Source: an uncultured archaeon | GTDB lineage: Archaea; Thermoplasmatota; Thermoplasmata; Thermoplasmatales; Thermoplasmataceae | Length of the DNA stretch: 64,000 nucleotides | NCBI GenBank assembly: GCA_000965745.1 | Contig: CP009479.1 | Location: forward strand, 2,112,001-2,176,000 | Direction of reading: 5' to 3' | Shown here: positions 1 through 64,000 of the stretch, piece by piece | Numbering within the stretch: the first letter of the stretch is position 1 | How the letters are laid out: every line of letters begins with the position of its first letter | Program-made: the position numbers and the translations under genes | Notes under the pieces: generated by a model | Databases searched by the model: none | The model's input: only the letters and a program-made list of their open reading frames with translations | What the model was told of the DNA's origin: nothing

Positions 1-178
1 CCCGCAGGGCCGGGAATGAGAACAGATCAGGCCGGTCCGGGTTGAATTCAACCTTCAGCTCGTTGCCGTCTTCCTCTATAGTGTAACCGATAACCTCTGA
101 AAACTCAGTGAGGTTTTTGATGAAACTTTTTCCATAATTCTTTACCAGAGAGGATTTTGTGTCCTTTATGACTACCAT
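1..178 (-). CDS. pheT: Phenylalanine-tRNA ligase beta subunit, N-terminal part (runs off window edge)
   Basis: Manual translation from ATG at 178: MVVIKDTKSSLVKNYGKSFIKNLTEFSEVIGYTIEEDGNELKVEFNPDRPDLFSFPALR; KVEFNPDRPDLFS matches the archaeal PheT NRPDLLS motif. Confidence 0.75.
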   Translation of the reverse strand, partial: MVVIKDTKSSLVKNYGKSFIKNLTEFSEVIGYTIEEDGNELKVEFNPDRPDLFSFPALR

Positions 179-204
179 GATCTGAAGTCAATGAGATTAG
201 CTGT

Positions 205-534
205 TTATTTAATGTTTTCCTGCTTTGAGATCTCATCAATCTCATCGTTAAGCCTCTTCAGGGTGTAATCTCTTAAAACTATGCGGATAAGATCGTCGAG
301 TGAGATTGCAGATCCGCTTTCAACATCCTTTTCAAGATCACTGAGGATCTTCTGTGGGATCATTACGTTCACCTTGCTTGCCTTCCCACCTTTGTAGTTC
401 CTTTCAATGAACTCGTCGATTGATTTTCGGATAATCTCAGAAATGTTCTCGAACTGCATTGACTCTACGAGTTGCTCAAGCTTCTCCATGGTCTCTTCTG
501 AGATTCTTACGGTAACCCTGTAAGGAACTGACAT
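205..534 (-). CDS. Tandem ribbon-helix-helix (CopG/Arc/MetJ) transcriptional regulator, first repeat CdrS-like
   Basis: Two RHH-like repeats: YRVTVRISEETMEKLEQLVE..SEIIRKSI and KVNVMIPQKILSDLEKDVE..DDLIRIVL. Confidence 0.8.
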   Translation of the reverse strand: MSVPYRVTVRISEETMEKLEQLVESMQFENISEIIRKSIDEFIERNYKGGKASKVNVMIPQKILSDLEKDVESGSAISLDDLIRIVLRDYTLKRLNDEIDEISKQENIK

Positions 535-604
535 TTTCCTGAACCCTCAAATAATTCCCGATTCCTATTATTACAGTAATGTTTCAGAGAACGGGACTTA
601 ACCT

Positions 605-634
605 TGTCTGACACAGTTGTAATTTACATATAAA
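605..634 (-). promoter_or_regulatory. Promoter of RHH gene: TATA box (634-629) and TGTCAGACA palindrome near the expected start site
   Basis: Minus strand reads AAAAAGG-TTTATATG...TGTCAGACA; palindrome TGTCTGACA at 605-613. Confidence 0.55.
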
Positions 635-733
635 CCTTTTTGAGTTGCCTGCAAAGTTACGTCATCCGGCCGGAGATATTGAAAGGCATTTATTTTGGAA
701 TTTAATAAATACAGCCATTCAATGCTATAGCCA

Positions 734-1249
734 ATGGTCATTGAAATTGGGAAGAAAGTCTACCTGGCCGAAACGGCTGTCCTGATCGGAGAAGTGAAAT
801 TGTCCGACGGTGTATCTGTTTTTGACCACTCAGTGCTGAGAGGAGATCTGAATCATATCTCGATAGGAACTGATTCAAACATACAGGACAATGTTACGAT
901 TCATGTGGAGAAAGACCATCCTACCGTGATTGGAAGGAATGTTTCTGTCGGGCATAATGCGATAATTCATGGGGCCAAGGTTGAAGAGAGTGTGATTGTG
1001 GGCATGGGTGCCATACTCCTCAATGGCTCCCACATAAGGAGCGGATCAGTAGTGGCAGCAGGGGCGGTTGTCAGAGAAGGTTTCGAGAGTGAGGAAAATT
1101 CAATCGTGGCAGGGATACCGGCAACAACAAAAAAAGTGGATGAGTCCGTCAGAAAGTACGCAGTGAAGAATGGCGAGTCCTATCAGAAATTAAGAGATCG
1201 GTACCTGGCCGGAAAAGTGGAGAAACGATATGGAAAGGGCGAACAATAG
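734..1249 (+). CDS. Gamma-class carbonic anhydrase family (hexapeptide repeat) protein
   Basis: LRGD, NIQDN, IH, GHNAIIHG motifs; left-handed beta-helix repeats. Confidence 0.9.
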   Translation: MVIEIGKKVYLAETAVLIGEVKLSDGVSVFDHSVLRGDLNHISIGTDSNIQDNVTIHVEKDHPTVIGRNVSVGHNAIIHGAKVEESVIVGMGAILLNGSHIRSGSVVAAGAVVREGFESEENSIVAGIPATTKKVDESVRKYAVKNGESYQKLRDRYLAGKVEKRYGKGEQ

Positions 1250-1340
1250 GCAAAAAGAGTGGTGCCCTAGAAACCGGCTTTTCAGCGCCTCTGTGGAACA
1301 TACCTACACAAGAGCATGCTGAAGGACAGGCAGGAGCCAC

Positions 1341-1397
1341 TACATAATTCTATACAGTATTATAAATTAAAAATTATACAAAAAATGGATATAAATA
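1341..1397 (+). promoter_or_regulatory. Archaellum operon promoter with candidate EarA box (TACATA) and TATA boxes
   Basis: TACATA 1341-1346, TTATAAA 1360-1366, TATAAATA 1390-1397; SD GAGGTG just before TTG at 1429. Confidence 0.5.
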
Positions 1398-1428
1398 ACC
1401 AGACGCTTCGACAACCTGAGGTGTCTAA

Positions 1429-2166
1429 TTGAATAGAGCCGTAATGAAAAGAGCTAAAAAGCTCGGGAAATTGTTCAGCCTGAAGGTGGACAGCAGAGGA
1501 GATACAGGAATCGGTACCCTCATTGTTTTCATAGCAATGGTACTGGTTGCTGCAGTCGCTTCAACTGTCCTTATTCACACGGCTGGAACACTACAGCAGA
1601 GAGCATCGAGTACAGGTCAGCAGACAACGCAGCAGGTATCAACCGGTCTGTCGGTGTCTTCGATCTATGGGATCAACAACGAAACCGCCGCGTTTACAGC
1701 AGGTAGCATAAAGTGGGTAGCCATATACATTGGAGAAACATCCGGAAGTCAGCCGGTCAACCTCGGTAACGTCACACTCCAGCTGACATACAAGGGCCAG
1801 ACTGCATCACTTACCTACATTGGCAACAATAGCACAGTTGCCGGGTACCACAGTGCTGCACAGGGAACAAACAATGTTTTCCAGAGCAAATACTTCAGTG
1901 CACTGGATAACAATTCAGCCGGAGCAAGTGATCACTTTGCAGTCCTGACGATAGCAGACCCAACATCATCCCTGTCGGGAACATACCCAGTGGTATCATA
2001 CGGTGACCAGGTAGCGCTGCTAGTCAACGTAACAGCAGTATTTGGCGCAGGTATATCACAGGGACAAAGTGTAACTGGTTCAGTCACGCCACCGAGCGGT
2101 AACCCGGGAGTCATACAGTTCACTGCACCGGAGTCTTTCACACAGGCAATAGTACAGCTGCAATAA
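1429..2166 (+). CDS. arlB: Archaellin
   Basis: Class III signal peptide ..KVDSRG/DTGIGTLIVFIAMVLVAAVA; archaellin C-terminus; several N-glycosylation sequons. Confidence 0.97.
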   Translation: MNRAVMKRAKKLGKLFSLKVDSRGDTGIGTLIVFIAMVLVAAVASTVLIHTAGTLQQRASSTGQQTTQQVSTGLSVSSIYGINNETAAFTAGSIKWVAIYIGETSGSQPVNLGNVTLQLTYKGQTASLTYIGNNSTVAGYHSAAQGTNNVFQSKYFSALDNNSAGASDHFAVLTIADPTSSLSGTYPVVSYGDQVALLVNVTAVFGAGISQGQSVTGSVTPPSGNPGVIQFTAPESFTQAIVQLQ

Positions 2167-2191
2167 GCTGTATTATTCCCCTATTTAATCA

Positions 2192-2677
2192 GTGAGTACA
2201 ATGGGTCTCTTTGACAAATTGATTGGAAGAAGGAAAAAAGAGGCCACAGCAAACGTACAGAATCCTATTCAGCAACAGCCAGCGAACGTCAGTCCACCTC
2301 CACAACCGCAAGTTGACACGAAGATAATAGAAGGGATAAATCAGCGGTTGACTTCGATCGAGAATGAAGTCAACAGGCTGAATATGTCCTTTGAAGCATC
2401 TAGAAGAAGCGTATCTGAGGTAAAAGAAGACGTAGAAGGTCTAAAGGAGAATGTAAAAATGGTAGTTTCACTATATGAAATGGTCTCGAAAGAGTTCAAT
2501 CCGTTCATAGATCAGACTCCAGAAGAGATCAAGGATCTCACAGACTCACTTAGGGAAAACGTTGAAGACCTCAGAAGCCTTGTCAACTCAGCAATCAAGG
2601 ATCTCAAGGAGTTGTATGGAGCACCAGACATGGATTCAATACTAGACGAAATGGATCAGGAGGAATCAAATGATTAA
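2192..2677 (+). CDS. arlC: Archaellum accessory protein ArlC (FlaC)
   Basis: Coiled coil plus LYEMVSKEFNPF motif; directly after archaellin. Confidence 0.85.
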   Translation: MSTMGLFDKLIGRRKKEATANVQNPIQQQPANVSPPPQPQVDTKIIEGINQRLTSIENEVNRLNMSFEASRRSVSEVKEDVEGLKENVKMVVSLYEMVSKEFNPFIDQTPEEIKDLTDSLRENVEDLRSLVNSAIKDLKELYGAPDMDSILDEMDQEESND

Positions 2678-3371
2678 CGATTCCCTTAAGGGATTTCTAC
2701 AGACAAAAGTGGATTCTATCGACAAGTCCATACCTAAATTCGTTGTGGAAGAACTGAGACAGAAAATACTCAACTCACCGACTAAGTTCTCAAAAACAGA
2801 TATTGAGAATCTTTTCAACAACCTTCAGAAAAAATACATGGAGGGCAGAGAAAATTCGCTCCTGGGTAAAGTCGACCAGATATTTCGTGAAATATCCAAT
2901 GTCGAAAGCATGCTGTCAAGCGGAGGGGGGAAACGCCCGAAGCCCTCGGCATTCGACTCAGAAGATGAACTATCCGAACCCACAGCAGAAAAACCTAGGT
3001 CTTACAAGAAAAGATACAAGCTCGAAGCAGTCGGAGATGATGTAGTGTCATTGATGGTTGCCTTGAGATGGCTGGAATTTCTGCTAGACAACTATGGTGC
3101 AGAGAATACTCTTGACATACTCGACTACTACGAAAGTCTCGGATGGATATCGCCCAATGCAAAAGAACAGATGTTCAAGTTTACAAAGATTACGGGCATA
3201 ATGGCTCCTGCACAGGAGTACAAGATTAAGCCGACAATACAGGACCACATAGTTACGATGCTTTTCATTGAAAAGCTGAACGGTGGAGAGATATCCAGGG
3301 ACCTGATAGAGAGGCTTGAAAGAGATTTCAGACTTCTCAAAAAAGGAGTAGACGAACTGTATGGGATTTAG
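2670..3371 (+). CDS. arlD: Archaellum accessory protein ArlD/E (FlaD/E)
   Basis: WLEFL..LDYYESLGWIS..DHIVTMLFIEKL C-terminal FlaD/E domain. Confidence 0.88.
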   Translation: MINDSLKGFLQTKVDSIDKSIPKFVVEELRQKILNSPTKFSKTDIENLFNNLQKKYMEGRENSLLGKVDQIFREISNVESMLSSGGGKRPKPSAFDSEDELSEPTAEKPRSYKKRYKLEAVGDDVVSLMVALRWLEFLLDNYGAENTLDILDYYESLGWISPNAKEQMFKFTKITGIMAPAQEYKIKPTIQDHIVTMLFIEKLNGGEISRDLIERLERDFRLLKKGVDELYGI

Positions 3372-3795
3372 TTACGTTGCAGCTGCGGCAATTTTGCTCA
3401 GTTCAACCCTTATTTTTTTTGGAATGGTATATTCCGGTTTCGTTCAATCGAATCTCGAAATTCACAATTCAGGGGTTCAGTATGACCACCAGAGATACGA
3501 TTATCTCAATTCAAACGTAAACATCACAGGATATAATGTGGTGAATGAAAGCACTGCAAATGCCAGTGCGTATAAGGTATATATAAATATGACAAACACA
3601 GGCAGTGTTACGCTCAATATGAACTCGACAGACATCCTGGTAAACGGGATAATGACCGGGTTCAATTCATCGGCCGAGTACCTGTTCCCGCTGGGAAAGG
3701 GAAACGTCTCATTCAATGTAAATTCAACTTCAACTTATGATGTTGAAATAGTGTTCAGCACAGGATATGAAAAATATGCGAAGGTGACAGCCTAA
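3361..3795 (+). CDS. arlF: Archaellum stator protein ArlF
   Basis: MGFS N-terminal TM helix, NTGS motif, operon position. Confidence 0.85.
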   Translation: MGFSYVAAAAILLSSTLIFFGMVYSGFVQSNLEIHNSGVQYDHQRYDYLNSNVNITGYNVVNESTANASAYKVYINMTNTGSVTLNMNSTDILVNGIMTGFNSSAEYLFPLGKGNVSFNVNSTSTYDVEIVFSTGYEKYAKVTA

Positions 3796-4244
3796 TGGGA
3801 TCTTTAGCAACATCGGAACTGATATTCTTCATAGCAACTCTTGTGATTAGCGCATCCGTAGTGGGAGTTCTCGGGGGCCAGACTCTCCATATTACCCAGA
3901 GCATAAGCCAGTCTTCAAAGACTGTGTCTTCAACGATAGATTCGGGGTTTGAGATCATAAATGACCCGTCCAGCATACCCTACAACAGCGGATATGTGTT
4001 CTACATAAAGAACACCGGAAGCGAGAGCTTCTATTTCACGAATAATACTATTTCCACCGTGATCAACGGAACCCTGCTTTCGGGCAGCAAAGTGGAATAC
4101 CAGGACCTTGGAGGAAACGGCATGCTGATGCCCGGCCAGGTCGGGACAATAACCGCGAACCTGACCCTCAGTCCGGGGTATTACACACTCGATGTTACGC
4201 TGAGCAACGGGCTGGGCCATAGCATGGTGTTCCGGGTGAATTGA
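3795..4244 (+). CDS. arlG: Archaellum stator protein ArlG
   Basis: SELIFFIA N-terminus, IINDP, YIKNTG, PGQV motifs. Confidence 0.88.
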   Translation: MGSLATSELIFFIATLVISASVVGVLGGQTLHITQSISQSSKTVSSTIDSGFEIINDPSSIPYNSGYVFYIKNTGSESFYFTNNTISTVINGTLLSGSKVEYQDLGGNGMLMPGQVGTITANLTLSPGYYTLDVTLSNGLGHSMVFRVN

Positions 4245-4253
4245 GGATCGGCT

Positions 4254-4925
4254 ATGTATCTGGATTACGGAATTGAAGGTGACGAACTTGACAAGAGAAT
4301 GGGCGGCGGGCTATACGTCGGCCAGGTCATGTCAATAATGGGTGAGAGCGGCGAAGGCAAGAGCATGCTTTCCCTGCGTCTAGCCTACGGCCTGATCCAG
4401 AATGGTGCCAGCATATGCTACATTTCATCCCAGTTTCCAGTCAGGGAATTCATATCAGAATCAGAGTCGCTCGGCTATCCGCTGCTTAACGACATACTGT
4501 CTGACCAGATGTCACTGATAACGAGCGTGTTCCTGCTCAGAAGAAGCAGGAAGGCAACGATCGATCAGCTTCTTGAGAATGAGAAGGTGAAGCAGAAACA
4601 GGTACTGATAATCGATTCGCTCCTTCCGATAATGTTCACCGACTTCGACGTGGACTATTTTCTCACGAGGCTGAGAAAATTCTCCGAGGGAAGGATAGTG
4701 ATAATAACGTTAAACCCGACAGATTTCGACCCCAAGATGCTGCTCAAGATACAGCAGCTGTCAACCACTGTCATATCATTGAAGTCAAAGGAGCTGGCAG
4801 GGGAGCGCAAGAGAGTGATTGAGCTGACAAAATTCCCGATGGCCATGAAAGCTTTCCAGCAGTCAATATCGTACAGGATTGAGCCTGGAAGGGGCCTGAT
4901 AGTGGAGATCTCAAGTGTATCATAA
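4254..4925 (+). CDS. arlH: KaiC-like archaellum ATP-binding protein ArlH
   Basis: ELDKRMGGG, Walker A GESGEGKS, IIDSL, C-terminal RIEPGRGLIVEISSV. Confidence 0.92.
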   Translation: MYLDYGIEGDELDKRMGGGLYVGQVMSIMGESGEGKSMLSLRLAYGLIQNGASICYISSQFPVREFISESESLGYPLLNDILSDQMSLITSVFLLRRSRKATIDQLLENEKVKQKQVLIIDSLLPIMFTDFDVDYFLTRLRKFSEGRIVIITLNPTDFDPKMLLKIQQLSTTVISLKSKELAGERKRVIELTKFPMAMKAFQQSISYRIEPGRGLIVEISSVS

Positions 4926-4940
4926 GGAGGAAAGAAACCA

Positions 4941-6563
4941 ATGGTTGAAATAATAAAATCAGACAGCCTTGAAATGGCATTAAGCAGGAATCCGCACCTG
5001 AACGCATACATCGAAAACTACAGGAATGCCACGGGCAGGACTCCTGAATTCGTTTCAGTAGCGGACAACTCGATTAGGGACATGTCATCCATAGATGTCA
5101 TCTATCCTGTGGGCGACCCCATTTTCATTCACATACACCTTAACGACGAGGGGGCGAAACTGTACACGCCAATTGAGCCGAAGCTCACGTTTGATGAAGT
5201 AATAGTAATGGAGGAAATTCTCAACATGCTCCTGGCCTTTGCAACTGATTATCCGGCCCCTGATAACGAGGAGGTGCTTGAGCAGAATCTCGAAGAGCTT
5301 TTCTTCAAGAGGGTGACAGTGGGAGTGGCAAACAAGGTGAGAGGGACCTCCGCAACTGTGCTTCCAGAACTTTACGACAAGCTTCTTTACAACCTGAAGA
5401 AAGAAGTCATCGGGCTTGGGCCACTTGAGCCGCTTATAAGGGATCCGAATATAGAGGATATCAGCGGGATTGGCGCCAAGGATGTGTACATAGTCCATAA
5501 AATACTTGATTCCATGCAGACAGAGGTAACTTTTGGGGACAACGACAGGCTTTCGCTCTATGCTAAGAGGCTGAGCGAAAGGGTAGGGAGGCCTGTCAGT
5601 GACAAAAACCCGATCGTGGACGCCACACTTCCTGACGGTTCCAGGCTTTCGATTGTCTATAGCAGTGACGTGTCTGCCAGGGGCCCCAGCTTCACCATTA
5701 GGAAATTCCAGGACATACCGATTAGTATAGTACAGCTGATAAAGTTCAACACCATGTCCGCAGAAGAGGGGGCTTATCTCTGGCTGGCACTTGAATATGG
5801 CCAGAGTGTGTTTGTCTGCGGCGAGACTGCAAGTGGCAAGACCACGGTGGTAAACGCCATGATTCCGTTCATAAGGCCTGAGTCCAAGATATTCAGTGCC
5901 GAGGACACGCCTGAGGTCAGGGCACCGCATCCTGCCTGGCAACAGCTGGTTACAAGGGAAAGAGGTGCGGAGGACAGCAGGGTCACCCTGTTTGATCTTC
6001 TCAAGACTGCATTAAGGTCAAGGCCCAATTACATTATCGTGGGTGAAATAAGAGGTGCCGAGGGTTCCATGGCTTTCCAGGCCATGCAGACAGGACATCC
6101 GGTAATAGCCACTTTCCACGCAGCATCAGTCAAGAAGATGATCCAGAGGTTTACCGGGGTTCCGATCAACATCCCAGTGACGTTCATGGATAATCTCAAC
6201 ATAGCACTGATACAGCAGGCGGTTTACGTCAACGGCAAGTTCCTGAGGAGAACAACCAGCATTAACGAGATAGAGGGCTACTACGAGGAGCTTGGCGGAG
6301 TCTCCACAAAACAGGTTTTCCAGTGGGACCCGACAACTGACAGGCACATATTCAGGGGAATGAACAACAGCTACATCCTTGAGAAAAGAATCGGGCAGAC
6401 TGCCGGCCTTCCCGATCCGAAGATGATTTATGATGAGCTGTTCAAGAGAGCAAGGATCCTCAAATACATGGTTACCCAGAACATCAACTCATACTATGAT
6501 GTGTTCAAACTCGTAAAGACGTTCTACACCAAGGGGGACATAGGCGTACCAATATTCGGATGA
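4941..6563 (+). CDS. arlI: Archaellum motor ATPase ArlI
   Basis: GETASGKTT Walker A, EDTPE, LRSRPNYIIVGEIRG, TGH..ATFHA. Confidence 0.96.
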   Translation: MVEIIKSDSLEMALSRNPHLNAYIENYRNATGRTPEFVSVADNSIRDMSSIDVIYPVGDPIFIHIHLNDEGAKLYTPIEPKLTFDEVIVMEEILNMLLAFATDYPAPDNEEVLEQNLEELFFKRVTVGVANKVRGTSATVLPELYDKLLYNLKKEVIGLGPLEPLIRDPNIEDISGIGAKDVYIVHKILDSMQTEVTFGDNDRLSLYAKRLSERVGRPVSDKNPIVDATLPDGSRLSIVYSSDVSARGPSFTIRKFQDIPISIVQLIKFNTMSAEEGAYLWLALEYGQSVFVCGETASGKTTVVNAMIPFIRPESKIFSAEDTPEVRAPHPAWQQLVTRERGAEDSRVTLFDLLKTALRSRPNYIIVGEIRGAEGSMAFQAMQTGHPVIATFHAASVKKMIQRFTGVPINIPVTFMDNLNIALIQQAVYVNGKFLRRTTSINEIEGYYEELGGVSTKQVFQWDPTTDRHIFRGMNNSYILEKRIGQTAGLPDPKMIYDELFKRARILKYMVTQNINSYYDVFKLVKTFYTKGDIGVPIFG

Positions 6564-6567
6564 TAAT

Positions 6568-8238
6568 ATGGCAGACAATAATTATGGAGGAGCTAAGAGG
6601 ACAGGCCCGTTTACGGGGATAGAATTCAGGAGCAGGCAGGTGACCCTCATACTAGGGTCAGCCGGAGCAACAGGGTTTCTCCTGATGACCTATGAGTATA
6701 CAGGAATACTTTACCTTCTCGTGGGAGCTGCAATGGCAGGTCTAGTCCTGTTCGGGATACTCCTCAAGCCGGTCATTGAAAGAGATACGAAGAAGAACGA
6801 CATAAACTCGAATATACCATTTTTTGTGACAGCCTTTGCAACCCTCGCCACAAGCGATTCGAACAGGATTACGCAGCTGGATATACTGTCGAAGAAAGAC
6901 AAGCTGGGGCTGATCCGGGAAGATCTCGGGAAGATCGTGAACCTTGTCCGGAACTGGAAGAGGGGTCTGTCCGAGGCTTCCATGCTTCTTGCTGAGAAGA
7001 CCCCTAGCGATGTTTTCGCAGACTTTCTTTCAAGGTTTGCACACGCTATCGACAGCGGGCAGGACTTTGACGACTTTGTCAAGACTGAGGCAAACACCGT
7101 CATGAGCAATTTTGAGACCGCATACCAGTCAGCCCTCTACACGTTTGAGCTTTACAAGGACCTCTACGTTTCAATGCTACTGGCCTTTGCATTCCTGATC
7201 ACATTTGTCATGATAATGCCCGTGCTGATTCCAATAAATGTCATAACAGTCCTCGTGCTGAGCCTGATGGTAGTTGCCCTTGGGGAAACTATGCTTGTAT
7301 ACGGGATCAAGATAGTTCTGCCCAACGACCCTGTATGGCACGACACTGGAATAAAATCGGAAGTGCAGCTCAAACTGGAGAGGATATACAAATTTGCACT
7401 GATTGGATCCGGAGGAATAGGTGCGGGACTATATCTCTCAGGAGTTCTCTCGGTTCTTCCGGTTTATTTCATCATACCCATCGTCATGACCCCGCTGGCT
7501 TATCCGAGCTATCTCGGCTCCAAATATGAAAGGAAAGTTGCGAAGAACGACGATATGTTCGGAAGCTTCATAAGATCGCTTTCGGGGTCTGCATCGGCAA
7601 GGGGGAATCTTGTGATCGATGCCCTGAAAGCAATAGTCCTCCATGACTTCGGCGTACTCACCAAGGATGTGAGGAACCTTTACAAGAGACTGAAGTACAG
7701 GGTAAACAGCATAACCGCGTGGAAGTATTTCAGCGCAGACACTGGATCGCACCTTATAGAGGTCTTCTCAGGAACATTCGTGGAGAGCATTGATCTTGGT
7801 GCGGATGCAGAAATGGCCGGAGACATTGTTGCAAGAAACTTTGACCGTGTCGTGAGAATGAGAAGAAGAAGGCATGCTGCGGCACAGAGCTACATAGGAG
7901 TGCTGTATGGAATCACCGGCGGCCTTGCATTTGCCCTGGGGATATCATTCGGAGTGCTCAAGATCATAAACCAGATATTCACAACTTTCAGCACCTCGAC
8001 ACTCACCAACTTCGGCATCTTCGTGGGGCAGCCTGCAAACTCGATACTGCTGATACAGATATTCATATCGCTCATCCTCTACGTGCACTCCATAATAGCC
8101 GGCCTCGCACTCAAGATTGCAGATGGCGGGAAGATGATATTCGGAGTCCATCACGCAGTTATGATGAGCTGGATTGTAGCAGTTGTTATATACGGAACGC
8201 TTCAGATCACGGGCGCAATACTCGCAGGGGCCCTCTGA
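6568..8238 (+). CDS. arlJ: Archaellum membrane platform protein ArlJ
   Basis: Polytopic T2SS-F-like protein following arlI; FADFLSRFAHAIDSG motif. Confidence 0.93.
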   Translation: MADNNYGGAKRTGPFTGIEFRSRQVTLILGSAGATGFLLMTYEYTGILYLLVGAAMAGLVLFGILLKPVIERDTKKNDINSNIPFFVTAFATLATSDSNRITQLDILSKKDKLGLIREDLGKIVNLVRNWKRGLSEASMLLAEKTPSDVFADFLSRFAHAIDSGQDFDDFVKTEANTVMSNFETAYQSALYTFELYKDLYVSMLLAFAFLITFVMIMPVLIPINVITVLVLSLMVVALGETMLVYGIKIVLPNDPVWHDTGIKSEVQLKLERIYKFALIGSGGIGAGLYLSGVLSVLPVYFIIPIVMTPLAYPSYLGSKYERKVAKNDDMFGSFIRSLSGSASARGNLVIDALKAIVLHDFGVLTKDVRNLYKRLKYRVNSITAWKYFSADTGSHLIEVFSGTFVESIDLGADAEMAGDIVARNFDRVVRMRRRRHAAAQSYIGVLYGITGGLAFALGISFGVLKIINQIFTTFSTSTLTNFGIFVGQPANSILLIQIFISLILYVHSIIAGLALKIADGGKMIFGVHHAVMMSWIVAVVIYGTLQITGAILAGAL

Positions 8239-8307
8239 TTGCAGTAGTTTCACCTAGCTACAGGGAGCCACAGTAAGAATAAAATAGCTTCAAGAAACTA
8301 CAGTAGG

Positions 8308-11300
8308 ATGATTGACGCCTCCAGCGCCAAAAAATCCCTGAAAAGGTTTGTGGGGTTCGTCGAAGAAATAATGGATACTGACGATGCTGAGTCAAGGGAC
8401 TCAAAACTGTCAGGACTTATTTCGTATGTGAATGAGAACCGCGACATTATAAAGGAGGCGGCAACCGAGGAAACTTCACAGCTTATATCATATCTTGTCG
8501 TAAACATTTATAAATCAGGCTCGTCAAAGCTGGATGAGCTTCTTGAAGTGGTCAAGTCGATAGATCCTGAAAACCCGATTGTGGGGGAGTATGAAATAGT
8601 CAGCCTCCTGGACAGGGACAAATATGGGGAGATTATCGAAAGAGTAACATCCGACAGGAAATTCTGCAGCTCGGCAGGAATTATGGAAGTCCTGAAGAAG
8701 AGTGCCATCAGATCAGGCACTTTTGGGCCCGTAGTCACTTATTACGCACAGTGCGGGATGTTCGATGAAGAACTGTTCCGGTCCTACACGGAGAAGGAAC
8801 AGGATGACGGGGTAAATGCCCAGCTGATTGAACAGTACCGGGAAAATAGCATGGACGAGGAGCTGATTCGCCTCCTGGAACTGATTGTAACCACGAATGA
8901 GAAGCCTGGGTACAGGGTCGACCTTGCAAGGCTGTATGTAAAGCATAAAGAGAAAGGGAAGCTGGAACAACTCCTCAAAGACATTGACCCATCGGATGTG
9001 GATAGCTTGAAAGACTATCTCGACGTGGTTGGGGCCCACGAACTTGTATCCGATTATTCCCGGGCACTCCTTTTTGCCACATCGGGGCTGGCGACCCATA
9101 GAGCGAACAGAGACCTTATGCTGCAGAAAGCGCGGATGCTCATAATGCTCAGGAGAGAGGGTGAAGCAGCTGATGCCCTGTCTGAACTTGTGGAAACGTT
9201 TCCCAAGGACAGTGAGGCAATAAGGCTGGTTTCCAGCATTTACTACAAATCCGGAGACTACAAGAACACTCTCAAGTACCTTGGACTGCTTGGCGAGCTT
9301 GTTGAGTATGACCTTTCAGACTATCTGATGCTTATTGATGCCAGGATAAACCTTTCCCTGTTCGATGAGGCAGCAAAGAACATAACCGGCGCGACTTCGC
9401 GGTTCGGGAAGAGCCTTGAACTTCTGAGATACAAGCTCTGGCTGGAGAGAATAATCAACGATCAGTCAAAGGCGTATTCAACATCCCTCGAGATTCTGGA
9501 ACTTGATACGCTGAATAAGGATGCCCTGGAGATCAAATTCAATTATCTGTTTGACAAGGAAGAATACAAGAGATTTGCAGATGAATATGAAGATGTAATG
9601 GTTGAAGAGGTAAGGAAGGAGTTCCTTGACCGCCTGGCCGCTAGCTTCATTTACCTGAACAGGTTCAAGGAGTTCTTTTCACTGACTGCACAGAACAGCG
9701 AAACCATTGACAGTGGACATGTCATGGATGCGATCTTCTATGTTGTGAGGGATGATGAGAAGATAGAGTCCCTGAAGCGCATGATTGAAGGTACTAGAAA
9801 AGGCCATGGTGTTGGCATGCTGATAGTGCTGAACAAGATCCTCGGTGTCAAGCCACCCTATGAGGGGAAAGCTTCCGATCTGGCCGTTTCATCGAAATCT
9901 TATGCCCTCGGGTACATAGTATGCATGGAAAGCATAAACTTCAAGGAAAAAACCTCTACTGACGAAGCTGAGCGCATCCTGTCGACTACGGGTTTCAAGG
10001 AAATATCTGAAACTGTTGACCTCATAAGAAACATCTATTCTGGCAGGCAGGAAAACAAGGCGAGCCTCAGTGACTCCCCGAGGCTCATGTATCCCGTGGT
10101 TTCCGCACTGGTCGACATAGGGGACAACAAGTCTGCAAGGGCCGTCCTTGACAGTTCCTACGACAGCAAGCTTGTTGACCCTTTCTATTACTATTATGAT
10201 GCAATTCTTCAGTTCAGGAAGGGGAACACGGGTGCTGCAAGAAAGAGCGTGAGAAAAGCCCTTGCAAGGCTTACCAACATATCGTTCCTGACACTTGAGG
10301 CCGAGATACTCCTTTCTGAGGAAGATGTTGATGAGATCAGGGAATCACTCGTCAAGCTAGCGGACAGGGGAGTAATACAGAACATAAATTTTGAAGAAGT
10401 TTACAGCTACGTTATATCCAAAGGGGATTACACAGCGGGAGAAAGCATGGTCGAGTCCCTGAAGCCGTTCAATATAGACAATTTCTGGTTGAACAAGCTG
10501 ATCAGGGATGTCCTGGTCCAGAAAAATGAGCTTGAGGAGGCGCTGAAGTACTCAGAGCTTGTTGTCACCAGCAAGAAAAGGGGATTTGATGACATAAGAA
10601 GGCATGTCAACCTGCTTGAGAGGCTGGGGATGAAGAAGGAGAGGCTTGCATTCCTGATCTCCAACAGTGGGGAGCATGAGAGTGCAACGATAGACCTCTG
10701 GATAGGTGACGAGTACTATCTGGAAGGGGATTTTGAAGGTGCCCTGGAATATTATGAATCCGCCATAAAAAAAGGGCTCGACCCATCGGAAATTGCCAGT
10801 TATGCGGACACCCTTCTTGAAACAGGAAAACTTGAGGAAGCTGCAAAAATAATCAAGCGCATGTCTGAGCCCGGCATACTGCAGATCAAGCTTTACTATG
10901 AACAGGGGAGGATTGAGGACATAATTGGCCTGATGAAGAGTTCAGACATTATTAAGGATGGCGAGGAGGAGGCACTCACCTATATTGCGCAGAAACTCTG
11001 GAAAAACCGCCTTATCAGGGATGCACTCATAAAGACTTACAGAAGTGAGGGGTACCAGTTCCTGGGAAAGCTGATTTCCAGGAAAATGATTGATGCTGAG
11101 GATTACGAAGGGGCTGAAAACATTCTTGAGAACCTTCTGAAGAATTACCCCTCCGATATTGAGAGTGTGGCCGCACTGGCCGATGTCTATGTCAGGCTCG
11201 GGAAGGACGGGGAGGCAATAGGTCTTATGCTCAATTCCATGAAGAACTGCACCGGTTTTGACCAGAGCATGCTTCTCGTGAACAGGATCATGAGGACCTA

Positions 11301-12030
11301 TTTCGAGAACAGGCAGTACGAATCAGTCACAAAATTCTTCGAGACGAACCGTGACTATGTGGACAGAAACTCCGTGCAGTTTATCATAAGGAGCTATATT
11401 GCGCTTGAGGAGTACGACGAGGCGGAGAAGCTCCTGGGCAAATTCGAGGGAAACCTGGTTGACAGGGACCTGAACAGCGAGATGCTGGAGGAAATCAGGG
11501 CAAAAAGGGAATTCAGCGAAATACTGATTTACGTCAGGAGGCTCCTCAAGCTCGAGTACAAGGCCGGGAAGATATTTGACATGAAGGAGGCGCTTTACAA
11601 GGCAGAAATCCCCATAGAGAAGATAGAGGAGGTCTTCAATTTCCTCAATACCGAGGATTACTACACCGAAATAAATGAGGAAAAATACGAGATACTGTCA
11701 AGGGACGTTTTCCAGGAGATAGCCAAGAAAACGCGGGTGGAGTCCATCAGGGACATAAAGATAAACATAATATTCAACAACCTGCCAAGCAGGGATGTGA
11801 TTGTCTCCAAGAACCTTTACATTTACATTAAGCGCTGCCTCAGCGTGGTCAGAGAGCCGAAGACTGAAGACGATGTCCTTATGAAGCTCCTCAGGATCGC
11901 CCTGAGGGATAAACTCAGGGCCGAGCCATTAAACGTTGCGGTTAACCTTAATGTAGGCATATCCGATGCCCTTGAAGTAATATCCCTGATGAAATACATG
12001 GAGGACATGAACAGGAAAGGTGGATTCTGA
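8308..12030 (+). CDS. Large tetratricopeptide-repeat-like alpha-solenoid protein (1240 aa)
   Basis: Recurring TPR-like helices (e.g. WIGDEYYLEGDFEGALEYYESAI, YEGAENILENLLKNYPSDIESVAALADVY). Confidence 0.75.
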   Translation: MIDASSAKKSLKRFVGFVEEIMDTDDAESRDSKLSGLISYVNENRDIIKEAATEETSQLISYLVVNIYKSGSSKLDELLEVVKSIDPENPIVGEYEIVSLLDRDKYGEIIERVTSDRKFCSSAGIMEVLKKSAIRSGTFGPVVTYYAQCGMFDEELFRSYTEKEQDDGVNAQLIEQYRENSMDEELIRLLELIVTTNEKPGYRVDLARLYVKHKEKGKLEQLLKDIDPSDVDSLKDYLDVVGAHELVSDYSRALLFATSGLATHRANRDLMLQKARMLIMLRREGEAADALSELVETFPKDSEAIRLVSSIYYKSGDYKNTLKYLGLLGELVEYDLSDYLMLIDARINLSLFDEAAKNITGATSRFGKSLELLRYKLWLERIINDQSKAYSTSLEILELDTLNKDALEIKFNYLFDKEEYKRFADEYEDVMVEEVRKEFLDRLAASFIYLNRFKEFFSLTAQNSETIDSGHVMDAIFYVVRDDEKIESLKRMIEGTRKGHGVGMLIVLNKILGVKPPYEGKASDLAVSSKSYALGYIVCMESINFKEKTSTDEAERILSTTGFKEISETVDLIRNIYSGRQENKASLSDSPRLMYPVVSALVDIGDNKSARAVLDSSYDSKLVDPFYYYYDAILQFRKGNTGAARKSVRKALARLTNISFLTLEAEILLSEEDVDEIRESLVKLADRGVIQNINFEEVYSYVISKGDYTAGESMVESLKPFNIDNFWLNKLIRDVLVQKNELEEALKYSELVVTSKKRGFDDIRRHVNLLERLGMKKERLAFLISNSGEHESATIDLWIGDEYYLEGDFEGALEYYESAIKKGLDPSEIASYADTLLETGKLEEAAKIIKRMSEPGILQIKLYYEQGRIEDIIGLMKSSDIIKDGEEEALTYIAQKLWKNRLIRDALIKTYRSEGYQFLGKLISRKMIDAEDYEGAENILENLLKNYPSDIESVAALADVYVRLGKDGEAIGLMLNSMKNCTGFDQSMLLVNRIMRTYFENRQYESVTKFFETNRDYVDRNSVQFIIRSYIALEEYDEAEKLLGKFEGNLVDRDLNSEMLEEIRAKREFSEILIYVRRLLKLEYKAGKIFDMKEALYKAEIPIEKIEEVFNFLNTEDYYTEINEEKYEILSRDVFQEIAKKTRVESIRDIKINIIFNNLPSRDVIVSKNLYIYIKRCLSVVREPKTEDDVLMKLLRIALRDKLRAEPLNVAVNLNVGISDALEVISLMKYMEDMNRKGGF

Positions 12031-12645
12031 TTGAGGACCGTCCCTCGATATATGACTGCAGAAGTGAAGGACATTGGAGTTTCAGTGGTAGTCCTTACCG
12101 CTGCGTTTACACTTCTCCTGTACAGATACAACAAGGAGGCTTTTGGAGGATCAGTAGGAGTAATAGCAATAGCCAGTTTCCTCATAGTTCTGACCGCATT
12201 CCTCATGCATGAAATGGCACACCGCTTCGTTGCAAGAAGCTTCGGTGGAATAGCCTTCTTCAAGATGTGGCTTCCCGGGATACTCCTTATCCTTGTCACG
12301 TCAATATTCGGCATTATATTCGCTGCTCCAGGGGCCGTCAACATAGGCGGCATCTTCAGGAAGGACCAGATCGGCAAGACCGCACTGGCAGGACCTGCCA
12401 CCAATCTAGGCATAGGAATACTTCTCTATGCTGCGCTATTCTTCGTCCCGCTTACAAGCTCGACCATGATCGTGTACAGTGTCATGTACTGGATGGCGGG
12501 CCTGAACCTCTGGTTCGCCCTCTTCAACCTCATACCGATACCTCCCTTCGACGGGCAGAAGATATACAAGTGGGATCTGCACATCTACATAGTCATAGTG
12601 GCTGTTGCACTTGTAATGAATTTCCTGAACGGGCCGTTCCTATGA
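12031..12645 (+). CDS. Site-2 protease family (M50) membrane metalloprotease
   Basis: HEMAH, AGPATN and FNLIPIPPFDG motifs; start may be ATG at 12052. Confidence 0.92.
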   Translation: MRTVPRYMTAEVKDIGVSVVVLTAAFTLLLYRYNKEAFGGSVGVIAIASFLIVLTAFLMHEMAHRFVARSFGGIAFFKMWLPGILLILVTSIFGIIFAAPGAVNIGGIFRKDQIGKTALAGPATNLGIGILLYAALFFVPLTSSTMIVYSVMYWMAGLNLWFALFNLIPIPPFDGQKIYKWDLHIYIVIVAVALVMNFLNGPFL

Positions 12646-12942
12646 TTTCAGAAACAGCTTTTCAGCCGGAACTTCGTTCCCCTCGGCGGGCTTAACGAAA
12701 AAGATTGTGTTTTCGCCGACCTCTATCTTGTAGGCTATATCAAACTGCAGAATCTCGCCGCCGTCCACCCTGATGTTGGTTTCAGACGAGGATTTCAGAA
12801 TCTCCCAGGCACCTGCGGATGGCTTCATTATCAAGCCCAGATAAAACGGGTTCCTGGAGGCAACAAAATAACTTTCAACATCGCTCATGACTTCCTGCTG
12901 GTTCCTGAAATACACCACTGAAATTTTCATAGACGACACCAT
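12640..12942 (-). CDS. Hypothetical protein
   Basis: 100 aa ORF filling the gap with an AT-rich upstream region; no recognised motif. Confidence 0.55.
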   Translation of the reverse strand: MVSSMKISVVYFRNQQEVMSDVESYFVASRNPFYLGLIMKPSAGAWEILKSSSETNIRVDGGEILQFDIAYKIEVGENTIFFVKPAEGNEVPAEKLFLKS

Positions 12943-13086
12943 CTTTTAAGCCGGAATAAGGAGAATACACAACGATTATATATTCTCCCATTATTCTGCG
13001 TTTGCTATCTATATAGCATTGGTACCTTTAATCCTTGGGGGTATTGAAATTCCCTTAATGATAAAGATCAGGGAGAAATGAACAAA

Positions 13087-13254
13087 ATGGAATATAAGGA
13101 AAATTGTACATCCTGTGGAATAGGGCTCGTCGAAAGCGGCTATTCCATATTTGACTGCCCCAGTTGCGGGGAAGAGACTATCGGAAGATGCAAGGACTGC
13201 AGGGAACACTCTACACAGTATACGTGTTCCAAGTGCGGGTTTACGGGGCCGTGA
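13087..13254 (+). CDS. Small zinc-finger protein (DUF1610 / HVO_2753-like), absent from ORF track
   Basis: 55 aa [31 protein letters not shown]; four CxxC; typical position upstream of EF-1beta. Confidence 0.9.
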
Positions 13255-13264
13255 GGGTTTAGAA

Positions 13265-13531
13265 ATGGGCGATGTAGCAGTTGTCTTGAAAGTATTGCCT
13301 GAAGACTCTGATCTTGACATGGAGAGCCTCAAGACACAGATAGAAGGCGAGATAAAGAATATATGCAAGCTCAACAAGTCAGAGTTGCAGGAGATAGGCT
13401 TTGGCCTCAAAGCAATAAGGCTTGAAATCATTGTCCCCGACGAAGAGGGCAAGATCGACAAGGTTGAGGCCAACATCAGCAGGGTAAAGGGAGTAGGGCA
13501 GATTGACACGGAAGACGTCAGCCTTCTCTAA
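13265..13531 (+). CDS. ef1b: Translation elongation factor aEF-1beta
   Basis: MGDVAVVLKVLPE..EIGFGLKAI; true start ATG 13265 rather than 13151. Confidence 0.95.
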   Translation: MGDVAVVLKVLPEDSDLDMESLKTQIEGEIKNICKLNKSELQEIGFGLKAIRLEIIVPDEEGKIDKVEANISRVKGVGQIDTEDVSLL

Positions 13532-13566
13532 ACTTTCTTCTGCCTTATCCTGTACTGAATCCTGAA

Positions 13567-14658
13567 ATGCAGATTTATCAGATTCTTGCACCCGTCTGGG
13601 ACTTTTATGTCATTCTCCTGATTCTGGTTACCATAGGGCTGATATTCATCGGCATCCCGAGGAAGCAGAAGGATGACGTTACTGAGGAGTTCGCCCCAAG
13701 AACACTTGTCATGGTGCCATGCAGGGGCCTTGATTTTTCTCTGAAAGAGAATCTGGAATCCATAAAGAACCAGGGCTACGAAAACTATGATGTTGTTGCG
13801 GTTGTTGACAGCGAGGATGACCCGAGCGCTGAGATCCTGAGAGAACTCTCCATTCCGGTTATTGTGTCATCCTTCAAGTGCACAAACTGCAGCGGCAAGA
13901 CAAAAGCACTGAGCACTGCCATAGAGCAGAATCCGGACTATGAAGCGTATGTCATAACCGATTCAGACATAACAGTGAGCAAAGATTGGCTGAAGTATCT
14001 CATAGCCCCGCTAAAGAACAATAAAATCGGGCTTTCCACAACATTCCCGTATTTTAATCCGGTGGGTGGATTCTGGTCAAAGGTCAAGGCTGTGTGGGGC
14101 ATAGTCGGCCAGAGCCTCATGGAGTCAGACCTGACCAGGTTCGGCTGGGGCGGTTCTCTGGCGTTCATGAAAGACCTTGTGGATGAGAGGTCATTCCTGA
14201 AATTTTCGGAATCTGTCTCGGACGATACGGCCCTTTCATCAGTGTGCAGGGAAAAAGGGCTCAAGATCAGCTATTCCCGGAGAGCACAGCCTACAATAAA
14301 CTCGCCGGATGACTTTGGCACCTTTTTTGAGTGGGCAAACAGGCAGACCGCCCTCTCGATATCTGCAACAAGGCGCGTATTCCACTATGGCGTAACAGTA
14401 TACGTATCAGAGATACTTGTTTTCCTTTCGGCAATAATGCTTTCTGCTTTCTATTCTCCACTGTTCCTCCTGCTTTTCACACCCACTCTCCTGAGTGTGT
14501 TCAACAACGCAAGGCGATCAAGGGAGATCTTCCCGATGCTCTTCCTTATCACGCTCATGCTTCCATTCCTTTTCCTGATCAACCTGCTGATTGCAAACAG
14601 CATGGAGGAGATAAGGTGGAGGGGGCGGACGTACAGACTGCAGAAGCAGAAGACATGA
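13567..14658 (+). CDS. Family 2/21 glycosyltransferase, membrane bound
   Basis: VPCRG, DSD, SDD, WANRQ motifs; N- and C-terminal TM helices. Confidence 0.85.
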   Translation: MQIYQILAPVWDFYVILLILVTIGLIFIGIPRKQKDDVTEEFAPRTLVMVPCRGLDFSLKENLESIKNQGYENYDVVAVVDSEDDPSAEILRELSIPVIVSSFKCTNCSGKTKALSTAIEQNPDYEAYVITDSDITVSKDWLKYLIAPLKNNKIGLSTTFPYFNPVGGFWSKVKAVWGIVGQSLMESDLTRFGWGGSLAFMKDLVDERSFLKFSESVSDDTALSSVCREKGLKISYSRRAQPTINSPDDFGTFFEWANRQTALSISATRRVFHYGVTVYVSEILVFLSAIMLSAFYSPLFLLLFTPTLLSVFNNARRSREIFPMLFLITLMLPFLFLINLLIANSMEEIRWRGRTYRLQKQKT

Positions 14659-14700
14659 TTGGAGAACCTAGATTATTATATTTTACAAAGTTAGGGCTTT

Positions 14701-16071
14701 ATGGAAAAAGCCGGAGATGGAGAGTACCCGAGACTTTTCGGGACAAACGGGATAAGGGGAATACCCAATGTTGATCTTACAGCGGAATTCTGTGCTCTGA
14801 TTGGCAGAAGCATAGGGAAGCACTTCTCTTCCGGCACAATTGTAATGGGCCGGGACACCAGATCCACCGGCGATTTCGTTTATTCTTCGGTTCTTTCAGG
14901 GGTACTTTCATCAGGGTCGGATGTGATCGATCTGGGAATCCTCCCGACTCCAGCACTTCAGTATTACTGCAAGACCAGGGGCCTTTACGGCATCGTAATA
15001 ACTGCATCGCACAACCCACCAAGATTCAACGGGATAAAATGCATAGACAGCGACGGGACTGAACTGGACCGCGCTGAAGAGGAGAAGATTGAGAAGATAT
15101 ACTATGCCAGGGACTTCAGTGAAGTGCCTTGGGAAGGCATAGGAAGGGCATATCCGAGGAACGGTGCAATAGACCAGTACCATGACGCCATTCTGGGCCA
15201 GGTTGATGTTGAGAAGATCAGGAGAAAGAAATACAGGGTCCTCGTTGACTCAGGGAACGGTGCTTCATATTTCAGCACCCCGAGGCTGATGGAAAAACTG
15301 GGATGCAGCCTTGTAACGCTTAATGCCAACCCGGACGGGAGATTTTCTTCCAGGGATTCCGAACCCAAGCCGGAGAACCTGAAGGACATAATGTCACTTA
15401 TGAAAACCGGCGGCTTTGACATCGGCGTAGCGCATGACGGGGATGCTGACAGGGCTGTGTTCATAGACGAGACGGGCAAGTTTATCGACGGGGACAAGAC
15501 GCTGAATCTTGTCGTGAGCAGCGTTATCTCCGAAGGCGACAAGGTTGTAACGCCTGTGAGCAGTTCCGATGCCATAGATGAAGTCTGCAGAGAAAAAGGT
15601 GCTGTCCTTGTCAGGACTAAAGTCGGTGCACCGGTTGTGTCAAGGACCATGATAGACGAGAAGGCAATGATTGGCGGTGAGGAGAACGGAGGCGTCATCT
15701 ACGGAAAGCACCAGTATTGCAGGGACGGGGCCATGACTGCTGCTCTTGTGCTGAACCTCATGGCGGAGAATGGGAAGAAAATCTCTGCCCTGATTTCCGG
15801 GCTTCCTGATTACACGATCGTGAAGAGACAGGCTGAGCTAAAGCTGGAGTGGCCCGAGCTTCTCGACAGGCTGGCGGAGCATAGCTCCGTAGAGGAGGCA
15901 GACTTTACGGATGGGCTCAAAGTAATCAGGGAGGATGGCTGGATACTCATTCGCCCTTCCGGCACTGAACCCATAATAAGGATATACGGGCAGTCGAAGT
16001 CTCCTGAAACGGCACGGAAATATTGTGAGGAATTCGTCGGAATAGTTGATGTCCTGCAGGCTCAGACCTGA
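14701..16071 (+). CDS. Phosphohexomutase (phosphoglucosamine mutase / PGM-PMM family)
   Basis: FGTNGIRG, TASHNP, DGDADR, GEENG, RPSGTEP. Confidence 0.95.
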   Translation: MEKAGDGEYPRLFGTNGIRGIPNVDLTAEFCALIGRSIGKHFSSGTIVMGRDTRSTGDFVYSSVLSGVLSSGSDVIDLGILPTPALQYYCKTRGLYGIVITASHNPPRFNGIKCIDSDGTELDRAEEEKIEKIYYARDFSEVPWEGIGRAYPRNGAIDQYHDAILGQVDVEKIRRKKYRVLVDSGNGASYFSTPRLMEKLGCSLVTLNANPDGRFSSRDSEPKPENLKDIMSLMKTGGFDIGVAHDGDADRAVFIDETGKFIDGDKTLNLVVSSVISEGDKVVTPVSSSDAIDEVCREKGAVLVRTKVGAPVVSRTMIDEKAMIGGEENGGVIYGKHQYCRDGAMTAALVLNLMAENGKKISALISGLPDYTIVKRQAELKLEWPELLDRLAEHSSVEEADFTDGLKVIREDGWILIRPSGTEPIIRIYGQSKSPETARKYCEEFVGIVDVLQAQT

Positions 16072-16679
16072 TCGAGGGAGTCCTTGAACCGCTTCAGGGC
16101 AGTTATGTTTCCGCCTATTGCAAACCACAGCAGCAGTATGACAGTCACCGTGAATGATATCCCGAGGAGCGGGTAGCTTTCCCTGATGAATATCTGGAGG
16201 ATGATCACCACCAGCATCATGACGAGCCTGTCGGCCCTCCCAAGGACCCCTGAGTAATTGCGCTTCAGCCCAAGAGCCTGGGCCTGCGTTCCCATGTAGC
16301 TTGTAAGTATTACACCGATGATTGCTAGCATCCCGATTGTAATGTTGCCGAAGGGGCTGAAAGTCATTCCCAGTATTATGAAAATGTCGGCATACCTGTC
16401 CAGAACGTGATCTATCAGATCGCCCTTCCTGGAAGCCATGTTTCTCATCCTGGCCACTTTCCCGTCCACTGCGTCAAAAAGTGCGGAGAATATAAGGGCA
16501 ACAAACGCGCCTGCAAGAAACGCGGGAGAGCCGAAGTAATAGAAAATGCCCGTGAGAGCGGCAAGAACAACGGAAATAACCGAAATTGCGTTGGGATTTA
16601 CCGAAAGGAAAAACTTGGAAATAGGCTCAAGCAGCAGATCGAATCTGCCCCTGTAGCTGTCGAGTACCATTCTTGTCAC
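16062..16679 (-). CDS. CDP-alcohol phosphatidyltransferase
   Basis: DAVDGKVAR..GDLIDHVLDRYAD signature. Confidence 0.93.
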   Translation of the reverse strand: MTRMVLDSYRGRFDLLLEPISKFFLSVNPNAISVISVVLAALTGIFYYFGSPAFLAGAFVALIFSALFDAVDGKVARMRNMASRKGDLIDHVLDRYADIFIILGMTFSPFGNITIGMLAIIGVILTSYMGTQAQALGLKRNYSGVLGRADRLVMMLVVIILQIFIRESYPLLGISFTVTVILLLWFAIGGNITALKRFKDSLDQV

Positions 16680-16695
16680 ATGATGTATCCGTAAA

Positions 16696-17148
16696 TTATT
16701 TTTTTCTATCTGACTCTATAAGCCTGGAAATTTGATCCGCGACTGAATCCGGTTTTGTGTCAGTTGTGTCGATAACGTGTATCCTGCCTGATGGTAAATG
16801 TTCAAGAGCCTCGTAGTATAGGGTTCCTGAGAGCTGTGCGTCAATATTCTCACGGATCTTGTCCCCGCTGTAGCCCCTTCTTACCATCCTCTGTTCAAGA
16901 ACAGATGCTTCTGTTTCAAGAATAACTGCAATGGTGCAGTCAAGGAGATGGGAAAAATGGGATTGAACTGCATCGCACTCTGAAAAATGCCCCTTCGACC
17001 GGAGGCATCCTATATCGACTTCCCCGCCTTTCAGGCATCCACTGGAGGCGGCAATCTCAGCGGCATCGCAAACGGAATACCCCATTACGGCGAGTATCCC
17101 GGAGACTGTGGTCTTCCCGGTTCCCGGAACACCTGTTATGCAGATCAG
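16696..17148 (-). CDS. Adenylate kinase AK6/Fap7 family; start codon uncertain
   Basis: In-frame LICITGVPGTGKTT Walker A upstream of the first ATG (17085); SHFSH, RRGYSGDKIRENIDA motifs. Confidence 0.85.
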   Translation of the reverse strand: MICITGVPGTGKTTVSGILAVMGYSVCDAAEIAASSGCLKGGEVDIGCLRSKGHFSECDAVQSHFSHLLDCTIAVILETEASVLEQRMVRRGYSGDKIRENIDAQLSGTLYYEALEHLPSGRIHVIDTTDTKPDSVADQISRLIESDRKK

Positions 17149-18476
17149 GCGGGACCACCATTCCTTCCTGACATCTCTGCCAGTGCGAAGTGTTCTTCCA
17201 GCTTCAGCGGCATGGAGAGATGCCTCCTCGCGGAAACAGGAACCTCATACTTTCCTGGCAGGAGGCTCCGGGCTTCCTCTGCGTATTCCGGGGTGATCTT
17301 CTTCCCACCGCATGATTTGCACCTGAAATCATTCCTGCCGTGGGTCTTCATCCTTCTGGCACAGTTCTGGCACATGGGTGGCACCCTTTTGAAGTACCTT
17401 GATACAGAAATGACATGCATCTTCTCGACTTTCAGCGTCCCTTCTGATAGAGAGCCAGTAGCCTCAACTATGTCACCTGGCCTTAATTCCCTGAAAACGC
17501 TCCTGAATTCCTTTGTGGGTTCGAATGCAGCGAGGCCTATCCTGGATTTTTTCCATTTCATTTGCGCGAAATAATGGCCCCCCTGGATCGGCACCGGGGT
17601 ATCCACCACCTCGCCAGTGATTGAGAAGGAGCCTTTCTCCCAGATTATGTCTGGAGAGTGGATGATGTGATCGTCTGTTCCCTGGTTTGTTTCATAAATG
17701 AGGTAACTGGTTCCCCCGATCCCGTAACGGGTCCTCAATTCCTGCTCAATCTGCGGAAGGATTACGGGGTTTACAGACCTTACGCCATAGACAACCGGTG
17801 TCCTGTTTGACGGGAAGATTGCAGCGTGCCTGTTTTTCACGTCAATGTTATTGAAAGTTTCCTGATAGTGCTCCTCGATAAACGCGGCTGCTTCAAGCTG
17901 CAAATCCCTGTCGACGCTTCCCGGCCTCGGGTACTGGTAGACAAGAAGCTCATAGGTTCTTCTGCCCGGGCTCCAGCTCATTGCAGAGGATGCCCCGATT
18001 ACTCCCCGTCCATTCTTGAACTTCCTGTAATTCGCGCCCGCCTCCATCAGAATATCCTCGACATATTGAGCAGAAATTTCTTTACTTACGGCTTCACGGT
18101 AAAGACTCTCCGGCGGCCTTGAGCCGGAAACTACCAGGCCAGGGTTAGTGCTTTCCTGCTCCATTACGGCAAACTCGCCTATAATTTCAGAGGAAATGTC
18201 AAGGAGTTCCTGCCTGGAAGCTTCGCCCTTCAGGCTTTCATAACCGAAAACCTGCTTTCCGCTGATTCTGCCAACCGGAAACTTCCTTCCTTTCCCCATC
18301 CCCAGCCTGAGAACAACTGCACCATTTCCCCTCGTCTTGTAACTGATGTTGGGGTTGAGCCTCACGAGCCTTGGGTACCCGATAACGTCAAGGCCCGTTC
18401 GCCTGATCAGCTCAGTGGGCAGGTACGTGGTGCACATCCCGTCCACGGAATCTGTATCGTCTAGTGCGACCAGCAA
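17145..18476 (-). CDS. tiaS: tRNA(Ile2) agmatinylcytidine synthetase
   Basis: DDTDS..GMCTTY, LVRLNPNI.YKTRGNG, TNQGTDDH, C-terminal CxxC..CxxC and RRHLS. Confidence 0.95.
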   Translation of the reverse strand: MLVALDDTDSVDGMCTTYLPTELIRRTGLDVIGYPRLVRLNPNISYKTRGNGAVVLRLGMGKGRKFPVGRISGKQVFGYESLKGEASRQELLDISSEIIGEFAVMEQESTNPGLVVSGSRPPESLYREAVSKEISAQYVEDILMEAGANYRKFKNGRGVIGASSAMSWSPGRRTYELLVYQYPRPGSVDRDLQLEAAAFIEEHYQETFNNIDVKNRHAAIFPSNRTPVVYGVRSVNPVILPQIEQELRTRYGIGGTSYLIYETNQGTDDHIIHSPDIIWEKGSFSITGEVVDTPVPIQGGHYFAQMKWKKSRIGLAAFEPTKEFRSVFRELRPGDIVEATGSLSEGTLKVEKMHVISVSRYFKRVPPMCQNCARRMKTHGRNDFRCKSCGGKKITPEYAEEARSLLPGKYEVPVSARRHLSMPLKLEEHFALAEMSGRNGGPA

Positions 18477-18477
18477 A

Positions 18478-19254
18478 TTAGGTCCCGAACCTCCTGCTCC
18501 TGACCTGATAGGCGGATATCGCCCTGAGAAAATCTATTCTTGTCAGGTCCGGCCAGTTAACATCTGAGAAGTAGAGTTCGGAATAGGCTGACTGCCAAAG
18601 CAGAAAATTTGAAATGCGTTCTTCACCACTGGTTCTCAGTATCAGATCCGGGTCGGGCAGTGATCCGTCGTACAGATATTCCCTGAACTTCTCCTCGTCT
18701 ATATCATCGGGCTCAAGCTTTCCTTCCTTTACGAGCCCGGCAATTGCCCTTATAGCGTTTATTATTTCTCCCCTTCCGCTGTATCCGATCGCAAGGTTGA
18801 ACCTGAACTTGTCATGCCTCTTCGTTGTTTCCTCCGTCAGCTTTATTGTTTCCCTGAGGTAATCCGGGAGTTTTGATACATCGCCGATCACCCTGACGTT
18901 GATCCTGTTCCTGAAAATGCGTTCATCGTTGAGAAGGTCAATGAATGCATCGTTTATCATCCTGAAAAGAAAATCCACCTCTCCTGAATCACGGTTGAAG
19001 TTTTCAGTGGAAAATGCGTATACCGTAACTATCCTTATGCCCAGGTCCATGCACCATTGAAGCACTTCCTCCAACTTGTCTTTCCCCCTGACATGGCCTT
19101 CATTCTCCGGTATGCCTGCATGCCTGGCATATCTCCTGTTGCCGTCAGTAATGATTCCAAGGTGTCCTGGAAGCGGGCTTTTCTTTATTTCCTCCATAAG
19201 GACTTTCTCGTAAACTTCAGAAGCCAGTGTTCCGATTCTCTCCGTAATTCCCAT
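18478..19254 (-). CDS. uppS: cis-prenyltransferase (undecaprenyl diphosphate synthase)
   Basis: IITDGNRRYA, FSTENFNR, RTSGEERISNFLLWQ. Confidence 0.96.
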   Translation of the reverse strand: MGITERIGTLASEVYEKVLMEEIKKSPLPGHLGIITDGNRRYARHAGIPENEGHVRGKDKLEEVLQWCMDLGIRIVTVYAFSTENFNRDSGEVDFLFRMINDAFIDLLNDERIFRNRINVRVIGDVSKLPDYLRETIKLTEETTKRHDKFRFNLAIGYSGRGEIINAIRAIAGLVKEGKLEPDDIDEEKFREYLYDGSLPDPDLILRTSGEERISNFLLWQSAYSELYFSDVNWPDLTRIDFLRAISAYQVRSRRFGT

Positions 19255-19347
19255 TTCCTGTTTTCAGAAATGAGAATTCGTATTTATATAAATCTCAAAC
19301 GGTTTGCTCAGCAGAGGATGGTTGATCGAGGAGGCAGGGCCATGCAC

Positions 19348-20301
19348 TCATACCTCCTTGACCAGTTCCAGGGAATACATGTATTCCTCTCTGGAATACC
19401 CGTGGACCTCTCTCTTGGACTTCAGGGTCAGCCCCATATCCCTCAACTCAGACATCCGCCCTGCTATGCCTGCGACCGTATTCACCTCGTAGAAATTTAT
19501 TGTCCCGCCTCGCTTCAGGGACTTCATTGCTTTAGATACAAATGGAAAAGCGCCGTGGGGAAGGTTCATTATGATCCTGTCCACGCCTGTGTACTTTTCA
19601 ACCTCTGCACCCGAATCCCCAAGTACAGGCTCTACAGTCCCCTTGAGCCTGTTGCGCCTGATGTTTTCCTTGAGGAGGCCGATGGCACTCGGGTTGTGGT
19701 CTATTGAAATTATTCTGCATTCGTGGTTTCTTGCTATGAGGACAGAGAATGGGCCGATTCCTGCAAAGAGGTCTATGATTAGCTCCCCATCCTTGACGCT
19801 GTCAGATACACGCATTCTTTCAGTCGCAAGCCTCGGCGAGAAGTATGCCTTCTCCACGTCAACAAGCAGTTCAATCCCGTTTTCCCTGTAAAGCGTTGTT
19901 CTGGATTCCTCGCCAGCAAGAAGAGTAAGTTTCCTTGTCCTGAATGGCCCCTGCACCCCATGGTCCAGGTACACGCTTCTTATACCGGGCCTCATGAGCA
20001 AATTTTCAGACAGGCTTACAGGGTCCCTGACATTGGATTTCTTCATCACAACAATGCTTCCTATGACGTCATAGCTGCCCTTAATACCTTCCGGCCGTGG
20101 CTTTCTGCTACTTGGCTTCCCATTGAGGAGGATAAGCTCCCCGTATTCGCTGGCCGAGGATTCTTTTCCCTCAGCTACAGGTATAAGCAAATGTTCCCCG
20201 GTGCGCATTATATCATAGTTGTCATCCATGGCTGAGAGTCTCCTCAGCATTCCTATGACTTCCTTGCCCTGAGATTTGTCAATCCGTAAATGATAATTCA
20301 T
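19348..20301 (-). CDS. trm5: Trm5/Met10-family tRNA methyltransferase
   Basis: YFSPRLATER, DLFAGIGPF, RIIMNLP. Confidence 0.85.
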   Translation of the reverse strand: MNYHLRIDKSQGKEVIGMLRRLSAMDDNYDIMRTGEHLLIPVAEGKESSASEYGELILLNGKPSSRKPRPEGIKGSYDVIGSIVVMKKSNVRDPVSLSENLLMRPGIRSVYLDHGVQGPFRTRKLTLLAGEESRTTLYRENGIELLVDVEKAYFSPRLATERMRVSDSVKDGELIIDLFAGIGPFSVLIARNHECRIISIDHNPSAIGLLKENIRRNRLKGTVEPVLGDSGAEVEKYTGVDRIIMNLPHGAFPFVSKAMKSLKRGGTINFYEVNTVAGIAGRMSELRDMGLTLKSKREVHGYSREEYMYSLELVKEV

Positions 20302-22364
20302 CTGTTTGCCCTTTCAATCACGCTTTTTGCATACCTTATAGTGTCCCTGGAGAGCCGGTCTGAGAATCCGAAGATCTTTGAGATTTGCTCGACCCTGGCG
20401 GTAGAAACTGAATATATGGAGTTGAAACCGCTCTGATACAGCCTTCTCCCCCTTACCCTCCCTATCCCGGGAATGGTGGTGAGTTCTATGACATCCTCCC
20501 TTACGCCTTCCTTTATCCTCAGGTTCAGCCTCTCGAGGGATGTCCTGATCTCAGCCTTATAGAGGGATGACAGCCTTGAGAGGGAATATGATATCCACTC
20601 CGCGGAACTGACCCTCATCTGGAGGTCCCCGGGCCCAATATCGTAAGTCTCAGTGATGTCATTCATGCTTCGTTCATCAATCCAGTCCTTCAGAACCATT
20701 GCTGTGAGGGCGGCGGAAAGAGACTCCTCCTCGTATTCTTCTATCCCCGCCTGGTCCATGAAGTGCTCGATCAGCGGAAGGTTTCCGTTCCTGTATCTCA
20801 TCGGGATCATGTCAGGAGTCCTGCAGATATAGTAAAGTGCAAGCTCCTCGCTGTGGGGTTTCTCGAAATATTTTTTCAGTACTATTGCAGACCTCGGATC
20901 TATGTACAGGTCGCTGACCATTTTCCCGAAAGTGGATACCTGCCATAAACCCAGTTTTTTCCTGATGAATTCGTTTTCCTCGAGAAAAGTCATGGTTTCT
21001 GACACCGGAAGCCTGAGGCTCTCCACGTCGTTCTGCACCCCGAACAGGGTGTTATGAAAGAAGTTCAATATGGAATCCTCATTTGTCGCTATGCCCGTAG
21101 CCATCAGTGCAAGTACGTTGAAAGGAAGGTACTTGAACTCTCCAAGTGCTGAGTTTACGGGTTCAACTTCACCGTCCATGTACTCATTTGCCTTTTCCAG
21201 GGCACGTTCCGTTCCTGCATAAACGAGTGCTTCACCCTCCTTGTCGTATTTTGGCCGGCCTGCCCTTCCCAGCATCTGCTGGATTTCCATATTGGGAAGA
21301 TATGTGCTGTATCCGTCGCTGAATCTGCTTATGTCCCTTACTATTACGGTCCTTGCAGGAAGGTTTATTCCAGCGGCCAGGGTAGGAGTCGCGACTATAA
21401 CCTTCAGCTTCTTTGAGATGAATCCTTTTTCCACCTTGCCCCTCTGCTCAGTTGACAGCCCCGCGTGATGGAAGCAGACTCCTTTGCCGATGAGCTCGTT
21501 TACAACATCAGAATACCTGTCGCTCTCTGCGAATGGATCCCTCTCGTTTACTGCGGGGTCCGGGCTTATCTCAAGAAATGTGGAAAGCGCCCTCGCTAGT
21601 TGCTCCGCCTTCTTCCTGGAGCTGACAAAAACCAGTGCCTGGCCTCCACCGTCAATGCTGCGCCTTACCGACTCAACCACTTCATTCCCTTTGTGCAGCT
21701 TAACGGTCTCCCCGTCCATGAACTCCAGTGTGCCCTTTGCCAGGATGCCATATTTGAGCGGCACCGGCCTGAAGTCGCTTACAACTTTCTCTGCCTTAAG
21801 CCATTCCGAGACATCCTCATGGTTTGATATCGTGGCAGAAAGGGCCATTATTGACATGTCCGGGTTCAGATGAAGTGCCGAAGACAGAACCATCTCCACC
21901 CTTGACCCCCTGTTTGGGTCTCCTACGAGATGTACCTCATCGGCAACGATCAGGCCAAGATTGTAAAGCATGCTCGGGTCGTGCCTGATCATGGAATCTG
22001 CTTTTTCCGACGTGCAGACCAGAACATCATACCTGTTGAGAATGGACGGCCCACTGTCATAGTCCCCTATGGAGATTCCGACTTTCAACCCAAGGGCTTC
22101 GAGCTTTTTCAGTTCCTGGTACTTTTCAGATGCAAGAGCCCTGAGTGGCACCATGTACATTGACCTCAGACCCTTCCGGAACATTTCATAGATTGCCGCA
22201 TAGGCTATCAGGGTCTTTCCTGACGCGGTTGGGACTGATACGAGCACATTGCTTCCATTCCTGAATTTCAGGATTGCATCCTCCTGGTGCGGGTAGAGTT
22301 CAAAATCGTTCCTGTCAAACAGTTCCATGAAATTTTCCGGGAATCCTAGATCGCTTATTTTCAT
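20298..22364 (-). CDS. hel308: Ski2-like DNA helicase Hel308/Hjm
   Basis: PTASGKT, DEVH, SAT, HHAGL, QMLGRAGRP, C-terminal HhH GIGRVRGRRLY. Confidence 0.95.
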   Translation of the reverse strand: MKISDLGFPENFMELFDRNDFELYPHQEDAILKFRNGSNVLVSVPTASGKTLIAYAAIYEMFRKGLRSMYMVPLRALASEKYQELKKLEALGLKVGISIGDYDSGPSILNRYDVLVCTSEKADSMIRHDPSMLYNLGLIVADEVHLVGDPNRGSRVEMVLSSALHLNPDMSIMALSATISNHEDVSEWLKAEKVVSDFRPVPLKYGILAKGTLEFMDGETVKLHKGNEVVESVRRSIDGGGQALVFVSSRKKAEQLARALSTFLEISPDPAVNERDPFAESDRYSDVVNELIGKGVCFHHAGLSTEQRGKVEKGFISKKLKVIVATPTLAAGINLPARTVIVRDISRFSDGYSTYLPNMEIQQMLGRAGRPKYDKEGEALVYAGTERALEKANEYMDGEVEPVNSALGEFKYLPFNVLALMATGIATNEDSILNFFHNTLFGVQNDVESLRLPVSETMTFLEENEFIRKKLGLWQVSTFGKMVSDLYIDPRSAIVLKKYFEKPHSEELALYYICRTPDMIPMRYRNGNLPLIEHFMDQAGIEEYEEESLSAALTAMVLKDWIDERSMNDITETYDIGPGDLQMRVSSAEWISYSLSRLSSLYKAEIRTSLERLNLRIKEGVREDVIELTTIPGIGRVRGRRLYQSGFNSIYSVSTARVEQISKIFGFSDRLSRDTIRYAKSVIERANR

Positions 22365-22629
22365 TGGGCTGGTTCCTGATTTCTTCACTGAAGATAATAC
22401 TGATCTCCATTGCCAGTCAGCATATTAACCTGAAACCGGGGCATGAGACTGTGACTGCGCTGCTGTCCTGTGCGGCCAACGGTGGGAACCAGCCTGAAAT
22501 CCAAGCCAGTAGAGCATCAAAATGATCCAAAATAATATAGATGATTCTGGAATAGTGGAGTGCATATAACAGCCAGTACAGGGTGTTGTCAGGCAACATT
22601 CTGTAGTGCAACAAAGCAGGTGTATAACT

Positions 22630-23856
22630 ATGAATAAAGGATACTTGAGGCTACAATGGGCAAGAGAGCATATGCCTGTTGTGTCGGAGATAAGGAAAAG
22701 GTTTGTTGATGAGCAGCCCTTCAAGGGAGTGAAGATCGGGATGGCCCTGCACGTTGAGGCGAAGACCGGCATACTGGCACTCCTGCTCAAGGAGGGCGGG
22801 GCAGAAATCAAAATGGCTTCATGCAACCCCCTAAGCACTGACGATTCCGTTGTGGAATCCTTGAGAAACGACTACAAGGTTGATGTCTACGCGAAAAAAG
22901 GTGAGACGGAGGAAGAGTATTATGAATATCTCAACAAGGTGCTCGACCTTGAGCCCAACGTGATAATAGACGATGGCGGGGACCTTACCAAGCTCGTCCT
23001 TCTTGACAGAAAAGACCTCCAGAAGAATGTAATCGGGGGGAACGAGGAAACGACCACCGGAGTCGTGAGGCTTAAGGCCATGGAAAATGATGGCGCCCTC
23101 AAGTTCCCAATGTTTGACATCAATGATGCACAGATGAAGCATTTCTTTGATAACCGCTACGGAACAGGGCAGAGTACCCTTGACGGAATAATGAGTGCCA
23201 CAAACATCCTCATTGCGGGAAAGCATGTTGTTGTTGCAGGCTACGGTTATTGTGGCAGGGGCATAGCAATGAGAATGAAGGGTCTCGGTGCAAGAGTCAC
23301 GGTGACCGAGGTTGACCCGGTGAAGGCAGTTGAAGCGATCATGGACGGATTCAACGTGGAAAAAATGGGTGAAGCCATAAAGACTGCCGACATGGTAGTA
23401 ACTGCAACGGGGATGAAGGGGGTCGTAACCTATGACAACCTGGTAAATGCCAAGTCCGGCCTCATACTTTCAAACGCGGGGCACTTCAACAACGAGCTTC
23501 CCTTTGATGACCTCCAGAAGAGGTCAGCGGAGAAGCTGCAGGTTAGAGACAGCGTCACAAGATACAAGCTTGAGAATGGGAAGCTCATAAATCTCATTGC
23601 AGATGGCAGGCTTGTGAACCTTGCCGCAGGGCAGGGACACCCAGTGGAGATAATGGACATGAGCTTTGCCCTTCAGGCGCTGGTTGCAGAGTATCTCGTG
23701 AAGAACTACAAATCGCTGGACAATAAGGTATATCCTGTTCCTGATGAGATAGACCACGGGGTTGCAGAAATTAAGCTTAAATCACTTGGCCTTAGCATAG
23801 ATGCCCTTTCTGATGAGCAGATCAAGTACCAGTCAAGCTGGGAAGAGGGAACATGA
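22630..23856 (+). CDS. ahcY: S-adenosylhomocysteine hydrolase
   Basis: SCNPLST, EETTTG, FDNRYGTGQS, GRLVNL..GHP; SD AGGTG before ATG 22630. Confidence 0.97.
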   Translation: MNKGYLRLQWAREHMPVVSEIRKRFVDEQPFKGVKIGMALHVEAKTGILALLLKEGGAEIKMASCNPLSTDDSVVESLRNDYKVDVYAKKGETEEEYYEYLNKVLDLEPNVIIDDGGDLTKLVLLDRKDLQKNVIGGNEETTTGVVRLKAMENDGALKFPMFDINDAQMKHFFDNRYGTGQSTLDGIMSATNILIAGKHVVVAGYGYCGRGIAMRMKGLGARVTVTEVDPVKAVEAIMDGFNVEKMGEAIKTADMVVTATGMKGVVTYDNLVNAKSGLILSNAGHFNNELPFDDLQKRSAEKLQVRDSVTRYKLENGKLINLIADGRLVNLAAGQGHPVEIMDMSFALQALVAEYLVKNYKSLDNKVYPVPDEIDHGVAEIKLKSLGLSIDALSDEQIKYQSSWEEGT

Positions 23857-25064
23857 AGAGGATAATGCTCATAGTTCTTGATGGGCTCGGAGACAGGCCA
23901 AACAAGGAGCTTGGCGGGAAAACTGCACTCCAGGCTGCATTCAGGCCGAACCTGAACTTCCTTGCATCCAATGGAACAAATGGCCTGATGTCCCCCGTAA
24001 GCCACGGCCTCAAGGTTGGTTCTGACACATCGCACCTTTCCCTCATAGGGTACGATCCGAGAGAATTCTATAGCGGAAGGGGCCCCTTCGAGGCAATGGG
24101 CCTCGGCATGGATGTAAGGCCCGGCGACGTGGCATTCAGGGCAAATTTTGGCACAAGGGAGAACGGCATTATAACAGACCGGAGGGCCGGAAGAATCCGG
24201 GATGGTAACTCAGAACTTTGCTCCAGCATAAACATGGAAATCGACGGTACCAGGTTCTTCGTAAAAGAAGGAGTTGAACACAGGGCCGCACTGGTCATCA
24301 GGGGATCGGGGCTCTCAGACAAGATCACGGATTCAGATCCTCACATCACCGGGAAGCCCGCGCAGGAAATTATGGCACTTGACAGGAGTGCGGAGCACAC
24401 AGCGCATGTACTGAACCAGTTTCTCGAAAGATCGAGGGAGATTCTTGACAGTTCGGATGTCAACAGGAGAAGGGAAGAGCGCGGCGAGCCCAGAGGAAAC
24501 GAGCTCCTCATAAGAGGTGCCGGAATGGCCCCTGTACTTCCGCCATTCGGCGAAAAGTATGGTATGAAGGGTGCTTGCGTTGTTGGCATACCCATGATCT
24601 CAGGGATATGCCAGCTTGTCGGAATGGATGTGATAAAGCATCCAGGTGCAACCGGCACTGTTGATACTGATTATTCCGGTAAGATCAGGACAGCGGTAAA
24701 AGCCCTAAAGGACCATGACTTTGTCCTTGTGAACATAAAGGCAACAGATATTGCCGGCCACGATGGCGACCCCATACTGAAGAGAGACGTGCTCGAGAAG
24801 ACCGACAGGGCTTTCGGGCCCCTCAGAGACATTCTCGGGGACACGGTCATTGCAATCACTGGAGACCACAGCACTCCCTGCTCCATTAAAGAGCATTCCG
24901 GGGACTCAGTTCCGATCACCTTCGTGACAGACGGCATAAGGAAGGACGGGGTGCGGTTCTACGACGAAATTTCGGCCCTGAAAGGAGAGTTGAGGATAAC
25001 AAGCAATGACACCATGAACTATCTTCTAGGGCTATCCGACAGAGCGGAAAAATATGGTGCCTGA
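23853..25064 (+). CDS. apgM: 2,3-bisphosphoglycerate-independent phosphoglycerate mutase, archaeal type
   Basis: LDGLGDRP, GSDTSHL, DIAGHDG, TGDHSTP. Confidence 0.95.
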   Translation: MKRIMLIVLDGLGDRPNKELGGKTALQAAFRPNLNFLASNGTNGLMSPVSHGLKVGSDTSHLSLIGYDPREFYSGRGPFEAMGLGMDVRPGDVAFRANFGTRENGIITDRRAGRIRDGNSELCSSINMEIDGTRFFVKEGVEHRAALVIRGSGLSDKITDSDPHITGKPAQEIMALDRSAEHTAHVLNQFLERSREILDSSDVNRRREERGEPRGNELLIRGAGMAPVLPPFGEKYGMKGACVVGIPMISGICQLVGMDVIKHPGATGTVDTDYSGKIRTAVKALKDHDFVLVNIKATDIAGHDGDPILKRDVLEKTDRAFGPLRDILGDTVIAITGDHSTPCSIKEHSGDSVPITFVTDGIRKDGVRFYDEISALKGELRITSNDTMNYLLGLSDRAEKYGA

Positions 25065-25136
25065 TCATTCCGGTTTGGCTGGTTTCTGTGTTCTGCAGAA
25101 CCAGTATTTTACTATGTTTTAGATTAATTCAATAAG

Positions 25137-25179
25137 TTTAAATAATTTGTAGGATTAGTACGTCTGACAAGTGTATGAC
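25137..25179 (+). promoter_or_regulatory. Promoter with two GTMNKAC boxes one helical turn apart
   Basis: TTTAAATA 25137-25144; GTCTGAC 25162-25168; GTATGAC 25173-25179. Confidence 0.5.
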
Positions 25180-25846
25180 ATCATGGAAGAGATCTAGGTT
25201 TAGCACCGCGAAGGAGAAATTGCGCGACTGGCAGATAGAGAAGGAATTTAAGAAGACGAGAAGAAAGCATCCTTTGATTTATTCGCAGAGAGCTGGAGTA
25301 TTCTATTCACTTGTGTTCGGCCTCCTCCTGTGGTGGATTCCTGTTGCCGGTCCTGCCGTTGCCGGATACCTTTCAGGCAGGAAGGCAGGCAGCGTTGCTA
25401 AAGCGTTGACTGCAAACCTTATCGCCACTGCTGTCATAGTACTGCTTACATTTTCACTTGTCCCGTTTACAGCAGGTCCCCTGGGATTTGCCGGGAACTA
25501 CCTCAGTTCCGGACTGCTTACACTTTCACAGTCTAAACTTGTCGCTGCTTCAAACATTCTGACTGATATGTATACAGGCTATGGAATCATCAGAACCTTT
25601 GCAATCATACTCCCGAGTTCACTAGTCACACTTCTGACTTTCGGTTACGTTGGAGGTTTCCACTCCTCTCTCAAGACCCAGGAAGAGAACTACTCAATGA
25701 GCTACATGGCCAAGAACGTGGATGAAAAGGTAGTTTCAAAGCACAGGAATGCACCCAGTGTCCAGGTAGTTAGAAGCGGAATAAAAGAATACAACTCAGG
25801 TGGAGACGACTCGGAAGACCGTTACAGCGGATGGTCCTACCTTTAA
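25175..25846 (+). CDS. Hypothetical membrane protein
   Basis: Basic N-terminus, Gly-rich TM segments (WWIPVAGPAVAGYLSG), polar C-tail. Confidence 0.75.
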   Translation: MTSWKRSRFSTAKEKLRDWQIEKEFKKTRRKHPLIYSQRAGVFYSLVFGLLLWWIPVAGPAVAGYLSGRKAGSVAKALTANLIATAVIVLLTFSLVPFTAGPLGFAGNYLSSGLLTLSQSKLVAASNILTDMYTGYGIIRTFAIILPSSLVTLLTFGYVGGFHSSLKTQEENYSMSYMAKNVDEKVVSKHRNAPSVQVVRSGIKEYNSGGDDSEDRYSGWSYL

Positions 25847-25952
25847 TCTTCAGCAGCTTCCGTTTATCCCCTCCATTTTTGTCCTTTCTGACTGACAGCA
25901 CATAGGATACTCTGGTAATTATTCATATATTGAGAGGCATATACCTCTTCAG

Positions 25953-27296
25953 ATGATCGACGTAAAGCTCTTGAGAGAGAAGCCAGACATATTTTACACG
26001 TCATGCAGGAATCGAGGCATTGGCACAGAGATTCTTGACACTTTCTTCATGCTGGATGAAGAATGGAGAGCTAACCAGAAGAAGATTAATGATCTCAGGC
26101 ACAGGCGCAACGAGATCACCCACGAGATATCAAGGCTTGTCAAGGAAGACAAAAATTCAACAGGAATAAGGGGACTGAAGTCTGATGTAAAAGAAGTGAA
26201 CGCAAGAATTGACAGCCTTGAGGAGGACAACAGGAAAATAGTTGACGACAGGGAAAGGGCCATTTGGTCAATTCCCAACGTTCTCGATGAAAATGCCCCC
26301 GTCTGCTTCGGGGATGAGAACAATGTTCCGGTAAGAACATGGGGCAAAGCTTCAGTCTTCGATGATGATCTGGACGATTTCATGAAAGAAAGCAGGAGAG
26401 AGATGGACTATGAAACCCTCAAGGCCAGGCCGGTCAGCCATGTGGACCTCATTGAAGACATGGGGCTTGTCGATCTTGCAAGGGCAGGGAAGATTGCCGG
26501 ATCGCGCTTCTACTTCCTGAAGAACAGGCTGCTGAAGCTCGAGATGGCGCTTATGAATTACACCGTAGATTATCTTTCCGAGCGTGGATTCTCTGTGGTG
26601 GAGCCTCCGTTGATGCTCAACCTGAAATCCATGGAGGGTGCCACTGACCTTGAGACCTTCAGTGAGACACTTTACAAGATCGAAGGTGAAGATCTCTACC
26701 TTATCTCCACGTCCGAACATCCCATAGCATCAATGTTAAGTGGAGAGTTCCTTGATGAATCGGAGCTGCCAATCAGGGTTGCAGGCATGTCTGTATGCTT
26801 CCGTAGAGAGGCAGGTTCACATGGAAAGGATACAAAGGGGATATTCAGGGTCCACCAGTTCAACAAAATTGAACAGTTCGTGTTCTGCAAGCCTGAGGAC
26901 TCGGGCGATTTCCTGAAGGAGATACTGGAGAACGCAGAGCAGATATACAGAAATCTAGGAATACCTTACAGGGTCGTGAACGTCTGTTCCGGAGAGCTTG
27001 GGAGGCTGGCTTCAATCAAGTATGACATTGAGGCATGGTTCCCTTCACAGGGCAAGTTCAGGGAAGTTGTGTCCGCATCCAATGACACTGATTATCAGGC
27101 AAGATCCCTGGCCATAAAGTACAGGGCCAGCGGTGGAAATGAATTTGTCCATACCCTCAACAGCACTGCCATCGCCTCGACCAGGACCCTTGTCGCAATC
27201 ATGGAGAATTTCCAGGAAGACGGCGGAAAGAGGATCAGGGTCCCTGCACCGCTTGTCCCCTATGCAGGATTTGAAACCATAGAAGGGGTGGACTGA
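25953..27296 (+). CDS. serS: Serine-tRNA ligase
   Basis: TSEHP, FRREAG..GIFRVHQF, REVVSASN, HTLNSTA. Confidence 0.97.
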   Translation: MIDVKLLREKPDIFYTSCRNRGIGTEILDTFFMLDEEWRANQKKINDLRHRRNEITHEISRLVKEDKNSTGIRGLKSDVKEVNARIDSLEEDNRKIVDDRERAIWSIPNVLDENAPVCFGDENNVPVRTWGKASVFDDDLDDFMKESRREMDYETLKARPVSHVDLIEDMGLVDLARAGKIAGSRFYFLKNRLLKLEMALMNYTVDYLSERGFSVVEPPLMLNLKSMEGATDLETFSETLYKIEGEDLYLISTSEHPIASMLSGEFLDESELPIRVAGMSVCFRREAGSHGKDTKGIFRVHQFNKIEQFVFCKPEDSGDFLKEILENAEQIYRNLGIPYRVVNVCSGELGRLASIKYDIEAWFPSQGKFREVVSASNDTDYQARSLAIKYRASGGNEFVHTLNSTAIASTRTLVAIMENFQEDGGKRIRVPAPLVPYAGFETIEGVD

Positions 27297-27763
27297 CCCT
27301 CCACGCTTTCCTCGCCGCTGTTTGAAGTTCTATGGTCCCGGCTGCATATTGAAGCAAAGTAATTCTTATCGGGAGATTAACAAAAACATGGGAGTTGCAC
27401 TCGACCGTTTCTCCTCTGTATTCCAGCATGACATGTTTTAAAAAGATCAGAAGCAGGTGGGGAAGGGAATTTCTTGTCCGGGGCTCACCCCATGGTCACG
27501 GGAATGCAGAGTCTTGGGGTGGCTTTTTAAGAAGTGATTTACAAAATCTCAGCCAGCCAATGAAACCGAAACCGGATTTGACACATTGAAGTGTTCTCCG
27601 GGAAAATTGATCGCCTTTCGTTGGGGCATAACAGTCAAGCATGTGAGTGTCTATTCCCTGCTGCGTTATTTGTATTGCTTTCCTTCCTGATTCGCGGTTC
27701 CTGCCGTTGAGTGAAGCTCACCCTGAAGCAGTCCTGAAATAAGAATTGTCTGTTTTTCAGACC

Positions 27764-29218
27764 TTATGTCTTGCGTTCTGCATAAGCATTCTTGGCCGCC
27801 GTTACTGAATATTTCTTCCAGCGGTCAAGCACAGGCAGATGGTCATCGGCCACCTGGTCCATAACGTTAAGGTAGGAAAGTATCCCATTAACTGCCCTGT
27901 CTGCGTCCCTTACTGCAGAAATCAGGTCTCTGTTCGGGTTTGTTGAATCTCCTCCTGAAAATACGCCCTTGATCGAAGTCATTCCGGCTTCGTCTATTAT
28001 GGGAGACCCCTGGGGCGTGAGCCTCAGTTGCCTCAAGTTTTCTTCCCCGATAAATGAATAATCGGTTTCCTGTCCGGTAGCTTCTATCACGCAGTCAGCG
28101 GGTATTGTGTGAACTTTGTCCTTCTGGGGCACCGGTTTTGCCCTGCCCCTGCCTTCTGTAACCATCTCGTTTACCCAGTACTTGACTGCCACGATTCTGT
28201 TGCCTTCCTTTACGTATTCAAACGGCGTGACTTCCCAGTCGTACTTGACGTTCTCTTCCAGAGATTCCTCCATTTCCTCGTCTGCATTCATTGAAGGATA
28301 ACCTGGGCGGTCAATCTCCCTTCTCCTGTACATTATGTGGACGTTTTCTGCCCCAAGCCTCATCGCTGTCCTGGAACAGTCGTTTGCAGTGAATCCTCCG
28401 CCCACAATCACGACGTTCTTCCCAACATCGATATGTTCCCCAAGGCTGACTCTCTTGAGGAATTCTATTCCATGGTACATGTTCTCTGCGTCGCTGCCCG
28501 GAGTTCCCGTCATCCTTGGCTTGTGGTTTCCTACTCCAACAAAGACCGCGTCGTAGTCCCTGGTGAGCTCTTCGAATGTGACTTCCTCGCCGATTCTTGT
28601 GTTGAGATGGACGTCAACTCCCTGGGAAGTAATGAAGCCAATCTCTTTTTCCAGAACGTCGTCAGGCAGCCTGTAACGCGGGATCCCTGTCTTCATGAAC
28701 CCACCAAGCGCAGGAAGTGACTCAAAAAGTGAGACTTTAACCCCCTGGATTGACAGGTAAAAAGCAACAGTGAGCCCGGCAGGCCCGCCCCCTATGATTG
28801 CCACTTTCTTGTCCAGGAATTTCTTCTTTGGTGTTTTTATTATCTGGGAATAGTCATCGAACTGGTCTGCTGCATATCTCTTCAGATGCCTGATGGCGAT
28901 TGGCCCACCCGTGTCATAAAGAACGCATATGTCTTCACACAGATGGGTGCATACTCTGCCTATGATGGCAGGAAATGGTAATGTTTCAAAGACGATTCTT
29001 ACTGTTTGTGCTGGATCACCTACTGCAGTGCTGTTAATATATCCGCCAATGTCGAGGCTTGCGGGACAGGCCTGAGTGCAAATGTTACAGCCTATGCACC
29101 TGCTGGCTTCGGCAACAGCTTCATGCTCAGTATACTCCAGAAGCGGTTCAACAGCGAATGTTTTTACCCTCTCTTCAGAAGGTTCATGCTTGATTTTCAC
29201 TCTCTCGAAATTGAGCAT
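27764..29218 (-). CDS. GltD/SudA/NfnB-like NAD(P)H-dependent Fe-S flavoprotein
   Basis: EASRCIGCNICTQACP, GRVCTHLCEDIC, GGGPAG, GIPRYRLP, GGGFTA.D, YRR; likely start ATG 29218 after a TTTATAA box. Confidence 0.88.
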   Translation of the reverse strand: MLNFERVKIKHEPSEERVKTFAVEPLLEYTEHEAVAEASRCIGCNICTQACPASLDIGGYINSTAVGDPAQTVRIVFETLPFPAIIGRVCTHLCEDICVLYDTGGPIAIRHLKRYAADQFDDYSQIIKTPKKKFLDKKVAIIGGGPAGLTVAFYLSIQGVKVSLFESLPALGGFMKTGIPRYRLPDDVLEKEIGFITSQGVDVHLNTRIGEEVTFEELTRDYDAVFVGVGNHKPRMTGTPGSDAENMYHGIEFLKRVSLGEHIDVGKNVVIVGGGFTANDCSRTAMRLGAENVHIMYRRREIDRPGYPSMNADEEMEESLEENVKYDWEVTPFEYVKEGNRIVAVKYWVNEMVTEGRGRAKPVPQKDKVHTIPADCVIEATGQETDYSFIGEENLRQLRLTPQGSPIIDEAGMTSIKGVFSGGDSTNPNRDLISAVRDADRAVNGILSYLNVMDQVADDHLPVLDRWKKYSVTAAKNAYAERKT

Positions 29219-29363
29219 ATTGGTGATCTGTTCATAATTATCACAAGCGTTATAAACGTTTTTTAGCAATCGGAGCATCAAAAACAGCGCGTTAATCCGA
29301 CTCATGGATGCATATATCTATCACCCGATCGGGGTATTTCCGAATTTCATACCGGGTTGCGGA

Positions 29364-29765
29364 TCAGTTTCCAATAAGTCCCGGGATGAAAAGCATTGCC
29401 ACGAATATGTTCACCAGCACTATGGCGCTGAGCAACCCATAGATATAGTTCTTTTCTTTAACGTATGCCACAAAGGCAACAAACACCACTGTGACTGGTG
29501 TCATGATGAGCACCCAGAGCCCCAGGGTTATGTAATAGACTGCATCAAGTGATATCAGGCCGGCAGGTATGCCTGTAAGCGGCACCAGTGAAGAGTTCAG
29601 TGTTGATGAGGGTGCCTCATAGTTGACCAACTGGGAAAGGGTAAAATTGTCTGCTGTCCCTCTGATGAAGAGCATGATCACCCCTATGACAATTATGGCT
29701 ATGCTTGCGTTGACACCTATCATAAGAACCCTGCTTGTAACGTAATAACGATCTAGCTTGGCCGT
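29364..29765 (-). CDS. DUF1634-like membrane protein; start uncertain (ACG 29765 or ATG 29723)
   Basis: LGLWVLIMTPV motif, three TM helices, typical partner downstream of TauE. Confidence 0.75.
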   Translation of the reverse strand, partial: TAKLDRYYVTSRVLMIGVNASIAIIVIGVIMLFIRGTADNFTLSQLVNYEAPSSTLNSSLVPLTGIPAGLISLDAVYYITLGLWVLIMTPVTVVFVAFVAYVKEKNYIYGLLSAIVLVNIFVAMLFIPGLIGN

Positions 29766-30736
29766 GCGACCGCCTCCTTCCTCCTGCTCACTATGTATAT
29801 AGAAAAGATCAGTACGAATGCAAACACTGCAGAAATTGCCAACCTGATTATATCATTCAGCACAAGCATTGATTCTGCATTCAGGCCCTTTAGAACCATC
29901 TGAGCCCCGAGGAACGAAAGAATCGAGAAGAATATCCATCTGATGTTCTTGTTGCTTATCCTGACAAGAATCTTGGCTCCCAGAAACGCTCCAATGAGGA
30001 CGCCAATTGCAGTTGACGCAACTATGAAGAACTGGATGTATCCTTCATACCAGTATATCGATGTCCCAGTCGCTGCGGTTATCCCCACCATGAAGTTGCT
30101 GGTAGTTGTTGCAACCTTCATGGGGAGATTCATGATGCCGTCCATTGCGAGAACGTTGAGTGCCCCTCCGCCTATACCAAGCAAACCGGACAGCGTTCCT
30201 GAAACGAATACTACTATCTCTCCGAGCCACCATCTTACTCCACTGTACTTGATTTCCTTCTTCATTTTTGAGTCGAAATACGACCCCACGAGCTGGAAAA
30301 TTCCTGTTGACCTGTCCTTTTTCAGTTCCTGCGGCAGTTCATACTTTCCTCTTCTTATTGTTGGTATCAGGGAAAAGAGCAGGACCAGCCCGAATATGAC
30401 ATAAATTACGCCCTCCAGCCCCTTAGTGTATACATAGACAGCAAGGCTTGCCCCCACTATGACCCCCAGAGTCGTGGATACCTCGAGGCCTATTCCTACC
30501 TTTATATTGGCTATCCTCTCCCTGGTGTAGGCACTTGCCGAACCTGCAGAAGTAGCAATTGAGGATATGAGTCCTGCACCGGCCGCAAAGTAAAGGGGAA
30601 CGCCCATGAACAGGGACAGAATTGGGACGATGACTGTCCCCCCGCCGAGTCCGGTGAGGGAGCCAATAAGCCCGCCGAGAATCCCACTGACTACTATCAG
30701 GATGAACTTGATGACAGCAGCGTAGACTGTGATCAT
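29753..30736 (-). CDS. TauE/SafE (TSUP) family sulfite/sulfonate exporter
   Basis: GSLTGLGGG and SGLLGIGGG repeats, ATTTSNF. Confidence 0.9.
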   Translation of the reverse strand: MITVYAAVIKFILIVVSGILGGLIGSLTGLGGGTVIVPILSLFMGVPLYFAAGAGLISSIATSAGSASAYTRERIANIKVGIGLEVSTTLGVIVGASLAVYVYTKGLEGVIYVIFGLVLLFSLIPTIRRGKYELPQELKKDRSTGIFQLVGSYFDSKMKKEIKYSGVRWWLGEIVVFVSGTLSGLLGIGGGALNVLAMDGIMNLPMKVATTTSNFMVGITAATGTSIYWYEGYIQFFIVASTAIGVLIGAFLGAKILVRISNKNIRWIFFSILSFLGAQMVLKGLNAESMLVLNDIIRLAISAVFAFVLIFSIYIVSRRKEAVARPS

Positions 30737-30846
30737 TAAACCATGAACACCACTGGTTATAAAAAATCTGATAATTCGCTATTTCGCTGGATTGGCTTTT
30801 TGTAGTGAAGTATTTATATTTTCTTAGCATAGTATGCAGATTACAA

Positions 30847-31857
30847 ATGACCATCAGCCTATCGGAACTAAGGTTCGGTGATGAACTAATTAAGAGAGGC
30901 TTCGCCAAGATGACAAAAGGCGGAGTTATAATGGATGTTACAAACGCAGAGCAGGCCAGGATTGCTGAAGAATCTGGAGCAGTCTCTGTCATGGCCCTCG
31001 AGAGAGTGCCTGCAGACATCAGAGCCGCTGGTGGAGTGGCCAGAATGGCAGACCCTGAAAAAATTAAGGAGATCATTGACGCAGTATCTATACCCGTCAT
31101 GGCCAAGGTAAGAATTGGCCACGTTAGCGAGGGGTACACGCTTGAAGCCCTTGGAGTAGACATGCTTGACGAGAGCGAAGTCCTCACTCCTGCAGACCCT
31201 TTTTTCCATCTGTATAAAAAAGAGTTGAAGGTGCCAGTAGTGTGCGGGGCCAGAATGCTGCCCGAAGCAGTAAGAAGGATCTTCGAGGGAACTGCCATGA
31301 TCAGGACGAAGGGTGAAGCTGGTACAGGCAATATTATTGAGGCTGTCAGGCACATAAGAATGGTAAATGAAGGCATCAGGGTGCTGAAGACTCTTGACAG
31401 TGACCAGATAAACAAGGTGGCAAGAAATATTTCCAGTTCTTACAAAACCCTCAGGAAGGCTGTTTCAAAGGATCTGTTTCTTGACGAGGAATATCTCGGC
31501 GGGAAAGAACTCTATTACAGCATGGACGGAGATTATATAGAGAAGGAGCTCGTCAAAGTCCTGAAAGAGATCAAGAAGCTTGGACGGCTCCCTGTTGTCA
31601 ACTTTGCTGCCGGAGGTGTAGCAACCCCCGCCGATGGTGCCTTAATGATGAATCTGGGTGCCGACGGAGTCTTTGTGGGGAGTGGAATATTCAAGTCCCC
31701 CAACCCCAAGGTGATGGCAAAGGCAGTAGTTGAAGCAGTCGAGAACTATGAAGACTACAAATTAATCGGGTCGGTGTCGAGTGGCCTTTCCGGAATGATC
31801 GGTACCGATATGGAGGAAATTCCAAAGGAAATGAGGCTTCAGGAAAGAGGATGGTAG
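30847..31857 (+). CDS. pdxS: Pyridoxal 5'-phosphate synthase lyase subunit
   Basis: [35 protein letters not shown]-terminal QERGW. Confidence 0.97.
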
Positions 31858-31863
31858 AGGGAA

Positions 31864-32580
31864 ATAACTGATCTGTACGTAGTCACAGTAATAATCCTGC
31901 TTGTGGCGCTGTTCGCAGCGTCCAGGATACTCAACATATTCGATCTTAAGGGTAGCACTGCGGCTCTCTTCGTGGGAGCGTTTGTAGTGTTCACCGGAAC
32001 TCTTTCATGGTTAATTCTTATGCTTGTATTCTCTGTGGGTTCCCACATTGCCACAAAGGCCTGGATCAACAGGAAAAGGGATTTGAGGCTGCAGGAAGGG
32101 ACCGCAGGTGAAAGAAGCAGTTCCAATGTGATCTATGCTGCAGTTATAGGCCTCGGAATATCTTCCCTGAATTTTGCGCATGTTGTTAACGCACCATATT
32201 TTGAATTATTTGCAATATCATTCGCTGTTGTAAATGCGGATACCTTTGCCTCCGAAATTGGAGTACTTGACAAGAAAGTATACCTCATCACCAATCTTAA
32301 GAGAGTGCAGCCAGGAGTGAATGGGGGAGTTTCAGTCCTTGGGCAGATTGCTGCCCTCGGTGGATCCTTCGTTATTGCAATAACATACGGGCTCCTATCC
32401 TACCCGAATGTCAACATTTTGTCGCTTGTTCTGATTGGGGTAATGGGATTCGTTGGATGCCAGATAGACAGCTTACTTGGGGCGACCCTTGAAAACAGGG
32501 ACAGACTCACGAAAGGTGAGGTGAACTTCATTTCCTCTTTTATGGCTGTGGCCCTGTCTGTTGCACTTTTCTCATTCTGA
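31864..32580 (+). CDS. DUF92 (TMEM19-like) membrane protein; start uncertain
   Basis: ADTFASEIG, PGVNGGVS..G, DSLLGATLE motifs; first TM helix begins upstream of the GTG at 31903. Confidence 0.85.
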   Translation: MTDLYVVTVIILLVALFAASRILNIFDLKGSTAALFVGAFVVFTGTLSWLILMLVFSVGSHIATKAWINRKRDLRLQEGTAGERSSSNVIYAAVIGLGISSLNFAHVVNAPYFELFAISFAVVNADTFASEIGVLDKKVYLITNLKRVQPGVNGGVSVLGQIAALGGSFVIAITYGLLSYPNVNILSLVLIGVMGFVGCQIDSLLGATLENRDRLTKGEVNFISSFMAVALSVALFSF

Positions 32581-32809
32581 GCCACCCCTGACAGCAAAAT
32601 AATTATTCGTTTGCAACCAGAACAGCAGAAGATAGTTGACCGCGGCAGGATCCCTGCAGTTCTTTTTGCCCGATTCCCGTCTGCTTCTGCCCATCACCTG
32701 TTGCCAATCTGTTCTCTTTGGGCTTATATATATGGATCAGGAGAAGCGGTTTGTGCTGCGATAAAAAAAGAGGGATATAAGAAAATATTTGTTGTAAGTT
32801 AAAAATGGA

Positions 32810-33283
32810 TCAGGACGCTATGAGAGTAACGTTTGCCTGACCGTATTTGTATGTAAGCTGCGGTGCCTGGAGCACGATCTTCAGAATGTATGCATTATTG
32901 CCCATTGCGTAATATACGCCCGGATTAACGGTCAGCTCCAGTGTGGCCTGCGAAGTTTGAGTCTGTTTAATTACTGAAGGAGTGGATATAACCTGCGAGA
33001 ACGATGAGATTATATCATATGTGAAATTTTGCCCAGTGGACTCGTTGTATACATTCACGACCGGTGGCAGGACCTTTATCTCAGGATTCTGATAGCTATA
33101 CGAATAATTAACAGTGACATTTATGGTCGTTGTAGTGTTGTTTATAGCTATTTCATTAGGTGATGCTGATATTTCCAGAACATGCTGAGGCTGTGCATGC
33201 GTGCTCGGAACGGTAAATGCAATAACTATGAGACCAATAATAAAGACTGCGGTGCCAATTGCAACTCCTGTATTGCGTGCCAT
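32810..33283 (-). CDS. Membrane-anchored/secreted hypothetical protein
   Basis: N-terminal hydrophobic helix; Asn/Thr/Ser-rich beta-type body with multiple NxS/T sequons. Confidence 0.7.
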   Translation of the reverse strand: MARNTGVAIGTAVFIIGLIVIAFTVPSTHAQPQHVLEISASPNEIAINNTTTTINVTVNYSYSYQNPEIKVLPPVVNVYNESTGQNFTYDIISSFSQVISTPSVIKQTQTSQATLELTVNPGVYYAMGNNAYILKIVLQAPQLTYKYGQANVTLIAS

Positions 33284-33398
33284 ATTATCTGTTCCTCAAC
33301 TAGCCCTGTTATCGATAGATAAGATATTAAAATTTCTCTGTTCATGCAATATTCAGGGCTACACGGATTAATATTTTACGCTAAACTCACTATGGTGA

Positions 33399-33686
33399 TC
33401 ACAGCGTCGCTCTATTTTTGGATATGTGTTCCTTCAGTTCCTCGTGGAGTTTTCTTATTTGCCTGATGCTCCCGAGATAGGTTGCTATGCTGACGAGGAG
33501 AGTAACCTCTATACCAAAAAACTGTGGGAATGCTTCACCAGCCCAGAGAGCCAGGTTCATCCACCCGCCTACCAGGCCGGCCGTATGTGTTGCGATAAGG
33601 AGGTGCAGCAAGTGCATAGATCCGAGTAATAACCTCCCTACAATCGCAATTTGGCCCAATATTGTAGCTATAACGAACATAATCAT
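33399..33686 (-). CDS. Small hypothetical membrane protein
   Basis: 95 aa hydrophobic ORF co-oriented with neighbours; no motif. Confidence 0.4.
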   Translation of the reverse strand: MIMFVIATILGQIAIVGRLLLGSMHLLHLLIATHTAGLVGGWMNLALWAGEAFPQFFGIEVTLLVSIATYLGSIRQIRKLHEELKEHISKNRATL

Positions 33687-33798
33687 TTCCAGACCCTCTT
33701 TCTATGCCTGTTGTTCTCCACAGAAAAATCATACATAAGTGAATTGGTACAGTTGAGAATAAAAAGTGAGGATTGGGAAAAGGTCCGTAAATATATTC

Positions 33799-34458
33799 TC
33801 AGGCGGAGCCAAACTGCCTGAGGAAGTTCTCCCTCTCTTCGAGAATTGATTCTCTCAGACCCCTCATCGATCTCCTTCTCAGAAGGTGATAACTGTAGTC
33901 CTGGTGATTGAGTATGTACTTCTTTGCCTCATCGAGAAGCTTGTCCTTTGGCAGCAAAACATCAACATTTGATCCTTCAGATGCGTCACAGAGGTCCAGT
34001 TTGTTTCTGAATTTCTGAACCGTTATTGAACCCCCAATTGAAAAATTGTACCCTCTATTGAAGCCGACCCTGTTCTCTTCGTGTGAAATGACCACATCAC
34101 CCAGCAATGCAAGTTCATAGCCGGCATCTATTGCGTCTCCTGAAAGAACTGAGAATACAGGCTTTTCCAGTGAATAAATTAAGGATATAAGGGAATTTGC
34201 AGATTCGAGTATGGCCTTTGCAGTCTCGAAGTCTGTTGAGTCCGCCTTGAGCCCAACTGAGAAATGCTCGTTCATGCCAGTTACTGCGATCGACTTCACC
34301 TTGTCATCTATGGAAGCAGTCCCAATTGCGGCGACCAGCTCGTTTATTGCATTCCAGTTGATCAGGCCATTGTCATCACTTCTCAGGACAATGAGGCCAA
34401 TCCCGCTGTCCTGCCAGAAAGTGATATCGTTGAACCCCTTCACCCTGACATTATTCAT
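33799..34458 (-). CDS. Enoyl-CoA hydratase/crotonase superfamily protein (divergent)
   Basis: FSVG, EKPVFSVLSGDAIDAGYELALLGDV crotonase-like segment; overlaps cytochrome b stop. Confidence 0.75.
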   Translation of the reverse strand: MNNVRVKGFNDITFWQDSGIGLIVLRSDDNGLINWNAINELVAAIGTASIDDKVKSIAVTGMNEHFSVGLKADSTDFETAKAILESANSLISLIYSLEKPVFSVLSGDAIDAGYELALLGDVVISHEENRVGFNRGYNFSIGGSITVQKFRNKLDLCDASEGSNVDVLLPKDKLLDEAKKYILNHQDYSYHLLRRRSMRGLRESILEERENFLRQFGSA

Positions 34459-36127
34459 TGTATACTGCCATCCTGTACACTCTCAGGATAACTCCTCCAA
34501 TTATAAGAATCACGCCAAGCCCGATTCCAAAGGTTGCTTCGGCCACTATGTCAACCGGGTCAAGCCCCCAGATCGCATACATGATCCCCACTGCCACCAC
34601 TGCTAGAATCGCCGATATCACTATTGCGGAGTTTATGCTGAGTGGTACCGGGTTGGACTTCTTCTTTGAATTTGTGCTTTCGTATTTGCTCGTGGCCTGT
34701 GCGCTTTTCATTGTCCCCACTGCTGCAAATACTGTCACTCCTCCGGAGAAGAAAGTTGCTGCGAGGTTCAACCCGTTCGGAGTTGACAGGAAGGACGAGA
34801 AATTCTGCGTGAGAGAATACATCGTAAACATCAGAAGAAGCAGGAACAGTATTGAGGAACCTATCAGCTTGTTTGATGAGACTTCGAACTTTCCCTTCTT
34901 GTAAAGGCGCCCGATCAACAGCATCCCACCAACCACTACTATGAATGGCGGTATCAGGACCACGGCTGTCTCGTAAACCGGAATCTGGGTTCCGGGAGAA
35001 AGGGCTCCCCACAGAGAGAGTATTGCCATGTAGATTATTCCAAGTATCCCAAATGCCGTAATTATCGGCCTTCCAAGTGGGTGCAGGTCATTGTTGGAAT
35101 CTATGAACGGCAGTCCAAGGAAGTAGAGCAGAGGAATTACGGCAAATACCACTGTCGCGGCCAGGGCGGAAAATTCGCCGAAAGGCAGGAACATCTCAAA
35201 GTCCACTGCCTTGTAAACGAATAGAAGGAACCATGGCGGGTATGTTGGCACATAAGCAGCAAGTGGGCTTGATGGAGCCACCTGCGGATACGGGTCGAAA
35301 AGTGTAGGTACTGACGGCAGAGCGTCGATGATGGAAGTTATCAGGATAATAGCACCAAAGGTGAACAGGGCCAGCTGAATCATGAAGACCATGTTGTAGG
35401 GGTTCCACTGCTTGTAGCTGGGTTTCTCCTCATCTATTGCAGGCGCCTTGTAGTTGGACTCTTTGTGGGAAGGTGCCATGCTGTTTGTCTCTGCCAGGTA
35501 GAAATGAAGGCCGAAAAGTCCGCCTACTACTGCTGCAAGTATGACGTGCCATCCAAGCATCTTCTCAAATAGGCTTACAGTGGTTCCTCCGCCGAAGAAA
35601 ATGCTCGCGAGAGGATTTCCAATGACCGGCAGTGCGGCTGCGATCCCCCTTCCCACATCGGTTGCGTCAATGGCGAGAACATCGCCTGTCATCGAATAAC
35701 CGAAGTAGCCGACACCGATAGTGGTCGCCAGGAGAATAACCCCGAGGATCCACTGAATCTGCCTTGGCTTCTTGTATGAGCCGTAAAAGTAGTTACGGAA
35801 CATGTGGACGTACACGAGAACAATCATTGCGTATGCCCCGTACAGGTGAGTGGTGAGGAAAAGTGCACCGTACGGAATGTTTGTTAACATGAACTCCGTA
35901 GAAACGTAAGGGTTTCCAGCATTGTAGTACAGGAGCAGGATTAGCCCGGTGATAACCTGATAAAGAAACGCCATGGTTATCAGAGCGCCTGTCCAGTACC
36001 AGATTCCGCCTTTTTTCCTCATGTAGTCTGGTACCCTTCTGACTGGCAACTCATTTATCCTAAGCGGGTCATCTCCGAGCTCAGATTTTAATATGCTCGA
36101 TAATCCATATTTTTTCTTATCTGCCAT
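34451..36127 (-). CDS. Cytochrome b of a Rieske/cyt b complex (SoxC-like, extended C-terminus)
   Basis: Heme ligands THLYGAY..VHMFR and WHVI..LHF; YPPWFL at the PEWY position; many TM helices. Confidence 0.92.
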   Translation of the reverse strand: MADKKKYGLSSILKSELGDDPLRINELPVRRVPDYMRKKGGIWYWTGALITMAFLYQVITGLILLLYYNAGNPYVSTEFMLTNIPYGALFLTTHLYGAYAMIVLVYVHMFRNYFYGSYKKPRQIQWILGVILLATTIGVGYFGYSMTGDVLAIDATDVGRGIAAALPVIGNPLASIFFGGGTTVSLFEKMLGWHVILAAVVGGLFGLHFYLAETNSMAPSHKESNYKAPAIDEEKPSYKQWNPYNMVFMIQLALFTFGAIILITSIIDALPSVPTLFDPYPQVAPSSPLAAYVPTYPPWFLLFVYKAVDFEMFLPFGEFSALAATVVFAVIPLLYFLGLPFIDSNNDLHPLGRPIITAFGILGIIYMAILSLWGALSPGTQIPVYETAVVLIPPFIVVVGGMLLIGRLYKKGKFEVSSNKLIGSSILFLLLLMFTMYSLTQNFSSFLSTPNGLNLAATFFSGGVTVFAAVGTMKSAQATSKYESTNSKKKSNPVPLSINSAIVISAILAVVAVGIMYAIWGLDPVDIVAEATFGIGLGVILIIGGVILRVYRMAVYNE

Positions 36128-36141
36128 TTAACTTTCCTCCT

Positions 36142-36888
36142 TTATACAGCCCCGAGATTGACCATCTGCGTCTTTGTTGTTCCGGCAGGAAATGGTGTCC
36201 CCCCGGAAAGATCGCCCACCTTTCCATAGATGGTTGGGCCGGTCATGCTGTTCACTGAAAGTGTATCTTCAGCCGAATTGTACTTCAAAATAACATTGGG
36301 GAGAGGTTTTGCAGTGGGCCCTGTGACTACACTGAAACCCTTGGCCGGATCATAAGTGCTCCCATGGCAGTTGCAGTGAACAAGCCCGCTTGTTGGTTTA
36401 TATGACTGGAGCAGCCCAGGGTGGCCTGGTATCGAGTTCCCCGGAGAGTAATAGTGTATAATTGGTGGCACACAACCGAGATGCTGGCAAATTGCGCTTG
36501 CAGAAACAATAGAATTACTTGGCCCTACTCCGCCGGGGGATTTGAAGGTGCTGCCGTTTGCCGGTATTGTGACATCCGAGGAAGATATTGATAGAGGAGC
36601 GTTCTTCTCATCCCCGAGGTTAATCAGAAAATTCGGGTCGTCTGTGAGCGGGTAGTAGTACAACCATATATTTGGTGAATTAACCGGCCAGTTTGATGCC
36701 TTAATTGGAGAACCGGATGAATCCACAAGAGTCATCTCTGGAAATTCAGTTAGTCCCTCAGAAGGCGTCACCACATTGCTAACAACGCCTTTAACAGCCC
36801 CTCCGGCTGCTGCGGCTATAGACATTACGGCCATAGCCTTCAAGAAATTTCTTTTGCCTTGATCGATCTTTTCATCATCAAGATCCAT
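36142..36888 (-). CDS. Rieske [2Fe-2S] protein (SoxL-like) with Tat-type signal
   Basis: KRNFLK signal, CQHLGC and CNCHGSTY boxes. Confidence 0.93.
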   Translation of the reverse strand: MDLDDEKIDQGKRNFLKAMAVMSIAAAAGGAVKGVVSNVVTPSEGLTEFPEMTLVDSSGSPIKASNWPVNSPNIWLYYYPLTDDPNFLINLGDEKNAPLSISSSDVTIPANGSTFKSPGGVGPSNSIVSASAICQHLGCVPPIIHYYSPGNSIPGHPGLLQSYKPTSGLVHCNCHGSTYDPAKGFSVVTGPTAKPLPNVILKYNSAEDTLSVNSMTGPTIYGKVGDLSGGTPFPAGTTKTQMVNLGAV

Positions 36889-37056
36889 ACCCACTGATCG
36901 TGTATTGTTAATAATATTTTTTTGTCCAAGTGGACTGTAAGCTTTGTATTAATTATTTCAGAGCACATTCGAATTCAATTACCCGGAGATGAAAACAAGG
37001 CCGGAATGATCGATAAATTTATGATATTACTGCCTATGAGGCAAAGTAGACTTTAA

Positions 37057-37129
37057 GGGCTCGTAGTCTAGTGGTTATGATACCGCCCTTACAAGGCGGT
37101 GGTCACCGGTTCAAATCCGGTCGGGCCCA
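37057..37129 (+). tRNA. tRNA-Val (anticodon TAC)
   Basis: GGGCTCG/CGGGCCC acceptor stem, CCGCC-CTTACAA-GGCGG anticodon arm, GGTTCAAATCC T-arm; no intron, CCA not encoded. Confidence 0.97.
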
Positions 37130-37777
37130 TTCACAATTACGTTTAGTTTTTTCTGAAATGCCCAGCTTATGCTTCCTACAGTATTTCTGCACCCATTCTC
37201 TTTCATCTTCATGTGATGGTGTATCCCCTTCCAGATATGAGATATTGATGTTCCAATCCACGCATGTAACTTCTTCGCCATGTCGCATTGTTGTGGGGAA
37301 CTTTGAATAATCAGGACCGTAAGGATCAGGCCTGAACGGTGCAATGCGATACCAGTCCAGTTTGCTATCCTTCTCATACATCTCTGGATTATGCTCTTTA
37401 TAATATTTTTCCCTGAGACTGCCAAGATACCATTTCAATGTTGAAGCAGATACACCCTTTTCACAGTTGAAATCATAATCACCTCTCAATTCATGGAAAT
37501 AATCCATAAGATTAGTCTTCCAATCATTATCCAATGGCTCTAAAGTGAATTCCTTTAGATCTTTGAAGTATTTGCCCATGAATTCCATTTCTACCAATCT
37601 ATCAGTTAGAACATCAAAGCCAGCGTAATCGATATCAGTAGGCCAATCATTCTTCTCGAATGGACCCTTGCGCAGTCTAACCTTATAGCCCAGTGGCCGA
37701 ATGATCCACTTTGCATCGCCGAAGGATTTCATGAATGAATAACCTGAAGAAGTAAATAAGGTTCCAGTGAGAATCAT
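37103..37777 (-). CDS. Hypothetical protein of the island, ending antisense inside the tRNA
   Basis: 224 aa ORF with protein-like composition; last residues WARPDLNR are the reverse complement of the tRNA 3' end. Confidence 0.6.
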   Translation of the reverse strand: MILTGTLFTSSGYSFMKSFGDAKWIIRPLGYKVRLRKGPFEKNDWPTDIDYAGFDVLTDRLVEMEFMGKYFKDLKEFTLEPLDNDWKTNLMDYFHELRGDYDFNCEKGVSASTLKWYLGSLREKYYKEHNPEMYEKDSKLDWYRIAPFRPDPYGPDYSKFPTTMRHGEEVTCVDWNINISYLEGDTPSHEDEREWVQKYCRKHKLGISEKTKRNCEWARPDLNR

Positions 37778-38333
37778 CGATTCATCATTGAAAGGCTGAT
37801 CGAAAAAGTTCAGTGTTATGAGAGATTTTATAGATTTGTTGAATAATCAGCATTATTAGAAAAGAGAATGTATGAAGGTTTTGCCCTTCATGTATATAGT
37901 CTCCTGATACCTTCATGCATGGAAGTGTCAAGAAATTTTTATCCAGAATCCTTTCAGCCTGCGATACCTGCACCTTTTCGTTGGAATAGCACTGAGATCG
38001 CATTAGTTTTGAAATTTTGAGATTGGTAATATGCACATGTAATATGGCAACTTGGTTTTGGAAGTAGTAAAAACAACAGAAACCGTTGGAAACCATTATT
38101 CGAACACTTTTGAAAACGCCTGGGTACGTTTCAATCGACTATAAGTCAAATGTGCGTTAGGACATTGAAATATAGCCCGTTAAAAGCCATTTGGCTCAAT
38201 GCTTTCAGATTGAATCGTTCTTTCAGAAAATGTGAATCTCCTAATTCCCATATGTGGAATCACCCGCATTTGACTTGATCCGTACGGTGCACACAAAACC
38301 CACCAACCAATCTTAATAAAAACTGGGCATATC

Positions 38334-38858
38334 TCAAGTTAGATCAATATGCTGTTTTAGGAACTCTTCAAATTCTCTAGTTCTGTTTTTCTTTCCCAGC
38401 CTGAATTTATAGCTTCTACCGAGTTCAAAACAAATCCAGTTCTTTTTTTTCGAAGACAGGACTTGCCAGCCAAACGAATAAGTGTTTGTGCTCAGCTCCA
38501 CATTTCTTATCATTTCGTAATTTCCCCTGAGTCTGATGCCACCAATACACTGGATAAAGTGGTCGTCGTAGAAATAGAAAGTTCCCTTGCGATGCCAGTC
38601 CAAGTAAAGACCGATACCTATGAAGATAAAAAGAACGAACATGGCTGCAAGTGCATCTTCAAAGTAAAACAGAATTGTTGAAGAAAAGCCTGCGTTTCCA
38701 AGAGGAATGTAAGCCTGCAGCATTATCCCTCCGGTTATGGATATGATTGAGATGAGGAAGAGGAATCCAACTGTCGAAAGTTTAATGCCGAGCATAAAGG
38801 CAGGCTTCTTTACACTGAACTCAGGCTTATACCTAATAAACGTCTTGGTAACAGGCAT
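38334..38858 (-). CDS. Hypothetical membrane protein (2 TM plus small soluble domain)
   Basis: 174 aa ORF, two TM helices, TTATATA box upstream. Confidence 0.65.
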   Translation of the reverse strand: MPVTKTFIRYKPEFSVKKPAFMLGIKLSTVGFLFLISIISITGGIMLQAYIPLGNAGFSSTILFYFEDALAAMFVLFIFIGIGLYLDWHRKGTFYFYDDHFIQCIGGIRLRGNYEMIRNVELSTNTYSFGWQVLSSKKKNWICFELGRSYKFRLGKKNRTREFEEFLKQHIDLT

Positions 38859-39088
38859 AGATTAAATGAATTGCATAGTATATATAAGAATTGTTGCGGA
38901 ATTATTTTTGAGACATACACTTGCAAAAACCCAGATTAAAATAGCCTGAAGGATTGATCACATGCTCACCTGGCACATACCCATGTCTGCCATGTGATCT
39001 GAAAGGATTGCAGGGCCACCTTTTCATCTATCTATTTCAAGTCTTGGAATATATTTTACTGCCCGACACTGAGAATTCTTTATTGCAT

Positions 39089-39733
39089 CTAAAATTTGGA
39101 ACTAATTTTGAGAGCCAGCCTGAAAGACAGATACATAATAATTGGAAATGCAAAGTCCAAATCCAGTATACCAAAACCTCCAAAAACAGTAGGTTTTGTT
39201 AAGTAAGGTATACTTTCCACATCACTTACTACACCAACCAAGAATCCGAAGATATATGAGATTAGAGGACCAATTTTTCTAATGTCCATGGCAACCCATA
39301 GCCCTGCGAATCCTGGGACAACGATTAAGGCGGGAATATTTGGGCCTCCCCCATTTTTGTATATTGGCTTTAGCTGATTCCCACTTAGCATGGTGTATAA
39401 GGTGTCCAAAATAAGAACAACAATCAAAATTATGATGCTATATCGAAAAAATCTGTTCCCATTTGAGGTGTGAGTTGCTATTGCCTTTAAAGCGAAAACT
39501 ATGCTGATTGCCAAAGGAAAAAGGAATCCCAGAATATCTAAACTGACTTTAGAACCGAACAATAGAGGGGTGTTTAATTCAGACATTACACCCAAGAAAG
39601 AAGGGAAGAGTTCCTCAAACAACATTGTGACGAGCCCCAAAATTTTGTATGATAATAGGGAAAACATTGCAAATAATGCGATTCTCAATATGGTTACAAT
39701 GTTTTCATTCCAAACATTCTCGACTTTTCCCAT
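39089..39733 (-). CDS. DUF1614-like membrane protein
   Basis: Polytopic; GFLFPLAIS, SYIFGFLVGVVSD, FGGFGILD resemble DUF1614 motifs. Confidence 0.6.
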   Translation of the reverse strand: MGKVENVWNENIVTILRIALFAMFSLLSYKILGLVTMLFEELFPSFLGVMSELNTPLLFGSKVSLDILGFLFPLAISIVFALKAIATHTSNGNRFFRYSIIILIVVLILDTLYTMLSGNQLKPIYKNGGGPNIPALIVVPGFAGLWVAMDIRKIGPLISYIFGFLVGVVSDVESIPYLTKPTVFGGFGILDLDFAFPIIMYLSFRLALKISSKF

Positions 39734-39899
39734 AAGAACTACATGAAGTTATGTTGCCCAATCCTTATAGTTGATACTTATACTCACCAAAATAGTCCAC
39801 AATCGAAATGAAGTGTCTCAACTGGAATTTGGTCAAATCAGGATTTTTTCAATATTTGGAAGTTAATGGGCCCTGAGTTGTTACGTCATCGGATCCTCA

Positions 39900-40214
39900 T
39901 CAATCATCATATTCTCCGTCTTCAAGGATCCATTTGGCTCCTTTCGCTATATCTTTAAGCTTTCTCCAGGCAAGTTCTTCCTTCCTGATTGCAATCTTTT
40001 CTCGCTCGATATCCTCATTGGGCAGGTTACTTCTCTTTAAAGCCTTCTGTAAGAGATTGTTTTGTTTCTTAACGACCTTAAGGTATTCCATTATTCCTTC
40101 TGCGACATCCTTTTCATGCTTAATTTTGAGTCTCAAATCGAAGTACGCGATGAGTACCAATACAACTGAAACGGTTAAAGAAATAATTGAGAGTATAAGG
40201 CTAACTGAAGTCAT
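39900..40214 (-). CDS. Small single-TM coiled-coil hypothetical protein
   Basis: From ATG 40214: N-terminal TM helix then charged helical region. Confidence 0.6.
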   Translation of the reverse strand: MTSVSLILSIISLTVSVVLVLIAYFDLRLKIKHEKDVAEGIMEYLKVVKKQNNLLQKALKRSNLPNEDIEREKIAIRKEELAWRKLKDIAKGAKWILEDGEYDD

Positions 40215-40605
40215 ATAATTCTGTAACAAGCTGAGTGAAAATACTTTTGTTTGATTTGTTAAACCTCTGAGATCAACACAGACCCCAGAGAAAGCATTTT
40301 CAGGCATCATCCGTTCAAAAGGCATGGGCAACTATGCCCTGAACCTTGGAATGATGGGCTTAGACCAAATTATTGAAGTTGTGGATATTTATCAGAAGTG
40401 ACTGGCTTATTAGGCAAGTGTACCTTTCGGAGCATGTATTCTGTTGGATTTGGCAAAATTTTGTCAAAACTTGATCTGGCAGAATGGCTATTTTACTGTG
40501 TTTCAAACTGTACTAACCATATATAATTTAATATGGTTAAGCCATCTCTGGAGTGCCTGTAATGGCTGATTTGCCATTTTGTGTTTTGCCAGATTGATTG
40601 CAGAA

Positions 40606-41436
40606 TCAGAGAAATACTACTTCCAAATTGTAGTCTTCTAAAATTTCAACATTGGTTTTTTTCGCTATTTCATCTTCTTCCCCGAAATAGTTGGTTATGC
40701 AGTATGTTGGAATCTTCCTTCTGCTTCTCAATGGATATTCAAAGTATTCACTCATCATCAGGATCTGAAGTTCCTTCTTCACCCTTTTGCTGTGATTCTT
40801 TGCAACTTTCAGCCCATGTGCCTGCTTATCTGGGTAAAGGTATCCATTGAACTTGTTGTGTTCGCCTGAGATCCAGTTTCCATAGATGATAAGGAACTTC
40901 TCGTTTTCTGCCATGTCTGTGCCTGTCGAATTGTTGCCAAAATCAATCATCCTTAGATAATCCCACTTTGTGCTGTGCAATGCCTTCTGGATTCTCTTCC
41001 TGGTTGGCTCATCAAATCTTATGAGTTCTTGCATCAGCTCTTCTGGCTTCATACCTCTTACTGTTTTTATCCATTCTTCCAATGATTTGAAAGTGATGAG
41101 AAGGCCATGCTGGCTGTTGTATTTTGAAGTGATTTCAGCGATCTGTCTGTCAATCCTCAGGAATTCTTCAAATGTGTTCAGGTCCATGCTGTCCTTCTTG
41201 AACACATCATTAATGCGTGTGATATTGACAGGGGTCCAAGGCTCCTTAACATAAACTTTCCACTTGTCATCTGGATAATTGCAGTCTTCACTTTGGAATG
41301 TTGCATCTTGCCTTGTGCCATTTGTATGGTACTGTTTCAATTCCAGGTTCTGCCGTCCTGTTAAGAAGCATATAAAAGAGGACCTGAAGTTTACGCTGCA
41401 GAATGGGATTCTTTCGCATTCTGGCCATTGAAGCAA
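40606..41436 (-). CDS. Hypothetical protein, probably 5'-truncated
   Basis: C-terminal ~220 aa look protein-like; N-terminal part looks like junction sequence abutting the PolB remnant. Confidence 0.5.
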   Translation of the reverse strand: MLQWPECERIPFCSVNFRSSFICFLTGRQNLELKQYHTNGTRQDATFQSEDCNYPDDKWKVYVKEPWTPVNITRINDVFKKDSMDLNTFEEFLRIDRQIAEITSKYNSQHGLLITFKSLEEWIKTVRGMKPEELMQELIRFDEPTRKRIQKALHSTKWDYLRMIDFGNNSTGTDMAENEKFLIIYGNWISGEHNKFNGYLYPDKQAHGLKVAKNHSKRVKKELQILMMSEYFEYPLRSRRKIPTYCITNYFGEEDEIAKKTNVEILEDYNLEVVFL

Positions 41437-41438
41437 TG

Positions 41439-41893
41439 ATTTTCTTTGCCTATGTATCTGATTCTGTTTGCAAATACACGTTTTCTTCGTGCTATGTTGT
41501 CAATGTAATCGAATTTGTTATCGTTATGCCTCACGTATGCTATTAACACTTCTTCAAGGGCTTTCCAGTATTCTTTAGAGGGCAAAGGCAATTCACTTGA
41601 GGATTTTCCAGAACGGTAATCAATGAATTCCTTGTACTGAATTCCGTTAATATCCCTTGAAAATGGTAATGATGGAATAGCATTATTTTTCTCAGACCCT
41701 ACAAGAATGGAATTGAAGGGCTTTATCTGTTTATTCAGGGGCTTATCGTGATTCATTTTCTTGAAGCGGTTTAGAATCGACGGTTTAGAACGGTGATTTG
41801 CGATACAGCTATTTTATCAGAATAATTTACAAATTTCTTGTTCAGGATGTCTTTTCAAATCTCCTTTCCTTCTGTCTCTTTGAGGTGGCCCAA
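41439..41893 (-). pseudogene. C-terminal remnant of a casposon-type family B DNA polymerase
   Basis: LGHL..EI*KDIL..AVSQITV/(frameshift)KPSILNRFKKMN..QIKPFN..FIDYRSG..YWKALEEVLIAYVRHNDNKF..RRKRV..IRYIGKE; in-frame stop and a frameshift near 41790. Confidence 0.6.
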
Positions 41894-42184
41894 GGGGGCT
41901 TTGTTATATCTCGGTTCTCGACCTGTTCTTCCTCTTTGCTTTGCTCACGTCAGGGCTGGCTGTGTATCTTACAGTGCTCTAACGTGCTCTTCCTTTGATT
42001 TTTTTCTCACTAAATTTATTCCGATAACCATGGGAATAAGACTTAAAAGTATGTATCTGATAAAGCGAATTTCCCATCTAAAGCTCCCTATCTGGTTCAT
42101 CTGCTCGAATATCCTCATCTGCTCTCCAACGATATTTCCCTGCATTTACAACTTATTAGCATAATAAAAGGATGGTCTCCACCA

Positions 42185-43000
42185 TCAAATCAGTAATTTC
42201 AATATGTGGGAAAGTAATATTGTGGGCTGGTCCTCCATTACAAGGTGACCCGATTCAGCAATTTGGACAAATTCTGAGTCCTTTATTGCATTATTCAATT
42301 TATGTCCCTTCTCTATGGGAATCCAGCTATCCTCCTCTCCCCATACAATCAATACAGTGGTCCGGATGGTAGTATATTCGTTCTCTATCTCATCTGTGTA
42401 TTTCTGACTGGACTGAGCAATTTGACGATAAAATGCAGGCTGACCTGTTGGACCAAGCCAAGGTTCTATAAGCCCGTTTAAGGTTTTCTCATCAACTGAT
42501 TTGTATTTGGCACCTAGGACATAAGTTGATATTAGCGCTTTGTGAATGTAGGGCGGGATATTTTTAAAGGCATTTTCGTAACTTTTCACATGTGTGAAAA
42601 AATCCGACCCCCATGGAGCAATTGCTACAGGGTCGATTAGAATGATCTTATCAAAAGACCTTCCGTCTAACAAGTGTGCCCGTAGAATAGTGGTTCCACC
42701 AAAGTCATGGCCTATGGCCACTGGGGCCTCCAGGCCCCAGTAGTCCAGGAGTTCGCAGAAAACCTTGTTCTGAACTCCGAGGGATACGTCACCAATCCTT
42801 TTTTCAGATGCTCCATATCCTAACAAATCATAATAATAAACCTTAAACCACTGGCTCAATGGAGGGATTAAGTGCCTCCAACTGAAAGAAGACCAGGGCG
42901 TACCATGAACAAGAACAATCGGAGAGCCGCCGCCCTTAATGTCGTAAGCTATTTCTCCAAATGATGATTGGAATCGCCTTTCAGGCCCTAATTGTTGCAT
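42185..43000 (-). CDS. Alpha/beta fold hydrolase
   Basis: VHGTPWSS, DLLGYGAS, GHDFGG nucleophile elbow, WGEED, SGHL. Confidence 0.92.
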   Translation of the reverse strand: MQQLGPERRFQSSFGEIAYDIKGGGSPIVLVHGTPWSSFSWRHLIPPLSQWFKVYYYDLLGYGASEKRIGDVSLGVQNKVFCELLDYWGLEAPVAIGHDFGGTTILRAHLLDGRSFDKIILIDPVAIAPWGSDFFTHVKSYENAFKNIPPYIHKALISTYVLGAKYKSVDEKTLNGLIEPWLGPTGQPAFYRQIAQSSQKYTDEIENEYTTIRTTVLIVWGEEDSWIPIEKGHKLNNAIKDSEFVQIAESGHLVMEDQPTILLSHILKLLI

Positions 43001-43498
43001 TCAGTAGTTCACCCTTCTTTTCCGTTACCTTTCAACTTCTATTTACATATAACAATTGTGCCCGCATATGACGGCTATACGTTATCATTCATAGCCTTTG
43101 GAATTCCTTCCCTGACCCTTATCTATCGCACTCTGTTATCTACTGCCTTGATAACTATATTATCATGAATATAGTGAGTGGAGATATGCAAATGTGCTAA
43201 GGACACCATTGGAAATACATTTGACCTCTGTCATGCGGTCCATGAGGGAAATCTCCTTGGGAGTCCTTCCAGCTACGAATATCTGGTAGAAATTTGAGAC
43301 TAAATGTGATGTTCGACTCAGTGCTTTAATAGAGGCTTCTGTCCACGCGAGATTCTGAATTGCTGTAATGAACAAGTATAGAAAGATAGATTACAGGGTC
43401 AGGATAGCCTACGTACCTTCCGACAGTAGAAATGGAATAGCACGATGTCTTCAACTATGGAATAAGGTATTTTCTGAAAGAACCCTGAGAAAGACTTG

Positions 43499-43532
43499 CT
43501 TACAAGGTTCATTAAGTCCGGTCGGGCCCATT
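43499..43532 (+). repeat. Degenerate att-like copy of the tRNA-Val 3' half
   Basis: CTTACAAGG (43499-43507 = 37088-37096) and TCCGGTCGGGCCCATT (43517-43532 = 37116-37131) with an internal deletion. Confidence 0.85.
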
Positions 43533-43586
43533 TTTGCATGGCGCTTGTTTAGCAGTGCTGGTCGCACGTGCATAGAAACTGCTTTC

Positions 43587-44342
43587 TCATACCATTTGGC
43601 CTGCAAACACCTTGGTTTCATGTTCCATTCTGACCCATTTCCCTTTCTTGTTCTCCTTGAAAGCCTTATCGAATGCTTTTAGCAATTTCCCATACTTTGG
43701 ATTGCTGCTCGCCATAGCATAAGGCGCTGAGAAATACCTTCCCTTCAATGCTTCAAGATTCATTTCCTGCGGATTCGGTAGTGAGAATTTTCTTACTTCA
43801 TGGCCAAAGAAACCCACTATATCATCGTTTGACAGTCCAGTACTTCCGGAGGAATGGTATCCCTCGCTATATTTACGGCATATCTCCTCATAAGCTGCGT
43901 TAATTCCAGTGCTTTTGGCAACACGGTCGTTCCATACGAGAATCAAAACACCATTTTCAGTGAGTATCCGCTTAAATTCCTCCCTGGCAGCCTCTAGATC
44001 GAACCAGTGGAACGCCTGGCCAACAACTATGAATTCCACTGAGCTGTCAGGGAGCCCTGTATGTTCAGCACTTCCATCCATTAAGACAGCTTCCGGATAG
44101 CCAGACAGGTCCTTTTTTGCCGCCTCCCGCATCTCCCGGTTCGGCTCTATGCAGAATACTTTATTGCCATTTTCCAGAAACAGTCTTGCCAGCTTTCCCG
44201 TGCCGGATCCTATGTCGGCGATTGCTGATTCGTCACCCATATTGAACTCCAGCTTTATGACTGAGAGCAGATCTGCTGGGTAATCCGGTCTGTAAAGTGA
44301 GTAATTCGAGGATCGCCCGTCAAAACGGTTCTCATCTTTCAT
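43587..44342 (-). CDS. Class I SAM-dependent methyltransferase
   Basis: From ATG 44342: RF..Y..YRPDYP, ADIGSGTG, QAFHWFD. Confidence 0.92.
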   Translation of the reverse strand: MKDENRFDGRSSNYSLYRPDYPADLLSVIKLEFNMGDESAIADIGSGTGKLARLFLENGNKVFCIEPNREMREAAKKDLSGYPEAVLMDGSAEHTGLPDSSVEFIVVGQAFHWFDLEAAREEFKRILTENGVLILVWNDRVAKSTGINAAYEEICRKYSEGYHSSGSTGLSNDDIVGFFGHEVRKFSLPNPQEMNLEALKGRYFSAPYAMASSNPKYGKLLKAFDKAFKENKKGKWVRMEHETKVFAGQMV

Positions 44343-44924
44343 TGGCAGAAACATTCTGCACGCAGTAATATAGTTGTGGTTCAACCAGCATAACATGAGC
44401 TTACCGCAAGGAAACATTAGACGTTCAGTACCCCCACAAAACGATGCTTCACCACCTGATTCCTTATTTCTCCTGTCATGGAACACTGTGCCCGGTTCCC
44501 ATGAAGGTCGGGAATGCCAGAATACCCGAAGGAAAGCAGAGGTACATTCAATGATTTCAAACAAGCAATACAAAACAAACAGGATGGTGTGATAAGATGC
44601 CACGGTAAGATGCGTTTGCTGATGGCAAGGTTCCATACAAAATGAAGAGAAAAGTATTCACGAGAGCTTTCCGGACAGGATACAAAGTGCAGGCCTGCAC
44701 TGGGGGGATTAAGCATACCAGTGATGACGGGCCATGGAATTCTCGAGTAGTGCCGCAGTTGTTCTTGTACAGATATCGTATATCGGGTGTGAATACCCAC
44801 CAGCTCCACTGTGACTTAATACGATGATTGCAGGCAACTCCCTCCTTTTTGCCTAACATGAAACCGTGGCTGTGCTCTGACAGCTAAGATTAATATTGCA
44901 TTACCCATAGCCTTCCATCATATC

Positions 44925-45965
44925 ATGACGTTCGACTATGATGCTATAGTAATAGGAGCCGGAACGGGAGGTCTTTCTGCCGGCATATCACTGAAACGCG
45001 GAGGGTCAAAATACCTGATTCTTGACAAGAAGGAAGAGATTGGGGTTCCGGTAAGATCAACCGGGGCCGTATCAATAGAGTGGGTGAACAGGATTGGGAT
45101 GCCAACAGACAAAAGCATTGTCCGGTCTTTCATAAAAGGAATAGATTTCCGGACCGACAGGGGAAAGAAAATATCGCTGACATATGATCATCCGGTAGGG
45201 CTGGTCTATGATTTTACAACTTATGAAAAATTCCTTGCGGAAAAATTCGCAGGGGACCTGAATATTAACCTCAAGACAAGAGTCACTTCGATAGAAGGCA
45301 ATGTCGTGAGGACTGAGGATGGAGAGCTGACAGCCGAGAATATTATCATGGCAGCAGGTCCGCAGTCTTCATTTGGCGACAAGCTCAGCAGGGACAATGT
45401 CCTTGTTGCGTATGAAGAGGTTCGTGAATTGCCGGCAAGAGACGATTTCGAGATGATCCTCTGGTTTAGCGACAATGCCCCCGGAGGCTACTTCTGGGAT
45501 TTTGCTGATACAGACAGCACAAGGAAGATAGGGGTATGCTACTACCCATTGAGCCCGTCAAAGCCGAAGGATGTTCTCGCCAATTTCACAAAACAGTTTC
45601 CGGAGGTTGATGGAAAGGCAGTCAGCACAATTGCGCACCAGATACCCCTCGGGCCTCCGGCCTCAACGGTGGTGAAAGGCAACAGGCTCTTTGTGGGCGA
45701 CATGATTAACGCAGTACTCAACACGACAGCGGGCGGTCTTCAGGGAGCTTTCTGGAGTGGAATCGAGGCCGGAAAGGCGGCGGTCAGAAACGATCCTGCC
45801 CAATATCAGAATGTGTGGGACGAGAAGATCAGGCCCTGGCTTCTAAAGCATCATGAACTCCACAGGAGGATGCACAGGAAGGGTGCCAAGTCCATAGGCA
45901 GGCTCATGTCGATTGCAAGGGTAATGCCAAAATCCATGCAGAAAAAGGTTTTTGGCGGCCTTTGA
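44925..45965 (+). CDS. Geranylgeranyl reductase-like FAD-dependent oxidoreductase (divergent)
   Basis: GAGTGG, APGGYFWDF, VGD..NTTAGGL. Confidence 0.8.
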   Translation: MTFDYDAIVIGAGTGGLSAGISLKRGGSKYLILDKKEEIGVPVRSTGAVSIEWVNRIGMPTDKSIVRSFIKGIDFRTDRGKKISLTYDHPVGLVYDFTTYEKFLAEKFAGDLNINLKTRVTSIEGNVVRTEDGELTAENIIMAAGPQSSFGDKLSRDNVLVAYEEVRELPARDDFEMILWFSDNAPGGYFWDFADTDSTRKIGVCYYPLSPSKPKDVLANFTKQFPEVDGKAVSTIAHQIPLGPPASTVVKGNRLFVGDMINAVLNTTAGGLQGAFWSGIEAGKAAVRNDPAQYQNVWDEKIRPWLLKHHELHRRMHRKGAKSIGRLMSIARVMPKSMQKKVFGGL

Positions 45966-46004
45966 AGAATTAGAACGGGTAACGGGATCGGTGATCCACT
46001 TTCT

Positions 46005-47522
46005 TTATCCACCGGTATACTGCTCCACAACGTAGTATTTGTCACTGAACACTTCCTTGTACATGCCAGAGGGGAAATACCCTGATGAAGCTTGTGAAGC
46101 AAGAAATTCCTGCGTCACAACGATGTATTTTATGCCGTATTCATGGATGTAATTTGCTGAAGTTTGATTTGCAGGGTTCATCACGATATATGTCGCTGCG
46201 TTCCTGAGGTCTATCTGGCTGCCCCCTACCAGAAAATTACCATATACGATCACGGGAACGCCATCCACGGATGATATGTAGTTCCCTATGTTTGGAGCTA
46301 TCACGATCCCATTGCTGAGGTTCTTTTCACCCCATGCAAGCAGTTGGGCATCATACTGGTAATACCCGGACTTGTAGTGTGAAACGCTTCCTGCTGCAAT
46401 TCCTGCCTGGAATGGAACTGCGACGAGAACCACGCCCAGAAGAATGGCGATTGCCAATCGCGAAGCGGAATTCCTTCCCTTCCCGGTTGCTGCACGTTTC
46501 AAAACCGGCCCTGAAGTTGCACTGAAAAGCCTGAGGACGACAATAGTTCCCAGTATTATCGTATAATACATTATCCTGCCCCCAAGCGTTGTGGATTTGA
46601 ATATGAAAGGTATGAAGATGAGTGAGGCCACGAGAGCAATTATGAATGGGTCCCATTTCACCTTTGACAGCCTGATGTCGCTCTTGTAGAGTGTGTAAAA
46701 TGCAATCGCGATGACTGACAATGCGAAAGGGATGAACACCATGAGATACGACCCGGCTGTACTGAGCGGTATGTACGAGCCGTAGCCGCTAGATTCGGTA
46801 ACGAAAAATGCATCGTAAACAAACCTGATTCTTGGCAACCACCAGATCAGGCCAACAACCAGGGCCGAAAAGAATGGCATCAGTTCACGGAGTATCAGGT
46901 TGAGGTCCTTCCTGGTTGCGTCATAGATCAGGAGCACAAGGAACGCAAGCATGGAGAAGAACCAGGTAAGATCGTGGCTCAAGGCAAGCAGGACAGCAGC
47001 TATAGATGACCAAAGGATCCAGGTCCAGCCTGAAATGCTTCTCTTTGAGAGTGTGTAAAGAAGGGCTATGAAGAGAAATTCACCGAAGATGAACGGGTCC
47101 CCGCCCCAAGACAGACCATAGAGATCCGGCATGAAGAATACCGCAACTGCGCCGATAATCAAGTTCTTCAAGGCGCTTTTGTTGTTTCTAGCTGCATAAT
47201 ATATTATTGAAGCGGTCAGGGAACTTGCGGTTGCCGCCACTGCCAGAAGTTCAGCCATTACAAGGTGCGGGGCGAATGCCGGATGAAACAGGGCGTTGAG
47301 TGAGTTTACTATCAGAAACAAGAGAGGGGGGTATATGTAGGCAGTTCCAGGAAAGTAGAGCACATTTGCTGCAGGTATCCACCCTGCGATGTGTATCTCC
47401 CTCACAAATGTGGCAAACTGCCCAAGGTCTCCGCCCTGTATGAACGTAGGATAAAAAATGAGCAATCTTACTGACAGTGATGTTACGAATATTGCAAGAG
47501 TCTCAATTAGGGCCCTTCTCAT
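46005..47522 (-). CDS. Polytopic membrane protein, GT-C-like glycosyltransferase candidate
   Basis: GGD in first loop, YIYPP, WGGDP, LSHDL; C-terminal soluble YGIKYIVV domain. Confidence 0.6.
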   Translation of the reverse strand: MRRALIETLAIFVTSLSVRLLIFYPTFIQGGDLGQFATFVREIHIAGWIPAANVLYFPGTAYIYPPLLFLIVNSLNALFHPAFAPHLVMAELLAVAATASSLTASIIYYAARNNKSALKNLIIGAVAVFFMPDLYGLSWGGDPFIFGEFLFIALLYTLSKRSISGWTWILWSSIAAVLLALSHDLTWFFSMLAFLVLLIYDATRKDLNLILRELMPFFSALVVGLIWWLPRIRFVYDAFFVTESSGYGSYIPLSTAGSYLMVFIPFALSVIAIAFYTLYKSDIRLSKVKWDPFIIALVASLIFIPFIFKSTTLGGRIMYYTIILGTIVVLRLFSATSGPVLKRAATGKGRNSASRLAIAILLGVVLVAVPFQAGIAAGSVSHYKSGYYQYDAQLLAWGEKNLSNGIVIAPNIGNYISSVDGVPVIVYGNFLVGGSQIDLRNAATYIVMNPANQTSANYIHEYGIKYIVVTQEFLASQASSGYFPSGMYKEVFSDKYYVVEQYTGG

Positions 47523-48633
47523 TATTTACCACACTGAGATAAAGATCGGAAAGTTTATCGGATATAGTATCCCAGTCATACTGCACAGAGAAGTCCCTTG
47601 CATTCCGGCTAAGAGTCTTCCATCTGTCTTCATCCTTGTACAGCTGCTTGATCTTGGAAATCATATCTTCAAAGTCCTGGGATACAATCCCGTTATAGCC
47701 GTCCCTGATAACTTCATTGATAGCAAGATTATAAGGACCGCTCAGGGCCATCACTGGAACTGATGCAGCCATTGCCTCCAGAGATGCTATAGAGAATCCT
47801 TCACGGTAGCTAGGCATTACAAAGAGCCATGAGTTTTTAATTTCCCTTACGAGTTCTTCGTGCCCAATGTGGCCGGTGATGCTTATGTTACCGTTGCCGT
47901 TTACCAGATTCCTCAGGTTTCTGATCTGGCTCCCGTCGCCTACAATTTTGAGATTGAGGTCCTTGTGCTTGTTTACATGCTTGATCAGGAGATCCAGCCT
48001 CTTGTGGGATTCAATCCTCCCGACATAAATGATCTGGCCCCATTCCTTGTTATTGTTGCAGAGGAATTCAGAAGTATTCACGCCGTTGTTGATTATTGAG
48101 ACGTTCTTTGAAGGCCCGTAGGTGTTTTTCAACAGGTTGGAAACAGTATCTGAAACAGCTATGTGGTTATGGATGAACCTGTACACAAGGCCCTCCCAGC
48201 TTGCCACTTTTCTCCAGAAGACGTTTCTTGAATAATAGTAATCCCTGAGTACCTCGTGCCATGTGAAAAATGTGTTCTTTTTCTTTTCTATGGCTTGAAT
48301 CCCGCTGAGAGCATGTACCAGGGGAAATTCGTCGAAATTATAAATGTCGTAATCACGGTATTCTTTCAGCCTTTTCCTGACTCCTGATGAGTATTTCAGT
48401 GCTCCCATGAGCCTCCTTGAGTCCACTTTGAAATACTGAGAAGGGTCGAGATTTGTAACAAACTCGACGTCCAGGCCTTTAATTTCCGGAGGGTCTGTGA
48501 AACCGTTTGTGAGGATCTTGATCTCGAAACCCTTGTTTGCAAGACGCCGGAAGGTTTCAAAAGACCTTGTCTCTGCACCTCCCTCATGCGGATGAAAGGA
48601 CTCGTTGGCCGAGATAATCCTTGGAAGGTCCAT
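47503..48633 (-). CDS. Family 4 glycosyltransferase
   Basis: GGAE, YVGRIESHKR, PSYREGFSIASLEAMA. Confidence 0.93.
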   Translation of the reverse strand: MDLPRIISANESFHPHEGGAETRSFETFRRLANKGFEIKILTNGFTDPPEIKGLDVEFVTNLDPSQYFKVDSRRLMGALKYSSGVRKRLKEYRDYDIYNFDEFPLVHALSGIQAIEKKKNTFFTWHEVLRDYYYSRNVFWRKVASWEGLVYRFIHNHIAVSDTVSNLLKNTYGPSKNVSIINNGVNTSEFLCNNNKEWGQIIYVGRIESHKRLDLLIKHVNKHKDLNLKIVGDGSQIRNLRNLVNGNGNISITGHIGHEELVREIKNSWLFVMPSYREGFSIASLEAMAASVPVMALSGPYNLAINEVIRDGYNGIVSQDFEDMISKIKQLYKDEDRWKTLSRNARDFSVQYDWDTISDKLSDLYLSVVNNEKGPN

Positions 48634-48983
48634 CTATATATGTCCTCCGATGTTCATCGTGATGACAAGTGATGCACCGTTTTGATTATAATTTTTGCCC
48701 GCGATCTGATAATCTGACATGTATTTCCATGGTGTGATACGTTCAGTCAATTCGTTTTCCTGTCTTGCGATGTCAGACATGCATGCTTCAGCGTTAATAC
48801 CAATCTCATATGAATAACTTTGTAGTACAGCCGACGCGATCACTTTAAGATTGCATCTTCGCTGACGCGGTTTGGACAAACGTTTGAGGGCTGAAAGCCA
48901 TGTCTGATCAACCCTTGTTGATATCCTGTGAGATCATGCCTGTTCAGCGCTTGCCAAAGATTATATAACTATTTTACACTGTC

Positions 48984-49502
48984 TTGCCGTTGGAAATTAA
49001 CAGGCCCAGTTGGGACCAGTACTTCATGAGGATGGCATTCCTGGCTGCATCGAGAACTAACTGCACCAGAAGAAAAGTAGGGGCCGTCATAGTAAAGGAC
49101 AAGAATGTGCTTGCAACTGGATACAACGGTCCACCGTCAAATTCCGCACATTGTGATTCTGCCGGCTGCCTCAGGAACATCATGGATGTGCCATCGGGAG
49201 AAAGGCATGAGCTATGCAGGGGACTGCACGCCGAACAGAATGCCATAATCCAGGCAGCCGTGCATGGTGTAAGCATAAAAGACTCTGTTATATATGTGAC
49301 AACACATCCATGCGTTGTTTGTGCCAAGATGCTTATTAATGCCCATATAAATGAAGTCATATATGCGGATGGCTACCCGGATGAGCTTTCCAAACTCATG
49401 CTTCTCGATAGCGATCTTAACTTGAGAAGATTTGAACTTCCTGAAGAGGAAGTGAGGATGATGATCGGTAACTTTTCCATGGCAGAGTCGGGTGAAGATT
49501 AA
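48984..49502 (+). CDS. dCMP deaminase (ComEB family)
   Basis: [25 protein letters not shown]. Confidence 0.93.
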
Positions 49503-49528
49503 AATATATACAGGAATAAGGGTAAGAA

Positions 49529-50200
49529 ATGAACGTGCCTCTGGCTGAATACGTTGTAAATCTAGTGATACAGGTAATGCACATGGCAGGTTACCCCGGA
49601 ATATTTTTCCTCATGCTGCTTGAGGGGATGCTCTTGCCAGTGCCGTCAGAGGTAGTCATGGCATTCGGCGGATTCCTTGCGTTTTCAGATGGCCTTCCAC
49701 CGGTTCTGGGAATTCCAGCTTACATCATTGTGCTCATCGCAGGAAGCCTCGGCAATCTCGTGGGAGCATACATCGCATACATGATTGGAGACTACGGCGG
49801 CATTCCGCTTATCAAGAAGTATGGAAAGTATGTTTTATTGAAGGAAGACACAGTAGACACTGTCCAGAAATGGTTTGAAAAATATGGTCCCATGTCAGTG
49901 TTCCTCACAAGGCTTGTCCCGGTATTCAGGACCTTTATATCAATACCTGCAGGGATAGCAAGAATGAACAGAAAGCTGTTTCTTGCATACACATTCATTG
50001 GTGCAGTCATCTGGGATTCATTCCTGGTTTATCTTGGGTGGAAGTTTGGTCAGAATTGGCAGGTGATAGTGGCTTCGTTTACAAAGTATACTGACGTGGC
50101 TCTTGCAGCACTTGGTCTGCTCTTCATATACTGGATTTACAGGGCCCTTTCGAGAAGAAAGGCCATTAAAGAAAAAAAAAATAGTCAGGCTGAAAAATAA
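49529..50200 (+). CDS. DedA family membrane protein
   Basis: LEGMLLPVPSEVVM, RLVPVFRTFISIPAG. Confidence 0.93.
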   Translation: MNVPLAEYVVNLVIQVMHMAGYPGIFFLMLLEGMLLPVPSEVVMAFGGFLAFSDGLPPVLGIPAYIIVLIAGSLGNLVGAYIAYMIGDYGGIPLIKKYGKYVLLKEDTVDTVQKWFEKYGPMSVFLTRLVPVFRTFISIPAGIARMNRKLFLAYTFIGAVIWDSFLVYLGWKFGQNWQVIVASFTKYTDVALAALGLLFIYWIYRALSRRKAIKEKKNSQAEK

Positions 50201-50310
50201 ACGATATTTCCATATTAATATATTACGAAGAGAAGATATAGTAACGATGTTTCAGCTTATTTGCGTTGGGAAAGTTATTAATCCATTCTTATAATTCCTT
50301 TTTTGAGATT

Positions 50311-52050
50311 ATGAGTGAGCAATCTATCAGTGATTTTACCAGGATAGAAACTGACGTACTTATTATTGGAGCTGGTGGAGCTGGCCTTAGGGCTGCGATA
50401 GAGGCTTCTGACAATGGTGCAAAGGTTGTTGTTCTTTCCAAATCACTACTTGGGAAAGCACATACTGTTATGGCAGAGGGCGGAGTGGCCGCATCTCTCG
50501 GAAACGTTGACTCAAAGGATAACTGGGGAATACATTTTGCAGATACCGTAGTTGAAGGTGTCCATCTTGGAGACTGGAGGCTTGCTGAAATCAATGCCAA
50601 GGAAGCTCCTGACCGTATCTACGAGCTTGAGAAGTACGGTGCAATGTTTGACCGGACACCTGATGGCAGGATTCTCCAGAGGGCGTTTGGTGCGCATACA
50701 TACAGAAGGCTGTGCCACGTGGGAGACAAGACCGGCCTGGAAATGATAAGAACACTTGAAGACCAGGTCCTGCACAGAGATATCAAGGTACACGACGAAA
50801 CTGTTGTAACCAAGATTTTCAAGAAAGATGGCAGGGCGGTAGGTGCGCTGGCTTTCGAGATGAGAACTGGAAAATTCATGGCGATCAAGAGCAAGGCGGT
50901 TATTCTGGCCACTGGAGGAGGGGGCAGACTATTCAAGGTTACCTCGAACTCCTGGGAGTCTACAGGAGACGGTTTTGCCCTGGCTTTCGATGCTGGTGCA
51001 ACACTAATGGACATGGAAATGGTCCAATTCCACCCGACCGGGATGGTCTACCCGCCAGGTGTGAGGGGCATGCTGGTAACAGAGGGAGTCAGGGGTGAGG
51101 GGGGAATTCTTCTAAACTCCAAGGGAGAAAGATTCATGAAAACCTACTCCCCCAACAAGATGGAACTTGATGCCAGAGATGTTGTAGCAAGATCAATTTA
51201 TAATGAGATACAGGAAGGAAGGGGGACTGAGCACGGCGGAGTGTACCTGCAGATTCACCACAAAGGCGCCAAGTTCATTCTTGACAAGCTGCCCGGTATG
51301 CACTCGCAGTTCCTGGAATTCGCTGGTGTTGACATTACGAAGGAGAACATGGAGGTTGCTCCCACAACCCATTACTACATGGGTGGAATAAAGATAGATC
51401 CGGAAGACAACCAGACAACGCTTCCCGGGCTGTTTGCCTGTGGCGAGGCGGCAACTGGGCTTCACGGTGCAAACAGGCTTGGCGGGAACTCGCTTATCGA
51501 CCTCCTCGTATTCGGAAGGAGGACGGGGCAGTCCGCGGCCAAATACACCAAAGATGCGCAACCGGCAGACGTGAGCGAGAATGACATAATTGAGGAAATA
51601 TCCAGAGTGACGGGTTTCCTGAACAAGCCGAGTGCAGTAAATCCATATGAATTGATCAATGAGCTGAGAGACACAATGTCCAAGTATGCAGGCATCAGGA
51701 GGACAGAAGAGAACCTGACGACTGCTCTTGACATACTGCTCAAGATAAAAGGGCGGTACAGTGAAATAGGTGTTGCCGGAAATGTCAGGTTCAATCCGGG
51801 GCTGATAGCCTGTTTTGAGCTTCACAGCCTTCTCACAACGGGTGAGCTCTTGCTGAGAGGTGCGATACAGAGGAAGGAAAGCAGGGGAGCCCATTTCAGA
51901 AGCGATTATCCAAAGATGAGTGAGGAGTTTAAGAGGAATATTACCTGGCACATGGAAGGCAATGAGGTCAAGAGCTCTTTCTCGACCATGCCTGAGCTTC
52001 CGCCTGAAATGGTGAAAATAGTTGGTCAAGTGGAGGGGCATACTCAATGA
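50311..52050 (+). CDS. sdhA: Succinate dehydrogenase/fumarate reductase flavoprotein subunit (Sdh1-like)
   Basis: GAGGAG, KAHTVMAEGG, QFHPTG, HGANRLGGNSL, ESRGAH. Confidence 0.95.
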   Translation: MSEQSISDFTRIETDVLIIGAGGAGLRAAIEASDNGAKVVVLSKSLLGKAHTVMAEGGVAASLGNVDSKDNWGIHFADTVVEGVHLGDWRLAEINAKEAPDRIYELEKYGAMFDRTPDGRILQRAFGAHTYRRLCHVGDKTGLEMIRTLEDQVLHRDIKVHDETVVTKIFKKDGRAVGALAFEMRTGKFMAIKSKAVILATGGGGRLFKVTSNSWESTGDGFALAFDAGATLMDMEMVQFHPTGMVYPPGVRGMLVTEGVRGEGGILLNSKGERFMKTYSPNKMELDARDVVARSIYNEIQEGRGTEHGGVYLQIHHKGAKFILDKLPGMHSQFLEFAGVDITKENMEVAPTTHYYMGGIKIDPEDNQTTLPGLFACGEAATGLHGANRLGGNSLIDLLVFGRRTGQSAAKYTKDAQPADVSENDIIEEISRVTGFLNKPSAVNPYELINELRDTMSKYAGIRRTEENLTTALDILLKIKGRYSEIGVAGNVRFNPGLIACFELHSLLTTGELLLRGAIQRKESRGAHFRSDYPKMSEEFKRNITWHMEGNEVKSSFSTMPELPPEMVKIVGQVEGHTQ

Positions 52051-52787
52051 AAGAAGTGACGTTTATAGTCTATAGAAAAGACCCATCGGTCAGTGAAGAG
52101 GAGAAATTTGAAGAATACAAGGTTCCGGTGGAAGAAGGGATGGTCGTCCTCGATGGAATACATTACATTGAGAACAACATAGATCCAACTCTTGCGGTAA
52201 GGTGGAACTGCAAGGCTGCAAGATGCGGCTCCTGTTCTGCTGAGGTGAATGGTTTCCCAAGGCTGATGTGCAAGACAAGGGTTGAGGATATGGGAGACAG
52301 GATCAAGGTATCCCCCATGAAGGCTTACCCCGTTGTGAAAGACCTTGTCACCGACGTATCACAGAATTATGACATAGAGAGAAGGATTCCCGAGTTCAAG
52401 CCCAAGGAAGGGCTGCAGGAACCATGGAGAGTTGACGAGATGGATGTGAAGAGATCCATGGAGTTCAGGAGATGCATTGAGTGCTTCCTTTGCCAGAACA
52501 TCTGCCATGTGATCAGGGAGCATGAATCGAATTATGTCGGTCCAAGGCACATGGTTAAGATAGCATCCCTCGATATGCATCCACTTGATGACGTCGACAG
52601 GTCTGAATTCCTCCATGATGAGGGGGGAGCTGGATACTGCAACATAACCAAATGCTGCCAGGAAGTCTGCCCGGAACACATTCACATCACCGACAACGCC
52701 ATAATACCGATGAAGGAGAGAATAGTTGGCAGTTACTATGATCCGATAGAGAGGGCAATTAAGAAAATCAGGAGGAAAAAGAGGTAG
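52047..52787 (+). CDS. sdhB: Succinate dehydrogenase iron-sulfur subunit
   Basis: WNCKAARCGSC, CIECFLCQNIC, CNITKCCQEVCP. Confidence 0.95.
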   Translation: MKEVTFIVYRKDPSVSEEEKFEEYKVPVEEGMVVLDGIHYIENNIDPTLAVRWNCKAARCGSCSAEVNGFPRLMCKTRVEDMGDRIKVSPMKAYPVVKDLVTDVSQNYDIERRIPEFKPKEGLQEPWRVDEMDVKRSMEFRRCIECFLCQNICHVIREHESNYVGPRHMVKIASLDMHPLDDVDRSEFLHDEGGAGYCNITKCCQEVCPEHIHITDNAIIPMKERIVGSYYDPIERAIKKIRRKKR

Positions 52788-52793
52788 GTAAAA

Positions 52794-53510
52794 ATGGTAG
52801 AGAAAACTAGCGGTTTTTTCAAGGTTATTCCAAGAGAGCTGTGGGAACCAAACTGGAGAGTGTGGTCATTCGTGCTTCTTCTTGTGGTTTCCGTGGGAAC
52901 GTTCATAGAATTCCCAGTCGCACCATTCAATGGGTACGTTGATCCCTTCTATTCTCCAACAGTGCTCGTGCTTCCATTCGTAGGGCTCTTCAGGCTGACA
53001 TGCTACGCTTACAGGAAAGACTATTACAGGCACGTGTTCAACCACCCGAGAAGTTGCATGACCCCTGCCAGAGCCGAGTCAAAGCACAAAGGATACAGCG
53101 GTGAGACCAACCTCTTTGGAATAAGCAACCTCCACAGATACTTCCTTTACATAGGAATCGCAATCCTTCCATTCTTCTACTACGACTTTGTGACATCAAT
53201 GTTCATAGGCGGGGCGTTCATGATCAGGCTTGGAAGCATTATCTTGCTTGTCAACGCAATACTTGTCTCACTCTGGACGTTCTCATGCCATGCATTCAGG
53301 CACCTGACCGGAGGAAACGTGGACTGCTACAGTTGCACTGCTGCCCCCAAGTTCAGGAAGGGATGGTTCAACAGGCAGTCACTCATGAATGAGCACCACG
53401 AGGCTTTTGCTTTCATCAGCCTTGCGTTTATTGTGGGAGTTGACCTTTACATGAGAGCACTGTCGGCAGGTTGGCCAATAGACTTCACATTCCTGAGCTT
53501 CCACCTCTAG
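52794..53510 (+). CDS. Succinate dehydrogenase membrane anchor, Rv0249c-like (type F)
   Basis: PFYSP, FRLTCYAYRKDYYR, NLHRYF, TFSCHAFRHL.GG..DC.SC, NEHH. Confidence 0.8.
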   Translation: MVEKTSGFFKVIPRELWEPNWRVWSFVLLLVVSVGTFIEFPVAPFNGYVDPFYSPTVLVLPFVGLFRLTCYAYRKDYYRHVFNHPRSCMTPARAESKHKGYSGETNLFGISNLHRYFLYIGIAILPFFYYDFVTSMFIGGAFMIRLGSIILLVNAILVSLWTFSCHAFRHLTGGNVDCYSCTAAPKFRKGWFNRQSLMNEHHEAFAFISLAFIVGVDLYMRALSAGWPIDFTFLSFHL

Positions 53511-53720
53511 GTGATCAAAATGGAAGAAGAATATGAAAAGAAAAAATATCTCGGAACGGGTATAAGATACCCCCTGTTCTTCATCGGTGTCATGTTAATG
53601 GCCATAGGAGGAAACGCGTACAAATTCACGTCCTTCTCCCTGACCGGAATAGAAGCAATAGTCGGCATCGGGTTCGCAATTTTTGTGGCATCGATGCTTC
53701 CCGGCATGAAGAAGAAATAA
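53511..53720 (+). CDS. Small 2-TM protein, last gene of the sdh operon
   Basis: Starts right at the anchor stop; two hydrophobic helices; followed by T-tracts. Confidence 0.7.
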   Translation: MIKMEEEYEKKKYLGTGIRYPLFFIGVMLMAIGGNAYKFTSFSLTGIEAIVGIGFAIFVASMLPGMKKK

Positions 53721-53727
53721 TAACACA

Positions 53728-53762
53728 CTTTTTCCCTTAAACCCCCTTTTTGCTGCTTTTTG
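53728..53762 (+). terminator. Oligo-T archaeal terminator of the sdh operon
   Basis: Three T-tracts directly after the last stop codon. Confidence 0.5.
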
Positions 53763-53801
53763 ATTGACTGGCAAACCTTAAATATTATTTATTAATTATA
53801 G

Positions 53802-53824
53802 GTTGACAACTAATGGTTGTCAAC
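53802..53824. promoter_or_regulatory. Perfect palindromic operator upstream of hsp20
   Basis: GTTGACAAC-TAATG-GTTGTCAAC, between TTAAATA box (~53778) and SD GAGGTG. Confidence 0.8.
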
Positions 53825-53838
53825 AGAGGTGTAGATAT

Positions 53839-54378
53839 ATGGCAAGAAAAGACTTTGATGATTGGGATGAAGATTTCTTTGGAGACATGTTCAGTGAGTT
53901 CGGCTTTGACTTCAAAAAGATGAACGAGCGCATGAGGAAGATATGGGACAGGATGCTTCACGACCCTGATTTTGCCACACAGGAACCTTACGTTTACGGG
54001 TTCACATACAAGGTCGGGCCGGAAGGCAAGCCCTATTTCCAGGAGTTCGGGAACATGCCGGGAATGAGGAGAGAAAGGGCAAACATCCAGCAGAAAGACG
54101 TTAGAGAGCCAATAACAGACATTACAGAAGACAAGGACAAGTCGTACTTCACGTTCGAGCTTCCAGGAATATCAAAAGAGAACATAGACCTGAAAGTATC
54201 TTCCAGAAACGTAACCATCAGTGTAAAAGAGGGCACAAGGAAATACTACAAGAGCATCGATCTCGACTATGAGGTTAAGCCCGAATCTGCCAAGGCCAGG
54301 TTCGTGAACGGCATACTTGATGTTTCGCTGGAAAAAACAACGAAAGAAGGCTCCGGAAAAACCATAGACATCGAGTGA
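53839..54378 (+). CDS. hsp20: Small heat shock protein Hsp20
   Basis: PYVYGFTYKVGPEGKP..EFGN, REPITD, ELPGISKE, FVNGILDV; start ATG 53839. Confidence 0.95.
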   Translation: MARKDFDDWDEDFFGDMFSEFGFDFKKMNERMRKIWDRMLHDPDFATQEPYVYGFTYKVGPEGKPYFQEFGNMPGMRRERANIQQKDVREPITDITEDKDKSYFTFELPGISKENIDLKVSSRNVTISVKEGTRKYYKSIDLDYEVKPESAKARFVNGILDVSLEKTTKEGSGKTIDIE

Positions 54379-54393
54379 CGTGAAGAGCGGAAA

Positions 54394-54996
54394 ATGGTTA
54401 AAGACGACCTTGATCTGTTCCTTACAGCCCTTGAAAACAGTACAAGAAGGGAGATACTCAAGAGGCTCACCCTTGAGGAATCCTACGCCCTTGAAATAAG
54501 CAAGTGGATCGGTGTATCACAGCAGGCAATAAACAAACAACTTGATCTGCTTGAAAAGTCGAGGCTGATAAGTTCGGCCGGGTTGATGCCAAGCAACAGC
54601 GGCGCGCCAAGAAAGATCTACCGGCCAACCAATTTTTCCTCAATAATCATAGATTATTCTAGGAGTTTCTTCGAAGTAAAAAAATACGAACTCGACTTCG
54701 ATCTTGAAGAGAACCGGGAAAATGAATCAAGCACTGTGAAGGAGCTCATTGGGGAGCTTAAGGATGTCAACGAGAAACTCGATGATATCATGAAAAAAAG
54801 AACAGAGCTGCTTTCCAGGAAAGACTCAATAATCATGAACATCAACAGCAGGATTGCGAGGGAGGCGAGCGACAACCTCCTGAGGGCGATTATTTCGACA
54901 TTTCTTGAGACACTGGATGAGGAAGAAACGGCCGATAGGCTTTCCATGCCTCCCGAAGTTGTAAAAATCGTCGTCTCGGACTTCCTGAAGCTATAA
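54394..54996 (+). CDS. ArsR-like winged-helix regulator with coiled coil (Phr/HSR1-like heat-shock repressor)
   Basis: LENSTRREILKRL, GVSQQAINKQLDLLE, GAPRKIY; co-oriented behind hsp20. Confidence 0.8.
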   Translation: MVKDDLDLFLTALENSTRREILKRLTLEESYALEISKWIGVSQQAINKQLDLLEKSRLISSAGLMPSNSGAPRKIYRPTNFSSIIIDYSRSFFEVKKYELDFDLEENRENESSTVKELIGELKDVNEKLDDIMKKRTELLSRKDSIIMNINSRIAREASDNLLRAIISTFLETLDEEETADRLSMPPEVVKIVVSDFLKL

Positions 54997-55752
54997 TCTC
55001 TCCGCAAACTCATTCAGAAAAGTTTCCTCGGAGTCGTTCAGGGTCGAAGGTAACACCAGGGCGGCAGGATTTCCTTCCACACCACTTTTTTTAATTGACC
55101 CCATCGTGCCGAAAACCAGTCTCTGGCCCGGCTGAGAAACTGCTATTGCCACGCAAATATCCCTTTCAGGCTCAAGTATTCTGCCCTTTCTTCTCCTTTC
55201 GAGTTCCTCCAGGATTCTTACAGCCTCCTGCACAGGCATTGTCTTTCCGTCTTTCAGGTCAAGAAGAAGGAGTGTGTGTAGATCCATTGAGATATTCTTC
55301 TCTATCTTGTCATAGACACTTGTTGGAAAGAAGCTCCTGCTTACGAATGGTATCGAGACAGGGGGGCCAAAACGATAGTGCATCAATCCAAAAACGCCCG
55401 GAATTACGCTTATTATTGAAGAGTTTTCAAAAATTCGGACTTCGACGCCAGCCTTCATGGCGTCCAGGCGCAACTGGTTATGGGTGGTGGCGCTTAGAGG
55501 GTCTCCAGTAACTAGAAGGCAAACCTTTGTGTCCCTTGATTCGTCTATTATATCCTTTTCAGATTCAATGAAATCCCTGCCGGCTTCCAGGAGTTTCCTG
55601 CCCAGGGCGTTTCTGAGGTCAGCCATGGTTGAGCCCGGGGAGATGGAGGTGTAGGTTTCAAAATAGACTGAGTCGCAGGATTTCATCACTTCAAATGATT
55701 CAAGGGTAATGCTTTTCGTGCCCCTCAGGCCCAGGCCAATTATGTTTAGCAT
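54991..55752 (-). CDS. dph5: Diphthine synthase
   Basis: IGLGL, ETYTS, GDPLSATTH, YRFG, LHTLLLLD. Confidence 0.93.
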   Translation of the reverse strand: MLNIIGLGLRGTKSITLESFEVMKSCDSVYFETYTSISPGSTMADLRNALGRKLLEAGRDFIESEKDIIDESRDTKVCLLVTGDPLSATTHNQLRLDAMKAGVEVRIFENSSIISVIPGVFGLMHYRFGPPVSIPFVSRSFFPTSVYDKIEKNISMDLHTLLLLDLKDGKTMPVQEAVRILEELERRRKGRILEPERDICVAIAVSQPGQRLVFGTMGSIKKSGVEGNPAALVLPSTLNDSEETFLNEFAERL

Positions 55753-55754
55753 GC

Positions 55755-56969
55755 TCAGCGCGATATTTCCTCTTCTATCCTTACAAGCTCATTGAGCTTG
55801 GAAAGCCTCTCGCCACCGATGATTCCTGACTTTATGTATTTTGAGGAAAATGCCACAGCAAGGTGTGCAATGAAATCGTCTGTTGTCTCGCCGCTTCTGT
55901 GTGACACGACATTCTCCATGCCTGCGCGGGTAGCGAGGTCTACTGCCTCATACGTGGAGGTGAGTGTTCCGATCTGGTTGACTTTTATAAGTATGGCATT
56001 GGTTGATTTTTCCTCTATGCCGCGCTCAATTCTCTTGGTGTTTGTAGTGTATAGGTCATCGCCGACTATGAGGCACCTGTTCCCTACCGCCTTGGTTATC
56101 TCTGCGAACCCCTCGAAGGCATCTTCGTAAAGTGGGTCCTCCACAAGGGCAAACCCGTAATCGTTGACAAGTGATTTTACATAGTCTATCTGCTCGTCCT
56201 CCGATTTCTTTGAATTCCTGTATACGTACTTTCCCTTCTCATAAAAAGAGGTCGCTGCCAGGTCCATTCCAAGATCGATTTTGACCCCGGTTTCTCCAGA
56301 TACCTGTTCTGTCGCGTCCTTCAGTATATCTATGGCTTCTTCATCGGATATGCTCGCAGTCCAGGCACGCTCATCCCCAACGCCTATGCTGACGTTTGGA
56401 AACTTGGCGGACAGAACTTCACCTATCTTCCTGTGCACCAGTGAGTTCACGTGTATCGATTTCAAAAAGGTGTCGCCATGTGCGGCTACGTGGAATTCCT
56501 GAATAGTTGTTCCATTTGTCGAGTGCTTGCCTCCGCCGATCACGTTTCCGAGGGGCCATGGAATTCTATTGACAAAACTTCCTCCTACAACTGAATACAA
56601 CGGAATTCCCAGCTTGCATGCAGAGGCCTTAGCGTTAGCTATTGAGAGGGCAGTTGCCATATTTCCTCCCAGGAGGCCGAAGTTGTATGTGCCGTCAAGC
56701 TCAGTGAGAACACGGTCAAATCCCCTCTGATCCAGAGAATTTCTTCCGATTATTGATGATTTTACGCTTGAATTAAAGAACTCAATTGAGGAATCGATTC
56801 CCTTGTTTGAGAACGCAATCACCTCGGTCGCTCCAGTGCTGGCTCCTGATGGTGCAGAGCAGCGACCGAAGGCTCCATCCAGGTAGATATCTGCTTCTAT
56901 CGTATACCTGCCCCTTGAATCCAGAACTTTCCTGACGTTTACGTCCCTGATTTCGAACCCTTTAACCAT
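55755..56969 (-). CDS. eno: Enolase
   Basis: [31 protein letters not shown]. Confidence 0.97.
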
Positions 56970-57011
56970 AACGATACCTAAACCAAACTATTGATAAAAA
57001 ACCTTCCCGGC

Positions 57012-57545
57012 TCATTCGTGTTTCTCAAGTGTACCGGAGTAGCTGACACAGAATGCGTTATACCTTTCCTTGTAAGCTGTCCAGAGTTGGACGTACCTGT
57101 CGGTCACTTCAGCCACAACCTTTGCCGGAATGCCAACGGCAATCTTCCTGTCCGGTATTACGTCCTTATTCTTGACGACCGCCCCTTCACCAACAGCGGA
57201 CCACTCGCCCAGCTCCGCAAAATCTGAAACTACAGACCCCATTCCAATAACTGCCCAGTCCTTGATTTTCGCCGTATGGACAACTGCGTTATGCCCCATT
57301 GTGACATGACTGCCTATTCTGGTCGTCTCCCCGGGCCTGGAATGAACCACGCAGTTGTCTTCGATGGCGGTAAAGTCTCCAACCTCTATCTTTCCATAAT
57401 CCCCGCGCAGCACCGCACCGGGGCCAACCCATGTCCTCTTCCCTACTGTAACGTCGCCGATGACTGTCGCGTTGGGAAAAATATAAGCTTCCCCGTCAAT
57501 CTTCGGTTTTCTCCCTTCATATCCATAGGAAGTCATTGGTTCCAA
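57012..57545 (-). CDS. Gamma-class carbonic anhydrase family protein (second paralog)
   Basis: LRGDYG, IEDNCVVH, GHNAVVH. Confidence 0.9.
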   Translation of the reverse strand: MEPMTSYGYEGRKPKIDGEAYIFPNATVIGDVTVGKRTWVGPGAVLRGDYGKIEVGDFTAIEDNCVVHSRPGETTRIGSHVTMGHNAVVHTAKIKDWAVIGMGSVVSDFAELGEWSAVGEGAVVKNKDVIPDRKIAVGIPAKVVAEVTDRYVQLWTAYKERYNAFCVSYSGTLEKHE

Positions 57546-57567
57546 TCCCGTTTACGTATTAAAAACA

Positions 57568-58479
57568 TCATTCGCCCGCGATTACCTTCCTTTTTTCCCT
57601 GAACAGCTTCTCTATGTCGCCGTAGCCAAACCTGAACTCACTCATTGGAGTTTCTATGGCCTTCGATGAAACGATGATGCCCATGATTATGGAATCGCTG
57701 ATGCTCATTCCCTTCCACAGCCCCATGTACAGGCCTGACCTGAAAGAGTCACCTGCGCCTATTGTGTCGTACACTTTCTCTGCCGGAAGGATTGAAAAGT
57801 GATTGGAATCCCCATCCCGGAAAGCTGAAACCCCGCTCTGGCCACCGGTTATTATTATCGTTTCAATCTCCGACGTCAGTTCCTCATGGGACTTTCCTGT
57901 CAGCTCCTTAAGTTTTTGGTATTCCGCTTCGTTCCCAACAAACATGTCTGCACGGTCTATGAATTTTTGAGCAGTTTCCCTGCTGTACCTGTAGTGTATT
58001 TCCTGTCCCGGGTCAAATGTAACCTTGCTGCCCCCGAGCAGATCGAAAACTTTTGCGTATTCCTCCGGAGGGCCTGTTGAAAAATGTGCCCACTTGTAAT
58101 CAGAATCAGCTGAAAAATTTACTGCGGGAGACCATGAATCCATGGGGCCCTGGAATACGTATGCCACCTGGTCATTGCCGTCGGAAGATATATAGCAGAC
58201 CGGACCGTAGCTGTCTTTCAGCTGGTCGACGTGTTTCAGGTCGATGCCAATGGACGAGAGGTATTCAAGGTATTCAGCGTGGGTCTTCGGAGATACTGCT
58301 GAGTAAAGGTCAAAATCAAGCCCAAGTTTTCTTGAGACTATTGCAAAATTCCCGGCCGTGCCACCAAAATTCTCGGATACGTCTGTCACGTTGACCGACC
58401 CGACGCGCGGGAGTACTGGTACCCTTATCGATACATCAATGTTTATGTGACCAAAAAAAGCAAGGAAAGATGATGTCAT
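57568..58479 (-). CDS. PfkB/ribokinase family kinase (nucleoside kinase-like)
   Basis: GGTAGN, DPGQ, NEAE, DTIGAGDSF. Confidence 0.92.
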   Translation of the reverse strand: MTSSFLAFFGHINIDVSIRVPVLPRVGSVNVTDVSENFGGTAGNFAIVSRKLGLDFDLYSAVSPKTHAEYLEYLSSIGIDLKHVDQLKDSYGPVCYISSDGNDQVAYVFQGPMDSWSPAVNFSADSDYKWAHFSTGPPEEYAKVFDLLGGSKVTFDPGQEIHYRYSRETAQKFIDRADMFVGNEAEYQKLKELTGKSHEELTSEIETIIITGGQSGVSAFRDGDSNHFSILPAEKVYDTIGAGDSFRSGLYMGLWKGMSISDSIIMGIIVSSKAIETPMSEFRFGYGDIEKLFREKRKVIAGE

Positions 58480-58495
58480 CTCTCCCTTGATCCAA

Positions 58496-59152
58496 CTATC
58501 GTATTTGGTTATTGAGGTCTCTCAGGACGTTTCTGATTGTTACTTCGGAAACTCCTGCGAATTTTGAGATCTCGCCCTGAGTTCTCAGTTCACCCCTCTT
58601 CTGGCAGGAGATATACAAGCTTGCAGCTGCAATGGCGGAGGGCTTGAATGTTTTTGATCTCTTCTTCAGAGATTCTGAAAATTCAGAGCACGTGTCCTTT
58701 GCCATCTGGACGGTTCCCTCACTGATCATCAGCTTCTTCCCTATGGATGCTATCACAGCGTTGTGGTCAGGCATGCTCCTCTTGTATTTTGGCTCCAGGT
58801 CAAGGATCTTCTTGTATGTCCTCATTACAAGAACCGGGTCCAGCTGGTCGGGGAACCTTTTGCTCTTTGACTTCCCATAGAACGAGTTTGGAGCAACATA
58901 GGTGTTCAGTTCCCTGGCGGCCGCAATTATGCACGCTGCTACGGTATACCTGAAATCCTTGCCCCTCATAAGATCCTTCTTGGTAACATTCTGGTAAACC
59001 TCAAGGCTCTTGATCTGAAGCTCCTTGGGAAGATTCAGAAATCTGTTGAGCTCGTCATAGTACTGCAGGAAAATCCTGTCAGATACATTCCTTCTCATTA
59101 TTGAAATTTTGAACTGGTTAAACCTTTTGGCAAATGATATTGAACTGTCCAT
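58496..59152 (-). CDS. TFB/TFIIB paralog with cyclin-fold core only
   Basis: LMRGK..VAACIIAAAR and KPSAIAAASLYI..RTQGEISKFAGVSEVTIRN; no N-terminal zinc ribbon. Confidence 0.85.
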   Translation of the reverse strand: MDSSISFAKRFNQFKISIMRRNVSDRIFLQYYDELNRFLNLPKELQIKSLEVYQNVTKKDLMRGKDFRYTVAACIIAAARELNTYVAPNSFYGKSKSKRFPDQLDPVLVMRTYKKILDLEPKYKRSMPDHNAVIASIGKKLMISEGTVQMAKDTCSEFSESLKKRSKTFKPSAIAAASLYISCQKRGELRTQGEISKFAGVSEVTIRNVLRDLNNQIR

Positions 59153-59157
59153 TCACT

Positions 59158-59550
59158 TCACCCCTTCACGATGTCCTTGTAGAAATTCTCTACATTCACA
59201 ATTTCCGTTTTTTCACTCCGGCCCATTATGTCTTTTATCTCAGACGCCACCAGATTTTCTTTTCCATAGAGCATTGAATAAAATACCTGCCCCCCTTCGT
59301 GATGCATTACAATCTTCTCAGGAAATGAAAATTTTTCAAAGAATTTCGTGCATATTGCCCTGAACATTACATAGGATTCTTCCCCAACGTAAGACAGAGA
59401 TTCCACTATAATCCCTCTTCCTCTTCTGGTTATTTCGTTCACTTGGAGATTATCCTTTGTGAAATAGTAACCTACCTCGCGGATGCTTCCTTTATGTGCT
59501 TTTTCGCGCTTCGTCTGAAGGTACCGTACATTTCTCATGGATAGTTTCAT
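59158..59550 (-). CDS. Hypothetical protein upstream of the TFB paralog
   Basis: 130 aa ORF, 5 nt gap to the TFB-like gene with SD GGGGTGA, TATA box upstream. Confidence 0.65.
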   Translation of the reverse strand: MKLSMRNVRYLQTKREKAHKGSIREVGYYFTKDNLQVNEITRRGRGIIVESLSYVGEESYVMFRAICTKFFEKFSFPEKIVMHHEGGQVFYSMLYGKENLVASEIKDIMGRSEKTEIVNVENFYKDIVKG

Positions 59551-59563
59551 TTCGACCCACTTC

Positions 59564-59594
59564 TAATACGTATTACTAAAGAAGGTATATAAAA
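59564..59594 (-). promoter_or_regulatory. Promoter of the hypothetical/TFB-like operon with palindrome near the start site
   Basis: TTTTATATA 59594-59586; perfect palindrome TAATACGTATTA 59564-59575 overlapping GTATTAC 59570-59576. Confidence 0.55.
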
Positions 59595-59787
59595 GTTACG
59601 CCATTTTTTTCATCAAAATTATTAAATAGGGATGATGCTTTGTTTCAAATTGTACCTGTCTTTTAAATACTCGATATCAAAAATTCGACAAAAATGAACA
59701 AAACATTCACATTTCAAAAATATGAGAACCGGTAAAACCAGTTAAAATTGTCCAATTAAGTATTAGAATAATTGGACTCAGGTCAGA

Positions 59788-60219
59788 TTACAAAGTAAGT
59801 TCAAGCTCCACTTTGGCCATGTTGCCGAACACAATAGTGTCCTTGTCTGGACAGTCCACAGGGAGAGAGAGCGACTTGTTCTCCTTGAGAGATTTGAACG
59901 CGTCCAGAAACCTTCCAAGGTCGTTGCGGCTATCATGTATAATGAGGAAGTTCCTGGTGCCCGGCGTAACGCCGACTGCCCCATAAGCCTTAGGTATCTG
60001 AGAGTGCCCGGAAAGATATAGCATCAGTAGAGTTGCGTCATCCCTGACCTTTTTCCCCCTGTTCCGGTCCACATGTTCCATGGCAGCCCTGATTTGAACT
60101 TCAGAAAAGATCTTGTTTCTGTCCAACACGGCAAAAAAATTTTCAGCAGTCCGTAAAAAATCACGGACCTTGTTTGATTCCAGAGATATATTTGAACTGA
60201 GATATGTGAAATCAGGCAA
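59788..60219 (-). CDS. cgi121: KEOPS complex subunit Cgi121-like
   Basis: [20 protein letters not shown] resembles the Cgi121 LLYxSGxRQIxxA motif; size fits. Confidence 0.7.
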
Positions 60220-62164
60220 CGTTTGTTCCTGCCCTTCCTTTCGGTGGGCCGAATTTTTTAGCGTTGAGGAATTCAGCTATTCTTCCGAAGAACCTCTGCC
60301 TCTCAGGTGAGGGGACGAGCGAGTTTTCGAGAACATCCTGGATGTTTGCTGCCGGAATTATTTCTATCTTCCCCATATGCTCCTGGTCAAGGACTATGTC
60401 CCCGAGGTTGGCTGCAGGCACTATTACTCTCTTCAGGCCGGAGTCTATGGCAGCTTCAATCTTTGCACTGACCCCTCCAACAGGAAGGACGTTTCCCCTT
60501 ACACTGAGGGAGCCTGTCATGGCAACCTCCTGGTCTACTGGTATGTCCTCCATTGCAGATATCACTGCAGTTGCGATGGAAATGCTTGCCGAATCTCCTT
60601 CCACACCTTCGTATGTGCCGACAAACTGTATGTGAATGTCGACGTCTGAGATGTCCTTGCCACTCATCTTCTTAAAGACAGCAGAGACGTTCTGGACCGC
60701 TTCCTTTGCAATATCGCCGAGCTTTCCCGTTGCGATTACAGTGCCGTTGCCCTTATGCTGCGCAGGGGTAACCTCAGCAACTATTGGCATCACGATTCCA
60801 GTATATTCTGCCATTCCAGAGCCGCCACCCATAACAGCCAGGCCGTTGATTGTCCCGATAGCCTCTCCTTCACTGAGGAAGGTCTTGTAGACTTTCTTGA
60901 TCTCTATAGCCTTGTCAGCTACCTGCTGCTCGAGAGGCTTACTCAGAGCCCTTGCCCTTATCACGTGTTTTGCATTCACTATGGATGCGTTCTCGGATAT
61001 TGCAATGTCACCAGCAACACGTATCAGACCACCAAGTTCCCTGAGCCTGAGGGTAAGCTTTCCTCTTCTTCCGGAGCGTTTCTGCGCTTCCTTGATTATC
61101 TCGATGACTGCAGATGTGTCAAAGTGTGGTATTTTTTTGTCCTTTGAGATTTCCTGGGCTATGAACTGAACCAGTTTTGTCCTGTTGTCATCGTTGTCAT
61201 TCATTGTGTTGTTGACATATACTTCGTAACCGTAGCCCCTTATCCTTGACCTCAGTGCCGGGTGTATACCCTGAACTGCGTCCAGATTCCCGGCAGCAAC
61301 AAGAACAAAGTCACATGGGACCGGTTCGGTCTGCACCATTGCACCAGCACTTCTCTCACTCTGACCCGATATCGGGAATTTCTTCTCCTGCATAGCAGTA
61401 AGGAGAGCCTGCTGGCTTTCTGGCCTCAACAGGTTCATTTCATCCACGAAAAGGACTCCCCTGTGGGCCTTGTGGATATTCCCCGCTTCTACCCTGTCGT
61501 GAGACGGAGTTTCCAGTCCCCCGGACTGAAAGGGATCGTGCCTGACGTCTCCGAGCAGTGCTCCGGAGTGTGCGCCTGTTGAATCCACGAAGGGCGGCTT
61601 GTCGCTGCCCGTGTGTGAAACGAGTAATTTCGGGATTAACGCCCGTTCGCTTCTCATTGCAGGATTAAAAGCCAGTGCCATGTAGATGAAAGCGGCTGCC
61701 ATAATTGCAAAGAATATGACTGTCCACTGCCCCAGGACCACGGCTGCGATAATTCCCAGGAATATTACCGAGAAAATTATGAACATTACCCCCCTGGACC
61801 TGTCTTTCTTTTCCCTTTCAGCCTTTATCTGGTACTGCCTGACTATCTCCTTGCCTTTTCCGGCAGGAAGCGTCTTGACCTTTGGTCTGTTGTTGTCCTC
61901 GGGATTAGGGAGGATCATAATGTCTTCCAGCTCTTCCTTTGGCAGAAAGTCCACCATTGATTGAGCCAGCATGGATTTCCCAGTTCCGGGATCTCCTATA
62001 AGTAGGACATGCCTCTTTTGCAGGGCAGCTTTTTTGACTACCTGCCCAGCTTCATCCTGTCCTATTACTTGATCGAAAAGAACCTTGGGTATTTGTACAT
62101 CCTTTGTGCTTTCTATGTTTAGCTTGGATACCCATTGTTCTACTTCTTCCATTTCTTCTTGCAC
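60212..62164 (-). CDS. lonB: Membrane-bound ATP-dependent protease LonB
   Basis: [10 protein letters not shown] insert, [30 protein letters not shown]. Confidence 0.97.
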
Positions 62165-62280
62165 GATACTTCATCTAAATTTAATAAATAAGCCTTTCCT
62201 ATTATTAGGGAGACAGAAAACGAAACGATTTTTCCCCGGTTTATAAAATCAAAATGGAAAAGTGGCTGTTGACTGTAAAA

Positions 62281-62628
62281 TTACCCTATTTCAACAGCGA
62301 AGACTTTCCTCTGGTTAAACATGTTCTTCAGGGCTTTTACGTCCTCAATATATTCCATGTTTACCTTGAAGTACTTGAACCCGTTCTTTGTCTGCTCGAC
62401 GTTGACAAGGCCAAGGCCGCATAGCGATTCCTCGCCGGTATACCTGACGCCTAGACCCTCAAGACAGCCTTTTACGTTTGAAGGATCGGACTTTATAGCT
62501 CTCGAAATCTCTGAAAGGTATGAACGGTACGGATAGATCGAAAGGAGGTAGAAGAGAACCTTTCTTCTGAGTTCGCTTCTGTTTAATGATCTTATGACGT
62601 TGCCGTCTGCCACTAGTTCCATATCCAT
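62281..62628 (-). CDS. earA: EarA-family archaellum transcriptional activator
   Basis: VIRSLNRSELRRKVLFYL..YLSEISRAIKSDPSNVKGCL.G.G.RY..SL..LGLV wHTH pattern of the EarA family. Confidence 0.8.
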   Translation of the reverse strand: MDMELVADGNVIRSLNRSELRRKVLFYLLSIYPYRSYLSEISRAIKSDPSNVKGCLEGLGVRYTGEESLCGLGLVNVEQTKNGFKYFKVNMEYIEDVKALKNMFNQRKVFAVEIG

Positions 62629-62842
62629 AAATGGCTTAGGGTGTATTTAAAATTTTTTTTCATCACAATTATATGTCGTACGAAATACAGATAGTCATAC
62701 CGTAACACCTACATAAACGGCATTCGCCGATTGGATTTTTGTCTGACATTACGCCTGCCCAGCAACATTGTGGCCATCAGCATTAATGTAAGATCAGAGT
62801 TTCTGAGCATATAATATTTTATTCGATTAGATATCCCCTTTC

Positions 62843-63946
62843 GTGGCATTTGTTGCTGGAAAATCATTAAAACTCTCAATATTCGGAAGTTCGCATGGAG
62901 ATCTTGTAGGATGCAGCCTCGACGGGTTGCCCGCGGGCCTGAAGATAGATGAAGATAATATCAGGAAATGGCTCAGCAGGAGAAGGCCTTCGCAAAGTGA
63001 GTACACCACACAGAGGAAGGAAAAGGATGTTGCAGAGATTGTGTCGGGTATGACGGACGGCTACACGGACGGAGGCCCGGTCACCATCCTCATACGAAAC
63101 GAGGACAGGATATCAGCCCATTATGAAGAGATGAGATTCAAGCCCAGGCCAGGCCACGGGGACCTGACGCTTTTTTACAAATACGGCGAACACAGGAATT
63201 ACAAGGGTGGCGGTTTCCTCTCCGGAAGAATGACTGCCCCACTTGTTGCAGCTGGTGCAATAACAACCCAGCTGCTTGACAGATACGGCGTGACTGTGTC
63301 CTCCTACATAGAAAAAATTGGCGATGCAAGAACCTCAATGACAGAGAACGATGTCGGGCCGGATTTCGCTTATGAGTACAAGACGAGAATGCCGGATGCG
63401 GACTCCGATGCCATTGCTGACGGAATCCTCAAGGCACTGCTGAAAGATGGCGACAGCATAGGGGGAAGCATAAAGACCGTAGTGAGGAGCCCTCCCAGAG
63501 GTATTGGGGAGCCGTTTTATGATTCAGTGGAAAGCAGCCTCTCGAGGATGATGTTCTCAATTCCCGGGCTCAAGGGAATCGAGTTTGGTGCTGGGTTCAG
63601 GTTTTCGGGCCTGAAAGGTTCAGAAGCCAACGATGTATATTTCCTCGAGAACGGAGATGTGAAAACACGGAGCAACAACAATGGCGGGATACTTGGAGGC
63701 ATAACCAACGGAATGCCCATAGTATTCAGTGTTGTAATGAAGCCAACTTCTTCCATCAGGAAGGAGCAGTCAACAGTAAACTTGAAAACCTGGAAGGAGG
63801 ATGCCCTCAGGATAGTCGGAAGGCATGACCCCTGCATCGCAATAAGGGCCGTCCCCGTAGTACAGACGCTGACTTCTGTGGCAATAGCAGACCTGATGCT
63901 TCAAAACCAGAACATCCCGCGGGTCCTAGATGATGGAGAGGAATGA
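62843..63946 (+). CDS. aroC: Chorismate synthase
   Basis: FGSSHG, PRPGHGD, SGRMTA, NNNGGILGG, KPTSSI, GRHDPC. Confidence 0.96.
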   Translation: MAFVAGKSLKLSIFGSSHGDLVGCSLDGLPAGLKIDEDNIRKWLSRRRPSQSEYTTQRKEKDVAEIVSGMTDGYTDGGPVTILIRNEDRISAHYEEMRFKPRPGHGDLTLFYKYGEHRNYKGGGFLSGRMTAPLVAAGAITTQLLDRYGVTVSSYIEKIGDARTSMTENDVGPDFAYEYKTRMPDADSDAIADGILKALLKDGDSIGGSIKTVVRSPPRGIGEPFYDSVESSLSRMMFSIPGLKGIEFGAGFRFSGLKGSEANDVYFLENGDVKTRSNNNGGILGGITNGMPIVFSVVMKPTSSIRKEQSTVNLKTWKEDALRIVGRHDPCIAIRAVPVVQTLTSVAIADLMLQNQNIPRVLDDGEE

Positions 63947-64000
63947 GTCGAATATGACTATGGAAGTGATTATTGACAGTGGGATGGCGAGCATCAGGGT

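Follow-up and report, generated by a model that had tools for sequence, protein, structure and literature searches.

Classical ribbon-helix-helix (RHH) proteins such as Arc, MetJ, CopG, and NikR use their beta-ribbon to recognize a short, symmetric sequence within a single major groove and autoregulate their own promoters, with adjacent subsites allowing cooperative binding, and a two-repeat form is represented by TraY. Among archaea, to our knowledge, only CdrS of haloarchaea and aCcr1-3 of Sulfolobales have so far been tied to the timing of cell division or segregation. CdrS (Halobacterium salinarum VNG0194H and Haloferax volcanii HVO_0582; NCBIfam NF058555) has ~60 aa and one RHH. Its gene lies directly upstream of ftsZ2, forming the cdrS-ftsZ2 locus (PMC7439475), and the protein binds upstream of ftsZ1 (PMC8406309). 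[quoted passage not shown] It is a single RHH of ~58 aa, occurs in Sulfolobales and their viruses, recognizes the box A(T/G)G(A)TA(G)A(T/G)TACN, and targets cdvA of the ESCRT system.

Here, we examined a tandem RHH protein (RHH-1) and a recurring palindrome, TGTCWGACA, in a window of 64,000 nt (the whole stretch of DNA that was analysed) from a 2.23-Mb Thermoplasmataceae genome, and consider it probable that this palindrome is the operator of RHH-1 and that RHH-1 is the form which the CdrS-type regulator of cell division takes in Thermoplasmata. The RHH-1 gene and its promoter elements are as follows.

205..534, minus strand: RHH-1 gene, encoding a CdrS-like protein of 109 aa with tandem ribbon-helix-helix repeats, proposed to be the regulator that binds the operator (Pfam/NCBIfam, repeats, orthologues)
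605..613, no strand assigned: predicted operator palindrome TGTCTGACA within the promoter of RHH-1, 71 nt ahead of the start codon (orthologous copies in relatives)
627..634, minus strand: TATA box TTTATATG of the RHH-1 gene, starting 21 nt ahead of the palindrome

Residues 6-45 of RHH-1 match Pfam RHH_1 (PF01402; E 7e-9, 35.8 bits versus a gathering cut-off of 20.5), and alignment of repeat 1 with repeat 2 (hhalign probability 95.8%, E 6.8e-9) identifies the two as homologous, confirming the tandem architecture read from the sequence in a preliminary description of this DNA. The resemblance to CdrS proposed there is borne out in part: CdrS NF058555 is the best NCBIfam match of repeat 1 (E 5.1e-10), but its score of 39.2 bits (34.5 bits in the genome search) stays far below the cut-off of 100 bits. 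The aCcr1 model NF053762 also falls short of its cut-off (18.3 bits, E 1.6e-3; cut-off 60 bits). Strand 1 of RHH-1 carries R-T-R and strand 2 K-N-M, with R6, T8, and R10 of strand 1 invariant across 20 orthologues. The AF2 monomer (pLDDT 73, pTM 0.38) formed no strands, and pairing of the repeats is not visible in it. Among solved structures, the sole match was a weak one to the RHH of NikR; a NikR identity, under which some databases list homologues, was rejected, as NikR models and PDB 2bj1 match the RHH part only (E 1e-3 to 3e-3), while the metal-binding tetramerisation domain is absent and the C-terminal half of RHH-1 is its second RHH repeat. A type II antitoxin (RelB, ParD, CopG-like) was likewise discarded, given that no toxin gene adjoins RHH-1 and its distribution is not patchy; RelB and ParD models reached only E 0.04-0.06. 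Compared with classical RHH proteins, RHH-1 has neither a nickel/ligand domain nor a toxin or plasmid context, and is a chromosomal housekeeping gene found class-wide, with orthologues in 140 of the 151 Thermoplasmata genomes searched (64/67 genera of the class) and in 39 of 41 relatives. Within g22, the smc promoters are the same whether or not RHH-1 was detected in the genome, at a genome completeness of 90-92%.

The palindrome in the RHH-1 promoter is conserved at orthologous promoters, being exact in 24 of 37 related genomes (17/28 genera), and an autoregulated RHH circuit, as first proposed in the preliminary description, is thus the simplest reading, with RHH-1 itself as the putative binder. 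The core GTCNGAC is present in 22 of 28 genera; across the 48 named RHH-1 loci, 18 hold the exact palindrome and most others keep the core, and in other orders of the class GTCNGAC copies follow the TATA box in all 16 RHH-1 loci examined, whereas the chance expectation is ~0.0015 per promoter. The TATA box, correctly placed near the palindrome from the outset, starts a median of 24 nt ahead of it in 23 orthologous promoters, so that the palindrome would cover the expected transcription start, as predicted from this spacing. Against this reading, the RHH-1 promoter lacks the site in 7-13 of the 37 genomes, among them every genus without FtsZ, while smc retains a variant.

Within the window, exact TGTCWGACA occurs where it had been reported, at 605-613, 48771-48779, and 62740-62748, and all three copies are intergenic. 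This count is only mildly unusual (3 versus 0.62 expected; 2 of 100 shuffles reach 3), and such a weak excess would fit a compositional or chance effect without function. The genome-wide data leave that reading almost certainly wrong. On a crude ORF map that assigns 11.35% of the DNA as intergenic, 10 of 19 copies are intergenic (binomial P 1.2e-5), or 11 of 17 (P 2.6e-7) with three IS copies collapsed and 48771 taken as intergenic, and Markov models expect 1.5-1.7 intergenic copies against the 10 observed. Among 176 palindromes of the form N4-W-N4 whose arms each contain at least 2 G/C, TGTCWGACA ranks first (runner-up P 0.012), and 6 of the 11 intergenic sites are exact at orthologous places in a related genome (G001) despite diverged flanks. 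Because no comparable palindrome shows such a strong intergenic enrichment, and because these six sites are conserved in G001, we regard the site as functional. Further, its position is conserved across families whose orthologues share 31-37% protein identity, which also speaks against chance.

The preliminary description had extended the regulon to a relaxed 7-mer, GTMNKAC, as marking further RHH sites at 25173, 48822, 59570 (a TFB-like operon), 62675, and 62694, besides 25162. These positions are all accurate, and 62675 falls in a block upstream of earA that is conserved within the genus. Such a wider regulon is nonetheless highly improbable, as the 7-mer is not above chance in the window (39 versus 31.9 expected) and is at background genome-wide (1070 copies, 13.4% intergenic versus 11.35%), and sites that differ from the 9-mer at one position, taken together, do not exceed background either (11-14% intergenic). 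Intergenic enrichment therefore holds for the exact 9-mer and fails for GTMNKAC; the signal is carried by the exact palindrome, without contribution from the 7-mer. Only 25162, part of an 8/9 match in the canonical position, looks genuine, while the other five positions are unsupported. The link to a truncated TFB was not sustained either: the gene is real (TFIIB repeat), yet its promoter holds nothing palindrome-like, the hexamer context at 59570 included, and the GTATTAC there is unrelated. A few individual one-mismatch cases, such as those at 25161 and at -105 of ftsZ-B, seem genuine when their position and orthology are considered.

The conserved core of the predicted regulon is ftsZ and smc. 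[quoted passage not shown] The ftsZ-B of this genome has a central-C variant at -105, whereas its ftsZ-A has no site; of the two division genes named at first as places to look, ftsZ thus proved positive and sepF, with no site upstream, negative. Two other genomes (G029 and G033) have sites at an ftsZ paralogue and in the RFC-large/TIM gap. The presence of a site at smc in nearly all genomes would also be expected if the sites served as parS-like loading or anchoring points for SMC or a partition protein, acting in chromosome organisation or segregation and not in transcription. We judge this very unlikely, since the spacing to TATA boxes and start codons is fixed at three unrelated genes, the sites are dispersed round the chromosome without clustering, and the gene of an RHH transcription factor has a site at its own promoter.

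In this genome, RHH-1 lies between a hexapeptide-repeat gene and pheT, which follows it, and no ftsZ adjoins it here or in family f1. Across families f4-f7 (10 genomes), ftsZ starts 70-190 nt downstream of the RHH-1 gene, a spacing found in 15 of 16 loci of other orders, and the ftsZ-like neighbour in G029 has Tubulin and FtsZ_C domains. Outside Thermoplasmataceae, then, RHH-1 is usually directly upstream of an ftsZ paralogue, an arrangement like that of cdrS-ftsZ2. This suggests that cdrS and ftsZ were ancestrally linked in the class and became separated in Thermoplasmataceae, with the regulatory link kept via promoter sites. Neither this synteny nor ftsZ and smc as the regulon core had been noticed in the preliminary description.

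RHH-1 thus resembles CdrS as an RHH transcription factor whose first repeat matches the CdrS model best among NCBIfam, in the position of its orthologues outside Thermoplasmataceae directly upstream of one ftsZ, in having the other ftsZ among its predicted targets, and in distal sites (at earA and elsewhere) that lie ~100 nt upstream, inside the range of -110 to -41 reported for CdrS. [quoted passage not shown] The likeness to aCcr1 is one of mechanism, not membership: the size of the site, its placement, and its proposed logic agree at the promoters of RHH-1, smc, ftsZ, and the membrane-protein gene at 25175, while the box differs and ftsZ and smc take the place of cdvA as predicted targets.

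RHH-1 is favoured as the binder because its class-wide distribution matches that of the site and because the R6/T8/R10 strand is invariant. Against it, a tandem RHH should give an asymmetric ribbon, yet the site is a perfect palindrome. The low CdrS score, the lack of an adjoining ftsZ in this genome, and the variant or missing sites at its ftsZ-B and ftsZ-A also speak against the overall reading. A genuine operator might instead be bound by another factor, RHH-1 then being just one target, and a candidate for such a factor is a paralogue.

G000 1550356-1550751: RHH-2, tandem RHH paralogue, adjoining a truncated FtsZ-like gene

RHH-2 has a similar first strand (K-I-T-L-R) and is present order-wide, in 39 of 41 relatives, and several lineages keep the smc site with an RHH-1 promoter that lacks one. 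Still, the promoters of RHH-2 are without TGTCWGACA and hold another conserved box, TGT(C/A)CATACA, upstream of the TATA box, which suggests a separate site for each paralogue, and the RHH-1 promoter site is conserved class-wide along with RHH-1 itself; binding by RHH-2 or some other factor is accordingly a rather unlikely alternative. A GntR-type/wHTH binder was considered and set aside as too narrowly distributed, as the HTH_45 protein whose promoter carries a site occurs in only 14 of 41 relatives and in none of families f3-f7.

With RHH-1 as the binder, the protein would form at least one RHH beta-ribbon module, in which the invariant Arg-Thr-Arg strand would read the 9-bp palindrome in one major groove. 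Bound there, RHH-1 would let TBP and TFB bind yet block recruitment of RNA polymerase, and the outcome would be negative autoregulation of RHH-1 and repression of division and segregation genes, repression being the sign of regulation that the site position points to. Genus-level extra promoters with sites (earA, a type IV pilin gene, a glycosyltransferase gene, the 25175 membrane gene, a vWA operon, and a wHTH gene) may be drawn into the same control; in some of them the site stands ~100 nt ahead of the TATA box, and binding there could activate or modulate transcription.

The candidate targets of this kind in the window are the following.

25137..25144, plus strand: TATA box TTTAAATA of the 25175 membrane-protein gene, starting 24 nt ahead of the 25161 site
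25161..25169, no strand assigned: 8/9 operator variant CGTCTGACA, 6 nt ahead of the membrane-gene ATG (canonical position; orthologous sites)
25175..25846, plus strand: gene for a 223-aa membrane protein with no Pfam or NCBIfam family, probable target
47503..48633, minus strand: GT4 glycosyltransferase gene (Pfam Glycos_transf_1 and Glyco_transf_4), probable genus-level target
48771..48779, no strand assigned: predicted operator palindrome TGTCAGACA, preceding the GT4 glycosyltransferase gene by 138 nt
62281..62628, minus strand: earA (archaellum regulator; Pfam EarA, E 1.6e-29), predicted lineage-specific target
62740..62748, no strand assigned: predicted operator palindrome TGTCTGACA, preceding earA by 112 nt and aroC by 95 nt

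Two of the links drawn at first sight hold here. The membrane-protein gene has, beyond its own near-match, exact palindromes at the start of its homologue in two distant genomes, G013 (L084) and G029 (L061), and the earA link holds in four genera; the palindrome is kept at -105 to -112 of earA in G001-G003 and G013 though flanks and neighbours differ, with central-C variants in G010 and G018. The 48771 site lies in the divergent gap between the GT4 gene and a dCMP deaminase gene (48984-49502, plus strand), and an 81-aa ORF across it is probably spurious; in G001, an exact palindrome stands 133 nt upstream of the GT4 orthologue, with a different neighbour on the other side. From this pattern of sites, earA, the pilin gene, the glycosyltransferase gene, and the 25175 membrane gene are predicted lineage-specific additions to the regulon. 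Extra (T)GTCAT half-sites flank many of the palindromes, comparable to the adjacent subsites of classical RHH operators.

More tentatively, and with rather less confidence than in the operator itself, RHH-1 may be the master regulator of the cell cycle throughout Thermoplasmata, a duplicated (tandem) CdrS homologue that through one 9-bp operator couples its own level with ftsZ and smc and, in certain lineages, with genes of replication (RFC, nucleotide metabolism), motility, and the cell surface (earA, pilin, glycosyltransferase), and that persists with rewired targets in FtsZ-less genera. The sites at smc suggest that this gene is part of the same circuit as the division genes.

Thermoplasmata includes wall-less acidophiles, marine group II, and gut methanogens. 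For this third lineage, our analysis offers a specific protein, a specific 9-bp site, and a handful of promoters (its own gene, ftsZ, and smc), together forming a proposed, testable circuit that would control division and chromosome segregation in these wall-less archaea. Genera without FtsZ but with RHH-1 provide a natural experiment on the other functions it controls. If the master-regulator reading is true, Thermoplasmata would have its first defined cis-regulatory code governing division and the segregation of chromosomes, and smc its first case of control by a CdrS/aCcr1-type regulator.

The 9-bp palindrome TGTCWGACA is concentrated between genes in G000, the Thermoplasmataceae genome under study (complete, 2.23 Mb, 46% G+C; window at G000:C1:2112001-2176000), whose relatives include Oxyplasma meridianum, Thermogymnomonas acidicola, and E-plasma. 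Sequence matching confirmed the three copies that the preliminary description had reported in the window:

605-613, exact TGTCWGACA palindrome
48771-48779, exact TGTCWGACA palindrome
62740-62748, exact TGTCWGACA palindrome

These three represent a mild over-representation (0.62 expected; 2/100 shuffles reach 3), and the copy at 48771 lies in a divergent gap overlapped by a doubtful 81-aa ORF. Genome-wide, 10 of 19 copies are intergenic on a crude longest-ORF gene map that assigns 11.35% of G000 to intergenic DNA (binomial P 1.2e-5), so that the intergenic enrichment proposed as a check is borne out for the exact palindrome. The coding count is inflated because three coding copies (G000:C1:718705, 1126639, and 2075212) belong to a single IS element that is present three times without change and encodes a transposase ORF of 310 aa; with these collapsed and 48771 taken as intergenic, 11/17 are intergenic (P 2.6e-7). 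Markov models of orders 1-3 predicted 1.5-1.7 intergenic copies, and, of 176 palindromes of the form N4-W-N4 whose arms each hold two or more G/C, TGTCWGACA ranked first (runner-up P 0.012). The relaxed 7-mer GTMNKAC, with which the regulon was originally extended, does occur wherever it had been reported, but as a motif it is at chance level in the window (39 vs 31.9 expected) and at background genome-wide (13.4% intergenic), as is every class of one-mismatch 9-mer variant in G000 (11-14% intergenic). The signal therefore sits in the exact palindrome and not in the relaxed core.

The proposed binder is encoded at one edge of the window:

205-534, minus strand, RHH-1, 109-aa ribbon-helix-helix (RHH) protein with Pfam RHH_1 at residues 6-45

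The profile of its second half aligned to that of its first half (95.8% probability, E 6.8e-9), and RHH-1 is therefore a true tandem RHH, as first described. The suggested likeness of repeat 1 to CdrS, the haloarchaeal cell-division regulator, stands as its best NCBIfam match (E 5e-10), but at 39 bits falls under the model cut-off of 100; the model for aCcr1, the counterpart in Sulfolobales, matched weakly (E 1.6e-3), and homologues in public databases are labelled only "RHH domain-containing" or "CopG family". First-strand residues R6, T8, and R10, together with S32 and R36, are invariant in 20 orthologues. An AF2 monomer contained the four expected helices, while its strands were not formed and the repeat pairing was not decided (pLDDT 73, pTM 0.38). 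A gap of 26 nt separates RHH-1 from the co-oriented gene that follows it, pheT for the phenylalanyl-tRNA synthetase beta chain (window 2-534), so that in this genus both genes may share a transcript. The divergent hexapeptide-repeat neighbour of RHH-1 is also present in G019.

Orthologues of RHH-1 were found in 39/41 relatives, with protein identities down to 31-37%, such that DNA around the promoter site is not alignable. The exact palindrome lies upstream of these orthologues in 24/37 genomes (17/28 genera) and the core GTCNGAC in 22/28 genera, against a chance expectation of ~0.0015 per promoter. A clear TATA box always precedes the site, the palindrome beginning a median of 24 nt after the first base of the box; because archaeal TATA boxes are centred near -26/-27, the site would span roughly -9 to +1 and cover the predicted initiation region. 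Across the class, profile searches placed the family in 140/151 Thermoplasmata genomes (a tally that counts one unpublished genome, G130, which is used for no other claim) and 64/67 genera, and among 48 named RHH-1 loci the exact 9-mer occurs in 18 and the core in most others. Other orders were sampled through 16 loci in four families, and there too GTCNGAC or TGTCNGACA follows the TATA box of the promoter, in many cases twice with a 22-bp offset. The central base of the operator, W within this order, is often G in the other orders.

Gene order links RHH-1 to ftsZ, as a ftsZ homologue begins 70-190 nt downstream in 15 of the 16 other-order loci, and coordinates place the two genes side by side in families f4-f7 within the order (10 genomes); the neighbour in G029 has Tubulin and FtsZ_C domains. 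This adjacency, seen outside family f1, matches the cdrS-ftsZ2 arrangement, which has been described as widely conserved in Euryarchaeota (PMC7439475). In f1, including G000, the linkage is broken and pheT follows RHH-1 instead. Three genera of Thermoplasmataceae (g3, g19, and g20; genomes G005, G021, G022, G024, and G164) had no FtsZ/tubulin match in 97-99% complete genomes and retain RHH-1; their RHH-1 promoters have no palindrome, with TTAATTTAAT after the TATA box, and at smc they have variants of the TGTCATAC type or, in G024, the exact site. The FtsZ-containing genera g12, g14, and g15 also have no site at the RHH-1 promoter, and the correlation between FtsZ and site, drawn from genomes related to one another, is therefore partial.

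Candidate targets beyond RHH-1 itself include smc and ftsZ. In G000, 13 nt separate the palindrome from the probable smc start codon (MIESLELDNFKSF), and a GACA half-site stands two bases ahead of it, an arrangement of GACA-N2-TGTC-T-GACA; with this half-site counted, the smc site is predicted to span about -3 to +13. The exact site occurs in 11 of 36 smc promoters, drawn from 24 genera, and a site with one mismatch in 14 (shuffle control: 0.03% exact, 1.1% with a mismatch allowed). The suggestion to look upstream of ftsZ and sepF was productive in part: the main ftsZ (ftsZ-B type) has a site with at most one mismatch in 20/30 promoters, but none was found upstream of ftsZ-A of G000 or of sepF. 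The main-ftsZ site directly follows the TATA box and ends 1 nt before the ATG in nine f1 genera, and its predicted span at ftsZ promoters is again about -9 to +1, while the genus of G000 has a distal copy only (TGTCCGACA at -105 in G000, exact in G002). In G029 and G033, the palindrome stands 13 nt before the ORF of a divergent ftsZ paralogue and also in the RFC-large/TIM gene gap. In family f6 (loci L044, L045, L049, L055, and L060-L063; G029, G033) it forms the centre of a more extended symmetric sequence, TCATAT-N3-TGTCWGACA-N3-ATATGA, and the smc promoters of G029 and G033 have further TGTCATG/CTGACATG repeats. These extended elements and repeats, together with the smc arrangement of G000, point to possible cooperative binding of several RHH modules.

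Other intergenic palindromes of G000 lie at the following places:

earA/aroC
type IV pilin gene
vWA-like operon, two palindromes
wHTH gene and dienelactone hydrolase gene
tsr3/pyrG
glycosyltransferase/dCMP deaminase gene gap
two long gaps near ileS and the geranylgeranyl reductase gene

Six of 11 intergenic sites are exact at orthologous places in G001 despite diverged flanks; for the 48771-type site there, the constant neighbour is the glycosyltransferase gene and not the deaminase gene. Exact palindromes at G000:C1:1414728 (kept in G001) and 1029593 occupy long gaps, ~800 nt and ~350 nt in length, where the gene map places no start close by and which may hold unannotated small genes or RNAs. 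The site upstream of earA, part of the circuit originally envisaged, is kept at -105 to -112 in four genera (exact or central-C variants). Beside it, ATGTAGGT (62707-62715, earA strand; conserved in 8/13 genomes) holds the reverse complement of TACATA, the known EarA box, and TACATA recurs at 1341-1346, ~45 nt upstream of the archaellin operon TATA box (1390-1397); these matches suggest that in G000 EarA regulates both its own gene and the archaellum. The membrane gene at 25175, likewise proposed as a target, has an 8/9 site (CGTCTGACA) at 25161, 24 nt after the TATA start and 6 nt before the ATG, and its homologues in G013 and G029 have exact sites. The truncated TFB gene is real but has no link to the palindrome: window 58496-59550 encodes a 218-aa protein that has the TFIIB cyclin-like repeat only, its N-terminal zinc ribbon and B-reader being absent, and that is preceded by a 130-aa ORF with no Pfam match.

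We infer that RHH-1 binds TGTCWGACA, given a site at its own promoter conserved across the whole class, a protein distribution paralleling that of the site, the invariant DNA-reading strand, the ftsZ synteny, and the CdrS likeness. The aCcr1 box is 9 bp with a matching promoter position (PMC9976878), and, with equal box size and position, the compact palindrome here fits a beta-ribbon in one major groove. Under this reading, RHH-1 would be expected to repress its own, smc, and ftsZ promoters. Against RHH-1, the ribbon of a tandem RHH would be asymmetric; only pairing between the first repeats of two chains would make it symmetric. A less probable candidate binder is an order-wide paralogue:

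G000 1550356-1550751 (outside the window), RHH-2, 131 aa, no Pfam hit

RHH-2 is also a tandem RHH, with orthologues in 39/41 relatives, but its promoters share a different box, TGT(C/A)CATACA, which is distinct from TGTCWGACA and precedes the TATA box by ~10 nt, by placement a predicted activator-type position. A truncated FtsZ-like ORF (252 aa) lies 15 nt downstream of RHH-2 (G000:C1:1549582-1550751, L241). A wHTH protein whose own promoter carries a site was rejected as binder because only 14/41 relatives have it.

For Thermoplasmata, no published description was found of a CdrS-type regulator, of TGTCWGACA as an operator, or of a link to smc. From sequence, RHH-1 is best filed as a putative cell-cycle RHH regulator of the CdrS/aCcr1 kind, one whose domain is duplicated and whose operator is inferred, and its predicted regulon as one centred on ftsZ and smc.

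What the first reader, a model, noticed from the sequence alone, without database searches (positions are those of the whole stretch)
58496..59594. Zinc-ribbon-less TFB paralog in an operon with an unknown 130 aa protein
Seen: 218 aa protein with both cyclin repeats and an intact C-terminal HTH (RTQxEIxxxAGVSEVTIRN) but no zinc ribbon or B-reader. The upstream ORF has no CxxC, so this is not a simple split TFB. A perfect palindrome covers the expected start site. Known: the zinc ribbon recruits RNA polymerase while the core binds TBP and BRE; Sulfolobus TFB3 is the opposite truncation. Inference: a dominant-negative promoter blocker, or a two-part factor where the partner supplies the RNAP contact, which would be an undescribed transcription switch.
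Basis: partly seen in the sequence, partly recalled or inferred. Interest (0 to 1): 0.7.

Follow-up and report, generated by a model that had tools for sequence, protein, structure and literature searches.

The report
Ribbon-less TFB paralog with orphan partner
One small group of acid-loving archaea (Thermoplasmataceae) keeps a tightly conserved two-gene unit that encodes a copy of transcription start factor TFB without its polymerase-recruiting head, plus an unknown 130-residue protein. It is probably a built-in promoter-occupying regulator, and nobody has tested it.

Summary
ORF 58496-59152 (-) encodes a 218-aa protein made of the two TFIIB cyclin repeats and the C-terminal BRE-type HTH. It has no zinc ribbon, no B-reader and only a remnant of the B-linker. 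ORF 59158-59550 (-), 5 nt upstream, encodes a 130-aa orphan with one Cys and no family.

The genome also has two full-length TFBs and one TBP. The pair is not a recent truncation:
- All relatives found are 216-232 aa, down to 54% identity.
- The partner gene sits directly upstream in 8 of 8 contigs that show the neighbourhood.
- dN is 0.016-0.085 for the TFB core while dS is saturated. This is much tighter than the flanking pfkB and Cgi121.

The pair is an insertion between Cgi121 and pfkB. It was found only in the window's genus (4 species) and a sister metagenomic lineage, not in 104 other genera of the class.

The partner folds confidently (pLDDT 91) into an alpha/beta fold with no convincing structural match. 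Co-folding of the two proteins gave only weak support. The 12-bp palindrome is real but is at chance frequency and not conserved.

My best reading is a promoter-occupying, polymerase-blind TFB competitor or regulator tuned by its partner (about 0.45). A two-part initiation factor remains possible. This scan has noted ribbon-less TFB cores before on other DNA, and I confirmed an unrelated one in Thermoplasma.

The parts
58496..59152 (-). Gene for the ribbon-less TFB paralog ('TFBc', 218 aa). It comprises a remnant of the B-linker end, cyclin repeat 1 with a basic insertion, and cyclin repeat 2 with a BRE-type HTH.
   Evidence: Pfam PF00382 x2. NCBIfam TFB positions 112-305 of 312. PDB profile hit to P. 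woesei TFB core 1D3U/1AIS, E 3e-16. Foldseek best match 1d3u_B, E 6.6e-7. dN/dS about 0.01-0.04.
59158..59550 (-). Gene for the orphan 130-aa partner ('p130'). It is basic (pI 9.3), has one Cys and carries an invariant RRGRG hairpin.
   Evidence: No Pfam or NCBIfam hit. Only its own cluster was found in 1.84 billion representatives. AF2 pLDDT 91 with order b4-a-b2-a-b-a. No convincing fold match. It lies directly upstream of TFBc in 8 of 8 contigs.
59153..59164 (-). Gene junction. The p130 stop TGA is followed by a 5-nt spacer. A Shine-Dalgarno-like GGGGTGA overlaps the stop just upstream of the TFBc ATG.
   Evidence: Read from the sequence. In the 54%-identity relative the two genes overlap by 4 nt.
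59586..59594 (-). TATA box TTTTATATA of the pair's own promoter.
   Evidence: Conserved in all four species of the genus. It lies in a 29% GC intergenic region.
59595..59615 (-). Conserved block directly upstream of the TATA box (TGAAAAA..GGCGTAAC-like). It covers the BRE position and extends beyond it.
   Evidence: Alignment of the upstream regions of four species. Its function is inferred only.
59564..59575 (.). Perfect 12-bp palindrome TAATACGTATTA between the TATA box and the ATG.
   Evidence: Present. At chance frequency (19 observed, 15.2 +/- 3.9 expected) and not conserved in two of three congeners.
59727..59743 (-). Hairpin plus T-run after Cgi121. It probably ends the Lon-Cgi121 transcript, so that the pair starts a new unit.
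   Evidence: Pattern scan. This is a consensus match only.

Best explanation
The two genes form one co-expressed, lineage-specific regulatory unit.

TFBc keeps the promoter-recognition half of TFB: two cyclin repeats that flank TBP, and the HTH that reads the BRE. [quoted passage not shown] It should therefore sit on TBP/BRE-TATA promoters without recruiting polymerase. That would compete with the two full-length TFBs, either as a global or promoter-selective repressor or as a place-holder.

The orphan p130 is made in fixed proportion from the same mRNA. It probably binds TFBc, plausibly through the family-specific invariant N-terminal tail and the remodelled first repeat, and tunes its specificity or switches it on and off.

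Shown: domain content, conservation, selection, gene linkage, and the insertion into a housekeeping block.

Inferred: TBP and DNA binding, competition with TFB, and p130-TFBc contact.
For: Architecture:
- Two TFIIB repeats and no Zn ribbon.
- The HTH block RTQxEI..GV(S/T)EVTIRN is almost identical to canonical TFBs.
- In the RG[KR] motif (variants RSK, RNR) the last, basic residue, aligned with the second Arg of the canonical RGR, stays K or R in all six TFBc relatives.

Genome context:
- The genome has two full-length TFBs and one TBP, so canonical initiation is covered.

Published biochemistry:
- The zinc ribbon recruits RNAP, and the second cyclin repeat's HTH reads the BRE (PMC13502027, PMC7289017).
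- An engineered TFBcore with only the cyclin folds is transcriptionally inactive and out-competes full-length TFB in vitro (PMC10516927).
- There is precedent for a general-factor paralog becoming an inhibitor: TFS4 (PMC5715097).

Selection:
- TFBc dN is 0.016-0.085 and p130 dN is 0.05-0.18 with dS saturated.
- The neighbours are far looser: pfkB dN 0.23-0.37 and Cgi121 dN 0.40-0.65.

Linkage:
- p130 is directly upstream in 8 of 8 contigs, with a gap of 5 nt or an overlap of 4 nt.

Co-fold of TFBc and p130:
- Score 0.60 (runs 0.62, 0.60, 0.19); best control 0.01.
- That mark was reached by 58 of 80 solved complexes and 2 of 110 mismatched pairs. At 0.60 or under it was reached by only 7 of the 80 solved complexes and by both mismatches.
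- The runs agree in at least 0% of contacts, and partner pLDDT is at least 82. This is weak support only.
Against: - Only 36 of 98 columns that are at least 90% conserved in canonical Thermoplasmata TFB cores are kept in TFBc. In repeat 1 the figure is 14 of 46. Changes there include IRGRSIE to MRGKDFRY, and PRTLDE replaced by a longer basic loop. TBP binding may therefore be altered or lost.
- A passive competitor would not obviously need an invariant N-terminal tail or a dedicated, equally constrained partner.
- There is no expression or binding data.
- The co-fold support is weak, and no interface was returned.
Confidence: 0.45

Rival explanations
1. Two-part initiation factor. p130 replaces the zinc ribbon and B-reader by contacting RNA polymerase, so that the p130-TFBc heterodimer acts as a third, specialised TFB that drives a dedicated promoter set.
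For: - Obligate gene pairing and tight coupling.
- Both proteins are under strong constraint.
- The TFBc N-terminal tail is invariant and aligns with the end of the canonical B-linker.
- p130 is basic and has an invariant RRGRG hairpin.
- Weak co-fold support: 0.60 against 0.01 for the best control, with the caveats given.
- Heterodimeric atypical TBP/TFIIB-like factors do exist, for example poxviral VITF-3 (PMC12917281).
Against: - p130 has no CxxC and no profile similarity to the TFB N-terminal region (hhalign probability 0.4%).
- It has no resemblance to any known RNAP-binding domain in the fold searches.
- No RNAP contact was tested.
Confidence: 0.2
2. Repurposed DNA-binding regulator. TFBc no longer uses TBP. 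Alone or with p130 it acts as a sequence-specific repressor or activator of a few genes, possibly including its own promoter and the downstream pfkB-enolase block.
For: - Heavy divergence of repeat 1, where canonical-invariant motifs are lost.
- The TFBc clade sits on a very long branch outside both canonical TFB clades.
- A conserved block upstream of its own TATA box extends beyond a normal BRE.
- Only 16 nt separate the TFBc stop from the pfkB start.
Against: - The HTH recognition helix is nearly identical to that of canonical TFBs, which argues for BRE-like rather than new specificity.
- No repeated operator motif was identified.
- The palindrome is not conserved.
Confidence: 0.2
3. The function is not transcriptional. 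The cyclin folds serve as a protein-binding scaffold for p130 in some other process.
For: - Cyclin folds are general protein-binding modules.
- p130 has no nucleic-acid-binding family signature.
Against: - The DNA-reading HTH is among the best-conserved parts of TFBc.
- Both proteins are strongly basic, with pI 9.9 and 9.3.
Confidence: 0.1
4. A decaying remnant of a duplicated TFB (a recent truncation) beside a spurious ORF.
For: None beyond the missing N-terminal domain.
Against: - dN/dS is about 0.01-0.04 with saturated dS.
- All relatives, down to 54% identity, are 216-232 aa.
- The partner ORF is conserved, folds at pLDDT 91 and has dN well below its neighbours.
Confidence: 0.02

Closest known systems
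Canonical archaeal TFB (NCBIfam NF001658; core crystallised as P. woesei TFBc-TBP-DNA, PDB 1AIS/1D3U)
   Same: Two cyclin repeats and the C-terminal BRE-reading HTH. It is the best sequence and structure match.
   Different: No zinc ribbon and no B-reader, and only the tail of the B-linker. About 27-30% identity. 62 of 98 canonical-conserved core columns are changed. There is an insertion in repeat 1. It scores far below the family cut-off (81.8 against 384 bits). It has an obligate partner gene.
Engineered TFBcore used in M. jannaschii in vitro transcription (PMC10516927)
   Same: Cyclin folds only. It is inactive and out-competes full-length TFB, which is the behaviour proposed here.
   Different: It is a laboratory truncation of a canonical TFB. 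The protein here is a natural, diverged, selected gene with a partner.
Sulfolobales TFB3 (PMC6101594, PMC7289017)
   Same: A truncated TFB paralog that cannot replace TFB and acts as an accessory regulator.
   Different: The opposite truncation. TFB3 keeps the Zn ribbon, lacks the C-terminal HTH, and acts as an activator together with TFB1.
Thermoplasma 'transcription initiation factor IIB related protein' (228 aa; P0014-P0016)
   Same: A ribbon-less two-cyclin TFB paralog in the same family of archaea, also uncharacterised.
   Different: Only about 25% identical and on a separate long branch. There is no p130-like gene upstream; the upstream ORF is an 80-aa protein that ends in GG. It sits at a different locus.
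Poxviral VITF-3, an atypical TBP/TFIIB-like heterodimer (PMC12917281)
   Same: A TFIIB-like protein that works as an obligate heterodimer with a smaller partner.
   Different: p130 shows no TBP similarity (hhalign probability 0.3%). The systems are unrelated, so this is an analogy only.

Membership tests
Canonical TFB/TFIIB (NF001658) | N-terminal TFIIB-type zinc ribbon (PF08271) | tested here: not met
   No hit in the 218-aa protein. The genome-wide scan finds the ribbon only in the two full-length TFB genes. The open frame is 218 codons.
Canonical TFB/TFIIB (NF001658) | B-reader and B-linker | tested here: not met
   The alignment to the model starts at position 112 of 312. Only about 15-20 residues align with the end of the linker.
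Canonical TFB/TFIIB (NF001658) | Two cyclin-like repeats (PF00382) | tested here: met
   Two stretches, E 9e-17. Both are over the cut-off in the genome scan. PDB and Foldseek matches to TFB/TFIIB cores.
Canonical TFB/TFIIB (NF001658) | BRE-recognising HTH in repeat 2 | tested here: met
   RTQxEI..GV(S/T)EVTIRN is shared with canonical TFBs and invariant in the TFBc family.
Canonical TFB/TFIIB (NF001658) | Score above the curated family cut-off | tested here: not met
   81.8 bits against 384.
Canonical TFB/TFIIB (NF001658) | Binds TBP-DNA and recruits RNAP | not testable with these tools
This needs biochemistry.
Sulfolobales TFB3 | Zn ribbon kept, C-terminal HTH core lost, coiled coil present | tested here: not met
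   The domain content is the opposite (PMC6101594).
Thermoplasma ribbon-less 'TFIIB related protein' | Orthology (close sequence relationship, shared locus) | tested here: not met
   25% identity, E 1e-7. Separate long branches. Different neighbours.
TBP-like fold (for p130) | Profile or fold similarity to TBP | tested here: inconclusive
   hhalign probability 0.3% against an alignment of Thermoplasmata TBPs. The structure searches gave no clear match of any kind (best Z 5.9).
TFB N-terminal region (for p130, i.e. a split TFB) | CxxC...CxxC ribbon or B-reader similarity | tested here: not met
   One Cys only. hhalign probability 0.4% against TFB N-terminal regions. The predicted fold is a beta-rich alpha/beta fold.

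The most novel reading that the evidence does not exclude
The orphan p130 is a new kind of RNA-polymerase adaptor that replaces the zinc ribbon and B-reader. On this reading p130-TFBc is a split, heterodimeric alternative TFB, a sigma-like switch built from two polypeptides, that directs polymerase to a dedicated promoter set.
Probability: 0.15. Interest if true: 0.85.

Novelty: new variant of a known kind. Interest (0 to 1): 0.55.

Why it matters
Archaeal and eukaryotic transcription start with TBP and TFB/TFIIB. A laboratory-made TFB core is known to block initiation. In the literature searched here I found no natural, selected ribbon-less TFB that has been characterised.

This pair is a compact, strongly constrained and experimentally tractable case: two small proteins in a host with only one TBP and two TFBs. 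It can test whether cells use a 'headless' TFB as a built-in promoter blocker, or whether an unrelated small protein can supply the polymerase contact. Either result would add a new layer to archaeal gene regulation, and it would inform how TFIIB-family factors such as Brf, Rrn7 and viral TFIIB-like proteins diversify.

Tried and rejected
- Palindrome as operator: rejected. It is at chance frequency and not conserved. The sister lineage has a different inverted repeat (TTAACC-N4-GGTTAA) before the ATG, which I did not follow up.
- Recent truncation or pseudogene: rejected.
- Split TFB: rejected.
- p130 as TBP-like: no support.
- Fold searches for p130 gave nothing convincing:
  - Foldseek PDB, best E 0.08 (ExsC), TM about 0.25.
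  - VIA wide, best Z 5.9 to 2qzi, a protein of unknown function.
  - Second look, Z 5.2. Protein-kinase N-lobes scored only Z 3.2-4.0, which I treat as noise.
  - ESM Atlas shape search, TM 0.51-0.54, to an unnamed family and a GH97 domain.
  - BFVD viral library, best E 0.012, TM 0.37.
- Atlas feature search gave a viral hypothetical cluster and Rep_1 fragments with low shared-feature counts (155-156 of 256), so I treat it as unreliable.
- Mobile-element origin: no p130 relative in IMG/VR. No TFBc relative in the phage collection. Only ordinary full-length TFBs at 24-28% identity on haloarchaeal and Thermococcus plasmids. GC content is unremarkable.
- The G032 'short' TFB frame was an assembly gap of N's, not a truncation.
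- Rfam scan of the intergenic region: nothing.
- Origin of TFBc from TFB1 or TFB2: the tree cannot place it, because of the long branch.

Full report
**What is there**

On the minus strand, ORF 59158-59550 (130 aa, 'p130') is followed after 5 nt by ORF 58496-59152 (218 aa, 'TFBc'). The p130 stop is embedded in GGGGTGA, a Shine-Dalgarno-like string 6-12 nt before the TFBc ATG.

TFBc carries two Pfam TFIIB repeats (E 9e-17) and no zinc-ribbon hit. It aligns to positions 112-305 of the 312-position NCBIfam TFB model, at 81.8 bits against a cut-off of 384. A profile of the family hits the P. woesei TFB core of 1D3U/1AIS at E 3e-16. An AF2 model has mean pLDDT 73, with repeat 2 at 86-92 and residues 1-22 below 50. 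Its best Foldseek match is 1d3u_B, E 6.6e-7. The stop-to-stop frame is 218 codons, so no N-terminal domain is hidden.

p130 has one Cys, pI 9.3 and no Pfam or NCBIfam hit.

**Genome context**

The window lies in a 2.23-Mb single-contig genome. The genome has two full-length TFBs with zinc ribbons, arranged divergently about 0.9 Mb away, and a single TBP. Canonical initiation is therefore fully provided for.

The pair lies in the minus-strand series Lon - Cgi121 - [p130 - TFBc] - pfkB - hexapeptide protein - enolase. In related genera (G009, G013), Cgi121 is followed directly by pfkB, the hexapeptide protein and enolase. The pair, with its own AT-rich promoter region, is therefore an insertion into a conserved housekeeping block.

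A hairpin plus T-run follows Cgi121. The sequence TTTTATATA, with a conserved upstream block, precedes p130 in all four species of the genus. Only 16 nt separate the TFBc stop from the pfkB start, so read-through into pfkB is possible.

**Distribution**

- Both genes occur in all four species of the window's genus. TFBc is 88-97% identical and p130 is 75-93% identical. Neither was found in 37 other genomes of the family and order.
- A p130 profile found the gene in 1 of 105 genera among 401 genomes of the class.
- The same profile found only its own cluster among 1.84 billion representative proteins.
- The 5.8-billion-protein set holds five TFBc relatives (54-93% identity, 216-232 aa) and seven p130 relatives (54-94%).
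- A metagenomic sister lineage, whose Lon is 84% identical against 71-79% for other genera, keeps the order Lon - Cgi121 - p130 - TFBc.
- In 8 of 8 contigs that show the neighbourhood, p130 directly precedes TFBc.
- The congeners are MAGs labelled only 'Thermoplasmataceae archaeon'.

**Selection**

Between species of the genus, synonymous sites are saturated (pS 0.63-0.78). TFBc dN is nonetheless only 0.016-0.085, giving omega of about 0.01-0.04 where it can be computed. p130 dN is 0.05-0.18. The flanking pfkB (dN 0.23-0.37) and Cgi121 (dN 0.40-0.65) change far faster.

**What TFBc kept and lost**

In a tree of core domains the TFBc clade sits on a very long branch, outside both canonical Thermoplasmata TFB clades. 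Its origin cannot be placed.

Of 98 columns that are at least 90% conserved in canonical cores, 36 are kept: 14 of 46 in repeat 1 and 20 of 43 in repeat 2.

- The HTH block RTQxEI..GV(S/T)EVTIRN is essentially canonical.
- In repeat 1, IRGRSIE becomes MRGKDFRY. The basic residue after the Gly is kept in all six relatives.
- PRTLDE is replaced by a longer loop rich in Lys and Ser.
- The first 25 or so residues (ISFxxRFNQFKISIxRR) are invariant in the family. They align loosely with the end of the canonical B-linker.

**p130**

AF2 gives a confident model: pLDDT 91, pTM 0.85, order b4-a-b2-a-b-a. No search found a convincing relative:

- Foldseek PDB, best E 0.08.
- VIA wide, best Z 5.9, to a protein of unknown function.
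- Atlas shape search, TM about 0.5.
- BFVD viral library, E 0.012.
- Second look at the Foldseek matches, Z 5.2.

Profile comparison with TBP and with TFB N-terminal regions was negative, with probabilities of 0.3% and 0.4%. The invariant residues include a basic RRGRG hairpin.

**Do the two proteins bind?**

Co-folding gave a score of 0.60 (runs 0.62, 0.60, 0.19) against a best control of 0.01. That mark was reached by 58 of 80 solved complexes and 2 of 110 mismatched pairs. At 0.60 or under it was reached by only 7 of the 80 solved complexes and by both mismatches. The runs agree in at least 0% of contacts, and partner pLDDT is at least 82.

This is weak support. It adds a little to the strong genomic linkage but does not settle binding.

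**Mechanism**

Published work establishes three points. The zinc ribbon recruits RNAP. [quoted passage not shown] The HTH of the second cyclin repeat reads the BRE (PMC13502027, PMC7289017). An engineered TFBcore is transcriptionally inactive and out-competes full-length TFB (PMC10516927). Paralogs of general factors can evolve into inhibitors, as TFS4 did (PMC5715097).

On this basis the most likely reading (0.45) is a promoter-occupying, polymerase-blind TFB competitor or regulator whose activity or specificity is set by p130.

The remodelled repeat 1, the invariant tail and the equally constrained partner keep two rivals alive:

- A two-part initiation factor in which p130 supplies the RNAP contact (0.2). 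The poxviral VITF-3 heterodimer is an analogy (PMC12917281).
- A TBP-independent specific regulator (0.2).

**Palindrome**

TAATACGTATTA (59564-59575) is real, and its distal edge lies about where a start site is expected, 26 nt from the centre of the TATA box. However, the window has 19 such 12-mers against 15.2 +/- 3.9 in shuffles. It is degraded in one congener and absent in two. I do not count it as a feature.

**Novelty**

Ribbon-less TFB cores are not unique. Thermoplasma carries an unrelated 228-aa 'TFIIB related protein' that has been in public annotation for years. Earlier notes of this scan list further cases in other archaea and haloviruses (unchecked leads). Literature searches returned no paper that characterises a natural one.

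What is new here is a distinct, extremely constrained family with an obligate orphan partner. I class it as a new variant of a known kind, of moderate to good interest for archaeal transcription.

Noticed in passing
L044:1749-2453 (-) (G008:C33, Thermoplasma): An unrelated ribbon-less TFB paralog (234-aa ORF; database entries of 228 aa named 'transcription initiation factor IIB related protein') is conserved at 77-100% identity in Thermoplasma species. It has no p130-like gene upstream; the upstream ORF is an 80-aa protein that ends in GG. I found no characterisation of it in the searches run.
   Followed up: partly
G000:C1:1259821-1260693 (-) and 1261357-1262226 (+), outside the window: The two full-length TFB genes are arranged head to head, about 660 bp apart. 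The coordinates show the same divergent arrangement in many other genomes of the family.
   Followed up: no
window 59595-59787 (intergenic, minus strand): Several blocks of the Cgi121-p130 spacer are conserved across the four species. They are CAATTATTCTAATAC(T/C)TAA, TTTTTGATAT..AGTAT(T/A)TAAA and TACAATTTG(A/G)AA. A TAATACTTAA-like string recurs in the sister lineage. They may be regulator sites or a second promoter. There was no Rfam hit.
   Followed up: partly
L033:3130-3152 and L035:450-472: In the sister lineage the p130 ATG is preceded by an inverted repeat, TTAACC-N4-GGTTAA. This differs from the palindrome in the window.
   Followed up: no
window 58462-58487 (-): A terminator-like hairpin followed by a T-run overlaps the first codons of pfkB. 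The T-run encodes the conserved LAFFGH motif, so it may be a coincidence.
   Followed up: no
L045 (G032:C12:28691-29447): An apparent 251-aa 'short TFB' in another genome is a full-length TFB interrupted by a run of N (an assembly gap), not a truncation.
   Followed up: yes
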